This document shows, one piece after another, positions 1 through 57,113 of a stretch of 57,113 nucleotides of DNA (its first letter is position 1; every line of letters starts with the position of its first letter). The translations under genes were made by a program, and so were the position numbers. Source of the stretch: Minisyncoccia bacterium. Its GTDB lineage: Bacteria > Patescibacteriota > Minisyncoccia > Phycocordibacterales > Phycocordibacteraceae. The notes beneath the pieces were generated by a model. That model was not told the DNA's origin. It made no database searches and saw nothing but the letters and a program-made list of their open reading frames with translations. The stretch lies in assembly GCA_041485695.1 (NCBI GenBank), contig JBGPJZ010000003.1, positions 1 through 57,113 of the forward strand. Reading direction: 5' to 3'.

Positions 1-13
1 AGTTACATCCAGC
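1..13 (-). other. Probable 5' end of an intron or insertion at 23S position 1931 (truncated by window edge)
   Basis: The rRNA sense strand reads CCTAAGGT then GCTGGATGTAACT instead of the conserved AGCGAAATTCC. The break falls exactly after U1931, a known group I intron site. Only 13 nt are visible. Confidence 0.45.
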
Positions 14-2042
<2,029 letters not shown>

Positions 2043-2131
2043 TGCGGAGACCTGAATATCACTCTCATTATTCGCACTCTCACTCCCTCCCTTTCTTTCG
2101 AAAGGTCGGGATTACCTAATGCATATTCGTA

Positions 2132-2189
2132 TGTCAAAAAGCATTCAACGTGCCTAAAAACGAACGAACCGCCCCATTGGGGCGGTTCG
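2132..2189 (-). promoter_or_regulatory. rrn leader antitermination signals: boxB-like hairpin (2165-2189) followed by boxA-like TGCTTTTTGACA (2143-2132)
   Basis: 10-bp stem gaaccgcccc/ggggcggttc, then a 10/12 match to boxA TGCTCTTTAACA, in the expected order between promoter and 23S. Confidence 0.6.
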
Positions 2190-2265
2190 CGTTACAAACG
2201 CGCGGCCATTAAAGGCCTATCCCCAAGCGGTTAAGGTTTGTGGTGTTTGTAGACACGTAAAAGCG

Positions 2266-2294
2266 AGTATAGCTGGGGCTCAAACCCCTGTCAA
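2266..2294 (-). promoter_or_regulatory. Sigma70 promoter of the 23S gene, TTGACA-N17-TATACT
   Basis: Perfect -35 (2294-2289), 17-nt spacer and near-consensus -10 (2271-2266), pointing into the 23S gene. Confidence 0.85.
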
Positions 2295-2381
2295 CAGGCA
2301 AGGTCTTGAACCATTGCGGGGACTTGACATATCAAGTCATATGTGAGAAGATGCGAACGGCCAGTCAGAGGAGTAAACCAG

Positions 2382-2561
2382 ATGGCGCGAAATCTCGAAG
2401 AAATTTTAGCGATGGTCGCGGAGATGGACGAAGAAGACGAAGAGGAACGAATCATCGGAATGTCTCTTGAAGAGCTTCGGGCGGAGTTTGCCAAAGAAGG
2501 GCGAAATCTAACCGAAGAAGCTGCGGAATTTCGGCGTCGGCTTCAGGAAAAATCCAAGTAA
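2382..2561 (+). CDS. Small acidic hypothetical protein (59 aa)
   Basis: GAGGAG (2368-2373) upstream of ATG 2382. TTGACA at 2324. 18 of 59 residues are D/E, and the sequence looks helical. Confidence 0.6.
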   Translation: MARNLEEILAMVAEMDEEDEEERIIGMSLEELRAEFAKEGRNLTEEAAEFRRRLQEKSK

Positions 2562-2662
2562 TTGTCCCGTGCACGATGCCGGAAAAATAAGCCTCATGCG
2601 AATTCGCGCATGGGGCTTTGTTGTTTCTACGCCATGTCAAATACCTGCCGTTTGACAAACGC

Positions 2663-2694
2663 AAAACCCGCGCGGCAGAGTCGCGCGGGTTTTT
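2663..2694. terminator. Bidirectional intrinsic terminator
   Basis: aaaacccgcgcg / cgcgcgggtttt inverted repeat between converging ORFs. Confidence 0.8.
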
Positions 2695-2709
2695 CAAACC
2701 AGAGAAAAC

Positions 2710-3393
2710 TTAGTCTTTGATTGAGCCGCGGAGATGCTCAAGATAGCGAGCGGCTGCCGCTTGGCCGCCAAGGCCGAAGGAGAGGCCGACCGCAAGCGAG
2801 ATGGCAATCACCACGCCCGTGAAGAGGGTCTGCACGAAGGCCGTCGCAATCTGCAATTGCGCCATGGCGGCGAGTATCGCGAAGATCCAGATCGAGTAGC
2901 GAGCGACTGAGCCCATCAAGTTCGCCGCCTGGAGGCCAGCTGCGCGGGCTGAACCTGCGACAACGCGCTGTGATGCATCAGCTACGATAGCTGCTACAAG
3001 CAGGATCATGACCGCAACGATTACCTGCGGGAGGTACCCGAGCACTACCTCGCTCAAGAAGGCGTTGACCGCATCAAGGTGAAGCACGCCGAGCGCGGCT
3101 ACCAAGAAAACGACAATGACAAACCACTTGACCAGGATGCCGAGGAAAAGCCCCGATGAGAGGCTGTACCCGGCGCGCTCTACGACACGGTCAACACCAG
3201 CTGCCTTAAGCGCGCTGTCGATGCGGAGCGAGTCGACAATCTGTTTGACGACACGCTCGAGACCGAGGCCGATGAGCCAGCCGATGACGAAGATGACGAT
3301 CGCGATGACTAAATTGGGGATGAACACGATAAGCCCTGACAGGAGGTTCTGAAAGGACTGATTGAGTACATCCGCCCACGTGGTGAAAACCAT
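2710..3393 (-). CDS. Small-conductance mechanosensitive channel-like protein (CmpX/TM-helix repeat type)
   Basis: Multiple TM helices with the pattern FIPNLVIAIVIF...GYLPQVIVAVMILL, ending GLSFGLGG. Confidence 0.85.
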   Translation of the reverse strand: MVFTTWADVLNQSFQNLLSGLIVFIPNLVIAIVIFVIGWLIGLGLERVVKQIVDSLRIDSALKAAGVDRVVERAGYSLSSGLFLGILVKWFVIVVFLVAALGVLHLDAVNAFLSEVVLGYLPQVIVAVMILLVAAIVADASQRVVAGSARAAGLQAANLMGSVARYSIWIFAILAAMAQLQIATAFVQTLFTGVVIAISLAVGLSFGLGGQAAAARYLEHLRGSIKD

Positions 3394-3467
3394 AGATAAT
3401 TGCTAGCGTTTTTGACCTAATAATGCCCGCAAGAGGTGCGAGCTCCTATCTCAAAGTGTACCAATTC

Positions 3468-4037
3468 TTAGAGCCCAATGCGGTCGAGGAGGCTCTGGTG
3501 TGGATAGTCAAAAACGTCCCGGAGGAGGCGGTCGTAGATGCCGCGCCGATAGGCAAAGTCCTCGGTCCCAAAGGAGGCGTAGCGTATTTCCCGCCCCAGC
3601 TCTGCCTCGATGACTTGCGCGGCGCGCGCAAGGGCGCGCTCATCAAGCTTATCCCCGACAACGAGGAGATCGATGCTTGATTCAGAGACGCCCGTGAATA
3701 CGCCCGAGAGGACGACAAGACGAAGCGCTCCCGCCTTCTTCAAATTCCGCACAAGAGCCGCTGGGGCAACGACGGTGGTCGAGCGGATAAATGCACTCAA
3801 TGCATCGAGATACGGGTAGCGCTGATTTACACGGTAGGTGGATGCCTTTACCGTCCCGGAGCGCTTTAAAAGCCCGGCACGGACGAGGCGTAGGAGTTCG
3901 GCCCGCGCATCGTTCGACGAGAGTTTCGCGCGCATTATAACATCATCAAACGAATAGGCGTCGGTGTGGTTAAAAAGAAAGAGCCGCAGTAGCTTTACCC
4001 GCGCAAGAGAACCGAAAAGCAGTCCGAGTGATTCCAT
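3468..4037 (-). CDS. Winged-helix plus degenerate nucleotidyltransferase-fold protein
   Basis: N-terminal HTH-like segment (ARVKLLRLFL...ELLRLVRAGLL) and C-terminal SGVF..SIDLLVVGD MNT-like motif. Start reassigned to MESLG at 4037. Confidence 0.7.
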   Translation of the reverse strand: MESLGLLFGSLARVKLLRLFLFNHTDAYSFDDVIMRAKLSSNDARAELLRLVRAGLLKRSGTVKASTYRVNQRYPYLDALSAFIRSTTVVAPAALVRNLKKAGALRLVVLSGVFTGVSESSIDLLVVGDKLDERALARAAQVIEAELGREIRYASFGTEDFAYRRGIYDRLLRDVFDYPHQSLLDRIGL

Positions 4038-4063
4038 AATCCGGGCTAGTGTACCGCACAAAC

Positions 4064-4092
4064 GCAAAACCCGCCAAAATGACGGGTTTTGC
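4064..4092 (-). terminator. Terminator downstream of rplL
   Basis: gcaaaacccg / cgggttttgc inverted repeat. Confidence 0.75.
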
Positions 4093-4133
4093 TCTCATAC
4101 TTCGCAGAGGACTGCTCAGTATAACTTTGTAGA

Positions 4134-4496
4134 TTACTTCAAAGTCACTTTTGCACCAGCGTCAGTCAACTTCTTCGCAAGCTCTGCGCCCTCTTCCTTC
4201 TTCATACCCTGCTTCAGCATCGAGGGGGCGCCATCAACGAGGTCTTTCGCCTCCTTAAGGCCCAAACCGAGCGCCTCCTTCACCGCCTTGATGACAGCAA
4301 TCTTGGTGCCGCCCGCGTCAGTGAGCTCGACGTCTACCGTCGACTTGCCCTCCTCCGCCAGTGCACCGGCCGCGGGGCCTGCGGCTGCAACCGCAGTTGC
4401 AGAAACACCCCACTTTTCCTCAATGGCCTTAACCAAGGTATTGAGTTCGAGTACGGTCATCTTTTCTACTGATTCAATTATTTGTTCTTGTGTCAT
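4134..4496 (-). CDS. rplL: 50S ribosomal protein L7/L12
   Basis: KIAVIKAVK...[15 protein letters not shown]...GAKVTLK. Confidence 0.98.
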
Positions 4497-4987
4497 GCGT
4501 TTTTAGTTTTTGCCACCTCACTAAGAGCAATCGCAAAGCGCTGAAGTGGCGAGTTGATAACATTGGCGAACATTCCGCGGAGAATGGGCATAGACGGTAT
4601 TGTTGCGATGGCCGTCATTTTAGCCGCATCAGCAAATGCATTTTCAAAGATACCGCCCATGATAGTGAGCGCACCCTTGTACTTTTTCGCGTGCTCGTAG
4701 ATCCCGCGCGCTGCAGAGGTCGAGTCGCCCTCGCTCCACGCAAGCGCGATCTCACCCTCCATATCAGGCGCTTGCCCTGCGTAGCCCTGCTTCTCAAGAG
4801 CAAGGCGAAGTAGGGTCTTCTTTGCGACGTAATAGCCGACACCTTCGCGCTTAAGCGCACGACGCATCGCTGCCGTGTCGGCAACGGTGAGCTTGTGAAA
4901 GCGCACGAATACCGCCGACGTCGCCTTAGAGAGCGCGTCAGAGACTTTCGCGATTATCTCGCGCTTCTTATCTTTCGTAATTGCCAT
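4493..4987 (-). CDS. rplJ: 50S ribosomal protein L10
   Basis: [33 protein letters not shown] overlap with rplL. Confidence 0.96.
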
Positions 4988-5056
4988 ACATTTTCTGCAC
5001 GAACGAATTGAAAGGAGATTCGACCTGGTTTACCTCGAGTTTAATCGAGAGGTCTC

Positions 5057-5150
5057 CCTCGGCAGGACTTACGGGCATGCCACAAGGGCACTTCCAGATT
5101 CCTAAGTCGTTCTACTCCTAAGGAATCTTAGGTCGCCTGCTGTCTTCGGC
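5057..5150 (-). promoter_or_regulatory. L10 ribosomal protein leader (autoregulatory RNA)
   Basis: Minus strand GCCGAAGACAGCAGG ... CCTGCCGAGG, the characteristic ends of the L10 leader, upstream of rplJ. Confidence 0.8.
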
Positions 5151-5162
5151 TCGTACGCGAGT

Positions 5163-5191
5163 ATCCTAACAGCTCTCTCGTAAACCTGCAA
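5163..5191 (-). promoter_or_regulatory. Promoter for rplJL, TTGCAG-N17-TAGGAT
   Basis: -35 and -10 hexamers with a 17-nt spacer immediately 5' of the L10 leader. Confidence 0.6.
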
Positions 5192-5329
5192 TTAGTACTG
5201 CGCTACGCTCGCGGCATTCAGCGCTATGAGAGCGACGGCAATGAGGAGCGAGAAGCCAGCTGAAAATTTAACGAACTCGACGAAAAACGGGAGCGCGCGG
5301 CGTAGCTTGGTATCAGTTTGATTTTTCAT
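5192..5329 (-). CDS. Small membrane protein (45 aa, below ORF-track cutoff)
   Basis: MKNQTDTKLRRALPFFVEFVKFSAGFSLLIAVALIALNAASVAQY*. One hydrophobic helix, and the start overlaps the stop region of the upstream gene. Confidence 0.6.
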   Translation of the reverse strand: MKNQTDTKLRRALPFFVEFVKFSAGFSLLIAVALIALNAASVAQY

Positions 5330-7442
5330 GGGCGTTTATCGTATCCAGGTCAGACTGGGCCGCTTCATTGCCCGGCTCAAACGTGAGAATCTCCTCGAGA
5401 AAGAATTTCGCATTAGGGAGGTCGAGCGTCTTTTCATAATAAACGACGGCGCGTTTCGCGGTAAGGAGATTGGATACGTAGGAAGCCTTGCCGAGCGCCG
5501 CCTCTTTCGCTGCACTCGCAGCATCGCCAAGCGCCACGTAAAGCTCAGCGAGGACAAAGTGGGGCTCGGAAAGACTCGGGACAAGCGCAATATAATCACG
5601 CAGTGTCGTGACCGCCGTCTGATATAGTCCTGTCCTCTCGGCTCCCGGCGGGAGTGTTTTTGCTTGCCCGATAGCGATGTTCGCGAGGATATACCACGAC
5701 TGCGGGCGTTTTGGCGAGAGGTCAATCACCTGCTTCAGCACCTGCTGCTCGTACGATGAGTCGACTGCCGTACCCGTAGGCGCAGAGTCCATAACCTGCA
5801 GAAGATAAAGGCCCGTGCGCGCGTCATAGGGGTACTGTCCGTAGTTGCGTTTCAAGACGCTAACAGCGCTTTCATACGCTTTCGTAAGGTCTTCTCCTTT
5901 TAACAGCGGGAGTTGTTCATTGGTGTACTCAAAATAGGCGTTGTAACCGAACTCGAGGTCGCCATAGGTACCGAGCGCAAGACCTTTTTCAGTATCGGCT
6001 TTCGTGCGATTCACGTCAGAGACATGGTAGAGGTACGCGGTAAATGCGAGCCGGTTCGCTTCAAGAGGCCTCACGATAATGGGGATAAGGAGGAGGAGGA
6101 GGGCAGCCCCGATGCCCGCACCGACCCATCGTACGCCGTGTGGCAGCGGGAGTACGGAGGAGCTGCCGCCGGTCTCACGCGCAAGGACGAGCGCGGTAAG
6201 CACTACAAGGAGCCAGAGGGTCACCCCGGTATCGAACACGAAAAAGTTCTGTAGCGCGTAGGTGATGAAACCGAGAAAAAGAAAAAGCCCGTACCGCCGC
6301 CACATGCTCCCTGGCGCTCCTCGACGCCACAGGTCGAAGCTTGTCACGAGAGCCGCCGCGATGAGTGCCAGATAGAGCGCAAGGCCGATCGCGCCGAACT
6401 GTATGAGGTAGTCGAGATAGGCGTTGTGCGAACGGTCAAACCACTCTTCGATAATCTGCGTAGGGTCGTAGATGCGGTTGAAAAGGTAGTCGATGTGCTC
6501 GGCGCCCCATCCGAGGATTGGCTTCGACAATGTCTCGGGGAGCATCTGCTCCCACAAGAAGAGGCGGCTTGAAACGGTCGCGTCAGTAAGCGATATCGAG
6601 GCGATGCGTTTTATCGGCTCAAACGGTACTGATGCAAGCGGGCCGCGAAACACAAAAAAGAGTATGACCAGCGCGGCCGCGCCTGCAATGCCGCGCAAAG
6701 CCCAGGTGCGCTTAGCGCCAGCGCTTCGCATCCCTTCATACACCAGGACTCCGGCACCGATGAAAATAAGTGCGAGCAGCGTGCCGCGTGTTGCGGCAAG
6801 CGCTATCCCAAGGAGTTCGAGCCACGAACCAGCTACGAGAGCCCTATGCTGCCACCCGCTCGCATCTTTCAACACCGCGCGCGTCACGAAAAAAGCCATG
6901 CCAAGATACGCCGCAAGGAAAGCCGCGTTGCCCATGGTCCCCCCGACGCGGCCACTCGCCTGCGCGATAAATGAGAGATTGGCGCCTGAATAGATGTTGA
7001 GCCACTGGATGAGCACGTACAGCCCGGCAATCGAGCCCACCCACGCGATGAGACGCAAGAACCGGCTCGTAAACGCCTCATCGGCCGTCAGTATGATGAG
7101 GTAAAAATAGGCACTGCAGACGGTGAGGGTAAGGAGGCCATCGCCGCGTTCAAAGGTTGACCAGAAGCTTCGATAGAAATCGATGCCCGATAGAGAGGCC
7201 AGATAAGCAACGAGGAGAAGGGTAACGGGTATCCACGTTTGCCAACGCTTCAGGCGTTCCCAGAAAAATGATTGCCCTCCGAGTGCAAGATAGGTAAAGA
7301 GAGCGAGCGCGATGATACCGAACGCTCGCAAGGCGAGCGTCTTCGGCGTCATCATGGGGTACATGAGCCCGTCAATATAAAAAAGTGGCAGGAGCGCAGG
7401 GGCTAAGAGAACCCATGTGTACGCTTTCGAGAGAGACTTCAT
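5313..7442 (-). CDS. O-antigen ligase/oligosaccharyltransferase-like (Wzy_C) membrane protein with C-terminal TPR-like region
   Basis: About 12 TM helices. GTMGNAAFLAAYL, RGTLL, SRLFLW, PILGWGAE and DRSHNAYLD motifs. Confidence 0.88.
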   Translation of the reverse strand: MKSLSKAYTWVLLAPALLPLFYIDGLMYPMMTPKTLALRAFGIIALALFTYLALGGQSFFWERLKRWQTWIPVTLLLVAYLASLSGIDFYRSFWSTFERGDGLLTLTVCSAYFYLIILTADEAFTSRFLRLIAWVGSIAGLYVLIQWLNIYSGANLSFIAQASGRVGGTMGNAAFLAAYLGMAFFVTRAVLKDASGWQHRALVAGSWLELLGIALAATRGTLLALIFIGAGVLVYEGMRSAGAKRTWALRGIAGAAALVILFFVFRGPLASVPFEPIKRIASISLTDATVSSRLFLWEQMLPETLSKPILGWGAEHIDYLFNRIYDPTQIIEEWFDRSHNAYLDYLIQFGAIGLALYLALIAAALVTSFDLWRRGAPGSMWRRYGLFLFLGFITYALQNFFVFDTGVTLWLLVVLTALVLARETGGSSSVLPLPHGVRWVGAGIGAALLLLLIPIIVRPLEANRLAFTAYLYHVSDVNRTKADTEKGLALGTYGDLEFGYNAYFEYTNEQLPLLKGEDLTKAYESAVSVLKRNYGQYPYDARTGLYLLQVMDSAPTGTAVDSSYEQQVLKQVIDLSPKRPQSWYILANIAIGQAKTLPPGAERTGLYQTAVTTLRDYIALVPSLSEPHFVLAELYVALGDAASAAKEAALGKASYVSNLLTAKRAVVYYEKTLDLPNAKFFLEEILTFEPGNEAAQSDLDTINAHEKSN

Positions 7443-7443
7443 G

Positions 7444-7953
7444 TTAGCTACTTACCACTTGGGGGTGTGCTTTGAGAAAATCGGAAAGCGCGGATTGATA
7501 TTGAGGTATGGGTTGCGCCTCGGCGGCATGTTCAAAGGCGAAACGTGCAGTGTGATACGCGCCGAGGCGCTCGTACAAAACGCCAGCGTTGTACCAGGCA
7601 AGGCCAGTATGTTCTGCATCAATCGCAAGCGCCTTTTCGAGGTAGGCGAGCTCGTTCTTCCCGTCGCCGAGGAGGTCGTATTGATTTGCGATGCTTACAT
7701 AGAGTTCATAGGCAGTCGCCTCTTTCGTACCAAACAAGCCCTTGAGACGCGTGATTTCATCTGTCGCTCGCTTTGTAAGCTCCCCGCTCCCGGTATATGC
7801 GCCTTTAAAGTCCCATATCGTCACGGCATCCCCGGCCTGGAGCTGAAGCGCGTATGGCGGGAGCTCTGGGGCCTGATGTACATACCACCAACCACCCGCC
7901 GCGAGTATGCCGACAGCGAGAACGCCAAATACATACCACAGCCCGTTTTTCAT
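7444..7953 (-). CDS. Membrane-anchored TPR protein
   Basis: N-terminal TM followed by LAYLEKALAIDAEHTGLAWYNAGVLYERLG. Start set at MKNGLW, 7 nt after TATCCT. Confidence 0.8.
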   Translation of the reverse strand: MKNGLWYVFGVLAVGILAAGGWWYVHQAPELPPYALQLQAGDAVTIWDFKGAYTGSGELTKRATDEITRLKGLFGTKEATAYELYVSIANQYDLLGDGKNELAYLEKALAIDAEHTGLAWYNAGVLYERLGAYHTARFAFEHAAEAQPIPQYQSALSDFLKAHPQVVSS

Positions 7954-7992
7954 GTTGACCAGGATACCACATGGACATTCCCCTCGGGTATA

Positions 7993-8022
7993 CAAAAACC
8001 CCCTCTTGCGAGGGGGTTTTTG
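7993..8022. terminator. Strong terminator after the large surface-protein gene
   Basis: caaaaaccccctc / gagggggtttttg. Confidence 0.85.
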
Positions 8023-8105
8023 CTGGGCTAAACCTTTCGGTCACCCGGTGTCGGGCCAATTCCCGACTGGAAGGTTTCGAATCGCTTGCGCGACTCAAGT
8101 CCTCA

Positions 8106-11100
8106 CTAGTTCTGGAGAGAGCGCGAGCCGAGCGTGACCGGCAATGTCTTCACGAGGAAGTCATTGGTCCAGTCGGTCGCAGAGCCTGCGAGAGAACCAG
8201 CGTCAGCGGCGTGAGCCGTTGGGCTTGCCCAGTCAGACCACACGAAGGACGCGTTACCCGAGGTACCGTAGGTACCAGCGAGCGTCAGGAACGTGTTGTT
8301 CGCTGTAGCTGTCGTTGATGGGTTCCCGAGACTCACGTTCACGTTGTAGACACCTGAAGTGAGGGTACCGCCCACCGTGCCGCGAAGTTCGTAGGTACGA
8401 GTAGTACCCATCGGAACAGTCTGAGCCGTGTTAGGACGGAAGTGCAAGGAGCCACCAGTCGAAGAAGGCGTCGCGACACCGAAGGTGTCACAGACAGTGG
8501 CACATTGAGCCTGTGCCGCGCTCGTAGTGGTCGCGAAGGTGCCGAGCACGTTCGTTGCTCCACCCGTGATATCCCACAGTGCAACCGTTGAGGTTGCGCC
8601 GAGAGTAATCGCCGCGCTCTTCGTAATCGAGAAGATCACTTGACCCCAGTCGACATCGCCAGCGGCATCAGCCGTAACGGTGAAGCGGCCAAGGACTTGG
8701 TCGGTGCCAATACCCAAGGTTGAGCTTGGAGCAGGGCCGGCAGCGACAGAGGCAATCGACTTACGGACATAGAACACACCCTTACCCCCCGTATCGTTCG
8801 AGAAGAGGTTTGCGCTCGCTGTAAGCGACGTGTCGGCAGTGCCCGACGAGTCTGTCGCGTTGAATCCTTCGTTTGCCGAAAGACCCACTGTGATGCCTCG
8901 GCCTGACGTAGCGCCTGACGAGACCGTCGGGACGCTGACATCAACCTCGAGATCACGGCTGTTGTCTTGCGGAATGAAGAAGCTAAGACCCGTGAAGGTA
9001 GCCGTTGCAAACGTTTTCGTCGTCGGAAGCGCCAAGGACTGCGTCGCAGTCTTTTGGGCGCCGTTAACGTCGAGATACTTGATGGTTACGTTTGCCACTG
9101 ACGTCGCTTGGTTAGACGGGATGATGACCTCCAGCTTGTCGATCGTGTACTGAGAGTACTGCGTCGTAAAGCGGAAGACACCTGCCTTCACTGATTGCGA
9201 GCCTGCAATGACGTTCGTACTGTCAGGCGTCGAACCAGTGTTGTCGGTAACCGTAAGCGTCGCCGCGCCGACCGTCATGGTCTGCAGGGTTGGTACGCCA
9301 AGCGCAGCAACCGAGACAGAGGTGCCTGTGATGGCACCCGTGCCAGTCGTGTTCGTCGTTACCGTCGTGGCTGGGATAGCACCGATGTTGGCACCCGTCT
9401 TGACGTCTGCATAGACATCGAAGGTTACGGTGCCTGAAGCAGGGATATCAACACTGCCCGTGAACCCGTTCGAGGTGCCGACGGTCGACTTAGCCGTACC
9501 GTACATAGCGCCTGTGTCGTGGTTCTTGAGCGTGAGATTCGTCAACGTCGAGCCGACTGCCGAAGCAAAGCCGATTTCGATAGTGTTGACGTTTGCCCCT
9601 TCAGTTGAACCGGTCGAGAGCGTGAGAGCGCCAATCTTGGCCTGTATCGCACCGGCGATAATCGTCTGATTACCGTAGTACGAAGCCTTCGTCGCTGTCA
9701 AAGCGGCCGAAGAGACCGTGATTTGGTTGCCTGTGAGCTCACTTGCCGGGACGTTAATCGCGGCGACCGAGATCTGGCCTTGTGCGTTAGATGCACCAAC
9801 GCCGAGGTAGATCTTCACCGTCTCGTTGTTCGCGAGGTTGACCGATGTCCCAGTCTTGGCGTCGCCGTAGATGTCAACGACTGCCGTCTGACCGAGAGGC
9901 ACGATGAACGATGAGCCGAAGGTGAAGTTCGTCGTGGTACCGCCGTATTCAGCGAGATCCTTGGTGGAACCTACTTGGACACCGTTCAAGAAGACTTTGC
10001 CATTATCAAGACCGAGAGCGCTTGCCGAGGTGTCAGCTGAAACATTGAGGTTATCAATTTTCACTGGTTCGCCGTTAGCGATGATCTTGAAGCTGGCCCA
10101 TTTAACATTCGAGGCACCGACAGAGACGTTCGCGGTCGGGGAGTCAGCCGAGCGAGAGATCGACGGGGCTGATTGAGTGACCGAGTTGATGGTCGCTGCG
10201 GTTGCAGGAGCGGTATGAGCCGCAAACGCTGCAGTGATCGAAGAGCCATTGCCTCGTACCAAGATCGGCTGGTTCAAGTCTGTGTCGATGAAGATAGCAT
10301 CGCCAGCATAGCGCAAGGACAATTGGAAGGTCCTTGACGCGCCGCTCACGATGTCTGCGACGACCTTGATGACACGACCGCCCGTCTCAAGACGAAGCGG
10401 GGAGGCCGAGAGATCGAAGGTAATGATGTCGTTCGCGTCCTTTGCTGCTACTGCATTGCCAACCCTATTGCCATCTACGTAGAGGCGGTAGTTGGTAATG
10501 TCACCAGCCTGGGCAGAGCCAATCTGGCGAAGCGCAAGAGCCTTGAACATGACCGCGCGCGTACCAACCGTCACCGTATTCTGCCACACGGTGTAATCCG
10601 CCTGGGGATCAACCGCGGTAGCTGACGGTGAAGATGTGATAGCGAGGTCAACGTTAGCCAAGGTCGCCGCCGAGACAGCTTGGAGGCCGCCCATAATCGG
10701 GAGCGATACCGAGCTGTCAAGCGTGCCTGTTGCAGCTACCGAGACAAGCTGTACGCCAATCTGCTGGCCAGCCGCTGAGGCATCGATGTCTGAACGGACC
10801 GAGACGGTAATCCAACCACCCGCAGGGACAGAGAAGAGCCCGGTCGGGTTGTTGAAGCTGAACGCGCCGCTCGATACGCTAGCAGAGTCCGTCAAGCGGG
10901 CTGCGCCGTTGTAGAGGTAGACGTTCGTCATCGTCGCGTCGTTCGAAACGCCAAAGCGCTTGAACGAGATGTTCGTGACATTCACCGCAGAACCGGTCGG
11001 GTTCTGGAAGGTGAACTTCGCAAGCTCGGCCGAAGCCTGGCCTTGCACAAGCGCCGTGCCGTTCGGAGAGTCGGAGGCGAGCATGACCTTGAGGCCATTG

Positions 11101-11594
11101 CCCGTTATCGGACCGCCCGGGTTACCGTTGCCGCCGCCGAGGTTAAAGGCGCCACGTGAGATGGGGCCGAAATAACCGACTGCGGGAGCAATGTTCTTAG
11201 ACGACTGCCAAGAAGCAACCGCCGCGCGTGTCTGTGTACCGAAGTACCCAGTCGCACCCGCTGGAATCGAGAAGCCAGCTGCGATGAGCGCTTGCTGGAG
11301 GCAAGTCACGTCAGCACCTTGCGAGCCAATCGTAAGATCACGTGAGAACGCGCAGGCAGTCGAACCGGAGCCGGGGCCAGAAACTGGCGCACCGCCCGTA
11401 AGGGAAGCTTGCACATTCGAGATCGTAGCCGCATCAGCACCGAAGGACTGCAGGAGCGAGATAATCGCTGAAACTTGCGATGCCGTTAGAGCCGAAGCAT
11501 GCGCCATAGGCGCAGCCGCGAGCATCGAGACCGCCATCGTAAGGCCAGTTGCTACTGCAGCAACCTTTGTTGCTACATTCGTAGTTATAGTCAT
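8106..11594 (-). CDS. Large secreted surface (S-layer-like) protein with peptidoglycan-binding domain, 1162 aa
   Basis: Signal peptide (AHA-SA), then QVSAIISLLQSFGAD segment and PG-binding motif DLTIGSQGADVTCLQQAL...TGYFGTQTRAAV, followed by a long Thr/Ser/Ala/Gly-rich beta-type body. Confidence 0.85.
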   Translation of the reverse strand: MTITTNVATKVAAVATGLTMAVSMLAAAPMAHASALTASQVSAIISLLQSFGADAATISNVQASLTGGAPVSGPGSGSTACAFSRDLTIGSQGADVTCLQQALIAAGFSIPAGATGYFGTQTRAAVASWQSSKNIAPAVGYFGPISRGAFNLGGGNGNPGGPITGNGLKVMLASDSPNGTALVQGQASAELAKFTFQNPTGSAVNVTNISFKRFGVSNDATMTNVYLYNGAARLTDSASVSSGAFSFNNPTGLFSVPAGGWITVSVRSDIDASAAGQQIGVQLVSVAATGTLDSSVSLPIMGGLQAVSAATLANVDLAITSSPSATAVDPQADYTVWQNTVTVGTRAVMFKALALRQIGSAQAGDITNYRLYVDGNRVGNAVAAKDANDIITFDLSASPLRLETGGRVIKVVADIVSGASRTFQLSLRYAGDAIFIDTDLNQPILVRGNGSSITAAFAAHTAPATAATINSVTQSAPSISRSADSPTANVSVGASNVKWASFKIIANGEPVKIDNLNVSADTSASALGLDNGKVFLNGVQVGSTKDLAEYGGTTTNFTFGSSFIVPLGQTAVVDIYGDAKTGTSVNLANNETVKIYLGVGASNAQGQISVAAINVPASELTGNQITVSSAALTATKASYYGNQTIIAGAIQAKIGALTLSTGSTEGANVNTIEIGFASAVGSTLTNLTLKNHDTGAMYGTAKSTVGTSNGFTGSVDIPASGTVTFDVYADVKTGANIGAIPATTVTTNTTGTGAITGTSVSVAALGVPTLQTMTVGAATLTVTDNTGSTPDSTNVIAGSQSVKAGVFRFTTQYSQYTIDKLEVIIPSNQATSVANVTIKYLDVNGAQKTATQSLALPTTKTFATATFTGLSFFIPQDNSRDLEVDVSVPTVSSGATSGRGITVGLSANEGFNATDSSGTADTSLTASANLFSNDTGGKGVFYVRKSIASVAAGPAPSSTLGIGTDQVLGRFTVTADAAGDVDWGQVIFSITKSAAITLGATSTVALWDITGGATNVLGTFATTTSAAQAQCATVCDTFGVATPSSTGGSLHFRPNTAQTVPMGTTRTYELRGTVGGTLTSGVYNVNVSLGNPSTTATANNTFLTLAGTYGTSGNASFVWSDWASPTAHAADAGSLAGSATDWTNDFLVKTLPVTLGSRSLQN

Positions 11595-11696
11595 AACAAT
11601 AGTAATTTTTTGTAAGACCCGCCGCTCTGCCAGTTAGTAATAAGGGACAGAGCAGGCGAATCGTTAGAAACTTGGTAATTGTCCCTCGCGTTCGCC

Positions 11697-11712
11697 TCCG
11701 CCAGCTGGCGGA
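11697..11712. repeat. Palindromic element family A (TCCGCCAGCTGGCGGA), intergenic copy
   Basis: Perfect 16-bp palindrome at the apex of a longer hairpin (about 11683-11728). Near-identical copies at 20680 and 35297. Confidence 0.75.
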
Positions 11713-11998
11713 TGGCGAAACGCTCGGGATCGAGTTGTCATAGCACGTGTATTTGCATCTGTATCAGCACATTTCACACTACCTCACAGGGCGCGGTATC
11801 GACCTGCGTCCCATGAGTTAGTTGGTAAGGTTTAAGGCGTAAAACCGTGCATCCGTCGCAGGAAATTCTTCCGTAGCGGAAAAAATACTGTGGCTTCCAA
11901 GGGCCACTATTCAATTATCAAAGACCCGCCCCAGGGATGGTCATCCGCAAGGACTGCGAATGAGTATAGCGGAAATGAGGCATTCCCGGGGTTTCTAG

Positions 11999-12007
11999 TG
12001 TGGATAA
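11999..12007 (-). promoter_or_regulatory. Perfect DnaA box (TTATCCACA)
   Basis: tgtggataa on the plus strand. Confidence 0.6.
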
Positions 12008-12107
12008 CGACAAATAGACCGTTTCCGGTCTTTCAGCCAGCACTTAGGCCACAGTCGCTACCACAGACAGGTAGCCTAGCATAAGGCCCTAGGGGCGTCA
12101 AAACCCT

Positions 12108-12857
12108 TTATATAAGGGAGTAGGCCGTCCACCTTCGGCTACCTGTCTTTAGTACCACCCCCTCCCGCACCAGCCTCTGGAGCTCGCGCTGTATCGTTTT
12201 CTCGCTTATGTCGCGCACAATGGTGGAAATGTCCTTTATATACACGCTCCCCTTATGTTTTAAGACCGATAGTATAGCGTCACGCCGGAGACCCGTGTCC
12301 TTAATGTCCGATATGTGTCCTTTATCAAAACGGGAGCTCTTTGGCACTCGTACCGCCTTCTCGCGGGGAGGGCTCCCGTGCTTGCCAGCGCTTTTGGCGA
12401 GATCGGCTAGGGTAGGGGAGTCATCAAGGAAAAGCCGCGGCTCTTCATAAGCTGCAACTTCAGCGAGGAGCGCGTGAGCTTCGTCTGCAATCAAAGCCGC
12501 ATTCATATGCGAAAGCAAACCGCCTGACCGAGCAATCGCAAGCACGCTTGAAAGTGCAAGAAGCTCCCGAGAAAAGGCCTCTTTGGCGGAGGCAGGCGGC
12601 AGGATAGCGGCATCAATAAGTCCTACGGCAATACTGTCGAGCTTGTCCTTAAGGGACGTGCTGACGGCAAACGCCGGCGTGATGAGATGAATCGCTTTCG
12701 CAAGTCGTTCTGTCTTTTTATAAAGATAAACCCGCTGTATGTCCTTTTCAAAGATGTTAGAGAATATACTTTTTTCTAAGACAAAATCATTATTATGAGT
12801 AGTAGTGCCCTTTATCTGGGATATCCGAGTTTCTCCAATGTGTCCTTTATCAGGCAT
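12108..12857 (-). CDS. Hypothetical protein with C-terminal DeoR-like winged HTH
   Basis: RRDAILSVLKHKGSVYIKDIS...SEKTIQRELQRLVREGVV C-terminus. Helical N-terminal part. Confidence 0.8.
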   Translation of the reverse strand: MPDKGHIGETRISQIKGTTTHNNDFVLEKSIFSNIFEKDIQRVYLYKKTERLAKAIHLITPAFAVSTSLKDKLDSIAVGLIDAAILPPASAKEAFSRELLALSSVLAIARSGGLLSHMNAALIADEAHALLAEVAAYEEPRLFLDDSPTLADLAKSAGKHGSPPREKAVRVPKSSRFDKGHISDIKDTGLRRDAILSVLKHKGSVYIKDISTIVRDISEKTIQRELQRLVREGVVLKTGSRRWTAYSLI

Positions 12858-12873
12858 TGCTTTATAAAGGACA
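12230..12873. repeat. Cluster of TGTCCTTT(A)-type motifs in and just upstream of the HTH gene
   Basis: Exact TGTCCTTTA at 12230, 12316 and 12841, inverted at 12865-12873. Variants at 12296, 12644, 12740 and 12806. Confidence 0.7.
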
Positions 12874-12939
12874 TTATAAACCCGCGGCTATTCTATGCAA
12901 GGAGCGTGTTAGCCGAAGCTCCCCTGCCCCGCAAAATAG

Positions 12940-12948
12940 TTATCCACA
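12940..12948 (+). promoter_or_regulatory. Perfect DnaA box overlapping the ftsK promoter
   Basis: TTATCCACA directly 5' of the extended -10 TGcTACAAT (12950-12958). Confidence 0.65.
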
Positions 12949-12969
12949 GTGCTACAATACGCTCATTCT

Positions 12970-15156
12970 ATGAGGCGCCAAAACGGTAATCGACGTCGCG
13001 AAGAAGAGGTCGAGTCGTATGACGCGCTCATCCGCTGGTCATCTGCAATTGTACTCGTTGCCTGTGGCATCATCTTGGGTCTTGCGGCGTTTGGCGACGC
13101 TGGCCCCTTGGGCGACACCCTCTTCTCTCTTGCCTACTCTATCGTTGGCCTTGGTGCCTTCCTCTTGCCGATGGGGCTTATCGCGGTCGGTGCATATGCT
13201 GGGTTTGGGAGGCCTGCTATTGCCCCGCTTACGGGCTCGGGTATCTTAATTATTCTTGCCTCAGTGCTCGCCTTTGCAGGCCTCTTCCCTGTTGCAGATT
13301 TTGGAGGGCTCGCTGGGGAAAAAGTTGGAGCGCTCCTTGAAGGGTTCTTCGGCTTTTGGGGTGCCGCTGTTCTCCTCACCGCCCTCATCGCAATCGGCCT
13401 TGCTCTCGTAAGTGACATTGAAGCTGTTGGGGCGCTCCTGCTGCGCGCGTGGCAGGCTCTCTTCTCTCGAGCGAGCGAGCTCCGAGAGTCCTTCTCTCTC
13501 TCGGATTCCGACGTGAACGAGGAGGCCGATGCGGAGGGCACGGGAGCCCATGAGGACGCGCCTGAAGATGAGCTCTCCAGTGAGCACGAACCGATGGTGA
13601 CCGTTTTCAACCAACCTTCTTTTGGAGGCGCTAGAGCTGCTCCCGTCATCCGTAATTTTGACGGCGAATACGACCCTCCTCCGCTTTCGCTCTTAGGCGA
13701 AGACCGCGGCAAACCCGGCGTGGGCGACATCAAGGCGAATGCCAATATCATTAAAAGGACTTTTCAAAACTTCGGCATCAATGTCGAAATGGATGAGGTC
13801 TCGGTGGGCCCCACGGTTACCCGTTACGCGATTAAGCCAGCAGAGGGAGTCCGGCTCTCAAAGATTGTCTCTTTGCAAAACAACCTCGAGCTCGCGCTTG
13901 CAGCGCATCCGGTGCGCATCGAGGCGCCCATCCCCGGTAAATCGCTGGTTGGCATTGAGGTGCCTAACACGACAAAAGCGATGGTCGGGCTCGGCGGCAT
14001 CCTCTCTGCTCCCGAATGGAGCGCGAATAAAAAACCCTTGCTCGCCGCCCTCGGCCGAGACATCAGCGGGACGCCCCACTACGTTAACATCGCCAAGATG
14101 CCGCACGGCCTTGTCGCTGGCGCAACCGGCTCTGGCAAGTCGGTCGCGATACATTCCATTATCACCTCGCTCCTGTACCGCAATGGCCCCAACCAGCTGC
14201 GCTTCATCATGATTGACCCGAAGCGGGTCGAGTTGACGGCGTACAACGGCATCCCGCATCTCCTCACCCCAGTCATCACCGACCCGAAGAAGAGCATCTT
14301 CGCCTTGAAGTGGGCGGCAAAAGAAATGGAGCGGCGCTACAATATCCTTGAAGCTGAAGGCGTGCGCGACGTCGAAAGTTACCACGCTACAGTGGCAGAG
14401 CCCGCAAAAAAGCGCCGAGAAGATGAGCTGCCCGAGACACTGCCCTACATCGTCATCATCATCGACGAGCTCGCCGACATCATGTCGAGCTACCCGCGCG
14501 AGCTCGAGGCCGCAATCGTACGGCTTGCTCAAATGTCGCGTGCGGTCGGCATCCACCTCGTGCTCTCGACCCAACGCCCGTCGGTGAACATCATCACGGG
14601 ACTTATTAAGGCCAATGTGCCGACACGGCTTGCCTTACAGGTTGCTTCACAGATAGACTCTCGCACCATCCTCGACCAAGGCGGCGCCGAGACCCTGCTT
14701 GGCGCTGGCGATATGCTCTACCTTTCAAGCGATATGCAAAAGCCGGTGCGTATCCAAACCGCCTACATAAGCGAGCAGGAGGTGAAAAAGATCGTGCGGT
14801 ACATCAAAGAACATAACGCCGGCGACCTCACTTCAATCGACATGGGTGGCAATGCCGCGAGTACAGAGCCAAATGACGTCATCTCGCTTATGAGCGGCGA
14901 CTTCGACGACGATGAGATCGATGATGACCTCTACCAGGGGGCAAAGCAGGCCGTTGAGGAAGTCGGGCGCGCCTCGACCTCATATCTCCAACGCAAGCTC
15001 CGCATCGGCTACTCCCGCGCTGCCCGCCTCATGGATGTTCTCGAAGCAAAAGGAGTTATCGGCCCAGCAGACGGCGCGAAGCCCCGCGAGATACTTTCTG
15101 TCGGAGGCGCTCACGGCGCTGTAGGTACTGAAGAGAGCCCTCCAGACGAAGTGTAA
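12970..15156 (+). CDS. ftsK: FtsK/SpoIIIE DNA translocase
   Basis: 4 N-terminal TMs, Walker A GATGSGKS, IIIDELADIM, TQRPS, and gamma domain LQRKLRIGYSRAARLMD. Start set at MRRQN. Confidence 0.96.
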   Translation: MRRQNGNRRREEEVESYDALIRWSSAIVLVACGIILGLAAFGDAGPLGDTLFSLAYSIVGLGAFLLPMGLIAVGAYAGFGRPAIAPLTGSGILIILASVLAFAGLFPVADFGGLAGEKVGALLEGFFGFWGAAVLLTALIAIGLALVSDIEAVGALLLRAWQALFSRASELRESFSLSDSDVNEEADAEGTGAHEDAPEDELSSEHEPMVTVFNQPSFGGARAAPVIRNFDGEYDPPPLSLLGEDRGKPGVGDIKANANIIKRTFQNFGINVEMDEVSVGPTVTRYAIKPAEGVRLSKIVSLQNNLELALAAHPVRIEAPIPGKSLVGIEVPNTTKAMVGLGGILSAPEWSANKKPLLAALGRDISGTPHYVNIAKMPHGLVAGATGSGKSVAIHSIITSLLYRNGPNQLRFIMIDPKRVELTAYNGIPHLLTPVITDPKKSIFALKWAAKEMERRYNILEAEGVRDVESYHATVAEPAKKRREDELPETLPYIVIIIDELADIMSSYPRELEAAIVRLAQMSRAVGIHLVLSTQRPSVNIITGLIKANVPTRLALQVASQIDSRTILDQGGAETLLGAGDMLYLSSDMQKPVRIQTAYISEQEVKKIVRYIKEHNAGDLTSIDMGGNAASTEPNDVISLMSGDFDDDEIDDDLYQGAKQAVEEVGRASTSYLQRKLRIGYSRAARLMDVLEAKGVIGPADGAKPREILSVGGAHGAVGTEESPPDEV

Positions 15157-15485
15157 TGCTTGGCAAAATCACGGTTGGCGTCGTCCTCGCCGCACTCGCG
15201 GTCTACGGGCTTATAGAGGCGCTCCCGCTTATTCTCGGGCCATCTCTTGTCGTCGACTCACCCGTAAGCGGGCAAACGGTACCCCTGGGCATCCTCACCG
15301 TTACCGGAGAGGTTAAGCGCGTGACTGCCCTCACCCTTGATGGCGCGCCCCTCTTGCCAGACGAAAAAGGCGCCTTTTCGTCAACACTCGCCTTCCCTGC
15401 GGGAACCTCTATACTTACCTTCACGGCCTCTGACCGCTTTGGCCGCAAAATTACTACCACTCGTACTATTTACGTACCGAACTAA
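15156..15485 (+). CDS. Membrane-anchored Ig-like hypothetical protein
   Basis: N-terminal TM and beta-rich body. TAATG coupling to the ftsK stop. Confidence 0.75.
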   Translation: MLGKITVGVVLAALAVYGLIEALPLILGPSLVVDSPVSGQTVPLGILTVTGEVKRVTALTLDGAPLLPDEKGAFSSTLAFPAGTSILTFTASDRFGRKITTTRTIYVPN

Positions 15486-15500
15486 CCTTTTCGTATTCAT

Positions 15501-16544
15501 ATGGCCGTAAAGAAACCAGCAAAGCCACTTAAGGAGACGAGCGCGCCCGAGGCACTCAAGAGCGACAAGCAAAAGGCGATCGACATCGCGATTAAGAGCA
15601 TCAAGACCAAATTCGGCGACGAGTCGATTATGACCTATGGCTCGGGGCCGATTGCGAAAATTCCCGCCATACACACGGGCTCGATTGGCTTAGATGCCGC
15701 GCTTGGGATAGGCGGCCTCCCTCGCGGACGCATTGTAGAAATCTTCGGCCCTGAATCTTCCGGTAAAACGACGCTCGCTCTCCATTCTATAGCAGAGGCG
15801 CAGAAGACCGGCGGCATCTGCGCCTTTGTCGACGCCGAGCATGCGCTTGACCCAGAGTATGCGCGGAGGATTGGCGTAAAGCTCCCGGAGCTTCTCATTT
15901 CACAGCCGGATACGGGCGAACAAGCGCTTGAGATTGTCGAGAGCTTGGTGCGAAGCGGCAATATCGATATCATCGTCATCGACTCGGTCGCGGCACTGAC
16001 GCCTAAGGATGAAATCGAGGGCGATATGGGCCAGCAACAGATGGGCAAACAAGCGCGACTCATGTCACAAGCGCTTCGCAAATTAACCGCCATCACCTCT
16101 CGCTCAAAGACGCTCATCATCTTTATCAACCAAATCCGCATGCAAATTGGCGTGATGTTTGGTAATCCCGAGACGACCACGGGCGGCAAAGCGCTTAAGT
16201 TTTACACCTCGGTGCGCCTCGATATTCGGCGTATCGCGTCAATCAAAAAGGGTGAGGAGGTCGTAGGCGGCCGGGTACGCGTGAAAGTAGTGAAAAATAA
16301 AGTGGCGGCGCCCTTTAAAACAACCGAGTTCGACCTCCTGTACAACGAGGGCATTAGTCGCGAGGGCGAGCTTATCGCGCTTGGTGAGAAATACGAACTC
16401 GTTACGAAATCAGGCGCCTCCTACAAATTCGGCGACGTAAAAATCGGCGTGGGGTACGACGCGACGCGCACCTTCCTCCGCGATAATCCGAAAATCGCTT
16501 CCGATCTCTTAAAACAAGTCAAAGAAAAACTTGCTCAAGTGTAG
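15501..16544 (+). CDS. recA: Recombinase A
   Basis: [33 protein letters not shown]. Confidence 0.99.
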
Positions 16545-16547
16545 TGC

Positions 16548-17651
16548 CTACTCCAATACGTCGTCGGTGATAGGGTCGAATTTCTTAAGAGCCACCCTTG
16601 TCTTTTTACCGAGGATCCGAGGGAATTCTTGCGAGGGCAACCCTTTAGCGTACATCTTGGGGCGCATAGCGTAGACCATTCCTCGAGTAATCGCGGTACC
16701 CGCTGGGATATCGGTGCCTGCCATGAGCGATTTATTAAAATAGGGGCGAAACTCATTATTGGCACCCTCAAGCTCTTTTTCTTTACTCCCGTAGTAGGGA
16801 GTGTGATCAACTAATTTGTGTTCCCCACTGTGCACTTTGTCTACCATCGCTTTAAACTCGGTCGGTGTCATCGACACTTTATGATCTGCACCCCAGAGCT
16901 CTCGCCCAAATGAAAAGTGCTTTTCTATGACCTTTGCTCCAAGTTTCACTGCTGCAAGTGAGACTTCGTCACCAAGCGAGTGGTCAGAGAATCCAATTAC
17001 GACATCAGGATATTTTTCAATTAAATGCTCGATAGTCGCCAAATTAAAATACTCTTTGGGCGCCGGATACTTGCTGATGCAGTAAAGTACTACGAGCGGC
17101 GCTCCGTTTTCTCGTATGTGGTTAACTACTCCATCGAGCTCCCCGAGCGATACCATCCCGCTTGAGATGATGATCGGCTTCTTGGTGCCAAACATAAAGT
17201 CGAGTGTGACGTAATCTTGCACGTCGCCCGAACCTACCTTCCAGAGCGGTACGCCGATACCTTCAAGTTTTATGGCCGCCTTGCGGCTCATGGGGGTTGA
17301 GAAGAAAAGGATACCGACCTCGTCGCAATATTCCTTTAACGGCTTCCAAAACGTCTCTAGGGGCGTTGCCTCGGTATTACGGGTGACCCAGCTGTAGCGG
17401 TCTGCGCCCTTGAAGTGAGGCGAGGTGACGTCGACATTAAGCTGTTCATCTTCAACCTCGTGGGTCTGAAACTTAACGGCATCTGCCCCCGCTTCTTTAG
17501 CAGCCTTCACGAGCCGTTTGGCATTCTCCAGGTACTCTTCTACTGGCCGGTGCTCTTTGGTCTGCATGAAATTTTTCCCTATCTCTGCAATGAAAAAGAC
17601 GCCTTCACCGAAGGTCTTCGCAGTACCGGGGATAGGAACGCGGGCACTCAT
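16548..17651 (-). CDS. NeuB/SpsE-family nonulosonic acid synthase with SAF domain
   Basis: IAEIGKN, GADAVKFQT, LYCISKYP, GFSDHS, IEKHF. Confidence 0.88.
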   Translation of the reverse strand: MSARVPIPGTAKTFGEGVFFIAEIGKNFMQTKEHRPVEEYLENAKRLVKAAKEAGADAVKFQTHEVEDEQLNVDVTSPHFKGADRYSWVTRNTEATPLETFWKPLKEYCDEVGILFFSTPMSRKAAIKLEGIGVPLWKVGSGDVQDYVTLDFMFGTKKPIIISSGMVSLGELDGVVNHIRENGAPLVVLYCISKYPAPKEYFNLATIEHLIEKYPDVVIGFSDHSLGDEVSLAAVKLGAKVIEKHFSFGRELWGADHKVSMTPTEFKAMVDKVHSGEHKLVDHTPYYGSKEKELEGANNEFRPYFNKSLMAGTDIPAGTAITRGMVYAMRPKMYAKGLPSQEFPRILGKKTRVALKKFDPITDDVLE

Positions 17652-17681
17652 GTATATGAGCCTACCACGCGACAGTAAACG

Positions 17682-17999
17682 TTACGCGCGAGCTGGGATG
17701 AGGACGTTCGAGATGAGCTTTGCGGTCTCACGCGCGAGGTAGATGACTGAAGCGAGAGTTACAAGCGTAAAGGCCTGGACGATCAAGCGGGTGTTCTCGA
17801 ACGCCGCAAGATAAAAAGTCGGGAGCAAAGCAAAGCTATGCGGAGCATTTTCAAATACACGGGCGACCCATACCTCCCTCCCGATGCCGTAGAGCGCGAG
17901 CGCTGCCACGAGTACGGCAAGCGCGCCGCCCGAGACAAAGGGACGGAGTGCGTGAATGGTATGCACGCGACGCATGACGTTCTGTTCGATATTAGTCAT
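17682..17999 (-). CDS. Small membrane protein, possible anti-sigma factor
   Basis: Two hydrophobic segments, translationally coupled to the ECF sigma gene. Confidence 0.65.
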   Translation of the reverse strand: MTNIEQNVMRRVHTIHALRPFVSGGALAVLVAALALYGIGREVWVARVFENAPHSFALLPTFYLAAFENTRLIVQAFTLVTLASVIYLARETAKLISNVLIPARA

Positions 18000-18579
18000 A
18001 GGTGTTTTGCTCGTCGAAGGTTTGTTTGAAAAGTTTCTTAGCCCGGTGGACGCGCGTCTTCACGGCAGGGATAGAGAGGTGCTCGGACTCGGCGATTTCT
18101 TCCTGGGTCTTCCCCTCGATAAACTGCAACTTCAAAATCCTTGCTGCGGTTTCAGGAATTTTCGCCAAAGCGGCGAGGACTTCATTCCTGATCGAGAGAT
18201 CCTCCAAGAATTCCGCTCTGCTGTCTGCGAGCGACTCGTAGTGTTCGGGCTCGAGCTCAACCAAAGCGGCTCTATCCGCCTTCTTCCCTTGATACTTGGT
18301 GTACGCGACGCGGTTGAGGATGGTGTACGCCCACGAGGAGAAGGTTGCTCCTGCTTGTGGGCTGTATTTATCGGCATAGAGGTACATCTTCGTGAAGGCG
18401 TCCTGCACCACCTCCTCGGCGTCCTCGGGCGAACGGAGGATGGACTTGGCGCGGCGAAGAAGTGGCGCCTCGTAGCGCCGCACCAGGATGGCGAAGAGGT
18501 CGGGCTCCTTACGGCTCCGAGCCAAGACTTCAGCGTCCCCTAAGCCACCCAGATCCTCGACAGAACTTGATAAAGCCAT
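17992..18579 (-). CDS. ECF-type RNA polymerase sigma factor
   Basis: Region 2 (DAEEVVQDAFTKMY...FSSWAYTI) and region 4 (TQEEIAESEHLSIPAVKTRVHRAK). Start set at MALSS. Confidence 0.92.
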   Translation of the reverse strand: MALSSSVEDLGGLGDAEVLARSRKEPDLFAILVRRYEAPLLRRAKSILRSPEDAEEVVQDAFTKMYLYADKYSPQAGATFSSWAYTILNRVAYTKYQGKKADRAALVELEPEHYESLADSRAEFLEDLSIRNEVLAALAKIPETAARILKLQFIEGKTQEEIAESEHLSIPAVKTRVHRAKKLFKQTFDEQNTYD

Positions 18580-18669
18580 GATGTTTGCTAGCATACACGA
18601 GTTCTTGTTTTTTATAACCGCCCTCGGGCGTTTTTAGTTTCATCTTATTTATAGTGAGCTTATCGAACT

Positions 18670-19245
18670 ATGGCCGTCTTAAGTTACAACGAAATACTCC
18701 CCAAATCAGTCATCAACTATAACGACGAGCCCTATGAGGTCCTCTCGTCGCACATTTTTCGTATGCAGATGCGCAAGCCAGTCAATCAGACCAAGCTCCG
18801 CCACCTCATTTCCGGACGCACGATTGAAATCTCTTTCCACCAGAATGAGACAGTAAAAGAAGCTGAGGTAGATCAGCTCGATGCGCTCTATCTCTATACC
18901 AACAAGGGCGAGAGCTGGTTCGCAGAAGTGGGCAATCCGAAGAATCGTTTTTCATTCCCCGAGGACGCCGTACACGAGCAGGTGCAGTGGCTCGTCCAAA
19001 ACAATCCGGTAGAGGTCGTCACCTATGAAGAGAAACCGATCACGATCAAAGCGCCGATTAAAGCAGATTTGAAGGTGACTGAAGCTCCTCCGGGCATTAA
19101 GGGCGACACCGCGCAAGGCGGCAATAAGCAGGTAACGCTTGAGAGCGGTGCCTCCGTCAATGCTCCCCTCTTCATCAACGAGGGCGACATCATCCGCATC
19201 AACACCGACACGGGCGAATACGTCGAGCGGGTTTCTAAATCTTGA
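18670..19245 (+). CDS. efp: Elongation factor P
   Basis: QMRKPV, PPGIKGDTAQG, APLFINEGDIIRINTDTGEYVER. Confidence 0.95.
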   Translation: MAVLSYNEILPKSVINYNDEPYEVLSSHIFRMQMRKPVNQTKLRHLISGRTIEISFHQNETVKEAEVDQLDALYLYTNKGESWFAEVGNPKNRFSFPEDAVHEQVQWLVQNNPVEVVTYEEKPITIKAPIKADLKVTEAPPGIKGDTAQGGNKQVTLESGASVNAPLFINEGDIIRINTDTGEYVERVSKS

Positions 19246-19270
19246 GTTTATTTAAAAACGCTAGTATCTT
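19242..19270 (+). promoter_or_regulatory. Promoter TTGAGT-N17-TATCTT driving a non-coding transcript
   Basis: Correct spacing, and no ORF between it and the terminator at 19454. Confidence 0.55.
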
Positions 19271-19276
19271 TATCTA

Positions 19277-19450
19277 TAGATAGTGACACCCCTCATCGGG
19301 GATGAGAGCGGACGGTGATATCGCGTCTGCGCAGTCGGGAGTAATCTCACTGCATTAGGCTTGTCGTAGAAGCCCGGTAGGGGTTAGGGAGCGAGAACTT
19401 CTCCAAGCTACTGATCCGAGCGTGTGGGCCTCGTCCGCCTTACACGCTTC
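19277..19450 (+). ncRNA. Putative structured ncRNA, family unassigned
   Basis: At least six stems plus long-range gcggacg/cgtccgc pairing, flanked by a promoter and a terminator. Confidence 0.55.
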
Positions 19451-19453
19451 GTG

Positions 19454-19487
19454 AAAAGCCCGCCGGTGGTACTCCGGCGGGCTTTTT
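19454..19487. terminator. Bidirectional terminator
   Basis: aaaagcccgccgg / ccggcgggctttt. Confidence 0.85.
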
Positions 19488-19517
19488 CCTTTAATTTTCC
19501 CCGGACTTGTGCTCAGT

Positions 19518-19724
19518 CTATGCTTGCACGTAGGGGAGGAGGGCCATGTAGCGGGCGCGCTTGATGGCTTGGGAGATATCGCGCTGTTTGCCGGCGGGGA
19601 TACCAGTCTTCTTCTTTGAAAGCATTTTCGCGTGCGGATTGGTGAATTGCTTCAAGTATGCGACATCTTTGTAGTCGATGAATTTCTTGATTTCTATCTC
19701 CTCACGTTCAGCTTGATATGCCAT
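19518..19724 (-). CDS. rpsR: 30S ribosomal protein S18
   Basis: IDYKDVAYLKQF...QRDISQAIKRARYMALLPYV. Confidence 0.97.
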   Translation of the reverse strand: MAYQAEREEIEIKKFIDYKDVAYLKQFTNPHAKMLSKKKTGIPAGKQRDISQAIKRARYMALLPYVQA

Positions 19725-19735
19725 GTGAATATTCG

Positions 19736-20197
19736 TTAAAACGGAATGTCTTCAGGGTTAATCTCTTCGTCCGGGTACTTGATCTCCTCCCCGCTCCCTT
19801 TCGGAGCTACCTGCTCCTCTTCGCCGCTCGCAGCCTGTCGCCCGCTACCCCCCGAAGAACTACCTCGGGCGCTGTCGCCGAACTGAAAGTTCTCAACGAC
19901 AATCTCGGTGCGATACTTCTTCTCGCCGCTCGTCTTATCGTCCCATGAGCGCGTCTGGATGCGCCCCTCGACGAAAATCGCCTTTCCCTTTTTGCAGTAC
20001 TGGCCGATGACCTCGGCTTGGCGAGCAAAGGCGACGATGTTGTGGAACTCGGCGGTCTCCTTTTTCTCGCCGCTCTTGTCTTTGTACACGCGGTTCGTGG
20101 CAAGTCCGAAATTAGCCACTTGCCCGCCCGAGGGGAGAGCCCGGAGCTCCGGGTCGCGAGTCAAGTTACCGTAGAGAAATACTTTATTGAGGTACAT
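19736..20197 (-). CDS. ssb: Single-stranded DNA-binding protein
   Basis: NKVFLYGNLTRDPELR, VEGRIQTRSW, C-terminal EDIPF. Confidence 0.98.
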   Translation of the reverse strand: MYLNKVFLYGNLTRDPELRALPSGGQVANFGLATNRVYKDKSGEKKETAEFHNIVAFARQAEVIGQYCKKGKAIFVEGRIQTRSWDDKTSGEKKYRTEIVVENFQFGDSARGSSSGGSGRQAASGEEEQVAPKGSGEEIKYPDEEINPEDIPF

Positions 20198-20209
20198 GTC
20201 GTAATGCTA

Positions 20210-20716
20210 TCACGCAGCGGCTGCTTCAAGCGCAGCATCAAGTTCGCTATCCGAGACGCCTTCCGCCTTCACTTCGGGCTCAGCGACCTTCATCGCCATG
20301 AGGCGCATCTCCGCTGCATGGCGCGCCGCATCCTTGGTCGTAATCACATCGATAAAGCGGGCAATGCGCCCCTCCTCCTTCACGGCCTCAAGCACCTTCT
20401 CGTGGTTTTGGGTTGAAGTCTCATACGCAATCCACGCAAAAAAGGCTGAATCGAAATCGCGCCGACCCGCGGTCTCTTGACGAGAGATTGTGTAGGCGAG
20501 CGGAATCTTCTCGGGCTCCCCTTCCGCAACGAGGGCTCCCTGCTTCTCGATAACATCCTTCACCGCCTGGTAGGCCTTCTTGACCTCCTCTGAAGGGAGC
20601 TCTGGGTCAAGATGAAAACCGAGTTCGTAGACATGTGAACCACCACCCTCGTCGGCCTCCGCGAGTTCATCCTCTGCGCTCCGCCAGCCGGCGGATCTGT
20701 CATCCTTCTTAGCCAT
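20210..20716 (-). CDS. rpsF: 30S ribosomal protein S6 with N-terminal extension
   Basis: YELGFHL, KIPLAYTI, position in the rpsF-ssb-rpsR operon. Confidence 0.9.
   Translation of the reverse strand: MAKKDDRSAGWRSAEDELAEADEGGGSHVYELGFHLDPELPSEEVKKAYQAVKDVIEKQGALVAEGEPEKIPLAYTISRQETAGRRDFDSAFFAWIAYETSTQNHEKVLEAVKEEGRIARFIDVITTKDAARHAAEMRLMAMKVAEPEVKAEGVSDSELDAALEAAAA
20680..20695. repeat. Palindromic element family A inside rpsF (encodes SAGWR)
   Basis: tccgccagccggcgga, 15/16 identical to the 11697 copy. Confidence 0.65.
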
Positions 20717-20728
20717 AATGAGGGCACT

Positions 20729-21733
20729 CTAGCATCTGTTTTTTGCCTTCGCAAGCACCTGATCTTGGAGTTTTCTGGTATTGCCATGCGAAAGGAGACC
20801 GAGATAGGAAGCGACCGTCTCTCTCTTTCCTTCTGTTTCTTCAATACGCCGGAACATTCTCCGCTTGGTTTTTGTCCGTAATACTCTATGGTCAGGAAAA
20901 TGCACCCAGCCGAGGAAATCAATGCCCGAAGCAAGCGTAGTAACTGAGACTTTATCCGGATGCATTTCAAGTTTCAACCGCTTCCGCAAAAACACTTCCA
21001 TATAGGGAAGTGTTTTAACAAGCCATGCGCGGTCTTGAGAGAGAAGAACGAAGTCATCAGCATATCGAATATAATATTTTACTTTGAGTTTGTGCTTTAC
21101 GAACTGGTCAAACTCATTCATATAGATGTTCACGAGAAGTTGGGACGTGAGATTGCCGAGCGGTAATCCTTTGCCGAAAGCAGTAGAGTGGAAACTTTCA
21201 ATTACGTTCCGCAATAGCAGTAGAATTTGTTCGTCGGAGATATTCCAGCGCAAAATGGTAAGCAAGGCCGGCTGGTCAATAGATGCGAAGAACTTGCGGA
21301 TGTCGCACTTGAGCACCCAGAGCGTTTTCGTGTGATTCTTACTTGCCTGATAGGCACGCCGTCGAAACATGTTCATCGCTCGGTGCGTTCCTTTCCCTTC
21401 TCGGCAAGAATACGAGTCCGCGATAAAGGTGCGGTCGAAAAAGGGGTAGAGTTTGCGATAAAGCGCGTGGTGGAGAAGCCGATCGCGCACGCTCGCTTTG
21501 TGGATATCGCGCGGCTTCGGGTCATTGATTTTGAAGTGTTCATACCCTCCATGCTGGTAGGTGCCAGAGACAAGATCGGCGTGGAGTTTCGAAATATTCT
21601 CTATAAGATTGTACTCAAACGCTTGCACATCTTTCTTCTTTTGCTTGCCACGGGCAAATTCCTTCCATGCATCGAGCAAATTTTCGGTAGAAATGATATC
21701 GTCGTAGGAATGAGAAATGCTGATTCCGCCCAT
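20729..21733 (-). CDS. DGR reverse transcriptase
   Basis: GLPLGNLTSQ and YIRYADDFV motifs, PRDIHKASVRDRLLHHA, KCDIRKFF. Start at ATG 21733 (or GTG 21760). The longer 432-aa ORF is antisense avd. Confidence 0.95.
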   Translation of the reverse strand: MGGISISHSYDDIISTENLLDAWKEFARGKQKKKDVQAFEYNLIENISKLHADLVSGTYQHGGYEHFKINDPKPRDIHKASVRDRLLHHALYRKLYPFFDRTFIADSYSCREGKGTHRAMNMFRRRAYQASKNHTKTLWVLKCDIRKFFASIDQPALLTILRWNISDEQILLLLRNVIESFHSTAFGKGLPLGNLTSQLLVNIYMNEFDQFVKHKLKVKYYIRYADDFVLLSQDRAWLVKTLPYMEVFLRKRLKLEMHPDKVSVTTLASGIDFLGWVHFPDHRVLRTKTKRRMFRRIEETEGKRETVASYLGLLSHGNTRKLQDQVLAKAKNRC

Positions 21734-22142
21734 TCTCTTGAGAGTACCCCCCCCCCGCACGGTTTCGCAAGAAAAATTGGTGCCGGTGGTGTTGAAATTG
21801 AAAGAAGCGTATCTCGCGTGGCAAACGGCGCTCCCCCACGTCAGCAAAGCACGTCGGCAAACCATCGCCGCACGCATTGATGCGGCACTTCTCGACACGC
21901 TTGAATACGCATTTCGCGCCGAGTATCTTTCAGGAGAACGGAAAATGGGTGCGCTTGAGACGTCTATCGCAAGACTTGATGTTGCTAAATTCTTTCTGCT
22001 TGTTGGATGGGAGTGCAACGCTATCACGAGCGCTCAACACTTTCGAATAGCCGGAGTTCTAGTTGATGCAAGCAAGATGCTAGTCGGCTGGCGTTCATAT
22101 CTTGAAAAGAAAACTCCCGCAAGCGGAGGCGGGAGAAAGTAA
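21717..22142 (+). CDS. avd: Avd (accessory variability determinant) four-helix-bundle protein
   Basis: VPVVLKLKEAYLAW...RQTIAARIDAALLDTLE...IARLDVAKFFL...ASKMLVGWRSYL follows the Avd pattern. Start could also be TTG 21778. Confidence 0.85.
   Translation: MLIPPILLRVPPPRTVSQEKLVPVVLKLKEAYLAWQTALPHVSKARRQTIAARIDAALLDTLEYAFRAEYLSGERKMGALETSIARLDVAKFFLLVGWECNAITSAQHFRIAGVLVDASKMLVGWRSYLEKKTPASGGGRK
22105..22135 (-). terminator. Terminator-like hairpin immediately 3' of TR
   Basis: Stem ctcccgc/gcgggag (22114-22135), followed on the minus strand by TTTTCTTTTC. Confidence 0.6.
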
Positions 22143-22147
22143 GACTT

Positions 22148-22255
22148 GTTTCGGACGAGAATGCGATTGTCAGCATTCCAGACGTTGCTGTTGTCGAGCC
22201 GGTTGACGTTCGAGTTCCAATCGCGCTCATCGCGATTGACGTTGCCAACCGAGAC
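22148..22255 (-). repeat. DGR template repeat (TR)
   Basis: 108 nt with 28 adenines, rich in AAC/AAT codons. Identical to the VR at all 80 non-A positions. Confidence 0.97.
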
Positions 22256-22510
22256 GCTTCGTGCCGCGCGCCATCCATTACGCCAGCGAAGGCCACCATC
22301 CCTTGAATACACCACAAGGGTGCTTCATTTTTCTAACACAGAGTACCGTGAAGAAAAACTGGTCGCTCTCGGGACTGTATCTAATTTGGGGCATTGAACC
22401 CACAAGCACGCGGCACCAACTTGTATTTCTTTTTTCGGGCGTTTTGTACCCGGAACCTCGCCACCTCAAGCGCATGGCCAGAGATGCCAGCGTGTTCAGG
22501 CAAAAGAATA

Positions 22511-22540
22511 CACCCTCCCGCCATTGTAGACGAGAGGGTG
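22511..22540 (-). terminator. GC-rich hairpin downstream of the DGR target gene
   Basis: 10-bp stem caccctcccg/cgagagggtg with one wobble, T-rich tail on the minus strand. Confidence 0.6.
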
Positions 22541-22576
22541 CAGGATTTCGACGCCCAAATACAGGGACCGGAAGGG

Positions 22577-23287
22577 TCAGAGTTTCGAAGCGTCCAAGTT
22601 GCGGACGAGAATGCGACTGCCAGCATCCCAGACGCGGCTGTAGCCGAGCCGGCCGACGCCCGAGCGCCAATCGCGCCCACCGCGAAAGACGTAGCCAACC
22701 GAGACGGGGTTATTTTTATCTCCAGTTTTCACCGGGAAAAAATTACCCCAGCCGTCGGTACGCATACCAGTCTTCTCACCGCGCTCGGTCTTCTCGGCCA
22801 TTTCTTCGGCTTGCGCTAAAGTCATGGTGTGACCGCGCGCAATGAGGAGTTCTCCGATTTCTTTGACTGGCGTGTCAGCCGAGACACCGAGAATCGGCGC
22901 AAACCACTTGACGAATGTTGCGTCCTCGGTGGAAGCGAGCGTCGTGATTGCGCAAGCGTCGGTTTTCGGCTGATTGGCCGGGAGCCAGCGGTCAAAGTCG
23001 CTGTCACGGCCGCCCCGTGCCCAGACACTGCCGACGAAACACTGTATCGTCTTCTTGGCAGCAACTGCGCCGAGTTGAGTTGTCGCGACTGATTCGAGCA
23101 GTTTGCGCGTCTCGACTCTCGCCGATACCGACGCCACTTCCGGAGGACCGAAGCCGGAAAGTAATGTCTTGGTTGCAGCTGGATCATCCATCCATCCGTT
23201 CATGGTTGCATCGTCCATTTCCGGCATGTTCTGAATGACGAAGCCGAGGAACGCGGCGGTTTTGTGGTCAAAGGCCTTCGCACTCAT
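22577..23287 (-). CDS. DGR variable (target) protein with C-terminal VR, probably CLec-type display; no signal peptide
   Basis: AAGGAG before ATG 23287. The VR encodes VSVGYVFRGGRDWRSGVGRLGYSRVWDAGSRILVRN. Confidence 0.92.
   Translation of the reverse strand: MSAKAFDHKTAAFLGFVIQNMPEMDDATMNGWMDDPAATKTLLSGFGPPEVASVSARVETRKLLESVATTQLGAVAAKKTIQCFVGSVWARGGRDSDFDRWLPANQPKTDACAITTLASTEDATFVKWFAPILGVSADTPVKEIGELLIARGHTMTLAQAEEMAEKTERGEKTGMRTDGWGNFFPVKTGDKNNPVSVGYVFRGGRDWRSGVGRLGYSRVWDAGSRILVRNLDASKL
22598..22705 (-). repeat. DGR variable repeat (VR)
   Basis: 19 differences from TR, all at TR adenines (12 A>G, 4 A>T, 3 A>C). Confidence 0.97.
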
Positions 23288-23366
23288 GTGCGCTTCTCCT
23301 TGTCGGACAGCCCGCGATTCCCAATGAATCAAGGTGCTTCCTAGATACCACTATACACCCATAGGC

Positions 23367-24197
23367 CTATTCTGTCAAGGTGTTATTGAAAATAGGCCGT
23401 ATTTTAAAGAGATTTTTGGCGTTTTGGAGGAGAGCTAAGTGGACGGTCTCAAAATCCTCCCCGCGGATTTCGGCGACCTTGGCGACAACATCTTGGACGG
23501 CCAAAGGGTCATTGCGGCTTCCGCGGGCGCGGTTGGTGGGTGGGACATACGGAGAGTCAGTCTCGGACAAAATCATATTGAGAGGCGCCGAACGAATAAC
23601 CTGATCGTAATCGCGCGCAAAAGTGATGACCGCAGTGAATGAAATAGTAAATCCAAGATCAAAGAAGGCCTGCGCCTCTCCTATACCACCCACAAAGAAA
23701 TGAATGTCGCCACGCAGATTTGGATGCGCAGTTTTCGCTTCTTTCAGAATCGCAATCAGGTCCTGATACGCGTCCATCGTGCCTTTAGAAGGGCGCGAGT
23801 GGATGATGAGCGGCTTATCAAGCTCCGCCGCGAGCGCGATATGTAGTTTCAAAACTGTTTTCTGCGTATTCTTGATTTCGTCATTCACTTCTGCCGGCCG
23901 AAAATAATCCAAGCCGCACTCCCCTATCGCGACGACTTTCGGATTCTCCGCAAGCAGGCGATACGTTGCGACATCAAACCCTTCTGCCTGTGTTCGATTC
24001 GGGTGCAACCCCACGGAGGCATAGAGATTCTCGTGGCCCTCTACCAACTCAACGGCTTTCCTTGAAGATTCAAAATCGCACCCGACCACAATCCCCGCCA
24101 CTTCTTGCTCTTTCATCTTCTCAATAATCTCTGCTTGATCTGTATCAAACGCATCGAACTGCACGTGGCAGTGCGCATCAAAATACTTCGCGTTCAT
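23367..24197 (-). CDS. tatD: TatD family hydrolase
   Basis: DAHCHV, VGLHP, IGECGLDY, IIHSR, ETDSPY. Confidence 0.95.
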   Translation of the reverse strand: MNAKYFDAHCHVQFDAFDTDQAEIIEKMKEQEVAGIVVGCDFESSRKAVELVEGHENLYASVGLHPNRTQAEGFDVATYRLLAENPKVVAIGECGLDYFRPAEVNDEIKNTQKTVLKLHIALAAELDKPLIIHSRPSKGTMDAYQDLIAILKEAKTAHPNLRGDIHFFVGGIGEAQAFFDLGFTISFTAVITFARDYDQVIRSAPLNMILSETDSPYVPPTNRARGSRNDPLAVQDVVAKVAEIRGEDFETVHLALLQNAKNLFKIRPIFNNTLTE

Positions 24198-25609
24198 AAT
24201 CTCGGAAAAAGATTCTCGGGCTTTTTGTTTTGACGAACAGCTTTCAAGATTATTTCGGACGTTGCAGGCATCGCAGGTGCGAGGTGTGCTGCAACTTTTG
24301 TAATATGCTTCACCAGTTTTTCGAGTACCTTTTTTGCCTCTTCGGGCTCGGTTTTAATCTTCTTGTAGGGCTCCTCGGTCGTCATATACGCGTCGCCTTT
24401 CCCCACGTGTTCCCACACGAGATCCATCGCCTCGTTAAATTTGAATGTTTCCATTTTTTCTGTAAACGCTGGCTCAATATTCATGTCCTCGGGCGTAAGC
24501 GAGACCGGCGAAAGGTGCTGCTCTGCGAGTGTCATCACGCGCGCAACAAGATTACCGAGGCCGTTGACCAAATTCGCTGTGTAGTATTCGTGGATATTTT
24601 CGAGGGTGAGGTCGGTGTCTTCAAAGGGGTGCGCGTGCCGGAGGAGGACATACCGGAGGGCATCAACGCCATATTTCTCTGCAATCGCCATCGGGTCTAT
24701 CACATTGCCGGTCGTCTTCGACATCTTCTGCCCGCCCGAGATGATGGTCCCGTGGATGAATACTTGTCGCGAGAGCGGGAAGCCGGCCGAAAGAAGCATC
24801 GCTTGAAACATGGCGGATTGCTGGCGCAGATTATCTTTGCCCGCGAAGTGCGTCACCGGCCACCACTTCTTGAACGTCTCTTCATTCTCCGGCCAGCCGA
24901 TTGCAGAGAGGTAGCTCGTCAGTGCATCGAACCAGACATACATGATGTGGGAGTCGTCGCCCGGCACCCGGACGCCCCACGAGAGCTTCTCGGAGGGGCG
25001 CGAAATGCTGAAGTCTTTGAGGCCGCTTTTTACAAACGAAACAATTTCATTCAGGCGTTCTTTTGGCACGACAAAATCGGGATGCTGTTCGTAGTGCGCA
25101 AGAAGAGCATCTTGATATTTTGAAAATCGGAAGAAATAGTTCTCTTCTTTGCGGACTTCTATCGTGAGCGTCGGGTGCAAGGGGCACTTCCCGTCAACAA
25201 GTTCCGAGTCGGTCTTTTCGAGCTCGCACCCGACACAATATTTGATTTCGTAATCGGCCTTGTAGATGTCCCCCGTGGCCGCGCACCGCTTCCACATCTC
25301 TTGCGCGGCGCGCTCGTGCTTCGGGTCGGTCGTGCGGAGAAATGTGTCTTCGCTGATGTTGAGACGTTTTGCAAAAAGTTTGAACTGATTTGCGTAGAAA
25401 TCGACGAAATCCTTGGGTATCTTGCCAGATTCCTCGGCGCGCTTCGCCACCTTCGCGCCGTGCTCGTCGGTCCCGATATTAAAAAATACTTCTTCGCCGA
25501 GCGCGCGGAGCGCGCGGACGTAGCAATCCGCTTCCACAAATTCAAGCGCGTGACCAAGATGCGGGTCAGCGTTCACATACGGGAGGGTCGTCGTAACGTA
25601 CCGGCTCAT
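24194..25609 (-). CDS. metG: Methionine-tRNA ligase (short form without C-terminal OB domain)
   Basis: YVNADPHLGH, GTDEHG, YVWFDAL, KMSKTTGN. Confidence 0.97.
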   Translation of the reverse strand: MSRYVTTTLPYVNADPHLGHALEFVEADCYVRALRALGEEVFFNIGTDEHGAKVAKRAEESGKIPKDFVDFYANQFKLFAKRLNISEDTFLRTTDPKHERAAQEMWKRCAATGDIYKADYEIKYCVGCELEKTDSELVDGKCPLHPTLTIEVRKEENYFFRFSKYQDALLAHYEQHPDFVVPKERLNEIVSFVKSGLKDFSISRPSEKLSWGVRVPGDDSHIMYVWFDALTSYLSAIGWPENEETFKKWWPVTHFAGKDNLRQQSAMFQAMLLSAGFPLSRQVFIHGTIISGGQKMSKTTGNVIDPMAIAEKYGVDALRYVLLRHAHPFEDTDLTLENIHEYYTANLVNGLGNLVARVMTLAEQHLSPVSLTPEDMNIEPAFTEKMETFKFNEAMDLVWEHVGKGDAYMTTEEPYKKIKTEPEEAKKVLEKLVKHITKVAAHLAPAMPATSEIILKAVRQNKKPENLFPRL

Positions 25610-26656
25610 TTATACGGTGCCGTTCGCCGCGCGCATCCGGCGGCCGCGGTCGAGATCGTTCACGAGCTCTTGCAAGATAGCGGCGACTGGCACCGAGAGA
25701 AAGGCGCCCAAGAAGCCGGCGATATCGACGCCGGCGATAAGACCCACGATAACGAGGAGCGGGGGAACCCCGACAATCTTCTTTACGACCAGAGGGTAGA
25801 TGAGGTTAGATTCAAACTGGTTTACAACCACAAAGAGACCCGCAACGATGAAGGCTAGTGCCGCGCCCGAGCCCGACCACGCGATGGCTACGGCGATTGA
25901 GCCGGCAAACAAGGAGCCGAAAATAGGGATGACCTCACAGAGCGCGGTCAAGACGCCAAGGAGAAGCGCGAAGGGAGCACCGACGATTAGGAGGCCGAGA
26001 TACACCAAGACACCAGCGAGCAGGGAGAGCATGAGCTGCCCCTGCATCCAGAGCCCGATCTTGTGCTGCGCGCGATGCCAGAGCGAAATGATGTACTCTT
26101 CGTATGAAAGCGGAACGATGACTCGCAAGAAGTCCTCGATACCCTGCTCCTGCACGGCAAAATAAAATGACAGGACAACAACAAGGACAAATGAAAAGAT
26201 GCCGCCGAAGAAGGTGGCTACGAGACGAAAGGCCCCTTGAGACGTATTCGTAAATGCGTCTTGTATCGAGGAGAGCGAGGAGAGAGCTGAGTTGCTGCCC
26301 GAGAAAAAATCAGCGGTGCTCGTCGTCGTAAAAGGGAGATTAATCGTGTCGAGAACGCGCGGGAGCGTTTGGATGAAGTTGGTAGCTTCGGCGATAATCG
26401 GAGGAAAGAAAAAGTAGACAAGCCCGAAGACTGCCCCAAAGACAACGAGATACATCGCCAAGACCGCAAGCAGGCGCGGGAGCCCGGTGCGCATGAAAAG
26501 CAGGACGCCGGGGCGAATCGCGGAGGCGAGCACGATTGCTGTAAGTACGAGGAGGATCAGGTCGCGTAAAAACCACGCAAGGTAGGCGCCCGCAAGGATG
26601 ACGAGCGTGATGACGACCGTCCCGGGCGTAACGGAGATGCGCACCTCTTTATCCAT
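25610..26656 (-). CDS. AI-2E (PerM) family transporter
   Basis: Multi-TM protein with IPIFGS, NQFESNLIYPL, GAFLSVPVAA. Confidence 0.9.
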   Translation of the reverse strand: MDKEVRISVTPGTVVITLVILAGAYLAWFLRDLILLVLTAIVLASAIRPGVLLFMRTGLPRLLAVLAMYLVVFGAVFGLVYFFFPPIIAEATNFIQTLPRVLDTINLPFTTTSTADFFSGSNSALSSLSSIQDAFTNTSQGAFRLVATFFGGIFSFVLVVVLSFYFAVQEQGIEDFLRVIVPLSYEEYIISLWHRAQHKIGLWMQGQLMLSLLAGVLVYLGLLIVGAPFALLLGVLTALCEVIPIFGSLFAGSIAVAIAWSGSGAALAFIVAGLFVVVNQFESNLIYPLVVKKIVGVPPLLVIVGLIAGVDIAGFLGAFLSVPVAAILQELVNDLDRGRRMRAANGTV

Positions 26657-26677
26657 GTCGCTATCCTAGCACAATCG

Positions 26678-27916
26678 CTACGAAATGGCCGAGATGAGGC
26701 GTTGTTTGACTTCCTCTACCGTGAGGCGTTCCTGCTCCCCATTATCGCGGTGGCGGAGGGTGACGGTATCTTTTAATTCTGGTTTTTCGCCAAGAGTATC
26801 AAAATCAATCGTAATGCAGAAGGGCGTGCCGATTTCATCCTGCCTGCGGTAGCGCTTGCCGATATTCCCATTATCATCCCACGCAATCCATGGGTGCACT
26901 TTTTGGAGCTCCTTACGGATTTTCTGCGCTTTAGCAACCAATTCCGGCTTGTTTTTGAGCAGCGGCGACACCATTGCCTTTATTGGCGCAATTTTCGGCG
27001 AGAGAGCGAGATAAACCCGTGTCTCATCACCCATCGTATCCTCCCGATACGCGCTTACGAGAATCGCGAGAATCGTGCGGTCGACGCCGAGCGAGGGCTC
27101 AATGACGTGCGGCACAAACCGTTCGCCGGACTCTTCATCAAGATACGAAAGGTCGACGGTGGACGCCTTCGCGTGTGCAGAGAGATCGAAGTCGCCTCGA
27201 TACGCAAGACCCCACAATTCTTTTCTGCCAAACGGATAATCGAATTCGAAATCAATCGTACGCTTGCTGTAGTGTGCGCGCTCCTCGGGGGACACTTCGA
27301 GCTCATGTACGCTCTCCTTCGGCAAACCGATTTCTTCAGCGTAGCGATGCATCAGCGCGCGCCACTCCTCAAATGCCTCCTCCCATTCGTTCGGTCGTAT
27401 GAAATACTCGACTTCCATCTGCTTCAGCTCGCGCAAACGGAAAATGAAGTCGCGCGGCGCAATCTCATTGCGGAATGCTTTACCGATTTGGCCGATGCCG
27501 AAGGGCAATTTCGGGTGCATCGAGTCGACGACGTTCTTGAAGTTTACGAAGATTCCCCCGGCAGTTTCGGGTCGAAAATAGGTCGTATTCGCCTCCTCCC
27601 CTGCCCCCACGGATGTCTCGAGCATCGTGTTGAACATCTTCCCATCTGCCGTCGGGTCAGCGAATCCCGAGACGTGGCCGGAAGCTTCCCATGCTTTCGG
27701 ATTCATTAAAATTGCCGCATCCAGGGGATACATGTCGTCGCGTTCGTTGATGAACATCTGGAACCAGAGTTGTTTGACGTTTTCTTGAAGGAGAACACCA
27801 AGAGGTCCGTAGTCGTAGGTACCGGCGAGGCCGCCGTAGATCTCGGAGCCGGGGAAGACGAAGCCGCGACGCTTACAGAGCGAGACGATTTTTTCCATGA
27901 GGTTTGGGTCGGCCAT
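26678..27916 (-). CDS. glyQS: Glycine-tRNA ligase, homodimeric type
   Basis: SLCKRRGF, YDYGPLG, RPETA, FRNEIAPR, IEPSLG, IGKRYRRQDEIGTP. Confidence 0.96.
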   Translation of the reverse strand: MADPNLMEKIVSLCKRRGFVFPGSEIYGGLAGTYDYGPLGVLLQENVKQLWFQMFINERDDMYPLDAAILMNPKAWEASGHVSGFADPTADGKMFNTMLETSVGAGEEANTTYFRPETAGGIFVNFKNVVDSMHPKLPFGIGQIGKAFRNEIAPRDFIFRLRELKQMEVEYFIRPNEWEEAFEEWRALMHRYAEEIGLPKESVHELEVSPEERAHYSKRTIDFEFDYPFGRKELWGLAYRGDFDLSAHAKASTVDLSYLDEESGERFVPHVIEPSLGVDRTILAILVSAYREDTMGDETRVYLALSPKIAPIKAMVSPLLKNKPELVAKAQKIRKELQKVHPWIAWDDNGNIGKRYRRQDEIGTPFCITIDFDTLGEKPELKDTVTLRHRDNGEQERLTVEEVKQRLISAIS

Positions 27917-27925
27917 GTTGGGTGA

Positions 27926-29806
27926 TTATTGCACAGCCGCCTTCGTGGGGGTATAGCCGGGGTCGGTCGGGGTCTCGGTGGAGACAGAGCTCCCTGTCGT
28001 CGTTACTTGCACTTGGGCATAGCGATCAAAGGCTGAAAAAGCGGGGGCGCTCGTAAGCGTCGGAACCGAGCCGCGCTGACTCGTACTCGGGGTCAATACC
28101 ACCTGAAACGCCACCTGACGAGAGGCACCGCCACCAATGTCGCCCATCTGCCACGTAACGGCGTGCGAGGGCGCGTCATAGCTGATGGAGCCGTCAGAGG
28201 GCGATGTCACTCCAGGAAAGGCGATGTATGAGGGGAGCGTGGCTGAAACGACGGCGCCAGCAAGATCATTGCCTGCATTCGCCACGCTCCACTCTATAGT
28301 GTAGGTGGTCGGCTGATCTGCTTTCGGAGGCACGGGACCCGAATTTGCGAAGGGCCCCGATGCGTGGAGCGAGGCCGCAGTAAAGGTGACAGCGCTTACG
28401 AGCTTGATGACCTTCGAGGATGAAGCCGAGACCTGCTCTGGCACGCCTGACTGCCCGACGCGCTCACCAGCGATAGATACGGTGAGGGTGATGGCCGAGT
28501 TGCGCGGCGCGTTCGTAAGAGTCGAGAAGGTGAAGGTGCCAAGCCCCGAAGCGCCTGGCGCGAGTGAAGCCAAGGTCGCATCAGTGTCCCGACTAAAAAT
28601 GACGGTGCGGTCAGCCGAGCGATAAAAGCCGTTATGCGCCTGGACGCTTGCGGGATCGAGCGCCGCGCCGCTAATCGCAATATCAATCTCTGCATTAGTG
28701 AGCGGTACTGAAAGCGCGTTCGCCCACGCAACGCCAACGGTTACCGGGGCTCCGGGGGCGACGGCGGGAGCTGCGGCTGAACTCCCGTTCACTGTAAACG
28801 ACGTCGTGAGGAATGGCGCCGTGATGTTGATGCTCGCTTCTTGCGTCATGTAGCCTACCGCGAGCGAAGGGTCACTCGCTGCCTTCGCCGTTCCGATGGT
28901 GAAATGAAAAACGCGCACCTCATTGTTTTGGCCGTTCAATGTTCCCGTGAGCGTGACAGTTTTAGAAGCGCCCGGCTTCAAGGTCCCCAAGGGGAAATTG
29001 GTACCAACTGCGGGGAGCGAAGAGTCGGTGACGAGATAGCCGGCGGGGTATTGTGCCGCAAGCACGACCCCTTCGACAGGCTGCGTCGCGTTCGAGCGGG
29101 CTGTTACCCGTATCGTAAAAGGCTTCCCAGACACCGTTTCAGACACGGTATCGACTGTGACCGAAAGGGGCGCTGTCGAGATTACGACCGGATACGTCGA
29201 TTTTTTCACAAAAACAGCATTTGAGCGCGAGGTACCAAATGAGAGTGAAACCGAGATGGTCGGCTGCGCGCCCTGCGCTCCGAACAAGACCGCAGAGATC
29301 GAGCGCTCGACTGTCTCGCCCGGAGAAAGCGTCCCGAGATTTTCACTGAAACGTGGATATGCAGCGGTGACATCGGTCGCGCTCCTGGTACCTTCAGGGA
29401 AGGCCACTTCAAGAGTGGCATTTTCGACCGACGTGGAGTTCTTATTTGTGACGACGATCGAAAGGGGGACGGTATCGCCGCCGGCTACCGTAGTAGGACC
29501 TTGGATAGTGAGCTCGATATTATCTACTGATACCGTGTTACCCCCGGTATAAAACAAGAACGCCGAAACGCCAATGGAGATGACGAAAAAGGCGATGGCA
29601 ACAAAGAAGAAGCGTGATGCGAAATGCACGTGATGTGCGGCGCCGAAGGATGAGAGTTGCAAGCGTTCTTTCCACGCGTGCGGTATTGAAGAATCAGTGC
29701 TACGAGGAAACACCGGAGCCACGGGCGGAGAAGCCTCGCCTGGAGAGTAGAGGCGTTCACGCGCCTTACCAAGCGCGCTTAAACCAGGATCTTTCTCAGG
29801 AGGCAT
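27926..29806 (-). CDS. Single-pass membrane protein with tandem Ig-like/DUF11-like domains
   Basis: One TM followed by beta-rich repeats (YTIEWSVANAGN, VTWQMGDI). Start set at MPPEKD, 6 nt after TATAAT. Confidence 0.8.
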   Translation of the reverse strand: MPPEKDPGLSALGKARERLYSPGEASPPVAPVFPRSTDSSIPHAWKERLQLSSFGAAHHVHFASRFFFVAIAFFVISIGVSAFLFYTGGNTVSVDNIELTIQGPTTVAGGDTVPLSIVVTNKNSTSVENATLEVAFPEGTRSATDVTAAYPRFSENLGTLSPGETVERSISAVLFGAQGAQPTISVSLSFGTSRSNAVFVKKSTYPVVISTAPLSVTVDTVSETVSGKPFTIRVTARSNATQPVEGVVLAAQYPAGYLVTDSSLPAVGTNFPLGTLKPGASKTVTLTGTLNGQNNEVRVFHFTIGTAKAASDPSLAVGYMTQEASINITAPFLTTSFTVNGSSAAAPAVAPGAPVTVGVAWANALSVPLTNAEIDIAISGAALDPASVQAHNGFYRSADRTVIFSRDTDATLASLAPGASGLGTFTFSTLTNAPRNSAITLTVSIAGERVGQSGVPEQVSASSSKVIKLVSAVTFTAASLHASGPFANSGPVPPKADQPTTYTIEWSVANAGNDLAGAVVSATLPSYIAFPGVTSPSDGSISYDAPSHAVTWQMGDIGGGASRQVAFQVVLTPSTSQRGSVPTLTSAPAFSAFDRYAQVQVTTTGSSVSTETPTDPGYTPTKAAVQ

Positions 29807-29813
29807 CTCTCTA

Positions 29814-30353
29814 TTATAGACCGGAGAGCTCAATGCCGCGATTGATGCGCGTAACAAGCATAGTTCGGTCGCGACCTGCCTCGACGAGGTCAGGGATGCT
29901 GCCTGCGTCAAAGCCGAGGGATGAAAGGAGGCGGAGGACAGCGCGACATTCAATAGCTTCTGAAAGTGCCTCGGGTAGGGAGGTAAACGCAGCAAATGTC
30001 TCTGTAAGGAGAGCGAAGATTGCTGGGTCGGGAGTTTCGGCCGGAACAAGGCGTAACACAAGGCCTACGACGCGTGCCGCCCGTACCCGGGCGGCACGCG
30101 GAAACTCATTAAACCAATGCTTCGCAAGCGTAGCACCTGTTACTCTCCACCCCTCTGTCCCGCGGACGAGCGTGACGTCGCTCTCGGTAAAGGTCAAAAG
30201 CGCCGAAGCAAGCTTCGCCCCAGGCCGGCGCACCCCTTGCACTCGCGCGCGCACCAACCCAACATCGTGGGTAAGGAGCGTGACAAGCGCATTTGCCTCT
30301 CCAAGCGGAGTGCGTGCGATGACGAGCGCCCGAGTTCCATATTTATGCCGCAT
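29814..30353 (-). CDS. recO: DNA repair protein RecO (short)
   Basis: GEANALVTLLTHDVGLVRARVQGVRRPGAKLASAL OB-fold pattern. Start overlaps the ileS stop. Confidence 0.85.
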   Translation of the reverse strand: MRHKYGTRALVIARTPLGEANALVTLLTHDVGLVRARVQGVRRPGAKLASALLTFTESDVTLVRGTEGWRVTGATLAKHWFNEFPRAARVRAARVVGLVLRLVPAETPDPAIFALLTETFAAFTSLPEALSEAIECRAVLRLLSSLGFDAGSIPDLVEAGRDRTMLVTRINRGIELSGL

Positions 30354-33300
30354 CAACGATGAGATTAAAGGTGACCATACCTGTTGAAAGCTCGACCGAG
30401 TACTTCCCTCCCGGCACTCGCTCAGCATACGCTTTGTCTTTAGGCGAGAGGCCTTCGGCCTTTCTCGCCTCCGCAACCGCGCGCGCCATCTCACGCTCAT
30501 CGCCCTCTTTTATGAGCGCGGGTGTAAGGTGTGTATCAAGAGAATATGACGGCGCGTCCTGGCCCAAAGGGGCTAGCAGGACTTTTTTAACGTTTAACTC
30601 TTCTGCAAGGATCTGTGCTACATCATTCCACAGCGGAGGAGGCAGGAAAGAATGTTTAATTGTGAAAGATGCTAAAGGTTGTCGTACTTTTATTTCAGCT
30701 CGTTGCCGCGCTTGAAGTCCGAAAGAGGCGATTCCGCGCGCGAGTTGCATGGCCGCAAGAATATCTCGGTCTTTTTTGTTATCAAAAATGCTTAGCCACG
30801 AACGCTTCACAATTGGCCATGCTGCAAGATGCACGCTCTCCGGATCATCATGACTGCGGACTTTTCTGAAGACGTCCTCCGCGATAAATGGCGCAAAGGG
30901 AGCGATAAGGAGCGAGATCGTGCACAACGTTTCGCGGAGCGTTTCAGTCGCGGCCGCATCTCCCTCGCGCGCACGGTCGCGGATGCGCCGCACATACCAC
31001 TGCGAGAGGTCCTCGCAGAGCGCGGCAATCTCACGCGACGCGTCATACAAATGGTATTCATCAAACGCCTCGGTCACTCTCCGCGTCGCTTGTGCGACGC
31101 GCGTCTTCATCCATCTGTCGATTATTTGCTCCTTTCCTTCTTTCTTTTCTCCCGCGAACAATTCGTAAAACTTCGCGCTATTCTCGAGCCAAGAAATGAC
31201 ACGCGCAGACTCTTTGAGCGTTTTTTCATCATAGTTCTTAGAGTCTCCTGCCTGATTGACGTAGTACATCCAGAAGCGGAGCGTATCAGCGCCCCACTTC
31301 TCTATTTCCGCCCACGGCTCGACGACATTCCCCTTCGACTTGCTCATCTTCTTCCCTTCTGCATCGAGCAGGTGCCCGAGGCAAATCACGTTTTTATACG
31401 CACGACCGCGACCCATCAAAACCCCGACCGCGAGCAGGGTGTAGAACCATCCGCGCGTCTGATCAATCGCTTCTGAAATGAAGTCGGCGGGATACACGAC
31501 GTGTTTTGGCTCCTGCGCAAAGGGCATCGAGCCGGAATCGAACCATACGTCCATGACCTCGGGTACTCGCCGCATCTCCTTTCCCGAATCCGAAATCAAA
31601 ACAACGTCATCAATGTATGGCCGATGCAAATCGAGCTCGTAATCGTCATTGTGAGAAAGAGGTACGAAATCAAGCTCGCGCGACCGCCCCGTTGGCATAC
31701 TGAGTCCGGCGATGAGACGTTTCGATCCGTGCCTGTCTGCGCCTTGTGCTACGGCGCCCAATGTCTCGACACCGACGCCATGGGTAATGATGAGGATATG
31801 TTGACCCGCCTGGCGGCGTTCAATATCGTGCAAAAATGCTCCGAAGCGGTTCTTTGCGTCCTGATAGCTCTCGCCGCCTGGGACTTTATCGTCATACTGA
31901 TGCCCATCACGAAATGACTGGAAGTCGGCTATGGGCCGATGGTTAAAATCGCCGAACTCAAATTCGCGCAAGCGGTCATCGTAGGTGATGTTCTCTTTAG
32001 GAATAGCGAGTAGCTCCGCAACAATCTCGGCTGTCTCCCGTCCGCGAAGGAGCGGTGAAGCGTAGATGCGAGTTGTGCGAGAGAGCGCACGAGTTGCAGC
32101 TTTGACTTCAAGTTTCCCTTGCAGGGTCAATGGATTCCCGGCTCGATCATTGTTCGCCATACCCTTTACGTTGTGCTCGGCCTCGCCGTGGCGCATCACA
32201 AAATATTTGTTGTCTGATTTTTTGGTACGCTTTTTTAATTCAGCGACAGAACCTATAACCAGCCGCTCCTTTTTGTCGGCAGTCTCCCAGACCGGGAGCG
32301 GCGTCGCCCAATAGCGCTCGCGCGAGATCGCCCAATCCTTTACATTCGCGAGCCACTCCCCCATGCGTCCATCACGGATATGTTCCGGCTCCCAACGAAT
32401 CTTCTGATTTTCCGCAACAAGCTCGTCGCGCACCTCCGACATGCGGAAATACCACGAGTCGCGGGCATAGTAGATGAGTCGCGTCTTGCACCGCCAACAA
32501 AAGGGGTACGTGTGCGTGTATGACTCTTTTTTGAACAACAGGTCGCGTGCCTGCAAATCCTTCAATATTTCAACCGACGTCTCTTCTTCTACGACCGAAC
32601 GACCAGCAAGGAATCCGGTGCCTTCGATAAACTTCCCGTCCGGTGCAACTAAATGCACTTTCGGCAGTCCGATTTTCTGTCCAAGTTCAAAGTCGTCCTG
32701 CCCATACATCACGGCTGTATGAACGATACCCGTCCCCTCTTCGGTGGTTACGAAATCTGCAGCATACACCTGAAACGCCTTATCAAACTTTTGTTTCTCA
32801 GTTTCCGGCGCGAGATTTTTCGCAAAGTCGTAGAGTGGTTTGTACTTCTTGCCCACGAGATCAATGCCTTTGACGAGCCGTAGGGGTCGCGAAGAAATAG
32901 TCTGGCCGAGCGAAGCGAGGAGACCCGAGGACTTTTCTGCAGCGACTCCTGCGGCGAGGATGAAGCGCTCTCCGTTGACTTCGTGCACGCTATAGTCAAT
33001 ATCCTTCCCAACCGCGAGGGCAACGTTCCCCGGCAAGGTCCACGGCGTCGTCGTCCAAGCAAGGAGATACGTGCCGGGTTCGTCAACGAGTTCAAATTTC
33101 GCGGTGATCGTTAAATCTTTTACGTCCTCATATCCTTGCGCGAGTTCGTGCGAGGAGAGCGCAGTGCCGCACCGCGGGCACCAGGGCACCACTTTATAAT
33201 CCCTGTAGAGCCGGCCGTCGTCAGAGACTTTTTTGAAAATACCCCAGAGCGCCTCCATGTAGGAGGGGTCGGAGGTGAAGTAGGCCGAGGACTGGTCCAC

Positions 33301-33684
33301 CCAATAACCGATGCGCTTCGTGAATCGCCCCCATTCGTCGATGTAGCGGAGCACGCTCTCTCGGCATTTTTTATTAAATGCGGCGACGCCATACGCTTCA
33401 ATATCTTTCTTCCCTTTAAACCCAAGTTCCTTTTCTACTTCGAGCTCAACTGGCAAGCCATGCGTGTCCCAGCCGGCGCGGCGAGCTACGCGATACCCAC
33501 GCATCGTCTTGTAGCGCGGAATCGCGTCTTTGAATGCGCGCGCCTCAAGGTGATGAATACCTGGCTTGCCGTTCGCGGTCGGTGGGCCCTCGTAGAAAAC
33601 GAAATCGCCCTTCGGCGCCTTCTTTCGAAGCGACTTCTCAAAAATCTTCTCGCGCTTCCAAAAAGCTAGTATCTCATCCTCCAT
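30343..33684 (-). CDS. ileS: Isoleucine-tRNA ligase (type 2) with inserted histidine-phosphatase domain
   Basis: FYEGPPTANG..HH, GWDTHGLP, WTTTPWTLPGN, ISRERYW, WFDSGSMP, AIDQTRGWF, KMSKS. Start at 33684 or 33690. Confidence 0.97.
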   Translation of the reverse strand: MEDEILAFWKREKIFEKSLRKKAPKGDFVFYEGPPTANGKPGIHHLEARAFKDAIPRYKTMRGYRVARRAGWDTHGLPVELEVEKELGFKGKKDIEAYGVAAFNKKCRESVLRYIDEWGRFTKRIGYWVDQSSAYFTSDPSYMEALWGIFKKVSDDGRLYRDYKVVPWCPRCGTALSSHELAQGYEDVKDLTITAKFELVDEPGTYLLAWTTTPWTLPGNVALAVGKDIDYSVHEVNGERFILAAGVAAEKSSGLLASLGQTISSRPLRLVKGIDLVGKKYKPLYDFAKNLAPETEKQKFDKAFQVYAADFVTTEEGTGIVHTAVMYGQDDFELGQKIGLPKVHLVAPDGKFIEGTGFLAGRSVVEEETSVEILKDLQARDLLFKKESYTHTYPFCWRCKTRLIYYARDSWYFRMSEVRDELVAENQKIRWEPEHIRDGRMGEWLANVKDWAISRERYWATPLPVWETADKKERLVIGSVAELKKRTKKSDNKYFVMRHGEAEHNVKGMANNDRAGNPLTLQGKLEVKAATRALSRTTRIYASPLLRGRETAEIVAELLAIPKENITYDDRLREFEFGDFNHRPIADFQSFRDGHQYDDKVPGGESYQDAKNRFGAFLHDIERRQAGQHILIITHGVGVETLGAVAQGADRHGSKRLIAGLSMPTGRSRELDFVPLSHNDDYELDLHRPYIDDVVLISDSGKEMRRVPEVMDVWFDSGSMPFAQEPKHVVYPADFISEAIDQTRGWFYTLLAVGVLMGRGRAYKNVICLGHLLDAEGKKMSKSKGNVVEPWAEIEKWGADTLRFWMYYVNQAGDSKNYDEKTLKESARVISWLENSAKFYELFAGEKKEGKEQIIDRWMKTRVAQATRRVTEAFDEYHLYDASREIAALCEDLSQWYVRRIRDRAREGDAAATETLRETLCTISLLIAPFAPFIAEDVFRKVRSHDDPESVHLAAWPIVKRSWLSIFDNKKDRDILAAMQLARGIASFGLQARQRAEIKVRQPLASFTIKHSFLPPPLWNDVAQILAEELNVKKVLLAPLGQDAPSYSLDTHLTPALIKEGDEREMARAVAEARKAEGLSPKDKAYAERVPGGKYSVELSTGMVTFNLIVDAA
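32895..32942. repeat. Hairpin element family B, in-frame inside ileS
   Basis: 45/48 identical to the intergenic copy at 54061-54108. Confidence 0.85.
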
Positions 33685-33713
33685 AATCATTCAATCCTAG
33701 CGTTTTTAAGGGC

Positions 33714-33750
33714 AAAAAGAAAACGACCGCACACACCCCGTATGCGGTCG
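33714..33750 (-). terminator. Terminator upstream of the ileS promoter
   Basis: Stem cgaccgca/tgcggtcg followed by a U tract on the minus strand. Confidence 0.7.
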
Positions 33751-33990
33751 CCCCGTATGCTTATCTTCGTCGTTCGGCTCGTGAACGACATCCTCCATTG
33801 TCTCCCCTGCGAGGGAGGTTACGCCAAGGCGGTCTCGGACTCTTCCCCGTATGCCGGCGTTTCTTGCCCAACTTCGGAAACGTCTCCACTTCAGTAGAAA
33901 ACCCGATGTATTCGCTCGTGGTATTTCCGCTAAGTCCGTCTGACTGTTGATCCAAAAGAACCCCCTTGCGGTTAGAACCAGATTAGACTA

Positions 33991-35589
33991 TCACATCTTT
34001 TCGGGGGTGGGAATACCGAGTAGTTTGAGCCCGTTTTGCATGGTGTTCACGAATGCTCGCGCGAGCATGAGCTTGTGCGCCTCGTGCTCCCCGCCAATAA
34101 TCTTTTCTTTCGCATAAAAAGAATTCCATTCGGCCGCGAGTTCGGTGAGATAGGTGGTGAGGAGGTTCGGCGCGAGCTCGTGTGCGGCGCGCGCGACGAT
34201 TTCAGGGAAATGCAAGATGTCGCGCTCGATGAGATACGGTACTTCAGGAGGAGTCTCGATACGAGCCTGCTTGCTCGCCTTCTCAAGTACTGATTTCGCG
34301 CGCACCAAGGCGTACTGCAGATACGGCCCGGAATCGCCCTCAAGCGAGAGCGACTTCTCGGGGTCAAAGGTGATGTCGGAGCCCGACGCCTGCCGGAGAA
34401 TCATGTATTTGATTGCGCCGATTGCGACCTCTTCAGCGACGAGCGGGTCTTCGTTCTTCTCGCTCGCTTTCTTGATGACGTCGGTAATAAAATCACTCGC
34501 AGTGATGACATTCCCCTCGCGCGAAGACATCTTCCCGCTCGCAAGCCGCATAAATCCGTGCGCGACGTGCGCGGTCTTTTGAGCGAGCAGAGGCGCGACA
34601 TCGTGGAGCGCCGCAAGGACGGTCTTGAATCGCCCTGCCTGCTCATTACCGGTCACGATGATGACACGGTCGCTGGGCCAGCGCTCCTCGCGGAGGAATG
34701 CGAGCCCCAAATCCTTCGCCTCATAGGTCGGCGTGTCGTGCGAGGTGATGAACACCATCGTATGCACGCCCTTCGCTTCACCGTCATAGATGATGGCGCC
34801 GTCGCTCTTCTTGAAAATCCCCTTTGCGAGGCCGTCCTGCACGATGCGCATGCCGGCCTCGGTCGTATCGCTATCAAAAAGCTCGAAGTCATATTTTGTG
34901 CCGAGAAGGCTCCAGGTACGGCGGAATTCTTGCATCGAGACCTCACGACCGCGCTCCCATAAGCTCATGAGGGCGACATCTTTACCCGCGTATACCGCCT
35001 TGCTTAACGTATCAATCTCTCCTTTGGCGCTGGCGTCTTCTTCATATGCCTTTGCCCCTTTCGCGTATGCCTCGCCCAGCTCCTTGGCATCAAAATCAAT
35101 AACCGCGTCTTTCTGTAGAGCCCACAATGCTTTCGCGACATTGGGGCCCACGTCGCCACCGAATGTATCGCGTGCGACCGTCGCTCCTCTTGACTCGATG
35201 AGGCGCGAAAATGCCTCGCCAATGATAGTGCCCATCATGTGCCCGATATGCATCTCTTTAAACGCATTCGGGTTGCCGTACTCAATCATCACGCGGCCGC
35301 CAGTTGGCGGAGCCGCCATATCGTTCCCTCTCCCCCACTCCTCGCCTTTTGCATCTGCTTCGGCAACCGCAAAACTAACCGCCTCGCGCGAGAGCGTGAT
35401 GTTCACGAATCCTGGACCCGCAACTTCAACGTGCTCGGCGTCCGCGCCGAGCACGTCTTTGAGCGTCTTGGCGACTGCTTCGGCCTCCTTCCCCACAAAC
35501 ACAGCATAATCCCCGTGCGCCGGGTCAGGCGGCCGCCTAATCGCGCCCGCACTCTCCGAGCCTAGAGCTTTTCGTATCCTCTCTTCCAT
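33991..35589 (-). CDS. argS: Arginine-tRNA ligase
   Basis: GPGFVNI, EYGNPNAFKEMHIGH, KMSSREG, GDSGPYLQYALVR, C-terminal PEKM. Confidence 0.97.
   Translation of the reverse strand: MEERIRKALGSESAGAIRRPPDPAHGDYAVFVGKEAEAVAKTLKDVLGADAEHVEVAGPGFVNITLSREAVSFAVAEADAKGEEWGRGNDMAAPPTGGRVMIEYGNPNAFKEMHIGHMMGTIIGEAFSRLIESRGATVARDTFGGDVGPNVAKALWALQKDAVIDFDAKELGEAYAKGAKAYEEDASAKGEIDTLSKAVYAGKDVALMSLWERGREVSMQEFRRTWSLLGTKYDFELFDSDTTEAGMRIVQDGLAKGIFKKSDGAIIYDGEAKGVHTMVFITSHDTPTYEAKDLGLAFLREERWPSDRVIIVTGNEQAGRFKTVLAALHDVAPLLAQKTAHVAHGFMRLASGKMSSREGNVITASDFITDVIKKASEKNEDPLVAEEVAIGAIKYMILRQASGSDITFDPEKSLSLEGDSGPYLQYALVRAKSVLEKASKQARIETPPEVPYLIERDILHFPEIVARAAHELAPNLLTTYLTELAAEWNSFYAKEKIIGGEHEAHKLMLARAFVNTMQNGLKLLGIPTPEKM
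35297..35311. repeat. Palindromic element family A inside argS (encodes PPTGG)
   Basis: ccgccagttggcgga, 14/15 identical to the family core. Confidence 0.6.
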
Positions 35590-35606
35590 TAGAACGAGTG
35601 TAACAG

Positions 35607-35640
35607 AAAAGCCGCCCCGGATGCATCGGAGCGGCTTTTT
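35607..35640 (-). terminator. Terminator after the YjjX-like gene
   Basis: aaaagccgc / gcggctttt. Confidence 0.75.
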
Positions 35641-35657
35641 GTAGATTCACATCGATG

Positions 35658-36227
35658 CTAGTCGTTCGGATTGAACACACGATACTCATCAGGACTAATA
35701 AGTACAGTGAAAGCCGAAAGGACGGCCTGTGTGATGATCGACTCGCGATCGAGTATCCCTTTTGAAAGGTATTTGTGAGGATCTTTCTCTCCGCCGCCAG
35801 CGCATCTTTGGATGATGGTGCCGATTTCAGTCTTCTGTTCCTGAACTTCAGTCACCATCCACGTCGGAATCGGTAGACCAGCGCCGACCGAACGACCTTG
35901 AATCTGCCAACGCGGATACACAATGGCGACTGCCGGTGGATCAAACCAGCGACCATCGATTTGGACAAGACCGTTTTCGATACCGATGCCAATCTCCGCA
36001 TTATGGGCCTCGCGCGCTAATCGCGCGCGATTAAGCGCGCCTGTGAACATTTCATCGAAACCGAAAGGTTGCGCGGGTATACCAGATTCAGTTTCCTCGC
36101 TCCTAAGTTCATAGGGAGAAAGAGGCAAGTCACCCATCTTCGTTATGTCGTGCTCAATGAGCTTCTGAATCGCCTTCTCTACCGCACGAATCTTAAGGGC
36201 ACTTTTCGTGCCGACTACAATAATCAT
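35658..36227 (-). CDS. yjjX: Inosine/xanthosine triphosphatase (YjjX/DUF84 family)
   Basis: VVGTKSALKIRAV, SGIPAQP, GALNRA, GIGIENG. Confidence 0.85.
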   Translation of the reverse strand: MIIVVGTKSALKIRAVEKAIQKLIEHDITKMGDLPLSPYELRSEETESGIPAQPFGFDEMFTGALNRARLAREAHNAEIGIGIENGLVQIDGRWFDPPAVAIVYPRWQIQGRSVGAGLPIPTWMVTEVQEQKTEIGTIIQRCAGGGEKDPHKYLSKGILDRESIITQAVLSAFTVLISPDEYRVFNPND

Positions 36228-36376
36228 TGCAATCCCCGTAAAGAACTACCGGGGGTACTCTACGCTACGCGAAAGAAGACGCAAGTCACTACTTGAACGA
36301 CTCGGGGATGGGGTGCGCGAGGATCGTCATGGACGATATGTTTGATCTTTCGTTTCAAAACAATAGTTTGTCTCAC

Positions 36377-36396
36377 TGGTATGATATATCATACCA
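36377..36396. promoter_or_regulatory. 20-bp perfect palindrome TGGTATGATATATCATACCA (copy 2)
   Basis: Identical to the core of the palindrome at 36835. Starts 9 nt past the stop of the TrpR-like gene. Confidence 0.8.
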
Positions 36397-36405
36397 ACTA
36401 GCGAA

Positions 36406-36831
36406 CTATCCGGAGAGAGATGCGCTCAAGAACTTCCACCGGCCGCGGCCTGCGCGCGGCGGCATACCAAAGTGAATCACGCGGACCAGCTCATCCATGA
36501 ACGTTTCGCGTTTGAAGTGTTGCGTATGCTCGCGTGCGTAGCGCGTAATGTGGTCGTACTTCCCCGCCTTCACGTCCTTCCATACACGGATGACGGTTTG
36601 ACGAGTAACGCCAAGCGCATCCTGGATTTGAGTAAAGGAGTACTTACGCACCAAAAGGACGACTGTAGCGAGTCGTTTCGCGAGCATTACTCGCTCGGTT
36701 TGCGAGAGGAGTTCATTTGCAAGTATGCGCGCTTCTTTCTTACTCTGTGCGAGAGATAGAAATGTCAAAAACTGATCCGCGAGCTCCGTTGTCACCTCTT
36801 TCTTTATCCGTTTTTTCGAAACATGCGGCAT
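36406..36831 (-). CDS. TrpR-like (YerC/YecD) transcriptional regulator
   Basis: ELLSQTERVMLAKRL...YSFTQIQDALGVTRQTV. Confidence 0.85.
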   Translation of the reverse strand: MPHVSKKRIKKEVTTELADQFLTFLSLAQSKKEARILANELLSQTERVMLAKRLATVVLLVRKYSFTQIQDALGVTRQTVIRVWKDVKAGKYDHITRYAREHTQHFKRETFMDELVRVIHFGMPPRAGRGRWKFLSASLSG

Positions 36832-36834
36832 AGG

Positions 36835-36862
36835 TAAATGGTATGATATATCATACCATTTA
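36835..36862. promoter_or_regulatory. 28-bp perfect palindrome overlapping the extended -10 (TGgTATGAT) of the TrpR-like gene
   Basis: taaatggtatgatatatcataccattta, 3 nt from the start codon. Confidence 0.85.
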
Positions 36863-36888
36863 GTACCTGCTCAATTCTAACCTGCTTT

Positions 36889-38148
36889 TTACTCGAACGA
36901 TTCGGGGATGGGATGGACGAGAGCCATTGAGCGGATTTGTTTTCGGGCATTTGCGACGGTCTTTTTATCGCGCTTGGTGAGTACCTCGAGCATTATCTCG
37001 GCGACGCGGGCACAATCTTTCGCCTTGAAGCCGCGGGTTGTGAGTGCTGGGGTACCGAAGCGGATACCGGAGGGGTCCATCGGCTTACGCGTATCATCTG
37101 CGATTGCGTTCTTGTTGAGCGTGATGCCCGCTTCGTCTAAAAGCTTCTCCGCTTCACCACCCGAAATATTGAGCGAGGAAAATACATCGGCCAAGATAAG
37201 GTGATTATCCGTGCCGCCCGTCATGAGCCGCACCCCGCCCTTTTTAAAGACCTCCGCCATCGCCTTAGCATTTAGTACGACTTGTTTTGCATATTTTTTG
37301 AATGAAGGATCCAGTGCCTCACCAAACGCCACTGCCTTTGCCGCAATTTGGTGCATATGTGGCCCACCCTGGAAGCCCGGGAACACTGCCTTATCTACCT
37401 TTTTCGCGAGCTCTTCACTCTCTCGCACTAAGATGAGCCCGCCGCGCGGGCCACGCAAAGTCTTATGCGTCGTGGTCGTCATGAGGTCGAAACCGTAATC
37501 AAAAGGATTTTTTGCTGCGCCTCCGGCGATGAGCCCCGCGATATGCGCGACATCCGCCATCGAGTACGCCCCGACTTCTTTTGCGATACTCGCAATCTTC
37601 TTCCAATCTAATTCGCGTGGGTAGGCCGAGAAGCCGCCTAGGATGACCTTCGGCTTTTCTTTGAGCGCCGTCGCGCGAAGCGCGTCGTAGTCAATCTCGC
37701 CTGTCTCAACATTTTTCATCTTGTACCGGATGAAACGGAAGATTTTCGAGATGTAGGTCACCGGGTGGCCATGGGTCAGGTGCCCGCCGTGCGAGAGGTC
37801 CATGCCGAGGATGGTGTCGCCTGGCTCGCACATGGCGAAATAGGCCGCGATGTTGGCGTTTGCGCCGCCCAAAGGCTGCACGTTCGCAAACTTCGCGCCA
37901 AAAAGCTTTTTGGCGCGTTCAATCGCAAGCAGCTCTACCTTGTCGGTAAACTCTTGGCCGCCGTAGTAGCGTTTCCCCGGATACCCTTCAGAATATTTGT
38001 TCGTAAGCGAGGAGGCCATCGCCTCCTTCACCGCGCGCGAGACGTAATTCTCTGAAGGGATGAGCTCGAGCCCTTCTTTTTGCCGTTTCTCTTCGCCCAT
38101 CAAAAGGTCGTAGAGTTTCTTGTCTTCTTTTTTGATGTGCTCGTACAT
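36889..38148 (-). CDS. glyA: Serine hydroxymethyltransferase
   Basis: LIPSEN, EGYPGKRYYGG, TTTTHKTLRGPRGG, GIRFGTPALTTRG. Confidence 0.99.
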   Translation of the reverse strand: MYEHIKKEDKKLYDLLMGEEKRQKEGLELIPSENYVSRAVKEAMASSLTNKYSEGYPGKRYYGGQEFTDKVELLAIERAKKLFGAKFANVQPLGGANANIAAYFAMCEPGDTILGMDLSHGGHLTHGHPVTYISKIFRFIRYKMKNVETGEIDYDALRATALKEKPKVILGGFSAYPRELDWKKIASIAKEVGAYSMADVAHIAGLIAGGAAKNPFDYGFDLMTTTTHKTLRGPRGGLILVRESEELAKKVDKAVFPGFQGGPHMHQIAAKAVAFGEALDPSFKKYAKQVVLNAKAMAEVFKKGGVRLMTGGTDNHLILADVFSSLNISGGEAEKLLDEAGITLNKNAIADDTRKPMDPSGIRFGTPALTTRGFKAKDCARVAEIMLEVLTKRDKKTVANARKQIRSMALVHPIPESFE

Positions 38149-38154
38149 GCAAAT

Positions 38155-39162
38155 CTATTTTAAGCGCTTCTTCTTAGGTGCGTGGAGCTTCGGATTGTAG
38201 CCGCCCACGATCGCAAGCTCCGCCTTTATAGGCGGATGCGGGTTGTAGTTCACGAGCTCGACATGCTCGGGTCTGAACGTATCGGGCGATTTGAAATGGC
38301 GGGTGAATTTCACAGTCGGGAAAGGGCGCGGCCTGCGTGCAAGCTGTTCTCTCGCCTGCACCCGGTGGCTCTCATACACGTGAAGGTCACCGAAGGTGTG
38401 GATAAACTCCCCGGGCTTCCGCCCCAAAATCTTGGCGATGATGCAGGTCAAAAGCGCGTACGAGGCGATGTTGAAGGGTACGCCGAGAAAGATGTCGGCA
38501 GAACGTTGATAGAGTTGGAGGCACACCTTCCCGCGCTTTATATTGATCTGATACATATTGTGGCAAATGGGGAAACGCGCTCCCTTACCCGGTTTGGCCA
38601 TCGAATAGAGGAACTCCGGATTCCACGATGAGACGAGTGTGTTGTGTGCGTGGGGGTCTTTGCGAAGCTCCTCAATCACCCACGAAAGCTGGTCGATATT
38701 GCGCCCGTCGGAGGCAGGCCACGCCCGCCACATCTCGCCGTAGATGTGCGGCAGGTGTCCCCATCGTTTTGCGAACGCATCGTCTGTCTCAAGCCGCTGT
38801 ACGAACTCTTCCTTAAGGAGCTCCTTCCTGCCCTTCTTCTTCATCTGTTCGTTGTAGATGCGAAAGGGGTAATCATCCCAGATATGAACCCCTTCTCGCG
38901 CGAGGTAGCTGACATTCGTCTGCCCAGAAAGAAACCAGTAGAGCTCGTGCAAGACGCCCTTCCAAAATACTTTCTTGGTCGTGAGGACGGGGATGCCCTC
39001 GGACAGGTCGAAACGGATCTGCCGACCGAACACACTATAGGTGACTGCGCCCGTGCCGTGGTCAACCTGCTTCTCGCCCTTTTCGAGCGTCTCCTTCAAG
39101 AGGTCGAGATACTGGTATTCAGGATGGCGGCCTGCCCGCCTAGGAGGGTTATTTTTTGCCAC
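38155..39162 (-). CDS. thyA: Thymidylate synthase
   Basis: LTTKK, ELYWFLSG, FPICH, YQRSADIFLGVPFNIASY. Start set at GTG 39162. Confidence 0.96.
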   Translation of the reverse strand: MAKNNPPRRAGRHPEYQYLDLLKETLEKGEKQVDHGTGAVTYSVFGRQIRFDLSEGIPVLTTKKVFWKGVLHELYWFLSGQTNVSYLAREGVHIWDDYPFRIYNEQMKKKGRKELLKEEFVQRLETDDAFAKRWGHLPHIYGEMWRAWPASDGRNIDQLSWVIEELRKDPHAHNTLVSSWNPEFLYSMAKPGKGARFPICHNMYQINIKRGKVCLQLYQRSADIFLGVPFNIASYALLTCIIAKILGRKPGEFIHTFGDLHVYESHRVQAREQLARRPRPFPTVKFTRHFKSPDTFRPEHVELVNYNPHPPIKAELAIVGGYNPKLHAPKKKRLK

Positions 39163-39706
39163 GGCGTTTTTTCTCGGCGACAAAATGCTTCCAATTATTC
39201 CTGGCGAAACGGCCAGTGTCTTCATAGGTCTTTGAGGGCGGCGACGTGAGCATCGAAAAAGTGATTTGGGCAATCTTCATGCTGGGCCGGAGCACAATAG
39301 GGACATTGCTCTGGTTCGTTATCTCGAACGTGACGTTCAAGAAGTGTCCCGGGTTGATGATGCCCGCCGTGTTGTGCACCATGAGCCCGATACGCGCCAA
39401 GGACGACTTGCCATTCAACTGTATCAAGAAATAATTCGAGCCAAAGAACTCCTTCGAGGTCCCGAGGACGGAGATCCCCGGGTGGAGGATGTAGGGTTCT
39501 CCGTCTTTGATTGAGAACTGACGCGTCTTAGCGAAGATCTTTTTGACGGGGTCGATAAGATGCGTAGCCCCCTCGTCGTTCACGATGAATTTGTTGCCAA
39601 GGCAGATGTCGTAGCTCGCCTGCTGGAGCTGGTCCTCGTGAAAAGGCCGGAGGAGGATGCGCTTCGACTCAATCTCCCTCTTGATGTCGCGGTCAGAAAG
39701 AAACAT
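39149..39706 (-). CDS. dcd: dCTP deaminase
   Basis: LSDRDI, QQASYD, GKSSLARIGL, TFEITN. Confidence 0.88.
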   Translation of the reverse strand: MFLSDRDIKREIESKRILLRPFHEDQLQQASYDICLGNKFIVNDEGATHLIDPVKKIFAKTRQFSIKDGEPYILHPGISVLGTSKEFFGSNYFLIQLNGKSSLARIGLMVHNTAGIINPGHFLNVTFEITNQSNVPIVLRPSMKIAQITFSMLTSPPSKTYEDTGRFARNNWKHFVAEKKRRGKK

Positions 39707-39715
39707 GGACGTTGA

Positions 39716-40279
39716 TTATACCTGGCGCTCCTCGCCGTGCGAGACTCGGCCGCCCTGGTGCTGGCCGCGATATGCGATCGTCTCGCCCTCGATCGTATGA
39801 AAGACGATGTTGCAGATGCGCGCACCAAGCTGGAGCTTGACGAGAAATGGCCCAAGATTGGTGAGCCCTAGCGTGAGCTGCCCTTTGTAGCCCGGGTCAG
39901 TTTTGGTAACAAGGAGGAGGAGCCCGGCGCGAAAAAGCGAGCTCCGTGGATAGAGCATCGGCATGAGGTCGAGCGGCGTATTAATCGTTTCGGCTGTTTG
40001 CACGAGATAATACTCGCCCGGCGCGACCACAAGCTCGTCTTGCACATCACCTTCTTTCAGTTTGAAAATCTCTTCGGTCTTCACGCCGTGCCGCCGGCCG
40101 AGGCCGGCGGCACCGTCGGCCTCAATGTACGCGCCACCCTCCACAATCTTATGAACAGCACCGAGCCGCAAATCAATACCGGTGCCTTCAGGAGCTGACA
40201 AATCGCGGCCACCAAGACCGGTGATAAGATCTTCTTCTTTGATTCTTCGTACGACCTCGTGGATGCCGATAACGGACAT
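39716..40279 (-). CDS. Trimeric dUTPase/dCTP-deaminase superfamily protein, probably dUTPase
   Basis: GIDLRL, PRSSLFRAG, TDPGYKGQL. Confidence 0.8.
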   Translation of the reverse strand: MSVIGIHEVVRRIKEEDLITGLGGRDLSAPEGTGIDLRLGAVHKIVEGGAYIEADGAAGLGRRHGVKTEEIFKLKEGDVQDELVVAPGEYYLVQTAETINTPLDLMPMLYPRSSLFRAGLLLLVTKTDPGYKGQLTLGLTNLGPFLVKLQLGARICNIVFHTIEGETIAYRGQHQGGRVSHGEERQV

Positions 40280-40297
40280 CCTGCTAGTATACCCAAG

Positions 40298-40840
40298 ATG
40301 AATAGAAAGGAGGATATTGACAGAGAGCCGAAAAATCCCCGAATAAGCAGCGTGGTTGCCTTAGGGAGAGATGGCCAGCATAACCGCGTTATTGGCAAGA
40401 ATAACGAGCTTTTATGGCATATTCCGGACGATCTCAAACGCTTCAAGGTCTTGACCCTCGGGCACCCGGTTATCATGGGCCGCAAGACCTTCGAATCGAT
40501 TATTTCCGTGCTCGGCAAAGCTCTCCCTGGTCGCACCAATATCGTCGTTACGCGAGACGCGGAGTGGTCGTATCCTGATGTGCTCGTTGCGTACTCGCTT
40601 GAAGAAGCGTTGGCAAAAGCCAGAGAACTTGATCGTGAAGAAATTTTTATCGGTGGCGGCACACAGATTTATGAGCAAGCACTGCCCTTTGTAGACCGCC
40701 TTTATCTCACTCTTATAGATGACGAAAAAGAAGGCGATTCATTCTTTCCTCCGTACGAAACCGAATTTACGAAAATAATCTCCGACGAATCGCGCGAATG
40801 GACTGGCCTCAACTACCGCTGGCTTACCCTAGAACGTTAG
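40298..40840 (+). CDS. folA: Dihydrofolate reductase
   Basis: VIGKNNELLWHIPDDLKRFK, IMGRKTFES, LPGRTNIVVT, IGGGTQIY. Confidence 0.96.
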   Translation: MNRKEDIDREPKNPRISSVVALGRDGQHNRVIGKNNELLWHIPDDLKRFKVLTLGHPVIMGRKTFESIISVLGKALPGRTNIVVTRDAEWSYPDVLVAYSLEEALAKARELDREEIFIGGGTQIYEQALPFVDRLYLTLIDDEKEGDSFFPPYETEFTKIISDESREWTGLNYRWLTLER

Positions 40841-41568
40841 CGGCGTCGCCACTTACGTCCAGCGAAAAGAAGCGGAGCGAAAAGGTCGTCTTCAGGCGGA
40901 ACGACAAGCTGGTCTTTCGCGTGCGAACGGTTCTTAAAGACGATATTTTTGGTACCGCGCAAAACAACGATCGGGGTCTTTTCAGTTCCTTCGCCCATTT
41001 CGAGTACTGCAGTAGCTGCAAGAGCATCCGCAAGATTTGCCATTTCTATCTCGAACGAGCGACCGAAAAGATCCGGAGTCCCGCGATAATCTCGAAGCGG
41101 GTCGAATCCATCCCACGCGAGTGCGAATCCGACTGCCCCGCGACGGAGCGGCAAGCTCGTCGAGTCGGTGATGACGAGGCCGAGTCTTTTGACCCCATAT
41201 GCTTTCATAAAATGACGACGTAGACTTTTCGCACTGTGGAAAGGATCTTTGGGATAAAGGACGTAGTGACCGTTCCCATTGCTTTCATCGATGCCAGCTG
41301 AGCCGACCAACATACCTCGCGCAAGAGTAAAAAGTCGCCGATATCGAGAGCGTAATGGCTTAAAATACATATCCGCCTCGGCACGAATGAGATTCTGCTT
41401 GTTTGCGTCTTTTACAGGAATGCAGCGACCCTCATCGATACTTACGACCTTTGAGGCAATCACCAAAATGTCGCCGTCTTTAAGGGAGAGCCGGGACGCG
41501 CGGATTGCTTGGAAGAGATCGTCCTTAGGCGGGATAAGAGGCCGGAGTTTGTAGGAGAGCACCTGCAT
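40837..41568 (-). CDS. CofE-family gamma-glutamyl ligase (F420-0:glutamate ligase/FolC2-like)
   Basis: IASKVVS, AGIDESN, ITDS, PDLFGR, ADALAA...MGEG.EKTPI. Confidence 0.85.
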   Translation of the reverse strand: MQVLSYKLRPLIPPKDDLFQAIRASRLSLKDGDILVIASKVVSIDEGRCIPVKDANKQNLIRAEADMYFKPLRSRYRRLFTLARGMLVGSAGIDESNGNGHYVLYPKDPFHSAKSLRRHFMKAYGVKRLGLVITDSTSLPLRRGAVGFALAWDGFDPLRDYRGTPDLFGRSFEIEMANLADALAATAVLEMGEGTEKTPIVVLRGTKNIVFKNRSHAKDQLVVPPEDDLFAPLLFAGRKWRRR

Positions 41569-41583
41569 AGCGGCCGGTCATAC

Positions 41584-42003
41584 TTACTTGACGTCGATGC
41601 CCATGGAGCGGGCGGTGCCGGCAATGAGACGCTCGGCAGCTTCGAGGGAGCCCGCATTGAGGTCCGGCATCTTTTCCTCGGCAATTTGCTTCACTTGCGC
41701 TTTCGTGATTGAACCGGCTTTTTCAACGGGCGTTTTGCCCGAACCCTTTTCAAGGCCTGCCGCTTTCAAGATGAGGCGCGAGGCAGGCGAGGTCTTGAGG
41801 ACGAAGCTGAATGAGCGGTCGTCGAAGACCGAGAGGTCGACGGGGATAATCGAACCGATTTTATCTTTGGTCGCCTCATTAAACTGGGTCACGAATTGGC
41901 CGATATTGATGCCGGCCGGACCAAGCACAGTGCCGACCGGGGGCGCAGGGGTAGCCTTCCCTGCCGGGAGCTGGAGTTTAATCTTTTTAACGACTTGAGC
42001 CAT
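41584..42003 (-). CDS. rplK: 50S ribosomal protein L11
   Basis: [19 protein letters not shown]. Confidence 0.99.
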
Positions 42004-42019
42004 AGGGGTTGAGACTACC

Positions 42020-42664
42020 TTAGAGCTTGCGAACTTGCAAAAAGTCGAGCTCGACAGGCGTCTCGCGGCCGAACATCGAGACCATCACCTTGACCTTGCC
42101 GCGATCCTCATCAATATCGCCGACCTTGCCCTCAAGGTCCTTAAAGGGCCCGTCAGCGATAACGACCGGGTCGTCTTTAACGAGGTCAATTTTGTGCTTC
42201 GGCGCTTCGGCCTTCATCCGTTTCATAAGCGTCGCCACCTCGGCTTCGTCCATCGGCACCGGAGTCGTGCCGCTCCCGACAAAGCCCGTCACTCTTGGGG
42301 TGTTGCGAACGACAAACCATGAGTCGTCGTCGACAATCATGCGCACTAAGATGTAGCCAGGATAGATCTTCTCCTCCTCGACAATGCGCTTCCCTGCTTT
42401 GACGCGGATCTTTTTCTCGGTAGGGACGATAACGCTGAAGATCTTGTCTTCCATGCCGAGAGAATCGATGCGCTGTTTCAAGTTGCGTTCGACCGCGTTC
42501 TCATACCCTGCGTAGGTGTGGATGGCGTACCACCGTGCATCTTCAGGGTTCGGCTTCGTTTCATCCTTAACTACTTTGACAACGCCTGGCGCTATGTCGG
42601 CCATCCCGATTTCTTCAAGGAGCTCCTCTGTCGATTCGCCACTGTGAATTGGGTGTTCGTCCAT
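42020..42664 (-). CDS. nusG: Transcription factor NusG with acidic N-terminal extension
   Basis: [46 protein letters not shown]. Confidence 0.97.
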
Positions 42665-42668
42665 ACGC

Positions 42669-42845
42669 TTAAGCGCCAATGACGCGGCTTACCACGAGGC
42701 CAAAGCCGTAGTCGAGAATGCCAACCAGCGCAGCGATGGCAAGCGCGATGCCGATGACGACAAGCGTGTGGGCGACCGCTGTATACGTCGAAGGCCACGC
42801 GACGTGGACGAGCTCCGAGCGAACGTGTTTTAAGTAATCCAACAT
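42669..42845 (-). CDS. secE: Preprotein translocase SecE (58 aa, not in ORF track)
   Basis: MLDYLKHVRSELVHVAWPS...GILDYGF, directly upstream of nusG. Confidence 0.92.
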   Translation of the reverse strand: MLDYLKHVRSELVHVAWPSTYTAVAHTLVVIGIALAIAALVGILDYGFGLVVSRVIGA

Positions 42846-42889
42846 AAATGTGAGGTATTAAAAAACCCCTGCGGGGTTCGATACCCAGC

Positions 42890-42918
42890 ATCATAGTATG
42901 TGGCGTGCGCGGCGTCAA
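42890..42918 (-). promoter_or_regulatory. Promoter of secE-nusG-rplK, TTGACG-N17-TATGAT
   Basis: Near-consensus hexamers with a 17-nt spacer. Confidence 0.75.
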
Positions 42919-42935
42919 GCCTACCGGCAGGCAGG

Positions 42936-43739
42936 CTACCGGATCTCGTAGGTAATTGAGACGTTCGAGCTGTATTCGTTCTCACCCACCGGGATTTGCG
43001 GAGCAGGCGCGCTGTCGGCTGACACTCCTCCGCCCTTGCCATACATTGCGTAGATTGGATAATTGCCGCCCTCAGAGAAGTTCACGATGCGTACGAGGCG
43101 TACGCCAAGTTCTTTTGCGAGCTCATTGGCTTGTGCTTTCGCATCAGTAATCGCCTTAGTACGCGCTTGATTCTGCACCGAGGTCGGGTCATCAAGAGCA
43201 AAGTCAGGTCCATTTACATTCTGTACGTTTTGCTTGCCGAGCCCGGCAAGGAGGGTGCTCACTTTGATGAGATTGCGCACCGTAATCTGCATCGTCTCCG
43301 CTACTTGGTACCCCGTGATTTTCGGAGAATTGTCGTAGTACTGGGGGCAGAGCGACCCTGCGGGGCACGGGTTCGGGTACGCGTATTGCGGTGAAATGCT
43401 GTAGGAGAGCGTCTTCACGTCTTTTTCGGCAACCCCCTGCCCTTTCACGTACTCGATCGCGGCGTTGGCTTGTTTGGTGGTCGCATCCTGCGCGTCTGAA
43501 ACGGTTGCGGCCGTATGCTGTACGGTAAAGGTGACATGGGCGATGTCGGGCGGCGCCATCACCGAACCGGTACCAGAAACGGTGACGGTGTTCATCGCCG
43601 GTGTCTGCGGCCGCCCGACTTCGCCCAAGCCAGTAAGCGTCTCAACGAGCAAGAATAGGCCGAGCATTGAGAGGGCGGCGACTGCGGCCCATTCGATATG
43701 CTTTGGCGGTGAAATATGCAGAGTTTTTTCTTCGTTCAT
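42936..43739 (-). CDS. SIMPL (DUF541) domain protein
   Basis: TVTVSGTGSVMAPPD, AITDAKAQANELAKELGVRL, VSITYEIR. Confidence 0.92.
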   Translation of the reverse strand: MNEEKTLHISPPKHIEWAAVAALSMLGLFLLVETLTGLGEVGRPQTPAMNTVTVSGTGSVMAPPDIAHVTFTVQHTAATVSDAQDATTKQANAAIEYVKGQGVAEKDVKTLSYSISPQYAYPNPCPAGSLCPQYYDNSPKITGYQVAETMQITVRNLIKVSTLLAGLGKQNVQNVNGPDFALDDPTSVQNQARTKAITDAKAQANELAKELGVRLVRIVNFSEGGNYPIYAMYGKGGGVSADSAPAPQIPVGENEYSSNVSITYEIR

Positions 43740-43755
43740 ATAAAGATAGTTATGG

Positions 43756-44415
43756 TTAATTCCCTTGCAGGGTTGCCAGGAGCGCCCGCAAATCTTGATT
43801 GGCCGGTAGCTTACTTACATCCAGCGCTGGATCTGTCCAATTCGTGACGTTGCGGCTTTGAGCGTCAAAGCGCAGCACGTCATTCTCTCTCGAGAGATAA
43901 TACGTGGTCATGACCACTCCTTCAAATCGCCCCAGGTTCACAAGCGAAAAGCGGTGTTGATGTTGTACGTCGCCAATCGTAACCGAAGTGAATGCAGTCG
44001 GGGGAGCGGGCATTCCTGATGCATCCATAATTGCGTTCTGATGAATGAAGTCGGCTGCCGTAGTCGAAGCAGTGAGTGCGAACTTGCGGATGTAAATGTA
44101 ACTTTCAAGACCGGAGGGATCCGTTTTCATATAGGCAGCGACGGTTGCGTCGTCCGGTGGCGTAGTCGGGGTGTAGCCCGCTGGTAGCGCGAAGGCGATT
44201 TGAGCGTCAGGGAATTCGACGTTGGGAGGTGGACATGCCGGGAAGGCACAAGAAGGACCGGTACGCCCCAAACCGGTGCCGTCAGGGCACAACTTAGCAT
44301 CCGCAGTACACGCAACGGGCCCTGTCGGCTGTTCTGTAATGCTCCGGTAAAAAAATCCGGCGATACCGAGTAACATGACGAGTATGATGCCAGCAGCGAG
44401 ACCTTTCCCATTCAT
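43756..44415 (-). CDS. Secreted hypothetical protein with Cys-rich CTADAKLCPDG...CAFPACP motif
   Basis: N-terminal TM and a four-Cys motif. Start set at MNGKG. Confidence 0.8.
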   Translation of the reverse strand: MNGKGLAAGIILVMLLGIAGFFYRSITEQPTGPVACTADAKLCPDGTGLGRTGPSCAFPACPPPNVEFPDAQIAFALPAGYTPTTPPDDATVAAYMKTDPSGLESYIYIRKFALTASTTAADFIHQNAIMDASGMPAPPTAFTSVTIGDVQHQHRFSLVNLGRFEGVVMTTYYLSRENDVLRFDAQSRNVTNWTDPALDVSKLPANQDLRALLATLQGN

Positions 44416-44499
44416 TAATGTAGAGTATACCAAAATCTTTCCAAAGGCGTACCAATGCGGGCATGCTGCAAAAATACAGTCACCCCGTTCCTTATTTTT

Positions 44500-44573
44500 G
44501 GGCGGCTACCGGGAATCGAACCCGAATCGAGAGCTCCACAAGCTCCAGTGTTAACCGTTACACCATAGCCGCC
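44500..44573 (-). tRNA. tRNA-His(GTG)
   Basis: Cloverleaf with G-1:C73, loop TT-GTG-GA, GGTTCGATTCC. Confidence 0.92.
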
Positions 44574-44659
44574 ATGTTCTGAATCGCGACGTGTCTACAC
44601 CCGCCACCATACGCATTCGCGAGAGACGCGAAGTACGGCTTAGTTATAACACAGAACGT

Positions 44660-45193
44660 TTATTTGTAACTCGGATTCTCTTCGGGAACGCCTGACGTGT
44701 GATTCGCAAGGCGCGCAAGGGCGAAGAGCAAGGAGGAGAGGCGATTTAGATACGCACGGGTATGCTCGTTCACCGCGCGGAGTCTCGCGTCGTAGACGCC
44801 CACAACGCGCCGCTCCGCGCGCCTCGCCAAGGTGCGAGCGACATCAAGCAGAGCCGAGAGCTCAGTCCCGCCTGCGATCGAGAACGACCGGAGCGGAGGG
44901 AGCTCTTCTTCGATTGCATTCGTCATATCTTCAAGCTCTTTGACTTTGAGCTCATCCACTTTCTTCGGAGCGCCGCCCATTTCAGCTTGCACGATGAAAA
45001 GTGTCTCTTGCACGCCGCGCAGCGTTGTGGCGATATCAGGCGGCGCTTTCACCTTGCACAACCCGACGAATGAATTGAGTTCGTCCAGCGTGCCCAAGGC
45101 TTCGGGGAGTTCAGACGACTTCGAGATGCGCTGCTGGTCGCAGCCGAAGGCCGTTGTTGTCCCGCTATCGCCCTTGCCGGTAAACAAGGCCAT
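44660..45193 (-). CDS. PduO-type cob(I)alamin adenosyltransferase
   Basis: FTGKGDSGTT, GTLDELNS, RTLARRAERR, YLNRLSS. Confidence 0.92.
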   Translation of the reverse strand: MALFTGKGDSGTTTAFGCDQQRISKSSELPEALGTLDELNSFVGLCKVKAPPDIATTLRGVQETLFIVQAEMGGAPKKVDELKVKELEDMTNAIEEELPPLRSFSIAGGTELSALLDVARTLARRAERRVVGVYDARLRAVNEHTRAYLNRLSSLLFALARLANHTSGVPEENPSYK

Positions 45194-45205
45194 AGACGCT
45201 ATCGG

Positions 45206-45610
45206 TTACCACGGCCACCACGCGAGCACAAGCGCCGCCAAGAGGATAGCAATGAGGTAATGCGAGACATTAATGAGGTAGAGCTGGAGCGAGCGGCCCT
45301 CGTACCAGACCGAGTTGAGCATCACGGTTGCAATAAAGCCGAGCCAAATCCAAAACGCAATCGTGAGCGCAAGCGACACCGTCGTGACACCCATCATTTG
45401 AAAGATGTTCGCAAGGACAAAGGTGAGCACGAGTGTGGCAATGAAGCCGCCACTCATCGACTTTACAAAGGTCGTGCCAGGTACGCCCATTGACCCCTCG
45501 GGGACACCCATGAGCTGCCGCCACTGCTTGCCAAACAATGGGCCGTACCACAAGGCACCAACGGCAAAAGCTAAGATTGCCGAGACCAAGATCGCGAGAT
45601 AATTAATCAT
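45206..45610 (-). CDS. DUF1761-like membrane protein
   Basis: FAVGALWYGPLFGKQW, LYLINVSH. Four TMs. Confidence 0.85.
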   Translation of the reverse strand: MINYLAILVSAILAFAVGALWYGPLFGKQWRQLMGVPEGSMGVPGTTFVKSMSGGFIATLVLTFVLANIFQMMGVTTVSLALTIAFWIWLGFIATVMLNSVWYEGRSLQLYLINVSHYLIAILLAALVLAWWPW

Positions 45611-45648
45611 GATGAAAGGTTAGAAGATAACCCTTTCAGTATACCAAG

Positions 45649-45732
45649 TGCGCAGGAGAGGACTCGAACCTCCAATCCCTTGCGGGAGCTACCACCTCAA
45701 GGTAGTGCGTCTACCAATTTCGCCACCTGCGC
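45649..45732 (-). tRNA. tRNA-Leu(GAG)
   Basis: Long variable arm, ctacc-TT-GAG-GT-ggtag. Confidence 0.95.
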
Positions 45733-45757
45733 GTAAGCGCACTATAACAAACTTCGA

Positions 45758-46252
45758 TTAAGCCGCTACTTCTTCTTTAGTAACTTCAGGCTCTGCTACG
45801 GGTGTTTCGGGAGTTGCTTCAACAGGCGCCTCGGGTTGGGCGATGGTTTCATCGCTTTCAAGATTCATTTGGCGCGCATTACGAAGCTGGCGCTTCACCT
45901 CTTTCGCGGCCTTTTCGCGTATGAAATAGAGCTTGGCGCGGCGAACCTTCGAGCGGCGAACGATCTCGATTGAGTCAATCGCCGGCGAATAGAGCGGAAA
46001 GGTCTTCTCTACCCCGACGCCCGAGAGCGTGGTACGCACCGTAAACATGGCTCCCGCTTCGGTGCCGTGCTTCACCGAAAGCACGAGCCCCTCGAAAGCT
46101 TGTGTGCGGGCGGTCTTCGTGACCTTCTCCTTTTTGTCGGTGCCGCGACCTTTCTTAAGCTCAATAATTTTTTGGATGACGCGCACGGTGTCGCCTGGGC
46201 GTATCCCAAGCGTTCGACGGCCCTCGATATTCACTGGCGACACGACTTTCAT
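45758..46252 (-). CDS. rplS: 50S ribosomal protein L19
   Basis: [36 protein letters not shown]. Start approximate (46252 or 46264). Confidence 0.97.
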
Positions 46253-46263
46253 GTTGCGAGACA

Positions 46264-46941
46264 TTACCACGACGCTTGCGCCCCCGCAAATTTCGCAAAG
46301 ATCGGCTTCAAGTCAGCAGGGACGGGTGCGGTGATTTCTTTCCGGCCACCCCCAGGTAGCGGGAGGTCGATCCGGTATGCGTGAAGGCCGAGACGGTTTA
46401 GGTTGAGAGAATCAGGATTATTAGGCGCGTACAGCGGGTCGCCGACGATGGGGTGATGTATCGCTTTAAGGTGCACGCGAATCTGGTGCGTACGGCCGGT
46501 CTCGGGCATGACTTTAAGGAGCGAGTGGGCGCCATCGTCGCCCAACACTTCGTACCGTGTCACCGCCGCGCGCAAGCGCCCGCGCGCCTTCGGCTGCGCG
46601 GAGCGCAAGCGAAAATCCCTGCGTGAGCGGCCGATATCAAAATCAATAATGCCCTTTTTCTCTTTCAACACTCCGTACACCAGCGCGAGGTACGTCTTCT
46701 TCACCTCGTGCTTTTGAAACGCATCTTTCAGAAAGGTCAGTGCGGCTTGATTCTTTGCAAAAACCAGGACGCCAGAAGTGTCGCGATCGAGCCGATGGGC
46801 ATACCCGCCTTCGTGATGTCTCTTTGAAAACCAATCTGCGGCCGTCTCTTCTTTTGTGCGGCCATCGGGGTGCGTCATGAGCCCCGCGGGCTTATCGGCC
46901 GCGAGGATATCAGCGTCTTCATAGAGTATGGGCAGCTCCAT
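46264..46941 (-). CDS. RluA-family pseudouridine synthase
   Basis: [29 protein letters not shown]. Confidence 0.95.
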
Positions 46942-46966
46942 CCTCTTACCCTAACATCTCTCTCGA

Positions 46967-48016
46967 TTAGCGCGATCCTGTGACAAAGTCCGGGACGAGT
47001 GCGCGGGCGATCTGCTCAAGTGTCGCTTTAGTGGCTACGGGGAGTTCCGCGCGTTTGAGTGCTTGTATGGCCTCCTCTTTATAGTACGCTGCGCGTTTTT
47101 CGAGCTCGCTTTGTGCATCGGTTTTGGCGAAAAGCGCGAGCACCTCGGTAACAGCATTCTCGCGGAGACTAACCCCATCGTAGAGGCTTTCGAGGCGCTT
47201 TTGATCCATAGGAGCGAGATGCTCGCGCGCAAATATCACGGGGAGTGTCTTTTTCCTCTCATAGATATCGCCCGCCGGTCTCTTGCCGGTCTTCTCGGAT
47301 GTACCCCAGATAGATTGCCAGTCATCGTAGAGTTGGTAGGCCATCCCAAGATTCTCGCCGAAATCCCCAAGCGCCGCAATCTCCTCTTCACGTTCCCCCG
47401 CAAGAATAGGAGCTGTTTCAGTTGCGGCGCGGATAAGTTTAGCGGTTTTGTGAGAGATCATCGTGAGATACGTTTCTTCATCCACTAAAGAGGCGTTAAG
47501 CTTCGCCGATGCAAGCGTAAAGTCGAGATACTGACCTTCAATCACTTCGAGATAGCGCTCGAGAAGCCGTTTCCGGACTGTATCTTGACGTTCTGAAGAT
47601 GCACCTGTCGGCCCGTCGAGCGCAGAGAGCGCAAGCAGGAGCTGGGCATCGCCGGTGTTAATGGCATGGTCAGTTCCCCATAATTTCCACACGGTCGGAC
47701 GGCCGCGCCGCAACTCATCGCGGTCGACGACGTCGTCATGGATAAGTGTAAAATTATGGAAAAGCTCGATAGAAAGCGCTGCCGGCAGAGCCTCATCAAG
47801 GATCCCGTAGCTTTCGGCGATAAGGAGGAGGAGGCCGGGTCGCACCCGCTTCCCTACGGGGTGAGCGACAGCAGTAAAGCGCTCATCAGCGTACCCCATG
47901 AAGTAGCGCATCATGCCGTACAGGGCGTAGTCGTTGCGTTGCAAAAATGCCTCGGCGCGCGCATCGATGCGCGCGCCGAATGTGCCGACAACTTCGAGAG
48001 GATCGCTTTCGGTCAT
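46967..48016 (-). CDS. Polyprenyl diphosphate synthase (FPP/GGPP type)
   Basis: GKRVRP, LIHDDVVD..LRRGRPT, GDAQL, GQYLD, QLYDD. ATGA-coupled to uppS. Confidence 0.93.
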   Translation of the reverse strand: MTESDPLEVVGTFGARIDARAEAFLQRNDYALYGMMRYFMGYADERFTAVAHPVGKRVRPGLLLLIAESYGILDEALPAALSIELFHNFTLIHDDVVDRDELRRGRPTVWKLWGTDHAINTGDAQLLLALSALDGPTGASSERQDTVRKRLLERYLEVIEGQYLDFTLASAKLNASLVDEETYLTMISHKTAKLIRAATETAPILAGEREEEIAALGDFGENLGMAYQLYDDWQSIWGTSEKTGKRPAGDIYERKKTLPVIFAREHLAPMDQKRLESLYDGVSLRENAVTEVLALFAKTDAQSELEKRAAYYKEEAIQALKRAELPVATKATLEQIARALVPDFVTGSR

Positions 48017-48717
48017 ACGCCGAAGTTGCGTTTGCGGTCTCGAAACTCGGCCAGATGCTGCTCGAACTCTTCCTTGGTAAAGGAAGGCCAGAGGGTATCG
48101 GTAAACACGAGCTCGCTGTAGATTGACTGCCACGTAAGAAATCCGGAGAGCCGCTGCTCGCCGCTTGTCCGAATGATGAGGTCAGGGTCGGGGAGCCCTT
48201 TGCTCCAGAGGGCATGTTGAATATCCTCTTCAGTCACGACCTCTCGGCCCTCTTCGATGAGCTGGTTTACGGCATGCACAATCTCAGCGCGACCGCCATA
48301 CGAAAATGCGATGACGAGCGTGCCGCGTTTGTTCCCAGACGTTTTTTCTTCGAGATTCTTCGCGAGCACTTGGACCTTCTCCGGCAGACGCGCGAGATCG
48401 CCGATAAAGCGTACGCAGATGTCCTCCTTCGCGAATTCCTCAAGCTCATCAGTAATCGCCTTTTCAAATAACGTGAGGAGGTACGAGACCTCTTCGGGAG
48501 CACGCTTCCAATTCTCGGTTGAGAATGCGTAGTAGTAGAGCGTGGTGACGCCAGCATCGAAAGCGGCTCGGGCGATCTCTTTCGCCTTTTCAAGGCCGGC
48601 GCGGTGCCCCTCAAGCGCAAGGAGGCCGTTCGCTTTCGCCCAGCGGCGATTGCCGTCCATAACGATGCCGACTGAAGCGGGGGCGCCTGTCGTGAGTGAT
48701 GTCGAATGATTACTCAT
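48013..48717 (-). CDS. uppS: Undecaprenyl diphosphate synthase
   Basis: IVMDGNRRWA, FSTENWKR, YGGRAEI, IRTSGEQRLSGFL. Confidence 0.96.
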   Translation of the reverse strand: MSNHSTSLTTGAPASVGIVMDGNRRWAKANGLLALEGHRAGLEKAKEIARAAFDAGVTTLYYYAFSTENWKRAPEEVSYLLTLFEKAITDELEEFAKEDICVRFIGDLARLPEKVQVLAKNLEEKTSGNKRGTLVIAFSYGGRAEIVHAVNQLIEEGREVVTEEDIQHALWSKGLPDPDLIIRTSGEQRLSGFLTWQSIYSELVFTDTLWPSFTKEEFEQHLAEFRDRKRNFGV

Positions 48718-48988
48718 AGGTGATGCTGAAGCTTTGATACTCTCCTGTCGCGGACCTGTATGCAAGAGCGACGCTGTCGACACGCGAAAAGAAGGAGCCG
48801 GCCTTTAAGCGCGCTGCAAAAGCGTCGAGTTTTTTACGAGGGCCTTCAGCAATGACACGGACGTCGCCCCCAGCAAGATTTTTCACTTCACCCACGAGTT
48901 CGAGGTCGCGTGCGCTGCGCACGGCGAAATCCCGATACATCACCAACTGTACGCGGCCACGCACGACCGCCTCCAGGCGCTCATTCAT
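48710..48988 (-). CDS. acyP: Acylphosphatase
   Basis: VRGRVQ.V.YR, GEVKNL..GDVRVIAEG. Confidence 0.88.
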   Translation of the reverse strand: MNERLEAVVRGRVQLVMYRDFAVRSARDLELVGEVKNLAGGDVRVIAEGPRKKLDAFAARLKAGSFFSRVDSVALAYRSATGEYQSFSITYE

Positions 48989-49027
48989 ATGTAAAGAAAA
49001 CTGCTCCGGTATGGCTTTGGTTTCAAG

Positions 49028-49100
49028 TGCACCCTGAGGGGCTCGAACCCCCGACCTTCGCAGTGTAAATGCGCTGCTCTACCAACTGAGCTAAGGGTGC
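49028..49100 (-). tRNA. tRNA-Val(TAC)
   Basis: TAGCTCAGTTGGTAGAGC, loop TT-TAC-AC. Confidence 0.95.
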
Positions 49101-49113
49101 TTGCGCTTGCTTG

Positions 49114-49195
49114 TGGGCACGGAGGGAGTCGAACCCTCAACCCTTGCGGGATACGCTTCTGAGACGTACGCGTATGCCAGTTCCGCCACGTGCCC
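49114..49195 (-). tRNA. tRNA-Leu(CAG)
   Basis: Long variable arm, loop CT-CAG-AA. Confidence 0.93.
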
Positions 49196-49196
49196 C

Positions 49197-49271
49197 TGGT
49201 GCCCCCACCAGGAATCGAACCTAGATCAAGAGCTTAGAAGTCTCCTGCACTATCCATTGTGCTATGGGGGC
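49197..49271 (-). tRNA. tRNA-Arg(TCT)
   Basis: Loop CT-TCT-AA, CCA encoded. Confidence 0.9.
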
Positions 49272-49378
49272 GATAGCACCTTCACCCTAGCGCACTACTA
49301 CCAAGTGAGAAAGTGGGGATTGAACCTCTGGGCTCACTCCCCCGAACGAGCATAGGGAGCAAGCTTTGGGTACAGAGC

Positions 49379-49669
49379 TTATTTTGATGGGTCAATGAAG
49401 CGGTAGGAGCCGTCCTCATACTTCGTGAACTCGCTCGAGCGATCAGTAAATATCTTCGAGAGCTTGTCGAGCTCCGACTGGTCAATTCCCGTTGTGGGCG
49501 GCGCCGGATGCGAGCCAAGCACTGCCCCGCCCGCGACCTGCCCGAAGAGCCAGAGATTCCACCCGACGCTCGCGACGAGGCACAGGAGCCCGATGACAAG
49601 GATGACGGCCCAGTCGCGGGCGGGTCTGAAGCGTTTCCCATAGGAGAGTTTGAAGTGTGGAATGTTCAT
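49379..49669 (-). CDS. Small membrane protein, last gene of the pilMNO-type operon
   Basis: One TM, coupled to the upstream gene. Confidence 0.7.
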   Translation of the reverse strand: MNIPHFKLSYGKRFRPARDWAVILVIGLLCLVASVGWNLWLFGQVAGGAVLGSHPAPPTTGIDQSELDKLSKIFTDRSSEFTKYEDGSYRFIDPSK

Positions 49670-50250
49670 AACGGTTGGACGCCGCTTGGCTTCGAGGCAC
49701 CTCCTTGTTTGTCAGCAGGAAGAATGCTCCCTGGCACGCTTACCGATGAAGACATCGAGCCTGCTGTAATCACGAGCGCCGCACTCCAGCCGGTTGCGGC
49801 TTGGGTCATCGTAATCGACGAAACGGTTATGGCGTAGGGCGCATTCTCTATGGCACCTATCGCGCGCATGACGGCATCGAATCCGCCGTCGATAGTAAGC
49901 GAGACTCCGAGCACTTGGTCGCCCTTTGCGCCCGGCGCCCCGATCGACACCACATTCACCTTCGCGCCGACAGCGGACCCGATTGTTTTAAACTCTTCCA
50001 GAAATGAGACGATATTATTCTCAGATATGAAGTAGCCCTGGACTTCGCCCTGTGAGCTTTGGAGCTTAGCGAGAGCGGCCTCGATGGAGCTCGCGCGGTT
50101 CGCCGTCTCGGTCTTCGTGTCAATCTCTTGCAAGAGACTCGCTGCGGTGGCGCTCTCGAGAGTTATCTTGTGGTACCACCAACCGTACCCTCCGAGAGCG
50201 AGCAGGAGCGTGAAGACCATAAGCACTACGTTGGTAAAGGACGAATTCAT
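49666..50250 (-). CDS. PilO-like type IV pilus alignment protein
   Basis: TM, coiled coil, then GGFDAVMRAIGAIENAPY. Operon position. Confidence 0.75.
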   Translation of the reverse strand: MNSSFTNVVLMVFTLLLALGGYGWWYHKITLESATAASLLQEIDTKTETANRASSIEAALAKLQSSQGEVQGYFISENNIVSFLEEFKTIGSAVGAKVNVVSIGAPGAKGDQVLGVSLTIDGGFDAVMRAIGAIENAPYAITVSSITMTQAATGWSAALVITAGSMSSSVSVPGSILPADKQGGASKPSGVQPL

Positions 50251-50807
50251 GGCAGTGTAAGCGTCAAGGTAATCGTGAATGGTATCTTCGTTTCTTTCGC
50301 ATAGGTTGAGACGGGCAAATCAGCCGCAGAAACAAAGGAGGCAGACTTGAGTGCGAGCTGGTACGCCTGTAAGTCGTCACGTGTTGCCGCAACGCCAGTG
50401 AGTATCGCCGAGGATGCCTTCTTAGTGCCGCTCGGGGCTGCGTACGAAAAGCCTGAAAGAGAGACGCGTGCATGCGGAACTTGTAAAATCTCGGTGAGCA
50501 CCTTGACGGTAGGTTGAATCGACCCAAGAGCTTCGATACGCGTCGCGCTCTTTGCGAGGTCAGCAAGCCGCGCCTCGAAGACCGCCTCGTCTGCCGACAC
50601 CCCAGAGGCTTTGAGGACGTCAAGCTGGCCTTGCCGCGCGCTTATTTGCGCTGAAAGCAACAGGTGAGTCGGCAAGAGCAAGATTGCGTGTACGAGAGCA
50701 AGAAAGGTAAGGAGTGCCGCCGCAAGCGCCAGCACGCGAAAGAAGTATCCTCGGCGAAAGGCGCGAATCCGATCCTCGGGCAAGAGATTGATTGATTCAG
50801 GGAGCAT
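50247..50807 (-). CDS. PilN-like protein
   Basis: INLLP start motif, TM, coiled coil, LTGVAATRDDL, PFTITL. Confidence 0.8.
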   Translation of the reverse strand: MLPESINLLPEDRIRAFRRGYFFRVLALAAALLTFLALVHAILLLPTHLLLSAQISARQGQLDVLKASGVSADEAVFEARLADLAKSATRIEALGSIQPTVKVLTEILQVPHARVSLSGFSYAAPSGTKKASSAILTGVAATRDDLQAYQLALKSASFVSAADLPVSTYAKETKIPFTITLTLTLP

Positions 50808-51882
50808 ATTCTCTAAGTGCGAGTCCGATTGCCGTCGAATACACCAGGGACTGTGTGTAGTCCAAGGGCGGCAGCCATTCGTCAGTCGGCGCGAAATTTG
50901 CAAAGACATTGCCGGTAGTGACCGGTATCCGGAGCGACCCCTCGAAATACTCGGCAAGACCGCGCACTGATGCATTCCCGCCGACGATTACCGCGCGGGT
51001 AACCGGCTCACGCCCGCCCGAAAGCGCTGCGTGCGCCTGCCAATACTCAAGGCGCCGCGCGATCTCATCGCGTATCGCTGAAGCGGTCGAGAGCATCGCA
51101 GCGAGATAATCTTCATTCCCCTCCCCCGGAACAATGCCGTGAGCAAGCTTCACGCGGCGAGCCTCCGTCTCGGTGACGCCAAAATGTTTCTGCACCGCGA
51201 GCGTGAGAGAGTGCCCACCGATCCCGATCGTAGTCGCGAATCGCGGGACACTAGAGGCCACTATGACGAGCTTCGTCGTCGTTTTGCCGATGTCGATGAT
51301 GAGGGTCGTCGTGGTATCCCCAAAAGGCAGTAGCGCGCGCGGAGCGGCAAACGTTTCGCTTTCAAGAGCCCGTACCATGAGCCCTGCCTCTTCACAGATG
51401 CTAGCCACGCCCTCAACAATCCGGCGCGCATAACCCACGCCGACGACGAACATGCCCTCGGCATCCTGTGACACAGGTACGATGTCGAAGGCCGTATCGG
51501 CGGGTGGCAGCGGCACGAATTCGTCGATATGCTGCTCGATAGCGGTCTTGAGCCCTTCCTTCGTAGTGCCCACAGCGTGCGTTTCAAAGAGATACGATTT
51601 CGACTCGGGCAGGCCGACATTCGCGATACGGATGCCCAGCTTTTTTCGCACTTCGCGGAGTGCAGCAATGATTGCTCCCCGGTCGGTGATGTCACCATCG
51701 GTAAACGCGGACCCAGAAAAACGGACATCGGTAAATGCCACAAGCTCAAGCCCGTGAGCGCGCGGCATGACCAAGGCGCCCTTCACTCCGCTCGTCGAGA
51801 GGTCGATGCCGATTGCCGGCATCGTGAGATAGTGCGGAGGTGCGAAGGCTGTGTGTGCAAAACGCAAAAGAGCCGAGGCCAT
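50797..51882 (-). CDS. pilM: Type IV pilus assembly protein PilM (actin-like)
   Basis: IGIDLS, LIIDIGKTTT, IGIGGHSLT, VGGNAS, AIGLALR. Confidence 0.92.
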   Translation of the reverse strand: MASALLRFAHTAFAPPHYLTMPAIGIDLSTSGVKGALVMPRAHGLELVAFTDVRFSGSAFTDGDITDRGAIIAALREVRKKLGIRIANVGLPESKSYLFETHAVGTTKEGLKTAIEQHIDEFVPLPPADTAFDIVPVSQDAEGMFVVGVGYARRIVEGVASICEEAGLMVRALESETFAAPRALLPFGDTTTTLIIDIGKTTTKLVIVASSVPRFATTIGIGGHSLTLAVQKHFGVTETEARRVKLAHGIVPGEGNEDYLAAMLSTASAIRDEIARRLEYWQAHAALSGGREPVTRAVIVGGNASVRGLAEYFEGSLRIPVTTGNVFANFAPTDEWLPPLDYTQSLVYSTAIGLALREYAP

Positions 51883-51901
51883 TACTCCAAGTATAAACGA
51901 T

Positions 51902-52228
51902 TTAGTGTGCGCTGGTGCCGGGAGGGACAGGGTTGCTGGGTGTAAGAAAAGCGAACGATTCGTCCTCGCCTACCGCAAAGAGCATGCCGTTCGATTCGAA
52001 TCCGCGTATCGTGCGCGGTTCGAGATTGGTAACAAAAGCGAGCTGGCGGCCGACAAGGATTCCTGGCTTCGGTATGTACACGGCGATACCGGAAATAATC
52101 TGGCGCGGCGCCTCCTCGCCGAAATCAACCGTGAGCCGCAGCAATTTATCGGTGTCGGGGATATGTTCGGCTGTTTTGACGGTGCCGACCTTCACTTCAA
52201 TCTTTTTAAAATCATCAAGTGCGATCAT
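51902..52228 (-). CDS. Stand-alone tRNA-binding OB domain (Trbp111/MetRS C-terminal/CsaA-like)
   Basis: DDFKKIEVKVGTV, DKLLRLTVDFG, RQIISGI, NLEPRTIRGFESNGML. Confidence 0.92.
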   Translation of the reverse strand: MIALDDFKKIEVKVGTVKTAEHIPDTDKLLRLTVDFGEEAPRQIISGIAVYIPKPGILVGRQLAFVTNLEPRTIRGFESNGMLFAVGEDESFAFLTPSNPVPPGTSAH

Positions 52229-52628
52229 GTTTTGAAAGGTAGCTCGTAAGAATGAGGGCCGCGGCAGAGGCATCGACATCTGCGCGCCGCGAGGGCGCGC
52301 GCGTTTTCTCAGAGGGGTTATGCTGACGCCGCGCCTCCGCGCTCGTGAGCGTCTCTGATTCATAGAAAACAGGCACGCCTGCACGCTCGTTGATGCTCTT
52401 GCCGAGCGAGCGCGCTTCGTGTGCGATGGGATTGTCATCTCCAGAAAAATCTTTGGACTCCCCCACCACCACGGCTTCTACTTTCTCTTTTACAATGAGA
52501 GCGCACATCTCTCCTGCGAGTTTAGGCGTATTCGGCACGATGCCGTATGGGAAGCCCATCCGCCCAGCCTCATCCGAAAGGGCGAGGCCGATTTTCCGGC
52601 TCCCGTAATCAATACCTAGATATCTCAT
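52215..52628 (-). CDS. yqgF: YqgF/RuvX family nuclease
   Basis: LGIDYGSRKIGLALSD, VVVG, ETLTSAEA, DASAAALIL. Confidence 0.92.
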   Translation of the reverse strand: MRYLGIDYGSRKIGLALSDEAGRMGFPYGIVPNTPKLAGEMCALIVKEKVEAVVVGESKDFSGDDNPIAHEARSLGKSINERAGVPVFYESETLTSAEARRQHNPSEKTRAPSRRADVDASAAALILTSYLSKHDRT

Positions 52629-52651
52629 ACTCCTATGGTATGCTAACCGGC

Positions 52652-52951
52652 ATGTATATGCACGACTGGAGTCCGTTTTATAGCCCGTATGCCGCAGGGC
52701 TGTGGGGCGTATTCGTCCCACTTTTAATCGTGGCGGCGCTGTGGACTGTCGTTCTTAAAGGGTACTCTTTATGGTATGCCGCACGCGACGGGCAAAAGTG
52801 GTGGTTCATCGCGCTCCTCGTCGTCAACACTCTGGGCATTTTGGAAATTATCTATCTTCTCTTCTTCCGCCCTTCGGCTCCTTACAAGCACGTCGTCGAA
52901 GATGTTAAAAAGAATGCTCCGCCAGTAGGGTCTTCATCACCTACGGCGTAA
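52652..52951 (+). CDS. DUF5652-like membrane protein
   Basis: WTVVLKGYSLWYAARDGQKWWF...NTLGILEIIY. Confidence 0.85.
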   Translation: MYMHDWSPFYSPYAAGLWGVFVPLLIVAALWTVVLKGYSLWYAARDGQKWWFIALLVVNTLGILEIIYLLFFRPSAPYKHVVEDVKKNAPPVGSSSPTA

Positions 52952-52957
52952 GAGCAG

Positions 52958-53042
52958 GGAGGGGTGGCAGAGCGGTCTATCGCGCTGGTCTTGAAAACCA
53001 GAGTGCCGCAAGGCACCGTGAGTTCGAATCTCACCCCCTCCG
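52958..53042 (+). tRNA. tRNA-Ser(TGA)
   Basis: Long variable arm, ctggt-CT-TGA-AA-accag. Confidence 0.95.
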
Positions 53043-53070
53043 CCCTTAGAGCCTGGTATACTTTATGCGT

Positions 53071-53541
53071 ATGCCTCAAGCGATTTTCGAGTGGCACGGG
53101 CAGGAGTACGAACATAACCTTAAAAGCGCCGATTGGTACTGGGCGGTCGGCATCATTGCGACCGCGCTTGTCATTGCTGCCGTGCTCTTCGGTTACTACC
53201 TGCTCGCAGCGCTCGTTGTTATCGCGACGGTAGCGCTCGCGCTCCATGCGGCTAGGCACCCGCCTCTGCACCGCTTCGCCATCGTTGACCAAGGCCTCAT
53301 GATTGATAACGACCTCCACCCCTACGAGCACATGCACTCTTTTGCCGTCTTCGAATATATCGAGGGTAACCGCCCTCCTGTACTTTCGATCAAAACTGCA
53401 AGCTGGTTTTCACCACACCTCGTCATCCCGCTTAATGAGGTTGACGCCGATGCTCTCTATGAACATCTCCTCGCACATGTCGATGAAGGAGAGCACCAGC
53501 ACTCGCTTACCGACTTGGTAGCGGCTTGGCTCGGGTTCTGA
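53071..53541 (+). CDS. Two-TM conserved hypothetical protein
   Basis: FEWHGQEYEH..KSADWYW, two TMs, C-terminal beta domain. Confidence 0.8.
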   Translation: MPQAIFEWHGQEYEHNLKSADWYWAVGIIATALVIAAVLFGYYLLAALVVIATVALALHAARHPPLHRFAIVDQGLMIDNDLHPYEHMHSFAVFEYIEGNRPPVLSIKTASWFSPHLVIPLNEVDADALYEHLLAHVDEGEHQHSLTDLVAAWLGF

Positions 53542-53557
53542 TAGATTGATTTTTACT

Positions 53558-53629
53558 GCTCCCGTCGTTCAATGGATAGGACATCAGCTTGCGGAGCTGA
53601 TAATGTCAGTTCGATTCTGGCCGGGAGCA
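53558..53629 (+). tRNA. tRNA-Arg(GCG)
   Basis: tcagc-TT-GCG-GA-gctga. Confidence 0.92.
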
Positions 53630-53646
53630 CTTGTAGAATACGTAGA

Positions 53647-53718
53647 CCTCTCGTCGTTCAATGGATAGGACGGCTCCCTCCGAAGGAGCTGATGCCAGTT
53701 CGATTCTGGCCGAGAGGA
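53647..53718 (+). tRNA. tRNA-Arg(CCG)
   Basis: gctcc-CT-CCG-AA-ggagc. Confidence 0.9.
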
Positions 53719-53722
53719 CTAG

Positions 53723-53989
53723 TTAAGCGTTTACGCGAGCAATCGCTTTTGCAAGGCGGGACTTTTTGCGCACAGCGGTGTTTTTGGAGATGACGTGAGT
53801 CTTTGCCGCCTTATCGATTGCTTTAAAAGCTGCCGGGAGGAGTTTTTGAGCATCACTCGCTTTCCCTGCCGCAACAGCATTGCGCACCTCTTTCACCGCA
53901 TCGTGGAGAGTGTTCTTACGACGCACGTTAAAGACGCGCCGACGGAGCGACTGGCGGTGCGCTTTCTTGGCCGATTTCGTGATTGCCAT
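53723..53989 (-). CDS. rpsT: 30S ribosomal protein S20
   Basis: MAITKSAKKAHRQS, IDKAAKTHVISKNTAVRKKSRL. Confidence 0.97.
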   Translation of the reverse strand: MAITKSAKKAHRQSLRRRVFNVRRKNTLHDAVKEVRNAVAAGKASDAQKLLPAAFKAIDKAAKTHVISKNTAVRKKSRLAKAIARVNA

Positions 53990-54043
53990 GTCGCCCCACC
54001 TTACGACAACAAACAATTTCCCGCAAGCGAGCACGTAAGCGAA

Positions 54044-54119
54044 GAAGAAAGGTGCCGAGAAAATAGTCTGGCCGAGCGAAGCGAGGAGGCCCGAGGACTT
54101 TTTCGCAGGCGCTTTCTTC
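54044..54119. repeat. Hairpin element family B, intergenic copy (core 54061-54108)
   Basis: Long imperfect hairpin (gaagaaag/ctttcttc, gtgcc/ggcgc, agtc/gact) with GAGCGAAGCGAG apex. Core 45/48 identical to the ileS copy. Confidence 0.85.
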
Positions 54120-54147
54120 GAAGCAGTGCGAGCGTTATGATGGGGGC

Positions 54148-54690
54148 ATGATTCGGCAGGTACGCGGCCAGATCCTCTCCGTCGAACCCTTGGGGGTCGT
54201 TATCGACATCGCAGGCTTTGGCATCTTCGTTCGGCTCGCGAACCCTGCGGCGCTCACCGTCGGCAAGGAGGCTACTGTCCTTACTCACATGGCAGTGAAG
54301 CAAGACGGCATTGAGCTTTACGGCTTTCTCGACCCAGCCGATCTCAGCTTCTTCGAGCTCACGCTCGCGGTGCCTGGAGTAGGCCCCAAAACTGCTCTCT
54401 CCTTGCTCCGCCGTTCCTCACGTGAGCAGCTTGAAGGCGCTATCGGCAAGCGCGACATCGCCTACCTCACCCGCGTCGTCGGGCTCGGCAAGAAGAGCGC
54501 GGAGAAAATCGTCGTCGAGATGGCTGACAAAGTCGGTGCGAATGCGCACGATGGTGAAGACGCGGAGGTGTTTGATACCTTGATTGCGCTCGGGTACACC
54601 GAGCGCGAGGCGCGCAGATCGCTTGCCGCGATTGATAAAGCGATTGTGGGCAAAGAGGCGCGTCTCCGAGCCGCACTTTCAAACAAATAA
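54148..54690 (+). CDS. ruvA: Holliday junction helicase subunit RuvA
   Basis: LYGF, VPGVGPKTAL, GLGKKSAEKI, LIALGY. Confidence 0.96.
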   Translation: MIRQVRGQILSVEPLGVVIDIAGFGIFVRLANPAALTVGKEATVLTHMAVKQDGIELYGFLDPADLSFFELTLAVPGVGPKTALSLLRRSSREQLEGAIGKRDIAYLTRVVGLGKKSAEKIVVEMADKVGANAHDGEDAEVFDTLIALGYTEREARRSLAAIDKAIVGKEARLRAALSNK

Positions 54691-54691
54691 T

Positions 54692-55918
54692 ATGCATTTT
54701 CGGCGCACGTTCCTTCTCCCCTATCACTACCTCTGGGCACTTGGCTCTGCGCTCTGGTACGGCTTCCCTGCGCGTTCGCTTATCGTCATCGGCGTGACCG
54801 GCACCAAGGGCAAGTCGTCAGTTGCCGAAATGCTCCACGCGATATTGACCCTCGCCGGGCACAAGACGGCGCTCGCCGGAACGATTCGTTTTGCGATCGG
54901 GGGGGATTCGCGGCCGAATCTCTTTAAGATGACCTTGCCCGGCCGCGGCTTCATCCAAGCCCTCCTTGCTGAAGCAGTAAAGGAGCATTGCACGCATGCG
55001 GTCATCGAAATCACCTCCGAAGCAGCACTGCAATACCGCCACCTTTTTCTTGATTTAGACGCGCTTATATTTACTAATCTGCAAAAGGAGCACATCGAGT
55101 CGCATGGCTCGTTTGAAAAATACTTCGATGCGAAGTTCAAAATTGGTGAAGAGCTCGTACGGTCGCCGAAACGCCCCCGGGCAGTTGTCGCGAACATTGA
55201 CGACACGCGGGGTAAAAACTTCCTTGCTCTTCCCGTTGAAAAGCAGATTCCCTTCTCCTTTGACGAACTCCAGAACCCGCAGATAAGCGAATCGGGCTCG
55301 ACTTTTAGCTACCAGGGCACGCGTTTTGAGCTCCCGCAGCCTGGACGTTTTAGCGTCATGAATGCTCTCGCGGCGGTGAAAGCAAGCGAGTTCCTCGGTG
55401 TCCCACTTGAAACGGCCGCTCGTGGGCTCAACAAACTCACGCGTATCCCTGGCCGGGCCGAACGCATCGAAGCTGGCCAGGATTTCCTTGTCATCGTCGA
55501 TTATGCGCACACCCCGGACTCTCTTACGGCCCTCTACGAGGCCTTCCCCAATCGCCGCAAGATTTGCGTCCTTGGCAACACGGGGGGCGGCCGCGACACG
55601 TGGAAGCGCCCCTTGATGGGAAAAATCGCCAGCGAGGCGTGCGACGAGGTAATCCTTACCAATGAAGACCCGTATGACGAAGACCCGAGAAAAATTGTAC
55701 ACGAAATGGCTTCAAAGATGGAGCGTGCGCCCACCATAATCATGGATCGACGCGAGGCGATACGCGCAGGACTCGGGCTTGCCCACACGGGCGACGCGGT
55801 ACTTATCACTGGCAAGGGCACCGACCCATTCGTCATGGGGGCAAGGGGCACGAAGGAGGCGTGGAGCGACGCACGCGTCGCTCGCGAAGAACTCGATAAG
55901 CTCTTGAAAAAAGACTGA
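54692..55918 (+). CDS. murE: MurE-family amino acid ligase
   Basis: GVTGTKGKSS, FTNLQKEHIESHG, VDYAHTPDSL, LITGKG. Confidence 0.88.
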   Translation: MHFRRTFLLPYHYLWALGSALWYGFPARSLIVIGVTGTKGKSSVAEMLHAILTLAGHKTALAGTIRFAIGGDSRPNLFKMTLPGRGFIQALLAEAVKEHCTHAVIEITSEAALQYRHLFLDLDALIFTNLQKEHIESHGSFEKYFDAKFKIGEELVRSPKRPRAVVANIDDTRGKNFLALPVEKQIPFSFDELQNPQISESGSTFSYQGTRFELPQPGRFSVMNALAAVKASEFLGVPLETAARGLNKLTRIPGRAERIEAGQDFLVIVDYAHTPDSLTALYEAFPNRRKICVLGNTGGGRDTWKRPLMGKIASEACDEVILTNEDPYDEDPRKIVHEMASKMERAPTIIMDRREAIRAGLGLAHTGDAVLITGKGTDPFVMGARGTKEAWSDARVAREELDKLLKKD

Positions 55919-55930
55919 TATCATACGCAC

Positions 55931-56893
55931 ATGTTCCAGCACGACTCTATCTTTTTCATCGGCGTTTTCATCTTCATTTTCTTTCTCTGGCTTGTGCTCG
56001 GCGGACCTGCGCGGCCCCTCTCCTTTGGCGGCCCGCTGCTTTCAGGGCCTGGCGCAATTGGCGGCGGGACGTATCTCTCGCTGCCAAAGGCTCCGAGTCT
56101 CGGTACAAGCGAGGTGGGGCAAAGTCAGGCATCAGGCGCTGGCTCCTCGCAGGGTCTCTCGTACCAAGACCAACAATCGGTAAACAATGCTCTCAAAGCA
56201 GCTTCTTTTGGATCGCCCTCCACATACCGCGGCGTGGTTACCCTTAATCACTATGTCTCGACCGCTGGAGCCTCAGATCCTCAGAATGAATACATCCAGC
56301 TGGAGGTTTCCCCAAGCGCCGACGGTCCGGTAAATCTCACTGGGTGGTCCTTAACGAGCGACGTGACTGGCAAGGGCGCGACTATCCCGCAAGGCACCGA
56401 GATACCCCGCTCGGGCGTCATTAATCCCATCGAGCCGATCGTATTGTATCCCGGTGACCGAGCCTTGATTTCATCGGGCCGGTCGCCTATTGGCGCCTCA
56501 TTCCGCGAGAACATTTGTATCGCCTACTTCGAGCAGTTTCAAAAGTTCTCCCCCTCGCTCCCCAATTCATGCCCGACGCCGAACAGCGAACTGGAACTCC
56601 ACTACGGTCCCGACCTCGTTCGCGACCCGCCATGTATCAATTATGTCGACCGCCTCTCGCGCTGCTCACTCGTCCTCTCGCCTCCAGTGACACTGACGGG
56701 CACGTGCCAGAGCTTTCTCACGAATTATCTGAATTATAACGGATGCCTTTCGGCCCACCAAAATGACTACAATTTCAAAGGCACGACCTGGCGCATCTAC
56801 CTCGGTCGCGATATCTCGATGTGGCGCTCGAGTCGCGAGGCAGTAAAGCTCCTTGATGCCTCTGGCAAAACAGTCGACATGTTCACCTACTAA
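55931..56893 (+). CDS. Membrane-anchored hypothetical protein with lamin-tail-like segment and Cys pairs
   Basis: N-terminal TM, NEYIQL...VNLTGWSL, and VKLLDASGKTVD. Confidence 0.8.
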   Translation: MFQHDSIFFIGVFIFIFFLWLVLGGPARPLSFGGPLLSGPGAIGGGTYLSLPKAPSLGTSEVGQSQASGAGSSQGLSYQDQQSVNNALKAASFGSPSTYRGVVTLNHYVSTAGASDPQNEYIQLEVSPSADGPVNLTGWSLTSDVTGKGATIPQGTEIPRSGVINPIEPIVLYPGDRALISSGRSPIGASFRENICIAYFEQFQKFSPSLPNSCPTPNSELELHYGPDLVRDPPCINYVDRLSRCSLVLSPPVTLTGTCQSFLTNYLNYNGCLSAHQNDYNFKGTTWRIYLGRDISMWRSSREAVKLLDASGKTVDMFTY

Positions 56894-57113
56894 GTGGTCA
56901 CGAATCGTTTTCTGTTGAAAACGTCCGCGACCCCGTCTCGGGTCGTCGCCCTCCGACTCGCACTTGCTTCGTAAGTGCACCGCGTCGTGGCACTGTTCGA
57001 ACCCGAGCGCGGCAATTGCTCGATATTATCATGAGCGTTGACGCAGGGGGAATTTCACCCGTCGTTGCCAAACATGCTGATCATTATTCGGTTCATCTGA
57101 AGTGACGGGCGGC

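What the first reader, a model, noticed from the sequence alone, without database searches (positions are those of the whole stretch)
32895..54119. The same 48-bp hairpin element lies inside the ileS reading frame and in the rpsT-ruvA spacer
32895-32942 and 54061-54108 are 45/48 identical and 21 kb apart. In ileS the element encodes AEKSSGLLASLGQTI in a normally variable loop. The intergenic copy is the centre of a roughly 76-nt hairpin with a GAGCGAAGCGAG apex. This is direct evidence that non-coding repeat DNA has been recruited as protein sequence in an essential enzyme, as with Rickettsia palindromic elements.
Basis: partly seen in the sequence, partly recalled or inferred. Interest (0 to 1): 0.66.

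Follow-up and report, generated by a model that had tools for sequence, protein, structure and literature searches.

The report
Translated mobile hairpin element in ileS
An ~80-base hairpin-forming repeat of ultra-small Patescibacteria sits between genes and also, read through in frame, inside essential genes such as isoleucyl-tRNA synthetase; its DNA core is kept far more constant than the genes around it and it turns up again and again at the same spots, so it is a Rickettsia-like 'selfish DNA turned protein loop' with unusual, still unexplained, site fidelity.

Summary
In detail: window 32895-32942 and 54061-54108 are 45/48 identical, and each is the centre of a complete ~80-nt hairpin. They belong to a family with exactly 8 copies in this 620-kb Patescibacteria (Paceibacteria) genome. 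Four copies are intergenic and four are in frame inside ileS, gatA, uvrD/pcrA and an RlmI-like methyltransferase.

The same core occurs in more than 115 places in other Paceibacteria genomes, mostly inside housekeeping genes, in both orientations and several frames.

78 of 80 close IleRS orthologues and 29 of 29 GatA orthologues lack the insert, so non-coding repeat DNA has indeed become protein sequence, as in Rickettsia RPEs.

- The core is invariant while the outer stems differ per copy yet stay paired.
- Third codon positions in the ileS core are 15/15 identical between species, against about 40% in the flanks.
- The element's '+' strand folds better in 99 of 105 copies, whatever the host gene's direction.
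- The same loop of IleRS, and fixed sites in uvrD and two methyltransferases, are occupied repeatedly. Element subtype, orientation or frame does not track the host gene.
- No HUH transposase exists in this genome.

Verdict: an undescribed, non-autonomous hairpin element, a new variant of the RPE kind. Its mobilising mechanism is unknown.

The parts
32877..32955 (+). Complete hairpin element copy inside ileS, antisense to the gene. It encodes IleRS residues 246-272, AAGVAAEKSSGLLASLGQTISSRPLRL.
   Evidence: Covariance model hit at 85 bits, E 3.6e-20. Fold is -42.9 kcal/mol with RNA parameters and -19.9 with DNA parameters, z -2.4. Residue mapping.
32898..32933 (+). Conserved asymmetric core AGTCTGGCC-[apical hairpin GAGCGAAGCGAG]-GAGACCCGAGGACT of the ileS copy.
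   Evidence: The same core pattern is found in more than 115 stretches of other Paceibacteria genomes.
30343..33690 (-). ileS, isoleucyl-tRNA synthetase of 1115 aa. It also carries an inserted histidine-phosphatase domain at residues 497-658.
   Evidence: PF00133, PF08264, PF00300.
54042..54122 (+). Intergenic copy in the divergent rpsT / ruvA spacer. It has the consensus outer stem and P2 of the other intergenic copies, but the apex of the ileS copy.
   Evidence: Covariance model hit at 100.6 bits, E 1.9e-24. Fold results. Alignment A2.
53723..54034 (-). rpsT (ribosomal protein S20), the left neighbour of the intergenic copy.
   Evidence: ORF. PF01649 on the identical JGI contigs.
54148..54690 (+). 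ruvA, the right neighbour of the intergenic copy.
   Evidence: ORF. PF01330 and PF14520.

Best explanation
The two sequences are members of an undescribed family of small, gene-less, hairpin-forming mobile (or once mobile) DNA elements of Paceibacteria/Parcubacteria (Patescibacteria).

Anatomy. The unit is about 81-93 nt. From the outside in, it has an outer stem of 10-17 bp, an A-run/T-run helix (GAGAAAAY...TTTTTCGCAG), an invariant asymmetric core (AGTCTGG CC ... GG AGAN CC GAG GACT, with an always-present T.G pair, a tandem G.A loop and fixed bulges), and a variable apical hairpin.

Insertion and translation. The whole hairpin is inserted without a detectable target duplication (shown for the young copies). 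Five of its six reading frames are open. Insertions whose length keeps the frame therefore survive inside genes and are translated as 20-27 extra residues in surface loops (shown). The ileS copy is such an insertion in a variable loop of the CP1 editing domain.

Folded form. The selected folded form is the element's '+' strand, independent of the direction of host transcription. This points to a single-stranded DNA intermediate or ligand rather than to mRNA structure (inferred).

Persistence. Copies persist and are kept uniform by some combination of recent spread, copy-to-copy conversion and transfer between homologous occupied and empty sites (inferred from discordant element and gene histories). 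The mobilising enzyme is not encoded as an HUH/Y1 transposase in this genome and remains unknown.
For: Family and structure:
- There are 8 copies in the genome and none besides.
- 13 of 49 same-genus genomes carry 1-4 copies. The exact core occurs in more than 115 stretches across Adler-, Kaiser-, Nomura-, Ryan-, Zambryski- and Vogelbacteria.
- In 36 aligned copies, 94% of cells are paired and 20 of 28 pairs show double changes; 0 of 500 shuffles reach this.

Insertion:
- The gatA copy is present only here. 29 orthologues of 55-81% identity lack it. The net gain is 23 aa, and its stems equal the consensus of the intergenic copies.
- 78 of 80 IleRS orthologues are empty at the site.

Translation:
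- All coding copies are open.
- The single in-frame stop of the consensus (TAG in AAAATAGTC) is replaced in all 8 copies scored as read in that frame, and no copy read in that frame keeps TAG. About 45% of the other copies have T at that position.
- The AlphaFold2 model shows a low-confidence loop in a confident domain.

Nucleotide-level constraint or recent spread:
- Third-codon identity is 15/15 in the core against about 40% in ileS flanks, between four species.

Strand specificity:
- The '+' strand is more stable in 99 of 105 copies.
- The outer helix has 143 G.U pairs on '+' against 60 on '-'. The direction is the same in sense, antisense and intergenic copies.

Mobility and replacement:
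- IleRS carriers sit in at least 4 separate places of the IleRS tree.
- Two type-B IleRS genes of this genus carry the element, while 0 of 80 other type-B genes do.
- The four 'alpha' ileS copies share a private compensatory P2 variant across type-A and type-B genes.
- Orientation differs at the same site in uvrD and in the RlmI-like methyltransferase. Frame differs at the same site in PrmC.
Against: - No transposase partner was found. There are zero Y1_Tnp hits in this 97%-complete genome, and no recurrent transposase-like neighbour in 80 loci.
- There is no target-site duplication and no target motif in the five young copies (flanks read directly).
- No empty/filled polymorphism could be observed.
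- The extreme core conservation and the maintained pairing in old coding copies are more than a decaying selfish element would show. They fit a host-selected function at least as well.
- Copy numbers are low (1-8 per genome).
Confidence: 0.68

Rival explanations
1. Host-selected nucleic-acid signal. The hairpin's '+' strand, as single-stranded DNA, would be a binding or cleavage site for a cellular protein. One candidate is the 79-aa stand-alone GIY-YIG nuclease at C1:120354-120590, by analogy with Ssn nucleases and their hairpin repeats, which modulate natural transformation. Alternatively the hairpin would act as a bidirectional terminator-like module. On either version it is kept at its loci by selection, and in-frame translation is only the price of placing it in a gene-dense genome.
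For: - The core is invariant across deep lineages.
- Third-position identity is 15/15 against about 40% in the flanks.
- Stems stay paired through compensatory changes even where this changes the protein.
- Folding is strand-specific regardless of host gene direction.
- An A-run/hairpin/T-run architecture is read directly in the sequence.
- Close orthologues of the GIY-YIG protein are somewhat more frequent in carriers (7/11) than in non-carriers (9/38) of the genus.
- A precedent exists for hairpin repeats bound by a dedicated ssDNA nuclease (PMC11893778).
Against: - The distribution is patchy: 13 of 49 congeners carry the element, at different loci and copy numbers.
- Two carriers (G021, G025) have no GIY-YIG homologue at E 1e-6, and many non-carriers have one. 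The association is not corrected for phylogeny.
- The element bears no resemblance to the NTS/SRM motif.
- No hairpin copy lies next to the GIY-YIG gene.
- A signal needed by the cell would not be expected to differ in position between sister species.
Confidence: 0.2
2. RNA-level element. The hairpin would be a structured RNA (ribozyme, mini-intron or regulatory motif) that acts in, or is excised from, the transcripts that contain it.
For: Covariation is strong and unpaired nucleotides are conserved, as in functional RNAs. There is a G.U excess on one strand.
Against: - There is no Rfam match on either strand.
- Coding copies lie in both orientations (36 antisense, 17 sense), and the better-folding strand is the same in both classes. 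For most copies the mRNA therefore carries the poorer hairpin.
- The in-frame TAG is purged exactly where it would be read, and all copies keep the host frame, as expected for translation and not for excision.
Confidence: 0.06
3. Copying out of ileS. The peptide would be an ancestral part of IleRS, and the intergenic sequence a fragment copied from the gene.
For: The intergenic copy shares its apex (GAGCGAAGCGAG) with the ileS copy rather than with the other intergenic copies. Some sister ileS genes share the peptide.
Against: - 78 of 80 type-A and 80 of 80 type-B IleRS relatives lack it.
- Six further copies in this genome, and more than 100 elsewhere, lie in unrelated genes and spacers.
- The intergenic copy's stems and P2 are those of the intergenic subfamily, so only the apex can have been exchanged.
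Confidence: 0.03

Closest known systems
Rickettsia palindromic elements (RPE; Ogata et al. 2000/2002, as summarised in PMC10969869)
   Same: Both are gene-less palindromic repeats of about 100 nt in a reduced genome. Both lie between genes and, in frame, inside unrelated housekeeping genes, where they add a peptide compatible with the protein fold. The mobilising enzyme is unknown in both.
   Different: This family comes from a different phylum, and no sequence relationship was shown. It is shorter (81-93 nt against about 100-150). RPE families encode a conserved peptide, whereas here the same DNA core is read in five different frames or orientations, so conservation is at the nucleotide level. 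The invariant asymmetric core with copy-specific covarying stems, the strand-specific folding and the repeated occupation of the same sites are not part of the RPE description I could read.
REP / REPIN elements with RAYT (Y1 HUH) transposases; GTAG/CGTC-tagged palindromes (PMC3733652)
   Same: Both are hairpin repeats whose single-stranded form is the substrate. Stems are kept by compensatory change, and there is no target duplication.
   Different: No Y1_Tnp gene exists in this genome. A GTAG tag occurs in only about 15% of copies. REPs are extragenic by definition and occur in tens to hundreds of copies, whereas here there are 1-8 copies and most are intragenic.
IS200/IS605-derived hairpin MITEs (PATEs)
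   Same: Both are non-autonomous, rich in hairpins, lack terminal inverted repeats and target duplications in the classical sense, and have strand-specific single-stranded DNA biology.
   Different: Those have two different subterminal hairpins and a fixed target tetra- or pentanucleotide. Here there is a single hairpin, no target motif was seen, and no TnpA is present.
Ssn GIY-YIG single-strand nucleases and their NTS/SRM hairpin repeats (PMC11893778)
   Same: A short hairpin repeat with oriented, non-palindromic conserved positions is recognised as single-stranded DNA. A small stand-alone GIY-YIG gene exists in this genome.
   Different: The motif sequence is unrelated. NTS repeats occur in hundreds of copies around genes, not in frame within them. 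The association with the GIY-YIG gene is weak here, and there is no copy beside the gene.
Homing elements (inteins, group I introns) in conserved genes
   Same: Both show recurrent occupation of the same site of the same essential gene in patchily distributed lineages, including transfer between divergent alleles (type-A and type-B ileS). Host genes are rich in replication and repair enzymes.
   Different: This element has no endonuclease or splicing function of its own. It is not removed from the product, and its sites are variable loops rather than conserved motifs.

Membership tests
Rickettsia palindromic elements (RPE) | Palindromic repeat able to form a long hairpin | tested here: met
Rickettsia palindromic elements (RPE) | Copies inserted in frame in unrelated protein-coding genes, with empty sites in orthologues | tested here: met
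   Insertions in ileS, gatA, uvrD and a methyltransferase here. Empty orthologues.
Rickettsia palindromic elements (RPE) | Each family encodes one conserved peptide (single reading frame) | tested here: not met
   The same core is read in sense phases 0, 1 and 2 and antisense phases 0, 1 and 2, giving different peptides.
Rickettsia palindromic elements (RPE) | Sequence homology to RPE-1..10 / occurrence in Rickettsiales | not tested
   No RPE sequences were at hand. All exact-core matches in 185,579 species genomes are Patescibacteria.
Classical MITE | Terminal inverted repeats plus target-site duplication | tested here: not met
   The flanks of the five young copies show no direct repeat (sequences). 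The arms are inverted repeats, but they vary between copies.
REP/REPIN-RAYT system | RAYT (Y1 HUH, PF01797) gene in the same genome | tested here: not met
   0 matches in G000 (97% complete) and 0 in carrier G049. Many non-carriers have such genes.
REP/REPIN-RAYT system | Conserved GTAG or CGTC tag at one end | tested here: not met
   GTAG lies 21-40 nt upstream of the core in 16 of 105 copies only.
Ssn-related motif (SRM) repeats | Match to the NTS/SRM consensus and clustering around an ssnA-like GIY-YIG gene | tested here: not met
   The consensus CGTCATTCCCGCGMAVGCGGGAATCYRG is unrelated. The GIY-YIG gene at C1:120354-120590 has no copy beside it. The co-occurrence is weak.
Known RNA families (Rfam 15) | Covariance-model match | tested here: not met
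   No match at the gathering threshold in the window. No match at E up to 10 on the intergenic copy.

The most novel reading that the evidence does not exclude
The element is a minimal 'homing hairpin'. An ~80-nt single-stranded-DNA hairpin, with no gene of its own, would be copied from an occupied site into the homologous empty site of another allele or species, and exchanged or flipped between resident copies. It would thereby colonise and hold fixed loops of essential genes (IleRS, UvrD, PolA, UvrA/B, ParB, methyltransferases) across a whole class of Patescibacteria. An as yet unidentified structure-specific enzyme would be needed, possibly a small GIY-YIG nuclease or the competence/recombination machinery. 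This would explain three things: the private ileS sub-lineage found in both type-A and type-B ileS, the opposite orientations at identical sites, and the nucleotide-level constancy.
Probability: 0.25. Interest if true: 0.85.

Novelty: new variant of a known kind. Interest (0 to 1): 0.6.

Why it matters
- It extends the Rickettsia paradigm of selfish palindromic DNA becoming protein sequence to the Candidate Phyla Radiation. These genomes are about 0.6 Mb, almost all coding, and presumed to be under strong streamlining.
- It shows that a repeat can be conserved as DNA while being translated in five different frames. This separates nucleic-acid-level from protein-level selection unusually cleanly.
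- Strand-specific folding, recurrent same-site occupation and the absence of any known transposase point to an unrecognised single-stranded-DNA mobility or recognition system.
- On the practical side, such inserts inflate and distort alignments of marker proteins (IleRS, GatA, UvrD, PolA) used for CPR phylogeny and annotation.

Tried and rejected
1. Rfam: no family matched.
2. HUH/Y1 transposase: none in this genome, and no correlation with carriers.
3. GIY-YIG partner: one 79-aa gene exists, but the association is weak (7/11 against 9/38, not corrected for phylogeny) and there is no adjacency.
4. Inverted duplication of the target as the origin of the copy-specific stems: rejected for the young gatA copy, whose stems equal the intergenic consensus.
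5. Apex derived from host codons (PDG in GatA, xLG in IleRS): rejected. The same apices occur in unrelated loci.
6. Orientation relative to replication: GC skew is too weak to call strands.
7. Population variants with empty sites: exact-protein look-ups found only 99.97-100% identical, filled contigs from JGI samples 3300052992 and 3300053058. The clusters of GatA, IleRS and the methyltransferase are singletons.
9. Possible decayed remnants in L019/L055 ileS: the similarity is too weak to claim.
10. GTAG tag: not general.
11. Recurrent neighbour genes: only housekeeping genes were found.
12. Literature: no paper on such elements in Patescibacteria/Parcubacteria in the searched library.
Full report
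**1. The observation.** Window 32895-32942 and 54061-54108 are 45/48 identical. A 36-nt core pattern allowing 3 mismatches finds only these two places, and none in 100 shuffles. The first copy lies inside a 1115-aa ORF on the minus strand (30343-33690). This ORF is isoleucyl-tRNA synthetase (PF00133, PF08264). The element is read antisense as ...AAEKSSGLLASLGQTISS.... The second copy lies in the 113-nt spacer between divergent rpsT and ruvA.

Both copies are the centre of a long hairpin. Importantly, the ileS copy has its own 13-bp outer stem (CCGTAGGGGTCGC / GCGACTCCTGCGG, with two G.T pairs). The whole ~79-nt hairpin, 32877-32955, is therefore inside the reading frame, not just the shared 48 bp.

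**2. It is a family.** The window is contig C3 of a 620-kb, 55% GC, 97%-complete genome. IleRS relatives place it in Patescibacteria, class Paceibacteria (records labelled Kaiser-, Nomurabacteria or Paceibacterota).

blastn and a covariance model built from the copies find exactly eight copies.
- Four are intergenic: rpsT/ruvA, KH-protein/trmD, ung-like/M13 peptidase, and rplQ/rplM.
- Four lie inside intact ORFs: ileS, gatA (PF01425), a UvrD/PcrA helicase (PF00580) and an RlmI-like SAM methyltransferase (PF10672).

Two of the coding copies are sense and two antisense.

The anatomy, from the outside in, is as follows.
- An outer stem.
- A small internal loop.
- An A-run/T-run helix (GAGAAAAY / TTTTTCGCAG).
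- The helix AGTCU/GGACU, with an invariant U.G pair.
- GG/CC and CC/GG pairs, separated by fixed 3'-side bulges (GA and AGAN).
- A tandem G.A loop.
- A variable apical hairpin.

Rfam has no match.

**3. Distribution.** In 80 relatives, 13 of 49 same-genus genomes and 2 of 32 genomes of other families carry 1-4 copies. This genome, with 8, has the most. The exact core pattern AGTCTGGCC-N6-36-GAGANCCGAGGACT (22 fixed bases) occurs in more than 115 stretches of the one-genome-per-species collection. All of them are Patescibacteria (Adler-, Kaiser-, Nomura-, Ryan-, Zambryski-, Vogelbacteria and others).

Most copies lie inside long ORFs. Recurrent hosts are UvrB, PolA, ParB, UvrA, Tgt, a HolB-like protein, PrmC, the RlmI-like methyltransferase, a TraG/VirD4-like ATPase, MnmA and IleRS.

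**4. Repeat DNA became protein, not the reverse.**
- Of 80 close (type-A) IleRS orthologues, only two carry the peptide. The rest have a shorter, length-variable loop.
- GatA is the cleanest case. All 29 orthologues examined (55-81% identity) lack the insert. The net gain here is 23 residues in a linker between conserved blocks. The inserted hairpin has the same outer stem as the four intergenic copies of this genome.

So the whole hairpin is the inserted unit, and this insertion is recent. No target-site duplication or target motif is visible at the five young copies (sequences).

**5. The copies are translated.**
- Every coding copy keeps the host frame.
- Five of the six frames of the consensus are open. 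The only stop is the TAG in AAAATAGTC.
- In the copies read in that frame the T is replaced: by A, G or C in all 8 such copies, and no copy read in that frame keeps TAG. About 45% of the other copies have T there.
- An AlphaFold2 model of IleRS 1-530, built from 33 aligned sequences, gives pLDDT above 90 for the editing domain. It gives 56-61 for residues 251-270, between two strands, so the insert is a surface excursion.

**6. Conservation is at the nucleotide level.**
- Four species share the ileS insert (G000, G001, G002, G030). Between them, third codon positions inside the core are 15/15 identical in every pair, against 37-44% in the flanking 120 codons.
- Across genes the same core is read in sense phases 0, 1 and 2 and antisense phases 0, 1 and 2, giving unrelated peptides such as KSSGLLASLGQT, QSGRPEGGDPRT, KVWPS..PEDF, SLAEAEGRGDPRT and KVLGSP....
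- In 36 aligned copies, 94% of cells are paired. All 12 outer-stem pairs show double changes, and no shuffle of 500 reaches the observed covariation.
- Stems stay paired even between orthologous ileS copies, where this changes the protein on both sides.

**7. One strand is the folding strand.** Copies were oriented by the asymmetric core.
- The outer helix has 28 G.T against 5 A.C in the model alignment.
- In 105 non-redundant copies folded one by one, the '+' strand is more stable than its complement in 99.
- The outer helix has 143 G.U pairs on '+' against 60 on '-'.
- The direction is the same for sense (28:14), antisense (68:29) and intergenic (47:17) copies.
- With DNA parameters, the two window copies give -19.9 and -17.5 kcal/mol on '+' (z -2.4 and -2.0). 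They give -14.2 and -13.4 on '-' (z -0.8 and -0.9).

The better strand does not follow the host gene's transcription. For most intragenic copies the mRNA carries the poorer hairpin. I therefore infer a single-stranded DNA form, as intermediate or ligand, rather than an mRNA structure. This step is an inference.

**8. Recurrent occupation of the same sites.**
- *ileS.* The same loop is occupied in six genomes. In a tree of the IleRS region with the loop masked, the carriers fall in at least four separate places, with empty genes between them.
- *Two IleRS types.* Two carriers (G030, G023) have a very different, type-B IleRS. None of 80 other type-B genes carries the element, including G030's closest relative at 75% identity. 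The element was therefore gained within this genus at the homologous loop.
- *Crossed subtypes.* Subtype alpha is in G000, G001, G002 and G030. Subtype beta is in G023 and G039. Gene type A is in G000, G001, G002 and G039. Gene type B is in G030 and G023. All four combinations therefore exist.
- *A private variant.* The alpha ileS copies share a compensatory variant of the A/T helix (CGAAGAAAT / TTTTCTGCAG) found in no other copy of these genomes. One element lineage therefore sits in both gene types.
- *Other genes.* At the same site of UvrD, this genome has the element sense and G021 has it antisense. At the same site of the RlmI-like methyltransferase, this genome has it antisense and six relatives have it sense. 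In PrmC, five genomes have it at one site in two different frames.
- *A chimera.* The window's intergenic copy has the stems and A/T helix of the intergenic subfamily and the apex of the ileS copy.

**9. Partners sought.**
- PF01797 (Y1/HUH) has no match in this genome or in carrier G049, although many relatives have several.
- The only GIY-YIG match is a 79-aa stand-alone gene at C1:120354-120590. Its close orthologues are in 7 of 11 carriers and 9 of 38 non-carriers of the genus. This is a weak association, not corrected for phylogeny, and two carriers have no homologue.
- No transposase-like gene recurs beside the element in 80 loci.
- A GTAG tag is present in only about 15% of copies.
- GC skew is too weak to relate orientation to replication.
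The only other contigs of this population are identical and filled. Present-day mobility could therefore not be tested.

**10. Comparison and verdict.** The outcome, palindromic repeat DNA translated inside housekeeping genes of a reduced genome, is that of the Rickettsia palindromic elements (PMC10969869).

The element is not a member of that family as defined, because RPE families encode one conserved peptide and this element does not. It also fails the defining tests for classical MITEs, REP/RAYT, SRM/Ssn repeats and Rfam families.

I found no paper describing such elements in Patescibacteria. Earlier notes of this scan describe the same family in another contig of this genome, and similar families elsewhere. 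I used them as leads and re-derived the claims here.

My best explanation (0.68) is a non-autonomous hairpin element that acts as single-stranded DNA, is tolerated in genes because it is almost stop-free, and spreads or is renewed by an unknown mechanism with homing-like site fidelity. The main rival (0.20) is a host-selected single-stranded-DNA signal. An RNA-level element (0.06) and copying out of ileS (0.03) are unlikely.

Noticed in passing
window 30343-33690 (-), IleRS residues 497-658: The IleRS carries a complete histidine-phosphatase (PF00300, RHG motif) domain inserted within the synthetase. The close 'type-A' relatives are of similar length (about 1100 aa), so the insertion appears to be shared. 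This is an unusual aaRS-phosphatase fusion.
   Followed up: partly
G000 contig C1:120339-120593 (+): A 79-aa stand-alone GIY-YIG nuclease gene, the only GIY-YIG hit in the genome. It is flanked on both sides by a repeated motif (GAGGTCAGCAGACCGAGGTACGAAC-like). Homologues occur in 63 of 81 relatives, often in several copies.
   Followed up: partly
relatives G007-G086: Many Paceibacteria relatives carry 1-10 ORFs of 220-280 aa with partial Y1_Tnp (PF01797) matches. This genome and G049 have none.
   Followed up: no
L105 / L212 (G069, uvrA): One UvrA gene carries two copies of the hairpin element 1.36 kb apart. They are in the same orientation and have nearly identical apices.
   Followed up: no
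G030, G023 versus G000: Genomes of one GTDB genus use two very different IleRS types. Type A has the phosphatase insert and type B is widespread in other CPR classes. This implies xenologous replacement of ileS within the genus.
   Followed up: partly
window 1-2043 (-): A partial 23S rRNA gene lies at the contig edge. Eight tRNA genes are clustered at 44.5-53.7 kb.
   Followed up: no

Follow-up and report, generated by a model that had tools for sequence, protein, structure and literature searches.

A palindrome-bracketed gene for a TrpR-fold protein in a Minisyncoccia bacterium and its candidate binding sites

Here, we report a gene for a TrpR-fold protein that is bracketed by two copies of one perfect palindrome in a 57,113-nucleotide stretch of DNA (the window) from a Minisyncoccia bacterium. 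Judged from the sequence, the protein probably binds both palindromes, the upstream copy being an autoregulatory operator and the downstream copy a second operator. Four computed results carry this reading: the fold of the protein, the conservation of the bracket among homologous loci, the co-variation of site and recognition helix, and the co-occurrence of site and gene in related genomes. The gene, its two sites and its upstream neighbour are as follows.

36406 to 36831, minus strand: TrpR/HisR-fold gene, 141 amino acids (ATG at 36831, stop codon at 36406 to 36408)
36835 to 36862, unstranded: upstream site, 28-bp perfect palindrome TAAATGGTATGATATATCATACCATTTA, 3 nt 5' of the ATG
36377 to 36396, unstranded: downstream site, a perfect 20-bp palindrome matching the upstream core exactly, 9 nt past the stop codon
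36850 to 36858, minus strand: extended -10-like element TGGTATGAT, 18 nt 5' of the ATG and within the upstream palindrome
36889 to 38148, minus strand: glyA (serine hydroxymethyltransferase; PF00464, E = 5e-152), the syntenic upstream neighbour

A preliminary description of this DNA had placed one perfect palindrome at both ends of the TrpR-like gene, and the match is exact. The 20-bp core common to both sites, TGGTATGATATATCATACCA, lies at 36839 to 36858 in the upstream copy, 7 nt from the ATG; the 28-bp palindrome around it lies 27 nt past the glyA stop codon, and the upstream and downstream palindromes are 462 bp apart, centre to centre. TGGTATGATATATCATACCA occurs exactly twice in the window (0 copies expected by chance, 100 dinucleotide shuffles), with no extra copy there at up to three mismatches. 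A scan of the 619,902-bp genome (97% complete), as the preliminary description had proposed, returned only these two copies, both flanking the gene, and no third at up to four mismatches. No direct repeat indicative of a target-site duplication was found outside the two palindromes. As RNA, the upstream copy folds at -16.8 kcal/mol (z = -4.2 versus shuffles) and the downstream copy at -17.1 kcal/mol (z = -3.35). Intrinsic terminators were rejected as an identity for the palindromes; the terminator scan called neither copy, the stems being AT-rich and devoid of a U-tract. A search of Rfam for known RNA families gave nothing relevant.

An extended -10 (TGnTAnnnT) is present, as first described, on both strands of both copies; in the upstream copy, the TGGTATGAT word also reads on the plus strand at 36839 to 36847. 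It may work there as a promoter. TGnTAnnnT is the promoter type of the clade, precedes argS in relatives, and stands 6 to 8 nt before the ATG in 40 of 431 long open reading frames of the genome. A scan of 35500 to 37100 for canonical -35/-10 promoters gave no matches, which leaves the extended -10 as the sole promoter reading.

The encoded protein is a member of the Trp_repressor family with a predicted all-helical TrpR fold and helix-turn-helix. Residues 19 to 91 matched PF01371 at 29.9 bits (gathering score, 27), a profile of 79 homologues matched PDB entries 3KOR, 3FRW, and 3G1C (E = 2e-8 to 1e-5), and hhalign against Escherichia coli TrpR gave E = 1e-5. An AlphaFold2 monomer model (six helices; pLDDT, 85 to 96 over residues 11 to 100) was searched against the PDB with Foldseek, where the best 42 matches were all TrpR or TrpR-like (target TM score, 0.58 to 0.81; probability, 0.96 to 1.00; E values of only 0.01 to 0.6). 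The helix-turn-helix was predicted at residues 66 to 88, with GVTRQTVIRVWK as the recognition helix. Residues 102 to 141 form a conserved 40-residue C-terminal appendage with the motif GMPPRAGRGRW (GMPPRxGRGRW across the family), and the family is confined to Patescibacteria. The C-terminal motif is rich in Arg, and the N-terminus is rich in Lys. By analogy with its relatives, the protein is presumably a dimer, and the two-fold symmetry of the site fits a dimer, without proving one, the prediction being of a monomer. The 426-nt gene holds no second reading frame.

Arg53 and Arg82, invariant or nearly so, align with Arg54 and Arg84 of the TrpR corepressor pocket (Thr44, Arg54, Arg84, Ser88, and others), and invariant Thr79 aligns with TrpR Thr81; the other pocket positions differ. 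Assignment to TrpR proper was rejected, with 20.6 bits against the TIGR01321 (TrpR equivalog) cut-off of 67.25 and the genome's only sites flanking the gene itself. HisR (YerC) was rejected as well: the site differs, no sites occur elsewhere, the neighbours are glyA, yjjX, and argS, and the protein has 141 amino acids with an appendage.

The bracket was counted as perfect ATATAT-centred palindromes with arms of at least 7 bp, within 80 nt of the gene, at 81 homologous loci. Such a palindrome was found upstream at 52 loci, downstream at 50, and on both sides at 40, where a background of 0.011 per 80 nt predicts about 0.9 loci of the 81. The preliminary description would have been contradicted by homologues lacking flanking palindromes; homologues carry them down to about 31% identity. 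In the close clade, the upstream core is kept at all 12 loci, and orthologous sites are exact while their flanks diverge, so that exactness can stem from selection and not necessarily from recent copying.

The arms of the palindrome vary with the protein. Both copies of a locus share one lineage-specific half-site, the arms differ among three paralogues in one genome, and the ATATAT centre is invariant across clades. The half-site TGATA goes with Gln in the first turn of the recognition helix at 18 of 18 loci (0 of 44 others), and the half-site CGATA goes with SxST at 23 of 23. In a tree inferred after removal of the helix columns, half-site and helix switch together about four times. The co-varying residue, Gln78, aligns with TrpR Ala80 in recognition helix E. 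Only one or two independent switch pairs sit on well-supported branches, so that no p value can be claimed, perfect as the associations are; this number of switches, too few for a formal test, is a point against the model.

Co-occurrence was scored in 41 related genomes, 3 with the gene and 38 without this gene type (37 without any homologue and G025, with a single homologue at 36% identity). All three gene-carrying genomes have the palindrome 16-mer, in 2, 6, and 11 copies, and of the other 38, only G016 does, with one copy and no gene found (Fisher p = 4e-4). Together with the co-variation, this supports the proposal, made before these comparisons, that the palindromes are candidate binding sites of the encoded protein.

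In the mechanism that we favour, the TrpR-fold protein would recognise ATATAT-centred TGGTATGATATATCATACCA with one recognition helix per half-site (TATGATA plus the flanking GG), and Gln78 would help to specify TG at positions -5/-4 from the dyad centre. Its only recognisable targets in the genome would be the two copies around its own gene. The upstream copy overlaps the extended -10 TGGTATGAT, the only promoter-like element, and the 5' end of the gene, so binding there may switch off the protein's own synthesis, for transcripts that start in the palindrome or read through from glyA. In this way the protein would repress its own gene, as TrpR and many HisR proteins do; such negative autoregulation, first offered as the simplest function of the upstream copy, is supported to the extent of a candidate operator. 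The downstream copy, in the 3' untranslated region, would be a second operator working jointly with the upstream one; the pair could either cooperate through a DNA loop of about 460 bp or obstruct RNA polymerase on its way into or out of the gene. A switch devoted to yjjX or to argS is unlikely, and the latter is served by a promoter of its own. We infer from the sequence that the protein binds and represses, and likewise the function assigned to the downstream copy.

One observation on the half-site favours this model, namely, that it is itself an extended -10 of the type used by the clade. Others sit less easily with it. Within the close clade, the upstream core stands anywhere between 5 and 38 nt from the ATG, half-sites of other clades are not -10-like, and the centre-to-centre spacing at 39 loci has no helical phasing (Rayleigh p = 0.16 to 0.59), an absence that neither favours nor excludes looping at about 460 bp. 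Symmetry continues at least 4 bp beyond the shared core in 20 of 82 copies (about 0.3 expected), more symmetry than a helix-turn-helix dimer would be expected to maintain. There is no promoter for the downstream copy to act on, and in relatives it precedes a separate, GC-rich terminator hairpin. The sites are confined to the flanks of their own gene, with no obvious benefit, and 21 of 24 congeners do without the gene.

Downstream of the block, the neighbourhood is less constant.

35658 to 36227, minus strand: yjjX, a YjjX/DUF84-type NTPase (PF01931, E = 5e-27)
36289 to 36345, minus strand: remnant of a glyA 3' end (SNISSMTILAHPIPESFK and stop), between the downstream palindrome and yjjX
35607 to 35639, minus strand: terminator-like hairpin, AAAAGCCGC...GCGGCTTTT, 3' of yjjX
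35605 to 35597, minus strand: extended -10 of argS, TGTTACACT, 7 nt before the argS ATG at 35589

The gene order of glyA on one side and yjjX, then argS, on the other is as the preliminary description had it. Its suggestion that the repressor also gates the YjjX-like NTPase fared poorly. Where the junction can be seen, yjjX is missing from this slot in 9 of the 9 closest loci, argS coming next; only 4 of 24 congeners have yjjX, and in G003, it lies at another locus. Here, the 150 nt between the downstream palindrome and yjjX hold the glyA remnant and two hairpins. Comparison of these loci indicates that yjjX is a lineage-specific insert between the block and argS, outside the conserved unit. 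Across the family, no conserved downstream partner gene was found (neighbours include RpiB, RuvA, RecA, and GyrB), and the next gene downstream is convergent at 31 of 75 loci (41%). It is this convergence, with the status of yjjX as an insert, that makes a YjjX switch unlikely. Two observations lean slightly towards gating: the downstream palindrome contains the sole TGnTAnnnT upstream of yjjX, and a different triphosphatase (CYTH) occupies the yjjX slot at locus L005. The motif TGnTAnACT-N6-8-ATG precedes argS in relatives both with and without the TrpR-like block.

The glyA remnant is a diverged direct duplicate of 36889 to 36945, 600 nt apart (repeat family D1, 84% over 32 nt; tblastn, 55.6% over 27 amino acids). 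It is nearest to W/L009-type GlyA C-termini, matching L009 at 34 of 45 nt and its own genome's glyA end at 30 of 45. A possible reading is that recombination left it as a scar on the border of the palindrome-gene-palindrome block. At its other locus, the G003 yjjX has no remnant beside it, and no relative with glyA adjoining yjjX was found among those compared.

The preliminary description had offered a mobile cassette as its alternative, to be checked by looking for empty sites between glyA and argS in relatives. Such sites exist and are free of scars, without a solo palindrome. The block is present in 3 of 24 congeners and absent from 21, is found between glyA and argS in at least 10 species, and appears to behave as an accessory, present or absent whole at one junction. 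Empty and occupied junctions are intermixed on the GlyA tree, with at least six changes of state. Relative to L009, identity falls from 89% for GlyA to 63% for the TrpR-like protein, compared with 79 to 80% and 81 to 82% relative to L001, L003, and L011. By these comparisons, the history of the TrpR-like block differs from that of glyA. The identity break sits between the genes; sliding-window identity gave no sharp switch marking a mosaic breakpoint inside glyA, the species being too diverged. To this extent the alternative stands. The remainder of it does not: no transposase, target duplication, or extra copies were found here, and searches of INPHARED (phages), PLSDB (plasmids), PHROGs, and IMG/VR gave no relatives. 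An insertion sequence or MITE was rejected on the lack of a transposase and of a target-site duplication, with one gene copy and two palindromes, and is also contradicted by the shared junction in at least 10 species. Similarity to IS630 (17.6 bits; cut-off, 100) and IS1 (13.1 bits; cut-off, 100) reflects the helix-turn-helix and is weak.

A rival that draws on the same observations takes the non-catalytic protein and its palindrome as a self-maintaining pair, exchanged between Patescibacteria by recombination, of a kind hitherto undescribed; we regard it as unlikely, yet worth weighing. Palindrome copies would multiply by hairpin-templated fold-back or template switching, even in frame within genes, and the protein would be kept for tolerating, protecting, or managing them. 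This genome would represent the founder or minimal state, with the glyA remnant as the scar of arrival. Patchy presence, scar-free empty junctions among occupied ones, the identity drop at L009, and the remnant at the edge of the block all fit, as does a second flanked gene copy in G017 at another locus (L006), whose flanks have no synteny in the genome under study. The dispersed copies in relatives fit too: all are exact, and 8 of 11 lie in frame within conserved genes, including tolerant loops of RecG, ArgS, Dus, and a glycosyltransferase, as well as uvrC and pyrD, with a same-length overwrite in a ZIP transporter. These intragenic inserts are 16 to 36 bp long, and nine of nine intragenic copies use one reading frame (p = 0.004). 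Exact and mostly in-frame intragenic copies are also unlike a normal regulon, which counts against the operator model, and the extra symmetry specific to single copies suggests a symmetrising process at the DNA level. Such a pair has, on the other hand, to do without a catalytic domain, the protein being helix-turn-helix only (IS630 score as above), and the genome under study has one gene copy and no dispersed palindrome. Residence at one junction in at least 10 species, the lack of a target-site duplication and of solo palindromes at empty sites, and the lack of phage, plasmid, PHROGs, or IMG/VR relatives tell against it too, and selection could suffice for exact orthologous sites amid diverging flanks.

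Two further explanations seem to us very improbable. The protein could bind a few exact palindromes for a non-transcriptional purpose, organising the chromosome or serving a DNA transaction in the manner of MatP-matS, Noc, or SlmA, with the sites at its own gene as the first loading place. Sites in relatives are few (6 to 11), exact, and mostly intragenic, which is typical of positional sites; the family shares no conserved partner gene; and the Arg-rich C-terminal motif and Lys-rich N-terminus would suit extra, non-specific DNA contacts. Two flanking sites are nonetheless too few for a chromosome-wide role, most congeners dispense with the gene, no clear clustering is seen among the six sites of the complete G017 genome, and MatP-matS, Noc, and SlmA do not bracket their own genes. 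Least probable, by a little, are protein-independent hairpins, stem-loops that would terminate, insulate, or stabilise the mRNAs of glyA and the TrpR-like gene and be kept identical by gene conversion. Both copies fold far more stably than shuffles (z = -4.2 and -3.4), the symmetry of each runs past the shared core, the longer arm is downstream at 18 loci and upstream at 9, and the upstream copy is the sole hairpin between glyA and the TrpR-like gene. The AT-rich stems without a U-tract, passed over by the terminator scan, and the separate GC-rich terminator beyond the downstream copy in relatives argue the other way. Hairpins alone do not account for why the arms vary with the recognition helix, why genomes without the gene lack the 16-mer, or why the ATATAT centre is invariant across clades.

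Read as a regulator with its own operators, the protein has its nearest counterparts in TrpR and HisR, which bind 20-bp palindromes and commonly autoregulate (PMC9413887). HisR proteins (under 100 amino acids) control genes of his biosynthesis and transport through lineage-specific operators with the consensus cacTTTAnnnnnnTAAAgtg, and about half of them are autoregulated (PMC9413887). The protein reported here shares with E. coli TrpR its fold (Foldseek; hhalign, as above), a candidate palindromic operator of about 20 bp over the -10 of its own gene, putative specificity bases 4 to 7 bp from the dyad, and arginines at the Arg54 and Arg84 positions. It is not an orthologue (TIGR01321, 20.6 versus 67.25), has 40 extra C-terminal residues, no trp genes, and a second identical site past the stop codon, and the TrpR operator, TGTACTAGTTAACTAGTACA, is unrelated to the site here. 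HisR (Bacillus subtilis YerC; PDB 3G1C, 3KOR, and 3FRW) provides the closest solved relatives by profile and likewise has 20-bp palindromic operators. It differs in that the sites here are ATATAT-centred and found only around the gene itself, with no his genes nearby and a distribution limited to Patescibacteria.

The layout also recalls REPtrons, in which a single-copy RAYT gene is flanked by REP palindromes that its product presumably recognises. RAYTs are HUH/Y1 transposase-like enzymes, and REPs are GC-rich, extragenic, and present in hundreds. Shared features are the single-copy gene between palindromes, the co-occurrence of gene and palindrome, and dispersal in some relatives; the differences are a non-catalytic TrpR fold and 2 to 11 exact, AT-rich copies that in relatives often lie inside genes and that are not dispersed in this genome. 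A REP/RAYT assignment was rejected, as Pfam, NCBIfam, and fold searches gave only TrpR or helix-turn-helix matches, and no conserved His-hydrophobic-His motif was found in the homologue alignments. Rickettsia palindromic elements (100 to 150 bp, without a dedicated partner protein) resemble the in-frame palindromic inserts in conserved genes of relatives, though not of this genome; the inserts here are 16 to 36 bp and tied to one helix-turn-helix gene. InsA of IS1, a small helix-turn-helix repressor, has its binding sites in the terminal inverted repeats of the element that encodes it. The likeness lies in a small helix-turn-helix protein with candidate sites at both ends of the unit, one over a promoter element; here, no transposase frame exists, each site is itself palindromic, and the unit is not multi-copy.

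To our knowledge, Patescibacteria (CPR) have very few regulators, none of which has been characterised with its DNA target. The layout of site, gene, and site is unusual for an autoregulated repressor, as are the exactness of the copies, their extra symmetry, and the in-frame copies in relatives, and the locus is therefore informative about the spread of binding sites, or of very small palindromic elements, through minimal genomes. With two sites, one gene, and no other copies, the genome under study offers the clearest setting for a test. The analysis yields a falsifiable prediction for a large branch of TrpR/HisR that is specific to CPR, and names the site, the specificity positions (4 to 7 bp from the dyad), and the reading residue, Gln78. 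An uncharacterised regulator family would thereby gain a testable DNA target without any need to culture the organism.

The TrpR-like gene between glyA and argS and the palindromes that bracket it, together with the neighboring elements, are listed below.

Features of the palindrome-gene-palindrome unit and its surroundings (window positions, except the last line)
35597-35605, extended -10 of argS, TGTTACACT, 7 nt before the argS ATG and after the hairpin that follows yjjX
36289-36345, minus strand, glyA 3' remnant (last 18 codons, SNISSMTILAHPIPESFK, plus stop), a diverged duplicate
36377-36396, downstream copy of TGGTATGATATATCATACCA, perfect 20-mer, ending 9 nt past the gene stop
36831 (ATG) to 36406-36408 (stop), minus strand, TrpR-like gene, 141-aa open reading frame (ORF) bracketed by both palindromes
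36839-36858, upstream copy of TGGTATGATATATCATACCA, core of a perfect palindrome of 28 bp (36835-36862) that stops 3 nt short of the ATG
G016:C4:7656-7671 (L133), lone 16-mer in compared genome G016, exact, reading GMIYHT within an open stretch

The preliminary description had reported twin palindromes around the gene, each containing an extended -10 on both strands; both copies proved exact, and TGGTATGAT was found on both strands of each. TGGTATGATATATCATACCA occurs exactly twice in the window (none expected in shuffles), and allowing 3 mismatches gained no third copy. The assembly (12 contigs, 619,902 bp, 97% complete) was scanned for a regulon, which returned the two flanking copies only, with no extra 20-mer (≤4 mismatches), no other half-site, and no paralogue of the gene.

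Flanking palindromes (perfect, arms of ≥7 bp, within 80 nt of start or stop) were sought at 80 homologue loci (30 to 82% identity) plus the window. They lie upstream of the start at 52 of the 81 loci, downstream of the stop at 50, and on both sides at 40, nearly all with an ATATAT center; the remainder of these loci holds 74 such palindromes in 541 kb (0.011 per 80 nt), and therefore ~0.9 loci would be expected. Within the close clade, the upstream core is present at 12/12 loci (1 to 2 mismatches in four). On these comparisons, the bracket is a trait of the TrpR-like family, and the refuting condition named in the preliminary description, homologues that lack such palindromes, does not apply.

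By sequence and predicted fold, the protein belongs to the TrpR/HisR fold family and is neither TrpR nor HisR. Its Pfam Trp_repressor match is marginal (29.9 bits; threshold, 27), and it scores far under the cutoff of the TrpR equivalog model. A profile of 79 homologues matched YerC/HisR-type structures (3KOR, 3FRW, and 3G1C; E = 2e-8 to 1e-5) and, with an E value of about 0.1, E. coli TrpR. The AlphaFold2 model is confident over residues 11 to 100 and poor over 102 to 141, and the best 42 Foldseek matches in the PDB were all TrpR or TrpR-like. Aligned with hhalign to E. coli TrpR (E = 1e-5), Arg53, Gln78, Thr79, and Arg82 pair with TrpR Arg54, Ala80, Thr81, and Arg84, respectively. Conservation is strongest in an N-terminal MxHxS, in TExxMLAKR, and in a C-terminal GMPPRxGRGRW that is absent from TrpR and HisR. 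About 180 homologues were found, every named one from Patescibacteria. Two loci, L073 and L080, are labeled as Gammaproteobacteria/Lysobacterales metagenome-assembled genomes and are probably mis-binned, because their contigs (35 to 40% GC) carry this Patescibacteria-specific family. Another locus (L046) holds two tandem partial homologues (1776-2039 and 2840-3094).

Half-sites are identical in the two copies of one locus and differ among lineages, and, as had been proposed for checking, they co-vary with the recognition helix. TATGATA is paired with [TS]xQT at 18/18 loci versus 0/44 others, and xxCGATA with SxST at 23/23; further pairings are TATCATA with MS[YP]xT, TACAATA with SPTT, and TACAGTA with SPVT. 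When the helix columns were left out of the tree, half-site and helix each switched ~4 times and did so on shared branches, also within a single supported subclade; pairs on well-supported branches were too few for a sign test. The co-varying residue maps onto Ala80 in the alignment with TrpR, and Ala80 of TrpR enters the major groove (PMC9413887). Three paralogues in one genome bear different palindrome arms. In a distant genome with three paralogues, its own core recurs in 11 exact copies, beside one hybrid site (TACAATATATCGTA; G041:C1:7031-7044, genome of L043/L067/L072), joining the TACAATA half-site of one paralogue type to the TACGATA of another.

Site and gene also co-occur across a set of 41 genomes, made up of this one, 24 congeners, and 16 others from its order. 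A close homologue is present solely in G000 (this genome), G017 (two copies), and G023, with a 36% identical homologue in G025; the 16-mer GTATGATATATCATAC (≤1 mismatch) has 2, 6, and 11 copies in G000, G017, and G023, all exact. Its sole further carrier is G016, with one copy, where the gene was not found in an 87% complete assembly; this copy is either a relic of gene loss or a sign that the assembly lacks the stretch holding the gene. The association of site and gene has a Fisher's exact p of 4e-4. Taken together, these independent comparative lines make it very probable that the TrpR-like protein binds the palindromes.

No canonical -35/-10 promoter was found in the region. The organism seems to use extended -10 elements (TGnTAnnnT) of leaderless type as its promoters: the element stands 6 to 8 nt before the ATG of 40/431 long ORFs (peak, 6 nt), which implies widespread leaderless mRNAs. 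The argS promoter is of this kind, and relatives show that arrangement ahead of argS whether or not they carry the unit. The palindrome half-site TGGTATGAT is itself a TGnTAnnnT element 18 nt before the regulator ATG; a start there would give an ~11-nt leader with no Shine-Dalgarno sequence. Among relatives, the downstream copy precedes a separate GC-rich hairpin and lies 40 to 60 nt upstream of the argS -10, and is therefore neither a terminator nor an operator of the argS promoter.

The closest relatives share the order dcd-dcd-thyA-glyA-[unit]-argS-ileS, so the YjjX/DUF84-type NTPase gene between unit and argS (35658-36227) is an extra gene in this genome, inserted in a lineage-specific way. 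It is patchy (4/24 congeners, with another location in G003), and the same slot in L005 holds a CYTH-domain triphosphatase (L005:4509-5102). Across the family, the downstream neighbor is convergent at 31/75 loci, and co-directional ones vary, including RpiB, RuvA, RecA, and GyrB. The proposal that the regulator gates this NTPase is not supported in the form given. Junctions adjoining the palindromes resemble insertion hot spots for genes; in L010 and L007, further ORFs (360 and 226 aa, respectively) lie between glyA and the regulator.

Empty sites, suggested earlier as worth seeking, exist in many congeners: argS directly follows glyA (gap, 22 to 93 nt), with no palindrome or glyA remnant at these junctions. 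Occupied and empty junctions are intermixed on the GlyA tree (at least 6 changes). Identity to L009 is 88% for Dcd, 79% for ThyA, and 89% for GlyA but only 63% in the TrpR-like protein and 65% in ArgS; to L001, L003, and L011, it is 79 to 80% for GlyA and 81 to 82% for the TrpR-like protein. The unit and glyA differ in their histories. The glyA remnant, 600 nt downstream of the true glyA end and in the interval that separates the downstream palindrome from yjjX, is nearest to the W/L009-type GlyA C terminus. It is probably the scar left by an illegitimate recombination at the unit edge. In the glyA-argS spacer of two congeners (L088 and L089), a ~58-nt MITE-like insert with 10-bp terminal inverted repeats (CCGTTAGATA/TATCTAACGG) and duplicated GGTACACT on its flanks sits in the argS promoter; L093 is the uninterrupted version.

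Palindromes are also dispersed in relatives. In G023 and G017, 8/11 dispersed copies lie inside conserved genes (L122-L132; PyrD, RecG, glycosyltransferase, ZIP transporter, Dus, UvrC, and Mur ligase), and another lies inside ArgS in L003 (L003:5894-5911), within a 9-residue insertion. All read in frame as (G/S)MIYHT (9/9; p = 0.004). Against this genome's orthologues, which have no intragenic copies, those in RecG (9 residues), glycosyltransferase (7), and Dus (5) are true insertions, and the one in the ZIP transporter replaces GSQHHS with GMIYHT without changing the length. The RecG copy has the same position in two species and is a 36-nt perfect palindrome in G017. Phages, plasmids, PHROGs, and IMG/VR contigs yielded no relatives. 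Of the rival readings, a selfish partnership of protein and palindrome is unlikely, and a chromosome-positional DNA-binding role and hairpins acting independently of the protein are both improbable.

Symmetry of single copies often extends past the partner-shared core, by ≥2 bp in 31/82 copies versus ~5 expected, and by ≥4 bp in 20/82 versus ~0.3; in this genome, the arms are 14 bp upstream versus 10 bp downstream. This is more than a helix-turn-helix dimer should constrain, and hairpin/cruciform formation or symmetrization by template-switching mutation are possible sources.

The best-supported reading, and probably the correct one, is that the palindromes are cognate sites of the TrpR-like protein, that the upstream copy would confer negative autoregulation, and that the downstream copy would be a second operator cooperating with it, with no switch of yjjX or argS. 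The autorepressor proposed in the preliminary description is retained to that extent, with predicted binding sites and moderately supported autoregulation by the upstream copy; the function proposed for the downstream copy is uncertain. Both TrpR and HisR use 20-bp palindromes and are frequently autoregulated (PMC9413887). No published description of this architecture was found in the literature searched, coverage of which was incomplete. In its working, the protein would most resemble an autoregulated TrpR/HisR-type repressor; the site-gene-site layout, C-terminal appendage, exactness and extra symmetry of copies, and dispersal in relatives do not belong to that paradigm.

Follow-up and report, generated by a model that had tools for sequence, protein, structure and literature searches.

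The CofE-like gene that abuts the dihydrofolate reductase gene folA in this Minisyncoccia genome likely encodes a folate gamma-glutamyl ligase of the FolC2 type. This reading, which draws on sequence and predicted structure, combines the CofE fold of the protein, TIGR04132 as its best-scoring family, the lack of detectable FolC, FolP, CofC and CofD in the genome, the linkage to folate genes, and the near-exclusivity with FolC across the phylum. We infer folate rather than F420 to be the substrate, and folate retention to be the physiological role. The gene was studied within a window of 57,113 nucleotides (the whole stretch of DNA analysed) and then in the whole assembly and its relatives.

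Organization of the thymidylate locus

Six genes that the first-pass annotation had described as adjacent (glyA, thyA, dcd, a dUTPase-like gene here called dcd2, folA and the CofE-family gene) were all recovered where it had placed them (Table 1), and the overlap it had noticed at the folA stop proved to be a stop-to-stop overlap of convergent genes, with the folA TAG at 40838-40840 and the CofE-like TAA read as the reverse complement of 40837-40839. Its description of clustered thymidylate genes holds for adjacency, yet it did not state that folA lies on the strand opposite to the others. Divergent from folA across an 18-bp gap is the dcd2-dcd-thyA-glyA run, while the CofE-like gene runs towards folA, starting 15 bp after rplK on the same strand; it is probably transcribed together with nusG-rplK. 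The ‘cluster’ is three transcription units. With this orientation and its position behind rplK, the CofE-like gene shares a transcript with no folate gene in this genus.

Table 1. Coordinates and profile matches of the genes at the locus (positions in the window)
Gene	Product	Position	Strand	Profile matches
glyA	Serine hydroxymethyltransferase (SHMT)	36889-38148	-	PF00464 506.5 bits; NF000586 561.7 bits
thyA	Thymidylate synthase	38155 to about 39225	-	PF00303 301.6 bits; TIGR03284 326 bits
dcd	dCTP deaminase	39149-39706	-	TIGR02274 139.6 bits (cut-off 92.8); PF22769 114.7 bits
dcd2	DCD-fold dUTPase-like paralogue	39716-40279	-	PF22769 (DCD) 94 bits; PF00692 (dUTPase) 34.5 bits
folA	Dihydrofolate reductase	40298-40840	+	PF00186 (DHFR_1) E 3.5e-48; NCBIfam DHFR-family matches
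cofE-like	CofE-family (PF01996) gamma-glutamyl ligase, FolC2-like ‘group A’, 243 aa	40837-41568	-	PF01996 132.7 bits
rplK	Ribosomal protein L11	41584-42003	-	PF00298 and PF03946
nusG	Head of the nusG-rplK-cofE-like run	42020-42679	-	PF02357 98.8 bits

Two start sites are ambiguous. For thyA, translation may begin at ATG 39225 or GTG 39162, in a frame that extends as far as 39273, into the end of dcd; for folA, ATG 40298 has the alternatives GTG 40259 and 40352 when read from the stop-to-stop frame. The dcd2 product falls below all cut-offs (NCBIfam TIGR02274 86.7 bits against 92.8; archaeal-type dUTPase PRK02253 71 bits). It is 28% identical to Dcd, carries Gly at the Glu of the Dcd ‘TFE’ motif, and is 84-86% identical among congeners. 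Its probable reaction is the conversion of dUTP to dUMP.

Family, fold and motifs of the CofE-like protein

PF01996, present as a single copy in the genome, is the sole domain of the CofE-like protein; the match exceeds the gathering cut-off of 25 bits and spans profile positions 5-218 of 218, and Mur-ligase domains of the FolC type are absent from the protein. Among NCBIfam models, TIGR04132 (‘putative folate metabolism gamma-glutamate ligase’) ranks first with 200.1 bits (cut-off of 350 missed), followed by the CofE equivalog TIGR01916 at 150.5 bits (cut-off of 180.65 missed). The same ranking, TIGR04132 above CofE, was obtained for nine homologues tested. None of 12 tested Patescibacteria homologues of the same group (‘group A’) reaches the TIGR04132 cut-off, with scores of 155-245 bits, while other Patescibacteria proteins (‘group B’) pass the CofE cut-off at 190-238 bits.

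An AlphaFold model of the protein (pLDDT 86.8, pTM 0.86) has Af-CofE (7uld) as its best Foldseek match (E 6e-20, TM 0.80, 33% identity), with the next unrelated match at E 0.6; a sequence search of the PDB also found Af-CofE, at E 1e-29. In 27 relatives the core motifs SKxxS, AGIDESN, ITDS, DxFGR and MGE are conserved, and K40, G92, D94, T134, D135, D166 and M191-G192-E193 do not vary among 28 sequences and align with Af-CofE; these residues would act in GTP, metal or glutamate binding. In CofE, acyl-phosphate activation is GTP-dependent and precedes gamma-glutamate addition (PMC8498797, PMC10861534), a chemistry that the CofE-like protein presumably shares.

Membership in PF01996, the CofE fold and homologue names such as ‘coenzyme F420-0:L-glutamate ligase’, used by many public databases, would also fit a genuine CofE that acts on F420 or F420-0 from neighbouring organisms. 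The position equivalent to Af-CofE F92 could be added to this list, as it is occupied by F80 here and by Phe in the closest relatives, although it is variable within group A. Af-CofE contacts the F420 chromophore through G153-C155 (PMC10861534), and a difference in this segment may, beyond the missed equivalog cut-off, speak against that assignment: G153-R154-C155 aligns with S138-L139-P140 (S-L-P) in the CofE-like protein. Af-CofE R234' falls outside the reliable alignment. Group A has the consensus TDSxxxPLRxG where CofE-like proteins of the same phylum have xDSxGRxxRxG, and has at its C terminus a further conserved motif, ED-D[LVM][FY]xP[LF], with a basic tail. Together with the failure to find CofC, CofD or luciferase-like F420 enzymes in the genome, these points make the F420 assignment extremely unlikely.

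Folate and F420 genes in the genome

The assembly (620 kb) is 97% complete. The proposal in the first-pass annotation depends on the genome lacking both folC and an F420 pathway, and searches for FolC, CofC, CofD and luciferase-like F420 enzymes found neither: no match over the TIGR01499 cut-off for canonical FolC, with MurE, MurC and MurF as the only Mur-ligase paralogues, and no CofD (PF01933), CofC (PF01983) or luciferase-like enzyme. FolP is absent, while FolD and two formyltransferases are present: the organism draws on folate that it is unable to synthesize. The absence of FolP and F420 genes agrees with the earlier suggestion that the ligase polyglutamylates scavenged folate and not F420; the importer that scavenging implies was not found, VUT and ECF-S both being absent from the genome. 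Searches for 5-FCL, an ATP-grasp partner and a RibD_C reductase in the genome were likewise negative.

Gene order in relatives

The order SIMPL-nusG-rplK-[cofE-like]-folA-dcd-thyA-glyA recurs in four further congeners and in about 18 species-level records, so the arrangement is not due to chance. In close relatives, the linkage is mostly one inherited arrangement. Different arrangements were found elsewhere: folA, cofE, thyA and glyA are adjacent in one genome (G166), and in another (G143) cofE overlaps a DHFR/RibD_C-like gene with thyA 2 kb away. Further folate-linked loci occur in G098 and in about ten cases among Woesebacteria, Roizmanbacteria, Peribacteria and Saccharimonadia. RibD_C-like and ATP-grasp genes neighbour group-A ligases in other lineages, and unrelated neighbours are found at many group-A loci. 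In total, a folate-enzyme gene lies within 4 kb of the group-A ligase at 28 of 80 loci, and at least ten arrangements without rplK put folate genes beside group-A members. In the synteny survey, linkage of the ligase to folate genes therefore recurs in independent arrangements.

The other 52 of the 80 loci, where no folate neighbour is detectable, are consistent with another reading, that of a CofE-fold gamma-glutamyl ligase for a non-folate, non-F420 substrate (for instance a different carboxylate-bearing cofactor or metabolite, or the tail of a peptide or protein) whose adjacency to folA is inherited gene order. The orientation of the ligase in this genome, convergent on folA and aligned with nusG-rplK at 15 bp past rplK, also fits this, as does the missed TIGR04132 cut-off. 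The rplK-free folate arrangements, including overlaps with DHFR/RibD_C-like reductases, count against it, and so does the folate-linked family being the best profile match; the neighbours hint at no alternative substrate. With the distribution data considered below, we judge this other-substrate explanation rather unlikely.

Presence, loss and exclusion with FolC

In congeners that share the folA-dcd-thyA-glyA locus, the ligase slot is empty or filled by other genes, and nested loss of the CofE-like gene is seen in G035 and G021. This patchy occurrence at a single position among congeners could indicate that the gene is a decaying or functionless remnant, heading for the loss seen in sister species. 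Against this, the 243-aa frame is intact, every family-invariant residue is kept, many full-length homologues are 59-80% identical, and the structure model is confident; we consider a remnant very improbable. Loss in close relatives that retain the thymidylate locus is also what a non-folate substrate would allow.

None of 61 sampled relatives in the order has FolC, whether the CofE-like gene is present or not. Among 201 genomes sampled across the phylum, PF01996 and FolC were each found in 37 and together in only one, where 6.8 would be expected (Fisher OR 0.10, p 0.004; the statistic ignores kinship). The two families hardly ever occur together in the phylum, which favours a folate substrate over an unrelated one. 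A FolA-type DHFR was found in only 21 of the 37 PF01996-positive genomes, a point for the unrelated substrate. Neither ligase is present in 40 of the 83 DHFR-positive genomes, showing glutamylation by the CofE-like enzyme to be dispensable; the gene is accessory and not essential to the thymidylate cycle. The first-pass annotation had suggested that the CofE-like ligase may replace FolC. FolC is indeed absent and the gene is folate-linked, but ‘replaces’ is too strong, since the sampled order is without FolC regardless and the ligase has been lost in close relatives whose thymidylate locus is the same.

Comparison with known ligases

The closest precedent for the favoured folate-ligase reading is FolC2 of Chlamydia trachomatis, CT611 (COG1478), which complements an E. 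coli folC mutant (PMC1971073) and is encoded directly after folA in the operon folB-folKP-folA-folC2-ct610 (PMC4161248). Both are CofE-family proteins encoded beside folA in organisms without FolC or F420 genes, and the Chlamydia-type model TIGR04132 is the top curated family for the protein described here. The score of 200 bits against the cut-off of 350, however, places the protein in a related clade rather than among demonstrated orthologues. Chlamydia synthesizes folate de novo, for which it requires dihydrofolate synthase activity, whereas here FolP is absent and the ligase would be expected only to lengthen the tail of imported folate. In addition, the Chlamydia gene sits inside a folate operon; the present gene is convergent on folA behind rplK and dispensable in sister species.

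The resemblance to CofE and the FbiB N-terminal domain (TIGR01916; PDB 2PHN, 7ULD) lies in fold and core motifs, while the sub-threshold equivalog score, the undetected F420 pathway, the S-L-P replacement and the extra C-terminal motif set the protein apart. FolC (dihydrofolate synthase/folylpolyglutamate synthase, TIGR01499) shares the proposed reaction, gamma-glutamylation of folates, but belongs to the Mur-ligase family with an unrelated fold and uses ATP. Patescibacteria loci with RibD_C-like or ATP-grasp neighbours carry the same group-A family; compared with these, the present locus, with only the ligase and a canonical FolA, is a minimal version.

Proposed function

The neighbouring enzymes make up a thymidylate cycle. 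Dcd deaminates dCTP to dUTP, which the dUTPase-like Dcd2 probably converts to dUMP; ThyA then uses dUMP and CH2-THF to form dTMP and DHF, FolA reduces DHF to THF, and GlyA regenerates CH2-THF from THF and serine. The CofE-fold ligase, nucleotide-dependent and probably using GTP and a divalent metal, would extend the glutamate tail of reduced folate with gamma-linked L-glutamate. Its role in a cell without dihydropteroate synthesis would be folylpolyglutamate synthesis, which would retain folate after import and let the neighbouring enzymes use it better.

Group-A relatives are present in at least 551 species genomes. Group A might constitute a distinct, widespread folate-glutamylase clade with its own head-group recognition that supplies an optional folate trap, acquired and lost at a fixed rplK-folA slot, although we put this forward only tentatively. 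Under the same proposal, TDSxxxPLRxG and the C-terminal ED-DLFxPL could be the head-group elements, and the ligase-less, DHFR-bearing Patescibacteria (about half) might work with monoglutamyl folate or a third, undescribed glutamylase; the combination as a whole is doubtful.

Implications

The idea is not new: FolC2 has been known since 2007, and NCBI and JGI already name some homologues accordingly. The FolC2-like case is plausible but has been anticipated, and close relatives do without the gene. If it is true, thousands of Patescibacteria genes labelled ‘coenzyme F420-0:L-glutamate ligase’ would be misnamed and would wrongly suggest F420 metabolism in a phylum that does not have it. CPR folA genes have been shown to be functional and proposed as the basis of folate-based host interactions (PMC11974145); a folate-glutamylating ligase would add a retention step to this folate-salvage picture of Patescibacteria symbionts. 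Some members of a single genus carry the gene in this slot and others do not, which offers a natural experiment on whether minimal cells need folate polyglutamylation.

Gene organization of the thymidylate locus

The genome containing the window spans 619,902 bp in 12 contigs, is estimated to be 97% complete, and belongs to the small-genome Patescibacteria (CPR). ORF listing and profile searches recovered all six genes that the first-pass annotation had named at the locus, including a CofE-like gene with a PF01996 domain and a second DCD-fold gene, dcd2. The reported overlap of stop codons is real, with the folA TAG at 40838-40840 and the CofE-like TAA formed by the reverse complement of 40837-40839. 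That annotation lacked one detail, the plus-strand position of folA, which makes this gene divergent from dcd2 across a gap of 18 bp and convergent with the CofE-like gene. The latter starts 15 bp past rplK and shares the strand of nusG-rplK. The proposed clustering thus holds as gene adjacency but not as a single unit, since the orientations give three transcription units (nusG-rplK-cofE-like, folA and dcd2-dcd-thyA-glyA), and the CofE-like gene is not co-transcribed with the folate genes in this lineage. A consensus scan for promoters and terminators over 36000-43200 returned counts no different from those of shuffled sequence and is uninformative on operon structure. In the nusG-rplK-rplA operon, rplA is the usual gene after rplK; here the CofE-like gene follows it, not rplA (window 41568-42003).

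The start of thyA is uncertain (ATG at 39225 or GTG at 39162) because its open frame extends back over the end of dcd. Up to 125 nt of the dcd 3' end are covered in a different frame (39149-39273), and congeners show similar overlaps. The product of dcd2 is only 28% identical to that of dcd and has Gly in place of the Glu of the dcd 'TFE' motif, which we take to be the deaminase catalytic residue; given this substitution, dcd2 can reasonably be inferred to encode a putative dUTPase. Several congeners lack dcd2, and among congeners it is 84-86% identical, versus about 50% for folA and about 56-64% for dcd. Downstream of glyA are genes for an inosine/xanthosine triphosphatase-like NTPase and a small TrpR-like protein, the second of which keeps its position after glyA in two congeners (G017 and G023). 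Both may add to the focus of the locus on nucleotide pools.

Features of the locus, occupants of the slot between rplK and folA in congeners, and other PF01996 proteins (L numbers, compared loci; G numbers, genomes, G000 being that of the window)
Feature	Location or genomes	Strand	Remark
NTPase-like gene	35658-36227	-	under cut-off
TrpR-like gene	36406-36831	-	weak match
glyA	36889-38148	-	ORF and profile search
thyA	38155 to ~39225	-	ORF and profile search; start uncertain
dcd	39149-39706	-	exceeds dCTP-deaminase equivalog cut-off
dcd2	39716-40279	-	second DCD-fold gene; under every cut-off
folA	40298-40840	+	ORF and profile search
CofE-like gene (PF01996)	40837-41568	-	ORF and profile search
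Slot: CofE-like gene	G000, G003, G028, G020
Slot: two copies of CofE-like gene	G018
Slot: empty	G007, G026, G036
Slot: BtpA-like gene and rve-family transposase	G017
Slot: NT5C-like deoxynucleotidase	G021
Slot: two unknown ORFs	G035
Slot: loci showing the variation	L043:7491-9363; L046:7816-8433; L045:1718-4269
~238-aa family	L013:1423-2139	+
~238-aa family	L020:1414-2127	-
~238-aa family	~16 further congeners
Group B	L051:7220-7948	+
Group B	L053:7050-7796	-
Group B	L056:1296-2210	-
Group B	L055:6832-7641	-
Group B	L055:12063-12842	-

Family assignment and a possible specificity segment

The 243-aa product of the CofE-like gene is a full-length CofE-family member (PF01996, 132.7 bits), and it is unlikely that the gene is decaying. 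In the PDB it matches Af-CofE at E 1e-29, and an AlphaFold model built from 28 homologues (pLDDT 86.8) matches the Af-CofE structure 7ULD at TM 0.80, with no close fold besides CofE. The closest public relatives are labeled Candidatus Kaiserbacteria, Paceibacterota or Parcubacteria. Of the curated NCBI families, TIGR04132 ('putative folate metabolism gamma-glutamate ligase') scores highest, with 200 bits, followed by the CofE family TIGR01916 (150 bits), and both cut-offs are missed (350 and 180.65, respectively). This ranking, repeated in the nine homologues tested, is our measure of the relationship to FolC2, profile scores standing in for a tree with CT611, the FolC2 of Chlamydia trachomatis.

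Two kinds of PF01996 protein occur in the phylum: group A, best matched by TIGR04132 and including the protein studied here, and group B, with scores that exceed the CofE equivalog cut-off or fall just short of it. A joint alignment gives both the core motifs SKxxS, AGIDESN, ITDS, DxFGR and MGE. In Af-CofE, G153-C155 sits against the F420 chromophore, on its front face (PMC10861534). These residues align with S138-L139-P140 here, in a segment whose consensus is TDSxxxPLRxG in group A versus xDSxGRxxRxG in group B. A further conserved motif, ED-D[LVM][FY]xP[LF], is found at the C terminus of group A, together with a basic tail. The differences in the segment and C terminus would fit an altered head-group specificity but do not prove it.

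Some group B proteins of Patescibacteria exceed the TIGR01916 cut-off with 190-238 bits; to our knowledge, the phylum is not expected to make F420. Two borderline group B relatives lie near formyltransferase genes (L052 and L058), and group B did not co-occur with FolC in a draw of 201 genomes. A separate family of proteins of about 238 aa, present in no fewer than 18 of 36 congeners but not in the genome of the window, gives weak PF01996 matches (25-47 bits) confined to the N-terminal two thirds of the profile. They were considered as a diverged substitute ligase and rejected as folate-linked because they are unlinked to folA, are commoner in DHFR-negative genomes, and resemble the CofE-like protein only over some 50 N-terminal residues.

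Folate and F420 genes in the genome and phylum

Canonical FolC is absent from the genome: TIGR01499 gives only a weak match, to MurE, and the three Mur ligase paralogues are MurE, MurC and MurF, which rules out a FolC hidden among them (MurD was not recovered by the PF08245 search). As F420 markers, CofD, CofC and luciferase-like oxidoreductases (PF00296) were searched for and none was found in the genome, and a true F420 role is unlikely. These searches thus turned up neither of the two genomic findings, a canonical folC or an F420 pathway, that the first-pass annotation named as refuting its reading. FolP was not found, while FolD and two formyltransferases are present, and the organism is therefore a folate user rather than a maker. 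The candidate importers sought, a VUT/YhhQ carrier and an ECF S-component, were not found in the genome, nor were 5-formyl-THF cyclo-ligase, an ATP-grasp ligase or a RibD_C reductase.

FolC is missing from all 61 genomes of the order, with DHFR in 36 and ThyA in 40; strong PF01996 matches occur in seven, all with DHFR and ThyA. In the even draw of 201 genomes from the phylum, PF01996 (E <= 1e-15) and FolC (over cut-off) were each found in 37, and both in one, an 85%-complete assembly of 150 contigs, versus 6.8 expected. The exclusivity (Fisher OR 0.10, p 0.004; group A alone, OR 0.15, p 0.03) has an overstated significance, since these tests ignore kinship. DHFR is present in 21 of the 37 PF01996 genomes, 22 of the 37 FolC genomes, and 83 of 201 overall (one being the unpublished genome G214, which is used for no other result). 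Neither ligase was found in 40 of these 83, which either use monoglutamyl folate or have another glutamylating enzyme.

Conservation of the locus within and beyond the genus

Throughout the genus, the genes run SIMPL-nusG-rplK-[slot]-folA-(dcd2)-dcd-thyA-glyA, while the content of the slot varies. In a glyA+nusG+rplK tree of 12 congeners, carriers of the CofE-like gene fall in one subclade, with nested loss in G035 and G021.

Scanning one genome per species, we found group A relatives in at least 551 species and analyzed the best 80 loci, none from Chlamydia. A folate-enzyme gene lies within 4 kb in 28 of these 80. About 18 of the 28 have rplK-cofE-folA, a single inherited pattern, and at least 10 have other arrangements in other classes, including folA-thyA-glyA without rplK, adjoining glyA or folD, or a DHFR/RibD_C-like reductase directly downstream. 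In a separate sample, folA, cofE, thyA and glyA are adjacent in G166, and cofE overlaps a DHFR/RibD_C-like gene in G143 and an ATP-grasp ligase in G215; many other loci have unrelated neighbors. The case studied here is a minimal form, with the ligase beside canonical FolA and without carrier, reductase or ATP-grasp partners.

Group A homologues of 41-46% identity also occur on records labeled Reyranella, Rhodopila, Alphaproteobacteria, Opitutales, Puniceicoccales, Sulfotelmatobacter and 'archaeon' (L091, L150, L137, L128, L135, L131, L101 and L108), L131 having ATP-grasp, RibD_C-like and folD neighbors. They could reflect a truly wide distribution or mis-binned CPR contigs.

Predicted function

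The FolC2 hypothesis itself is not new and dates from 2007. Some 62%-identical homologues are labeled 'putative folate metabolism gamma-glutamate ligase' by NCBI, some homologues 'dihydrofolate synthase / folylpolyglutamate synthase' by JGI, and most others F420 ligase. We found no paper on FolC2 or polyglutamylation in CPR, and the one paper on CPR folate is silent on both.

The best-supported reading, which we judge probable, is that the CofE-like gene encodes a FolC2-type folate gamma-glutamyl ligase that would extend the glutamate tail of imported folate. Direct precedent comes from Chlamydia, where the COG1478 protein CT611 complements folC in an E. coli mutant and is encoded beside folA (PMC1971073, PMC4161248). 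The protein studied here misses the curated TIGR04132 cut-off, and its gene adjoins folA but converges on it. The missed cut-off, the use of profile scores in place of a tree with CT611, the lack of co-transcription with folate genes and the absence of the gene in sister species temper this reading. The main rival, a ligase for some other substrate, is distinctly less probable. A folate ligase of this type would presumably proceed as CofE does, with GTP-dependent formation of an acyl-phosphate that is then attacked by L-glutamate (PMC8498797, PMC10861534). As for the suggestion that it replaces FolC, FolC is indeed absent, but sister species that share this thymidylate locus do without the gene, and the CofE-like gene is therefore an accessory function rather than a required replacement.
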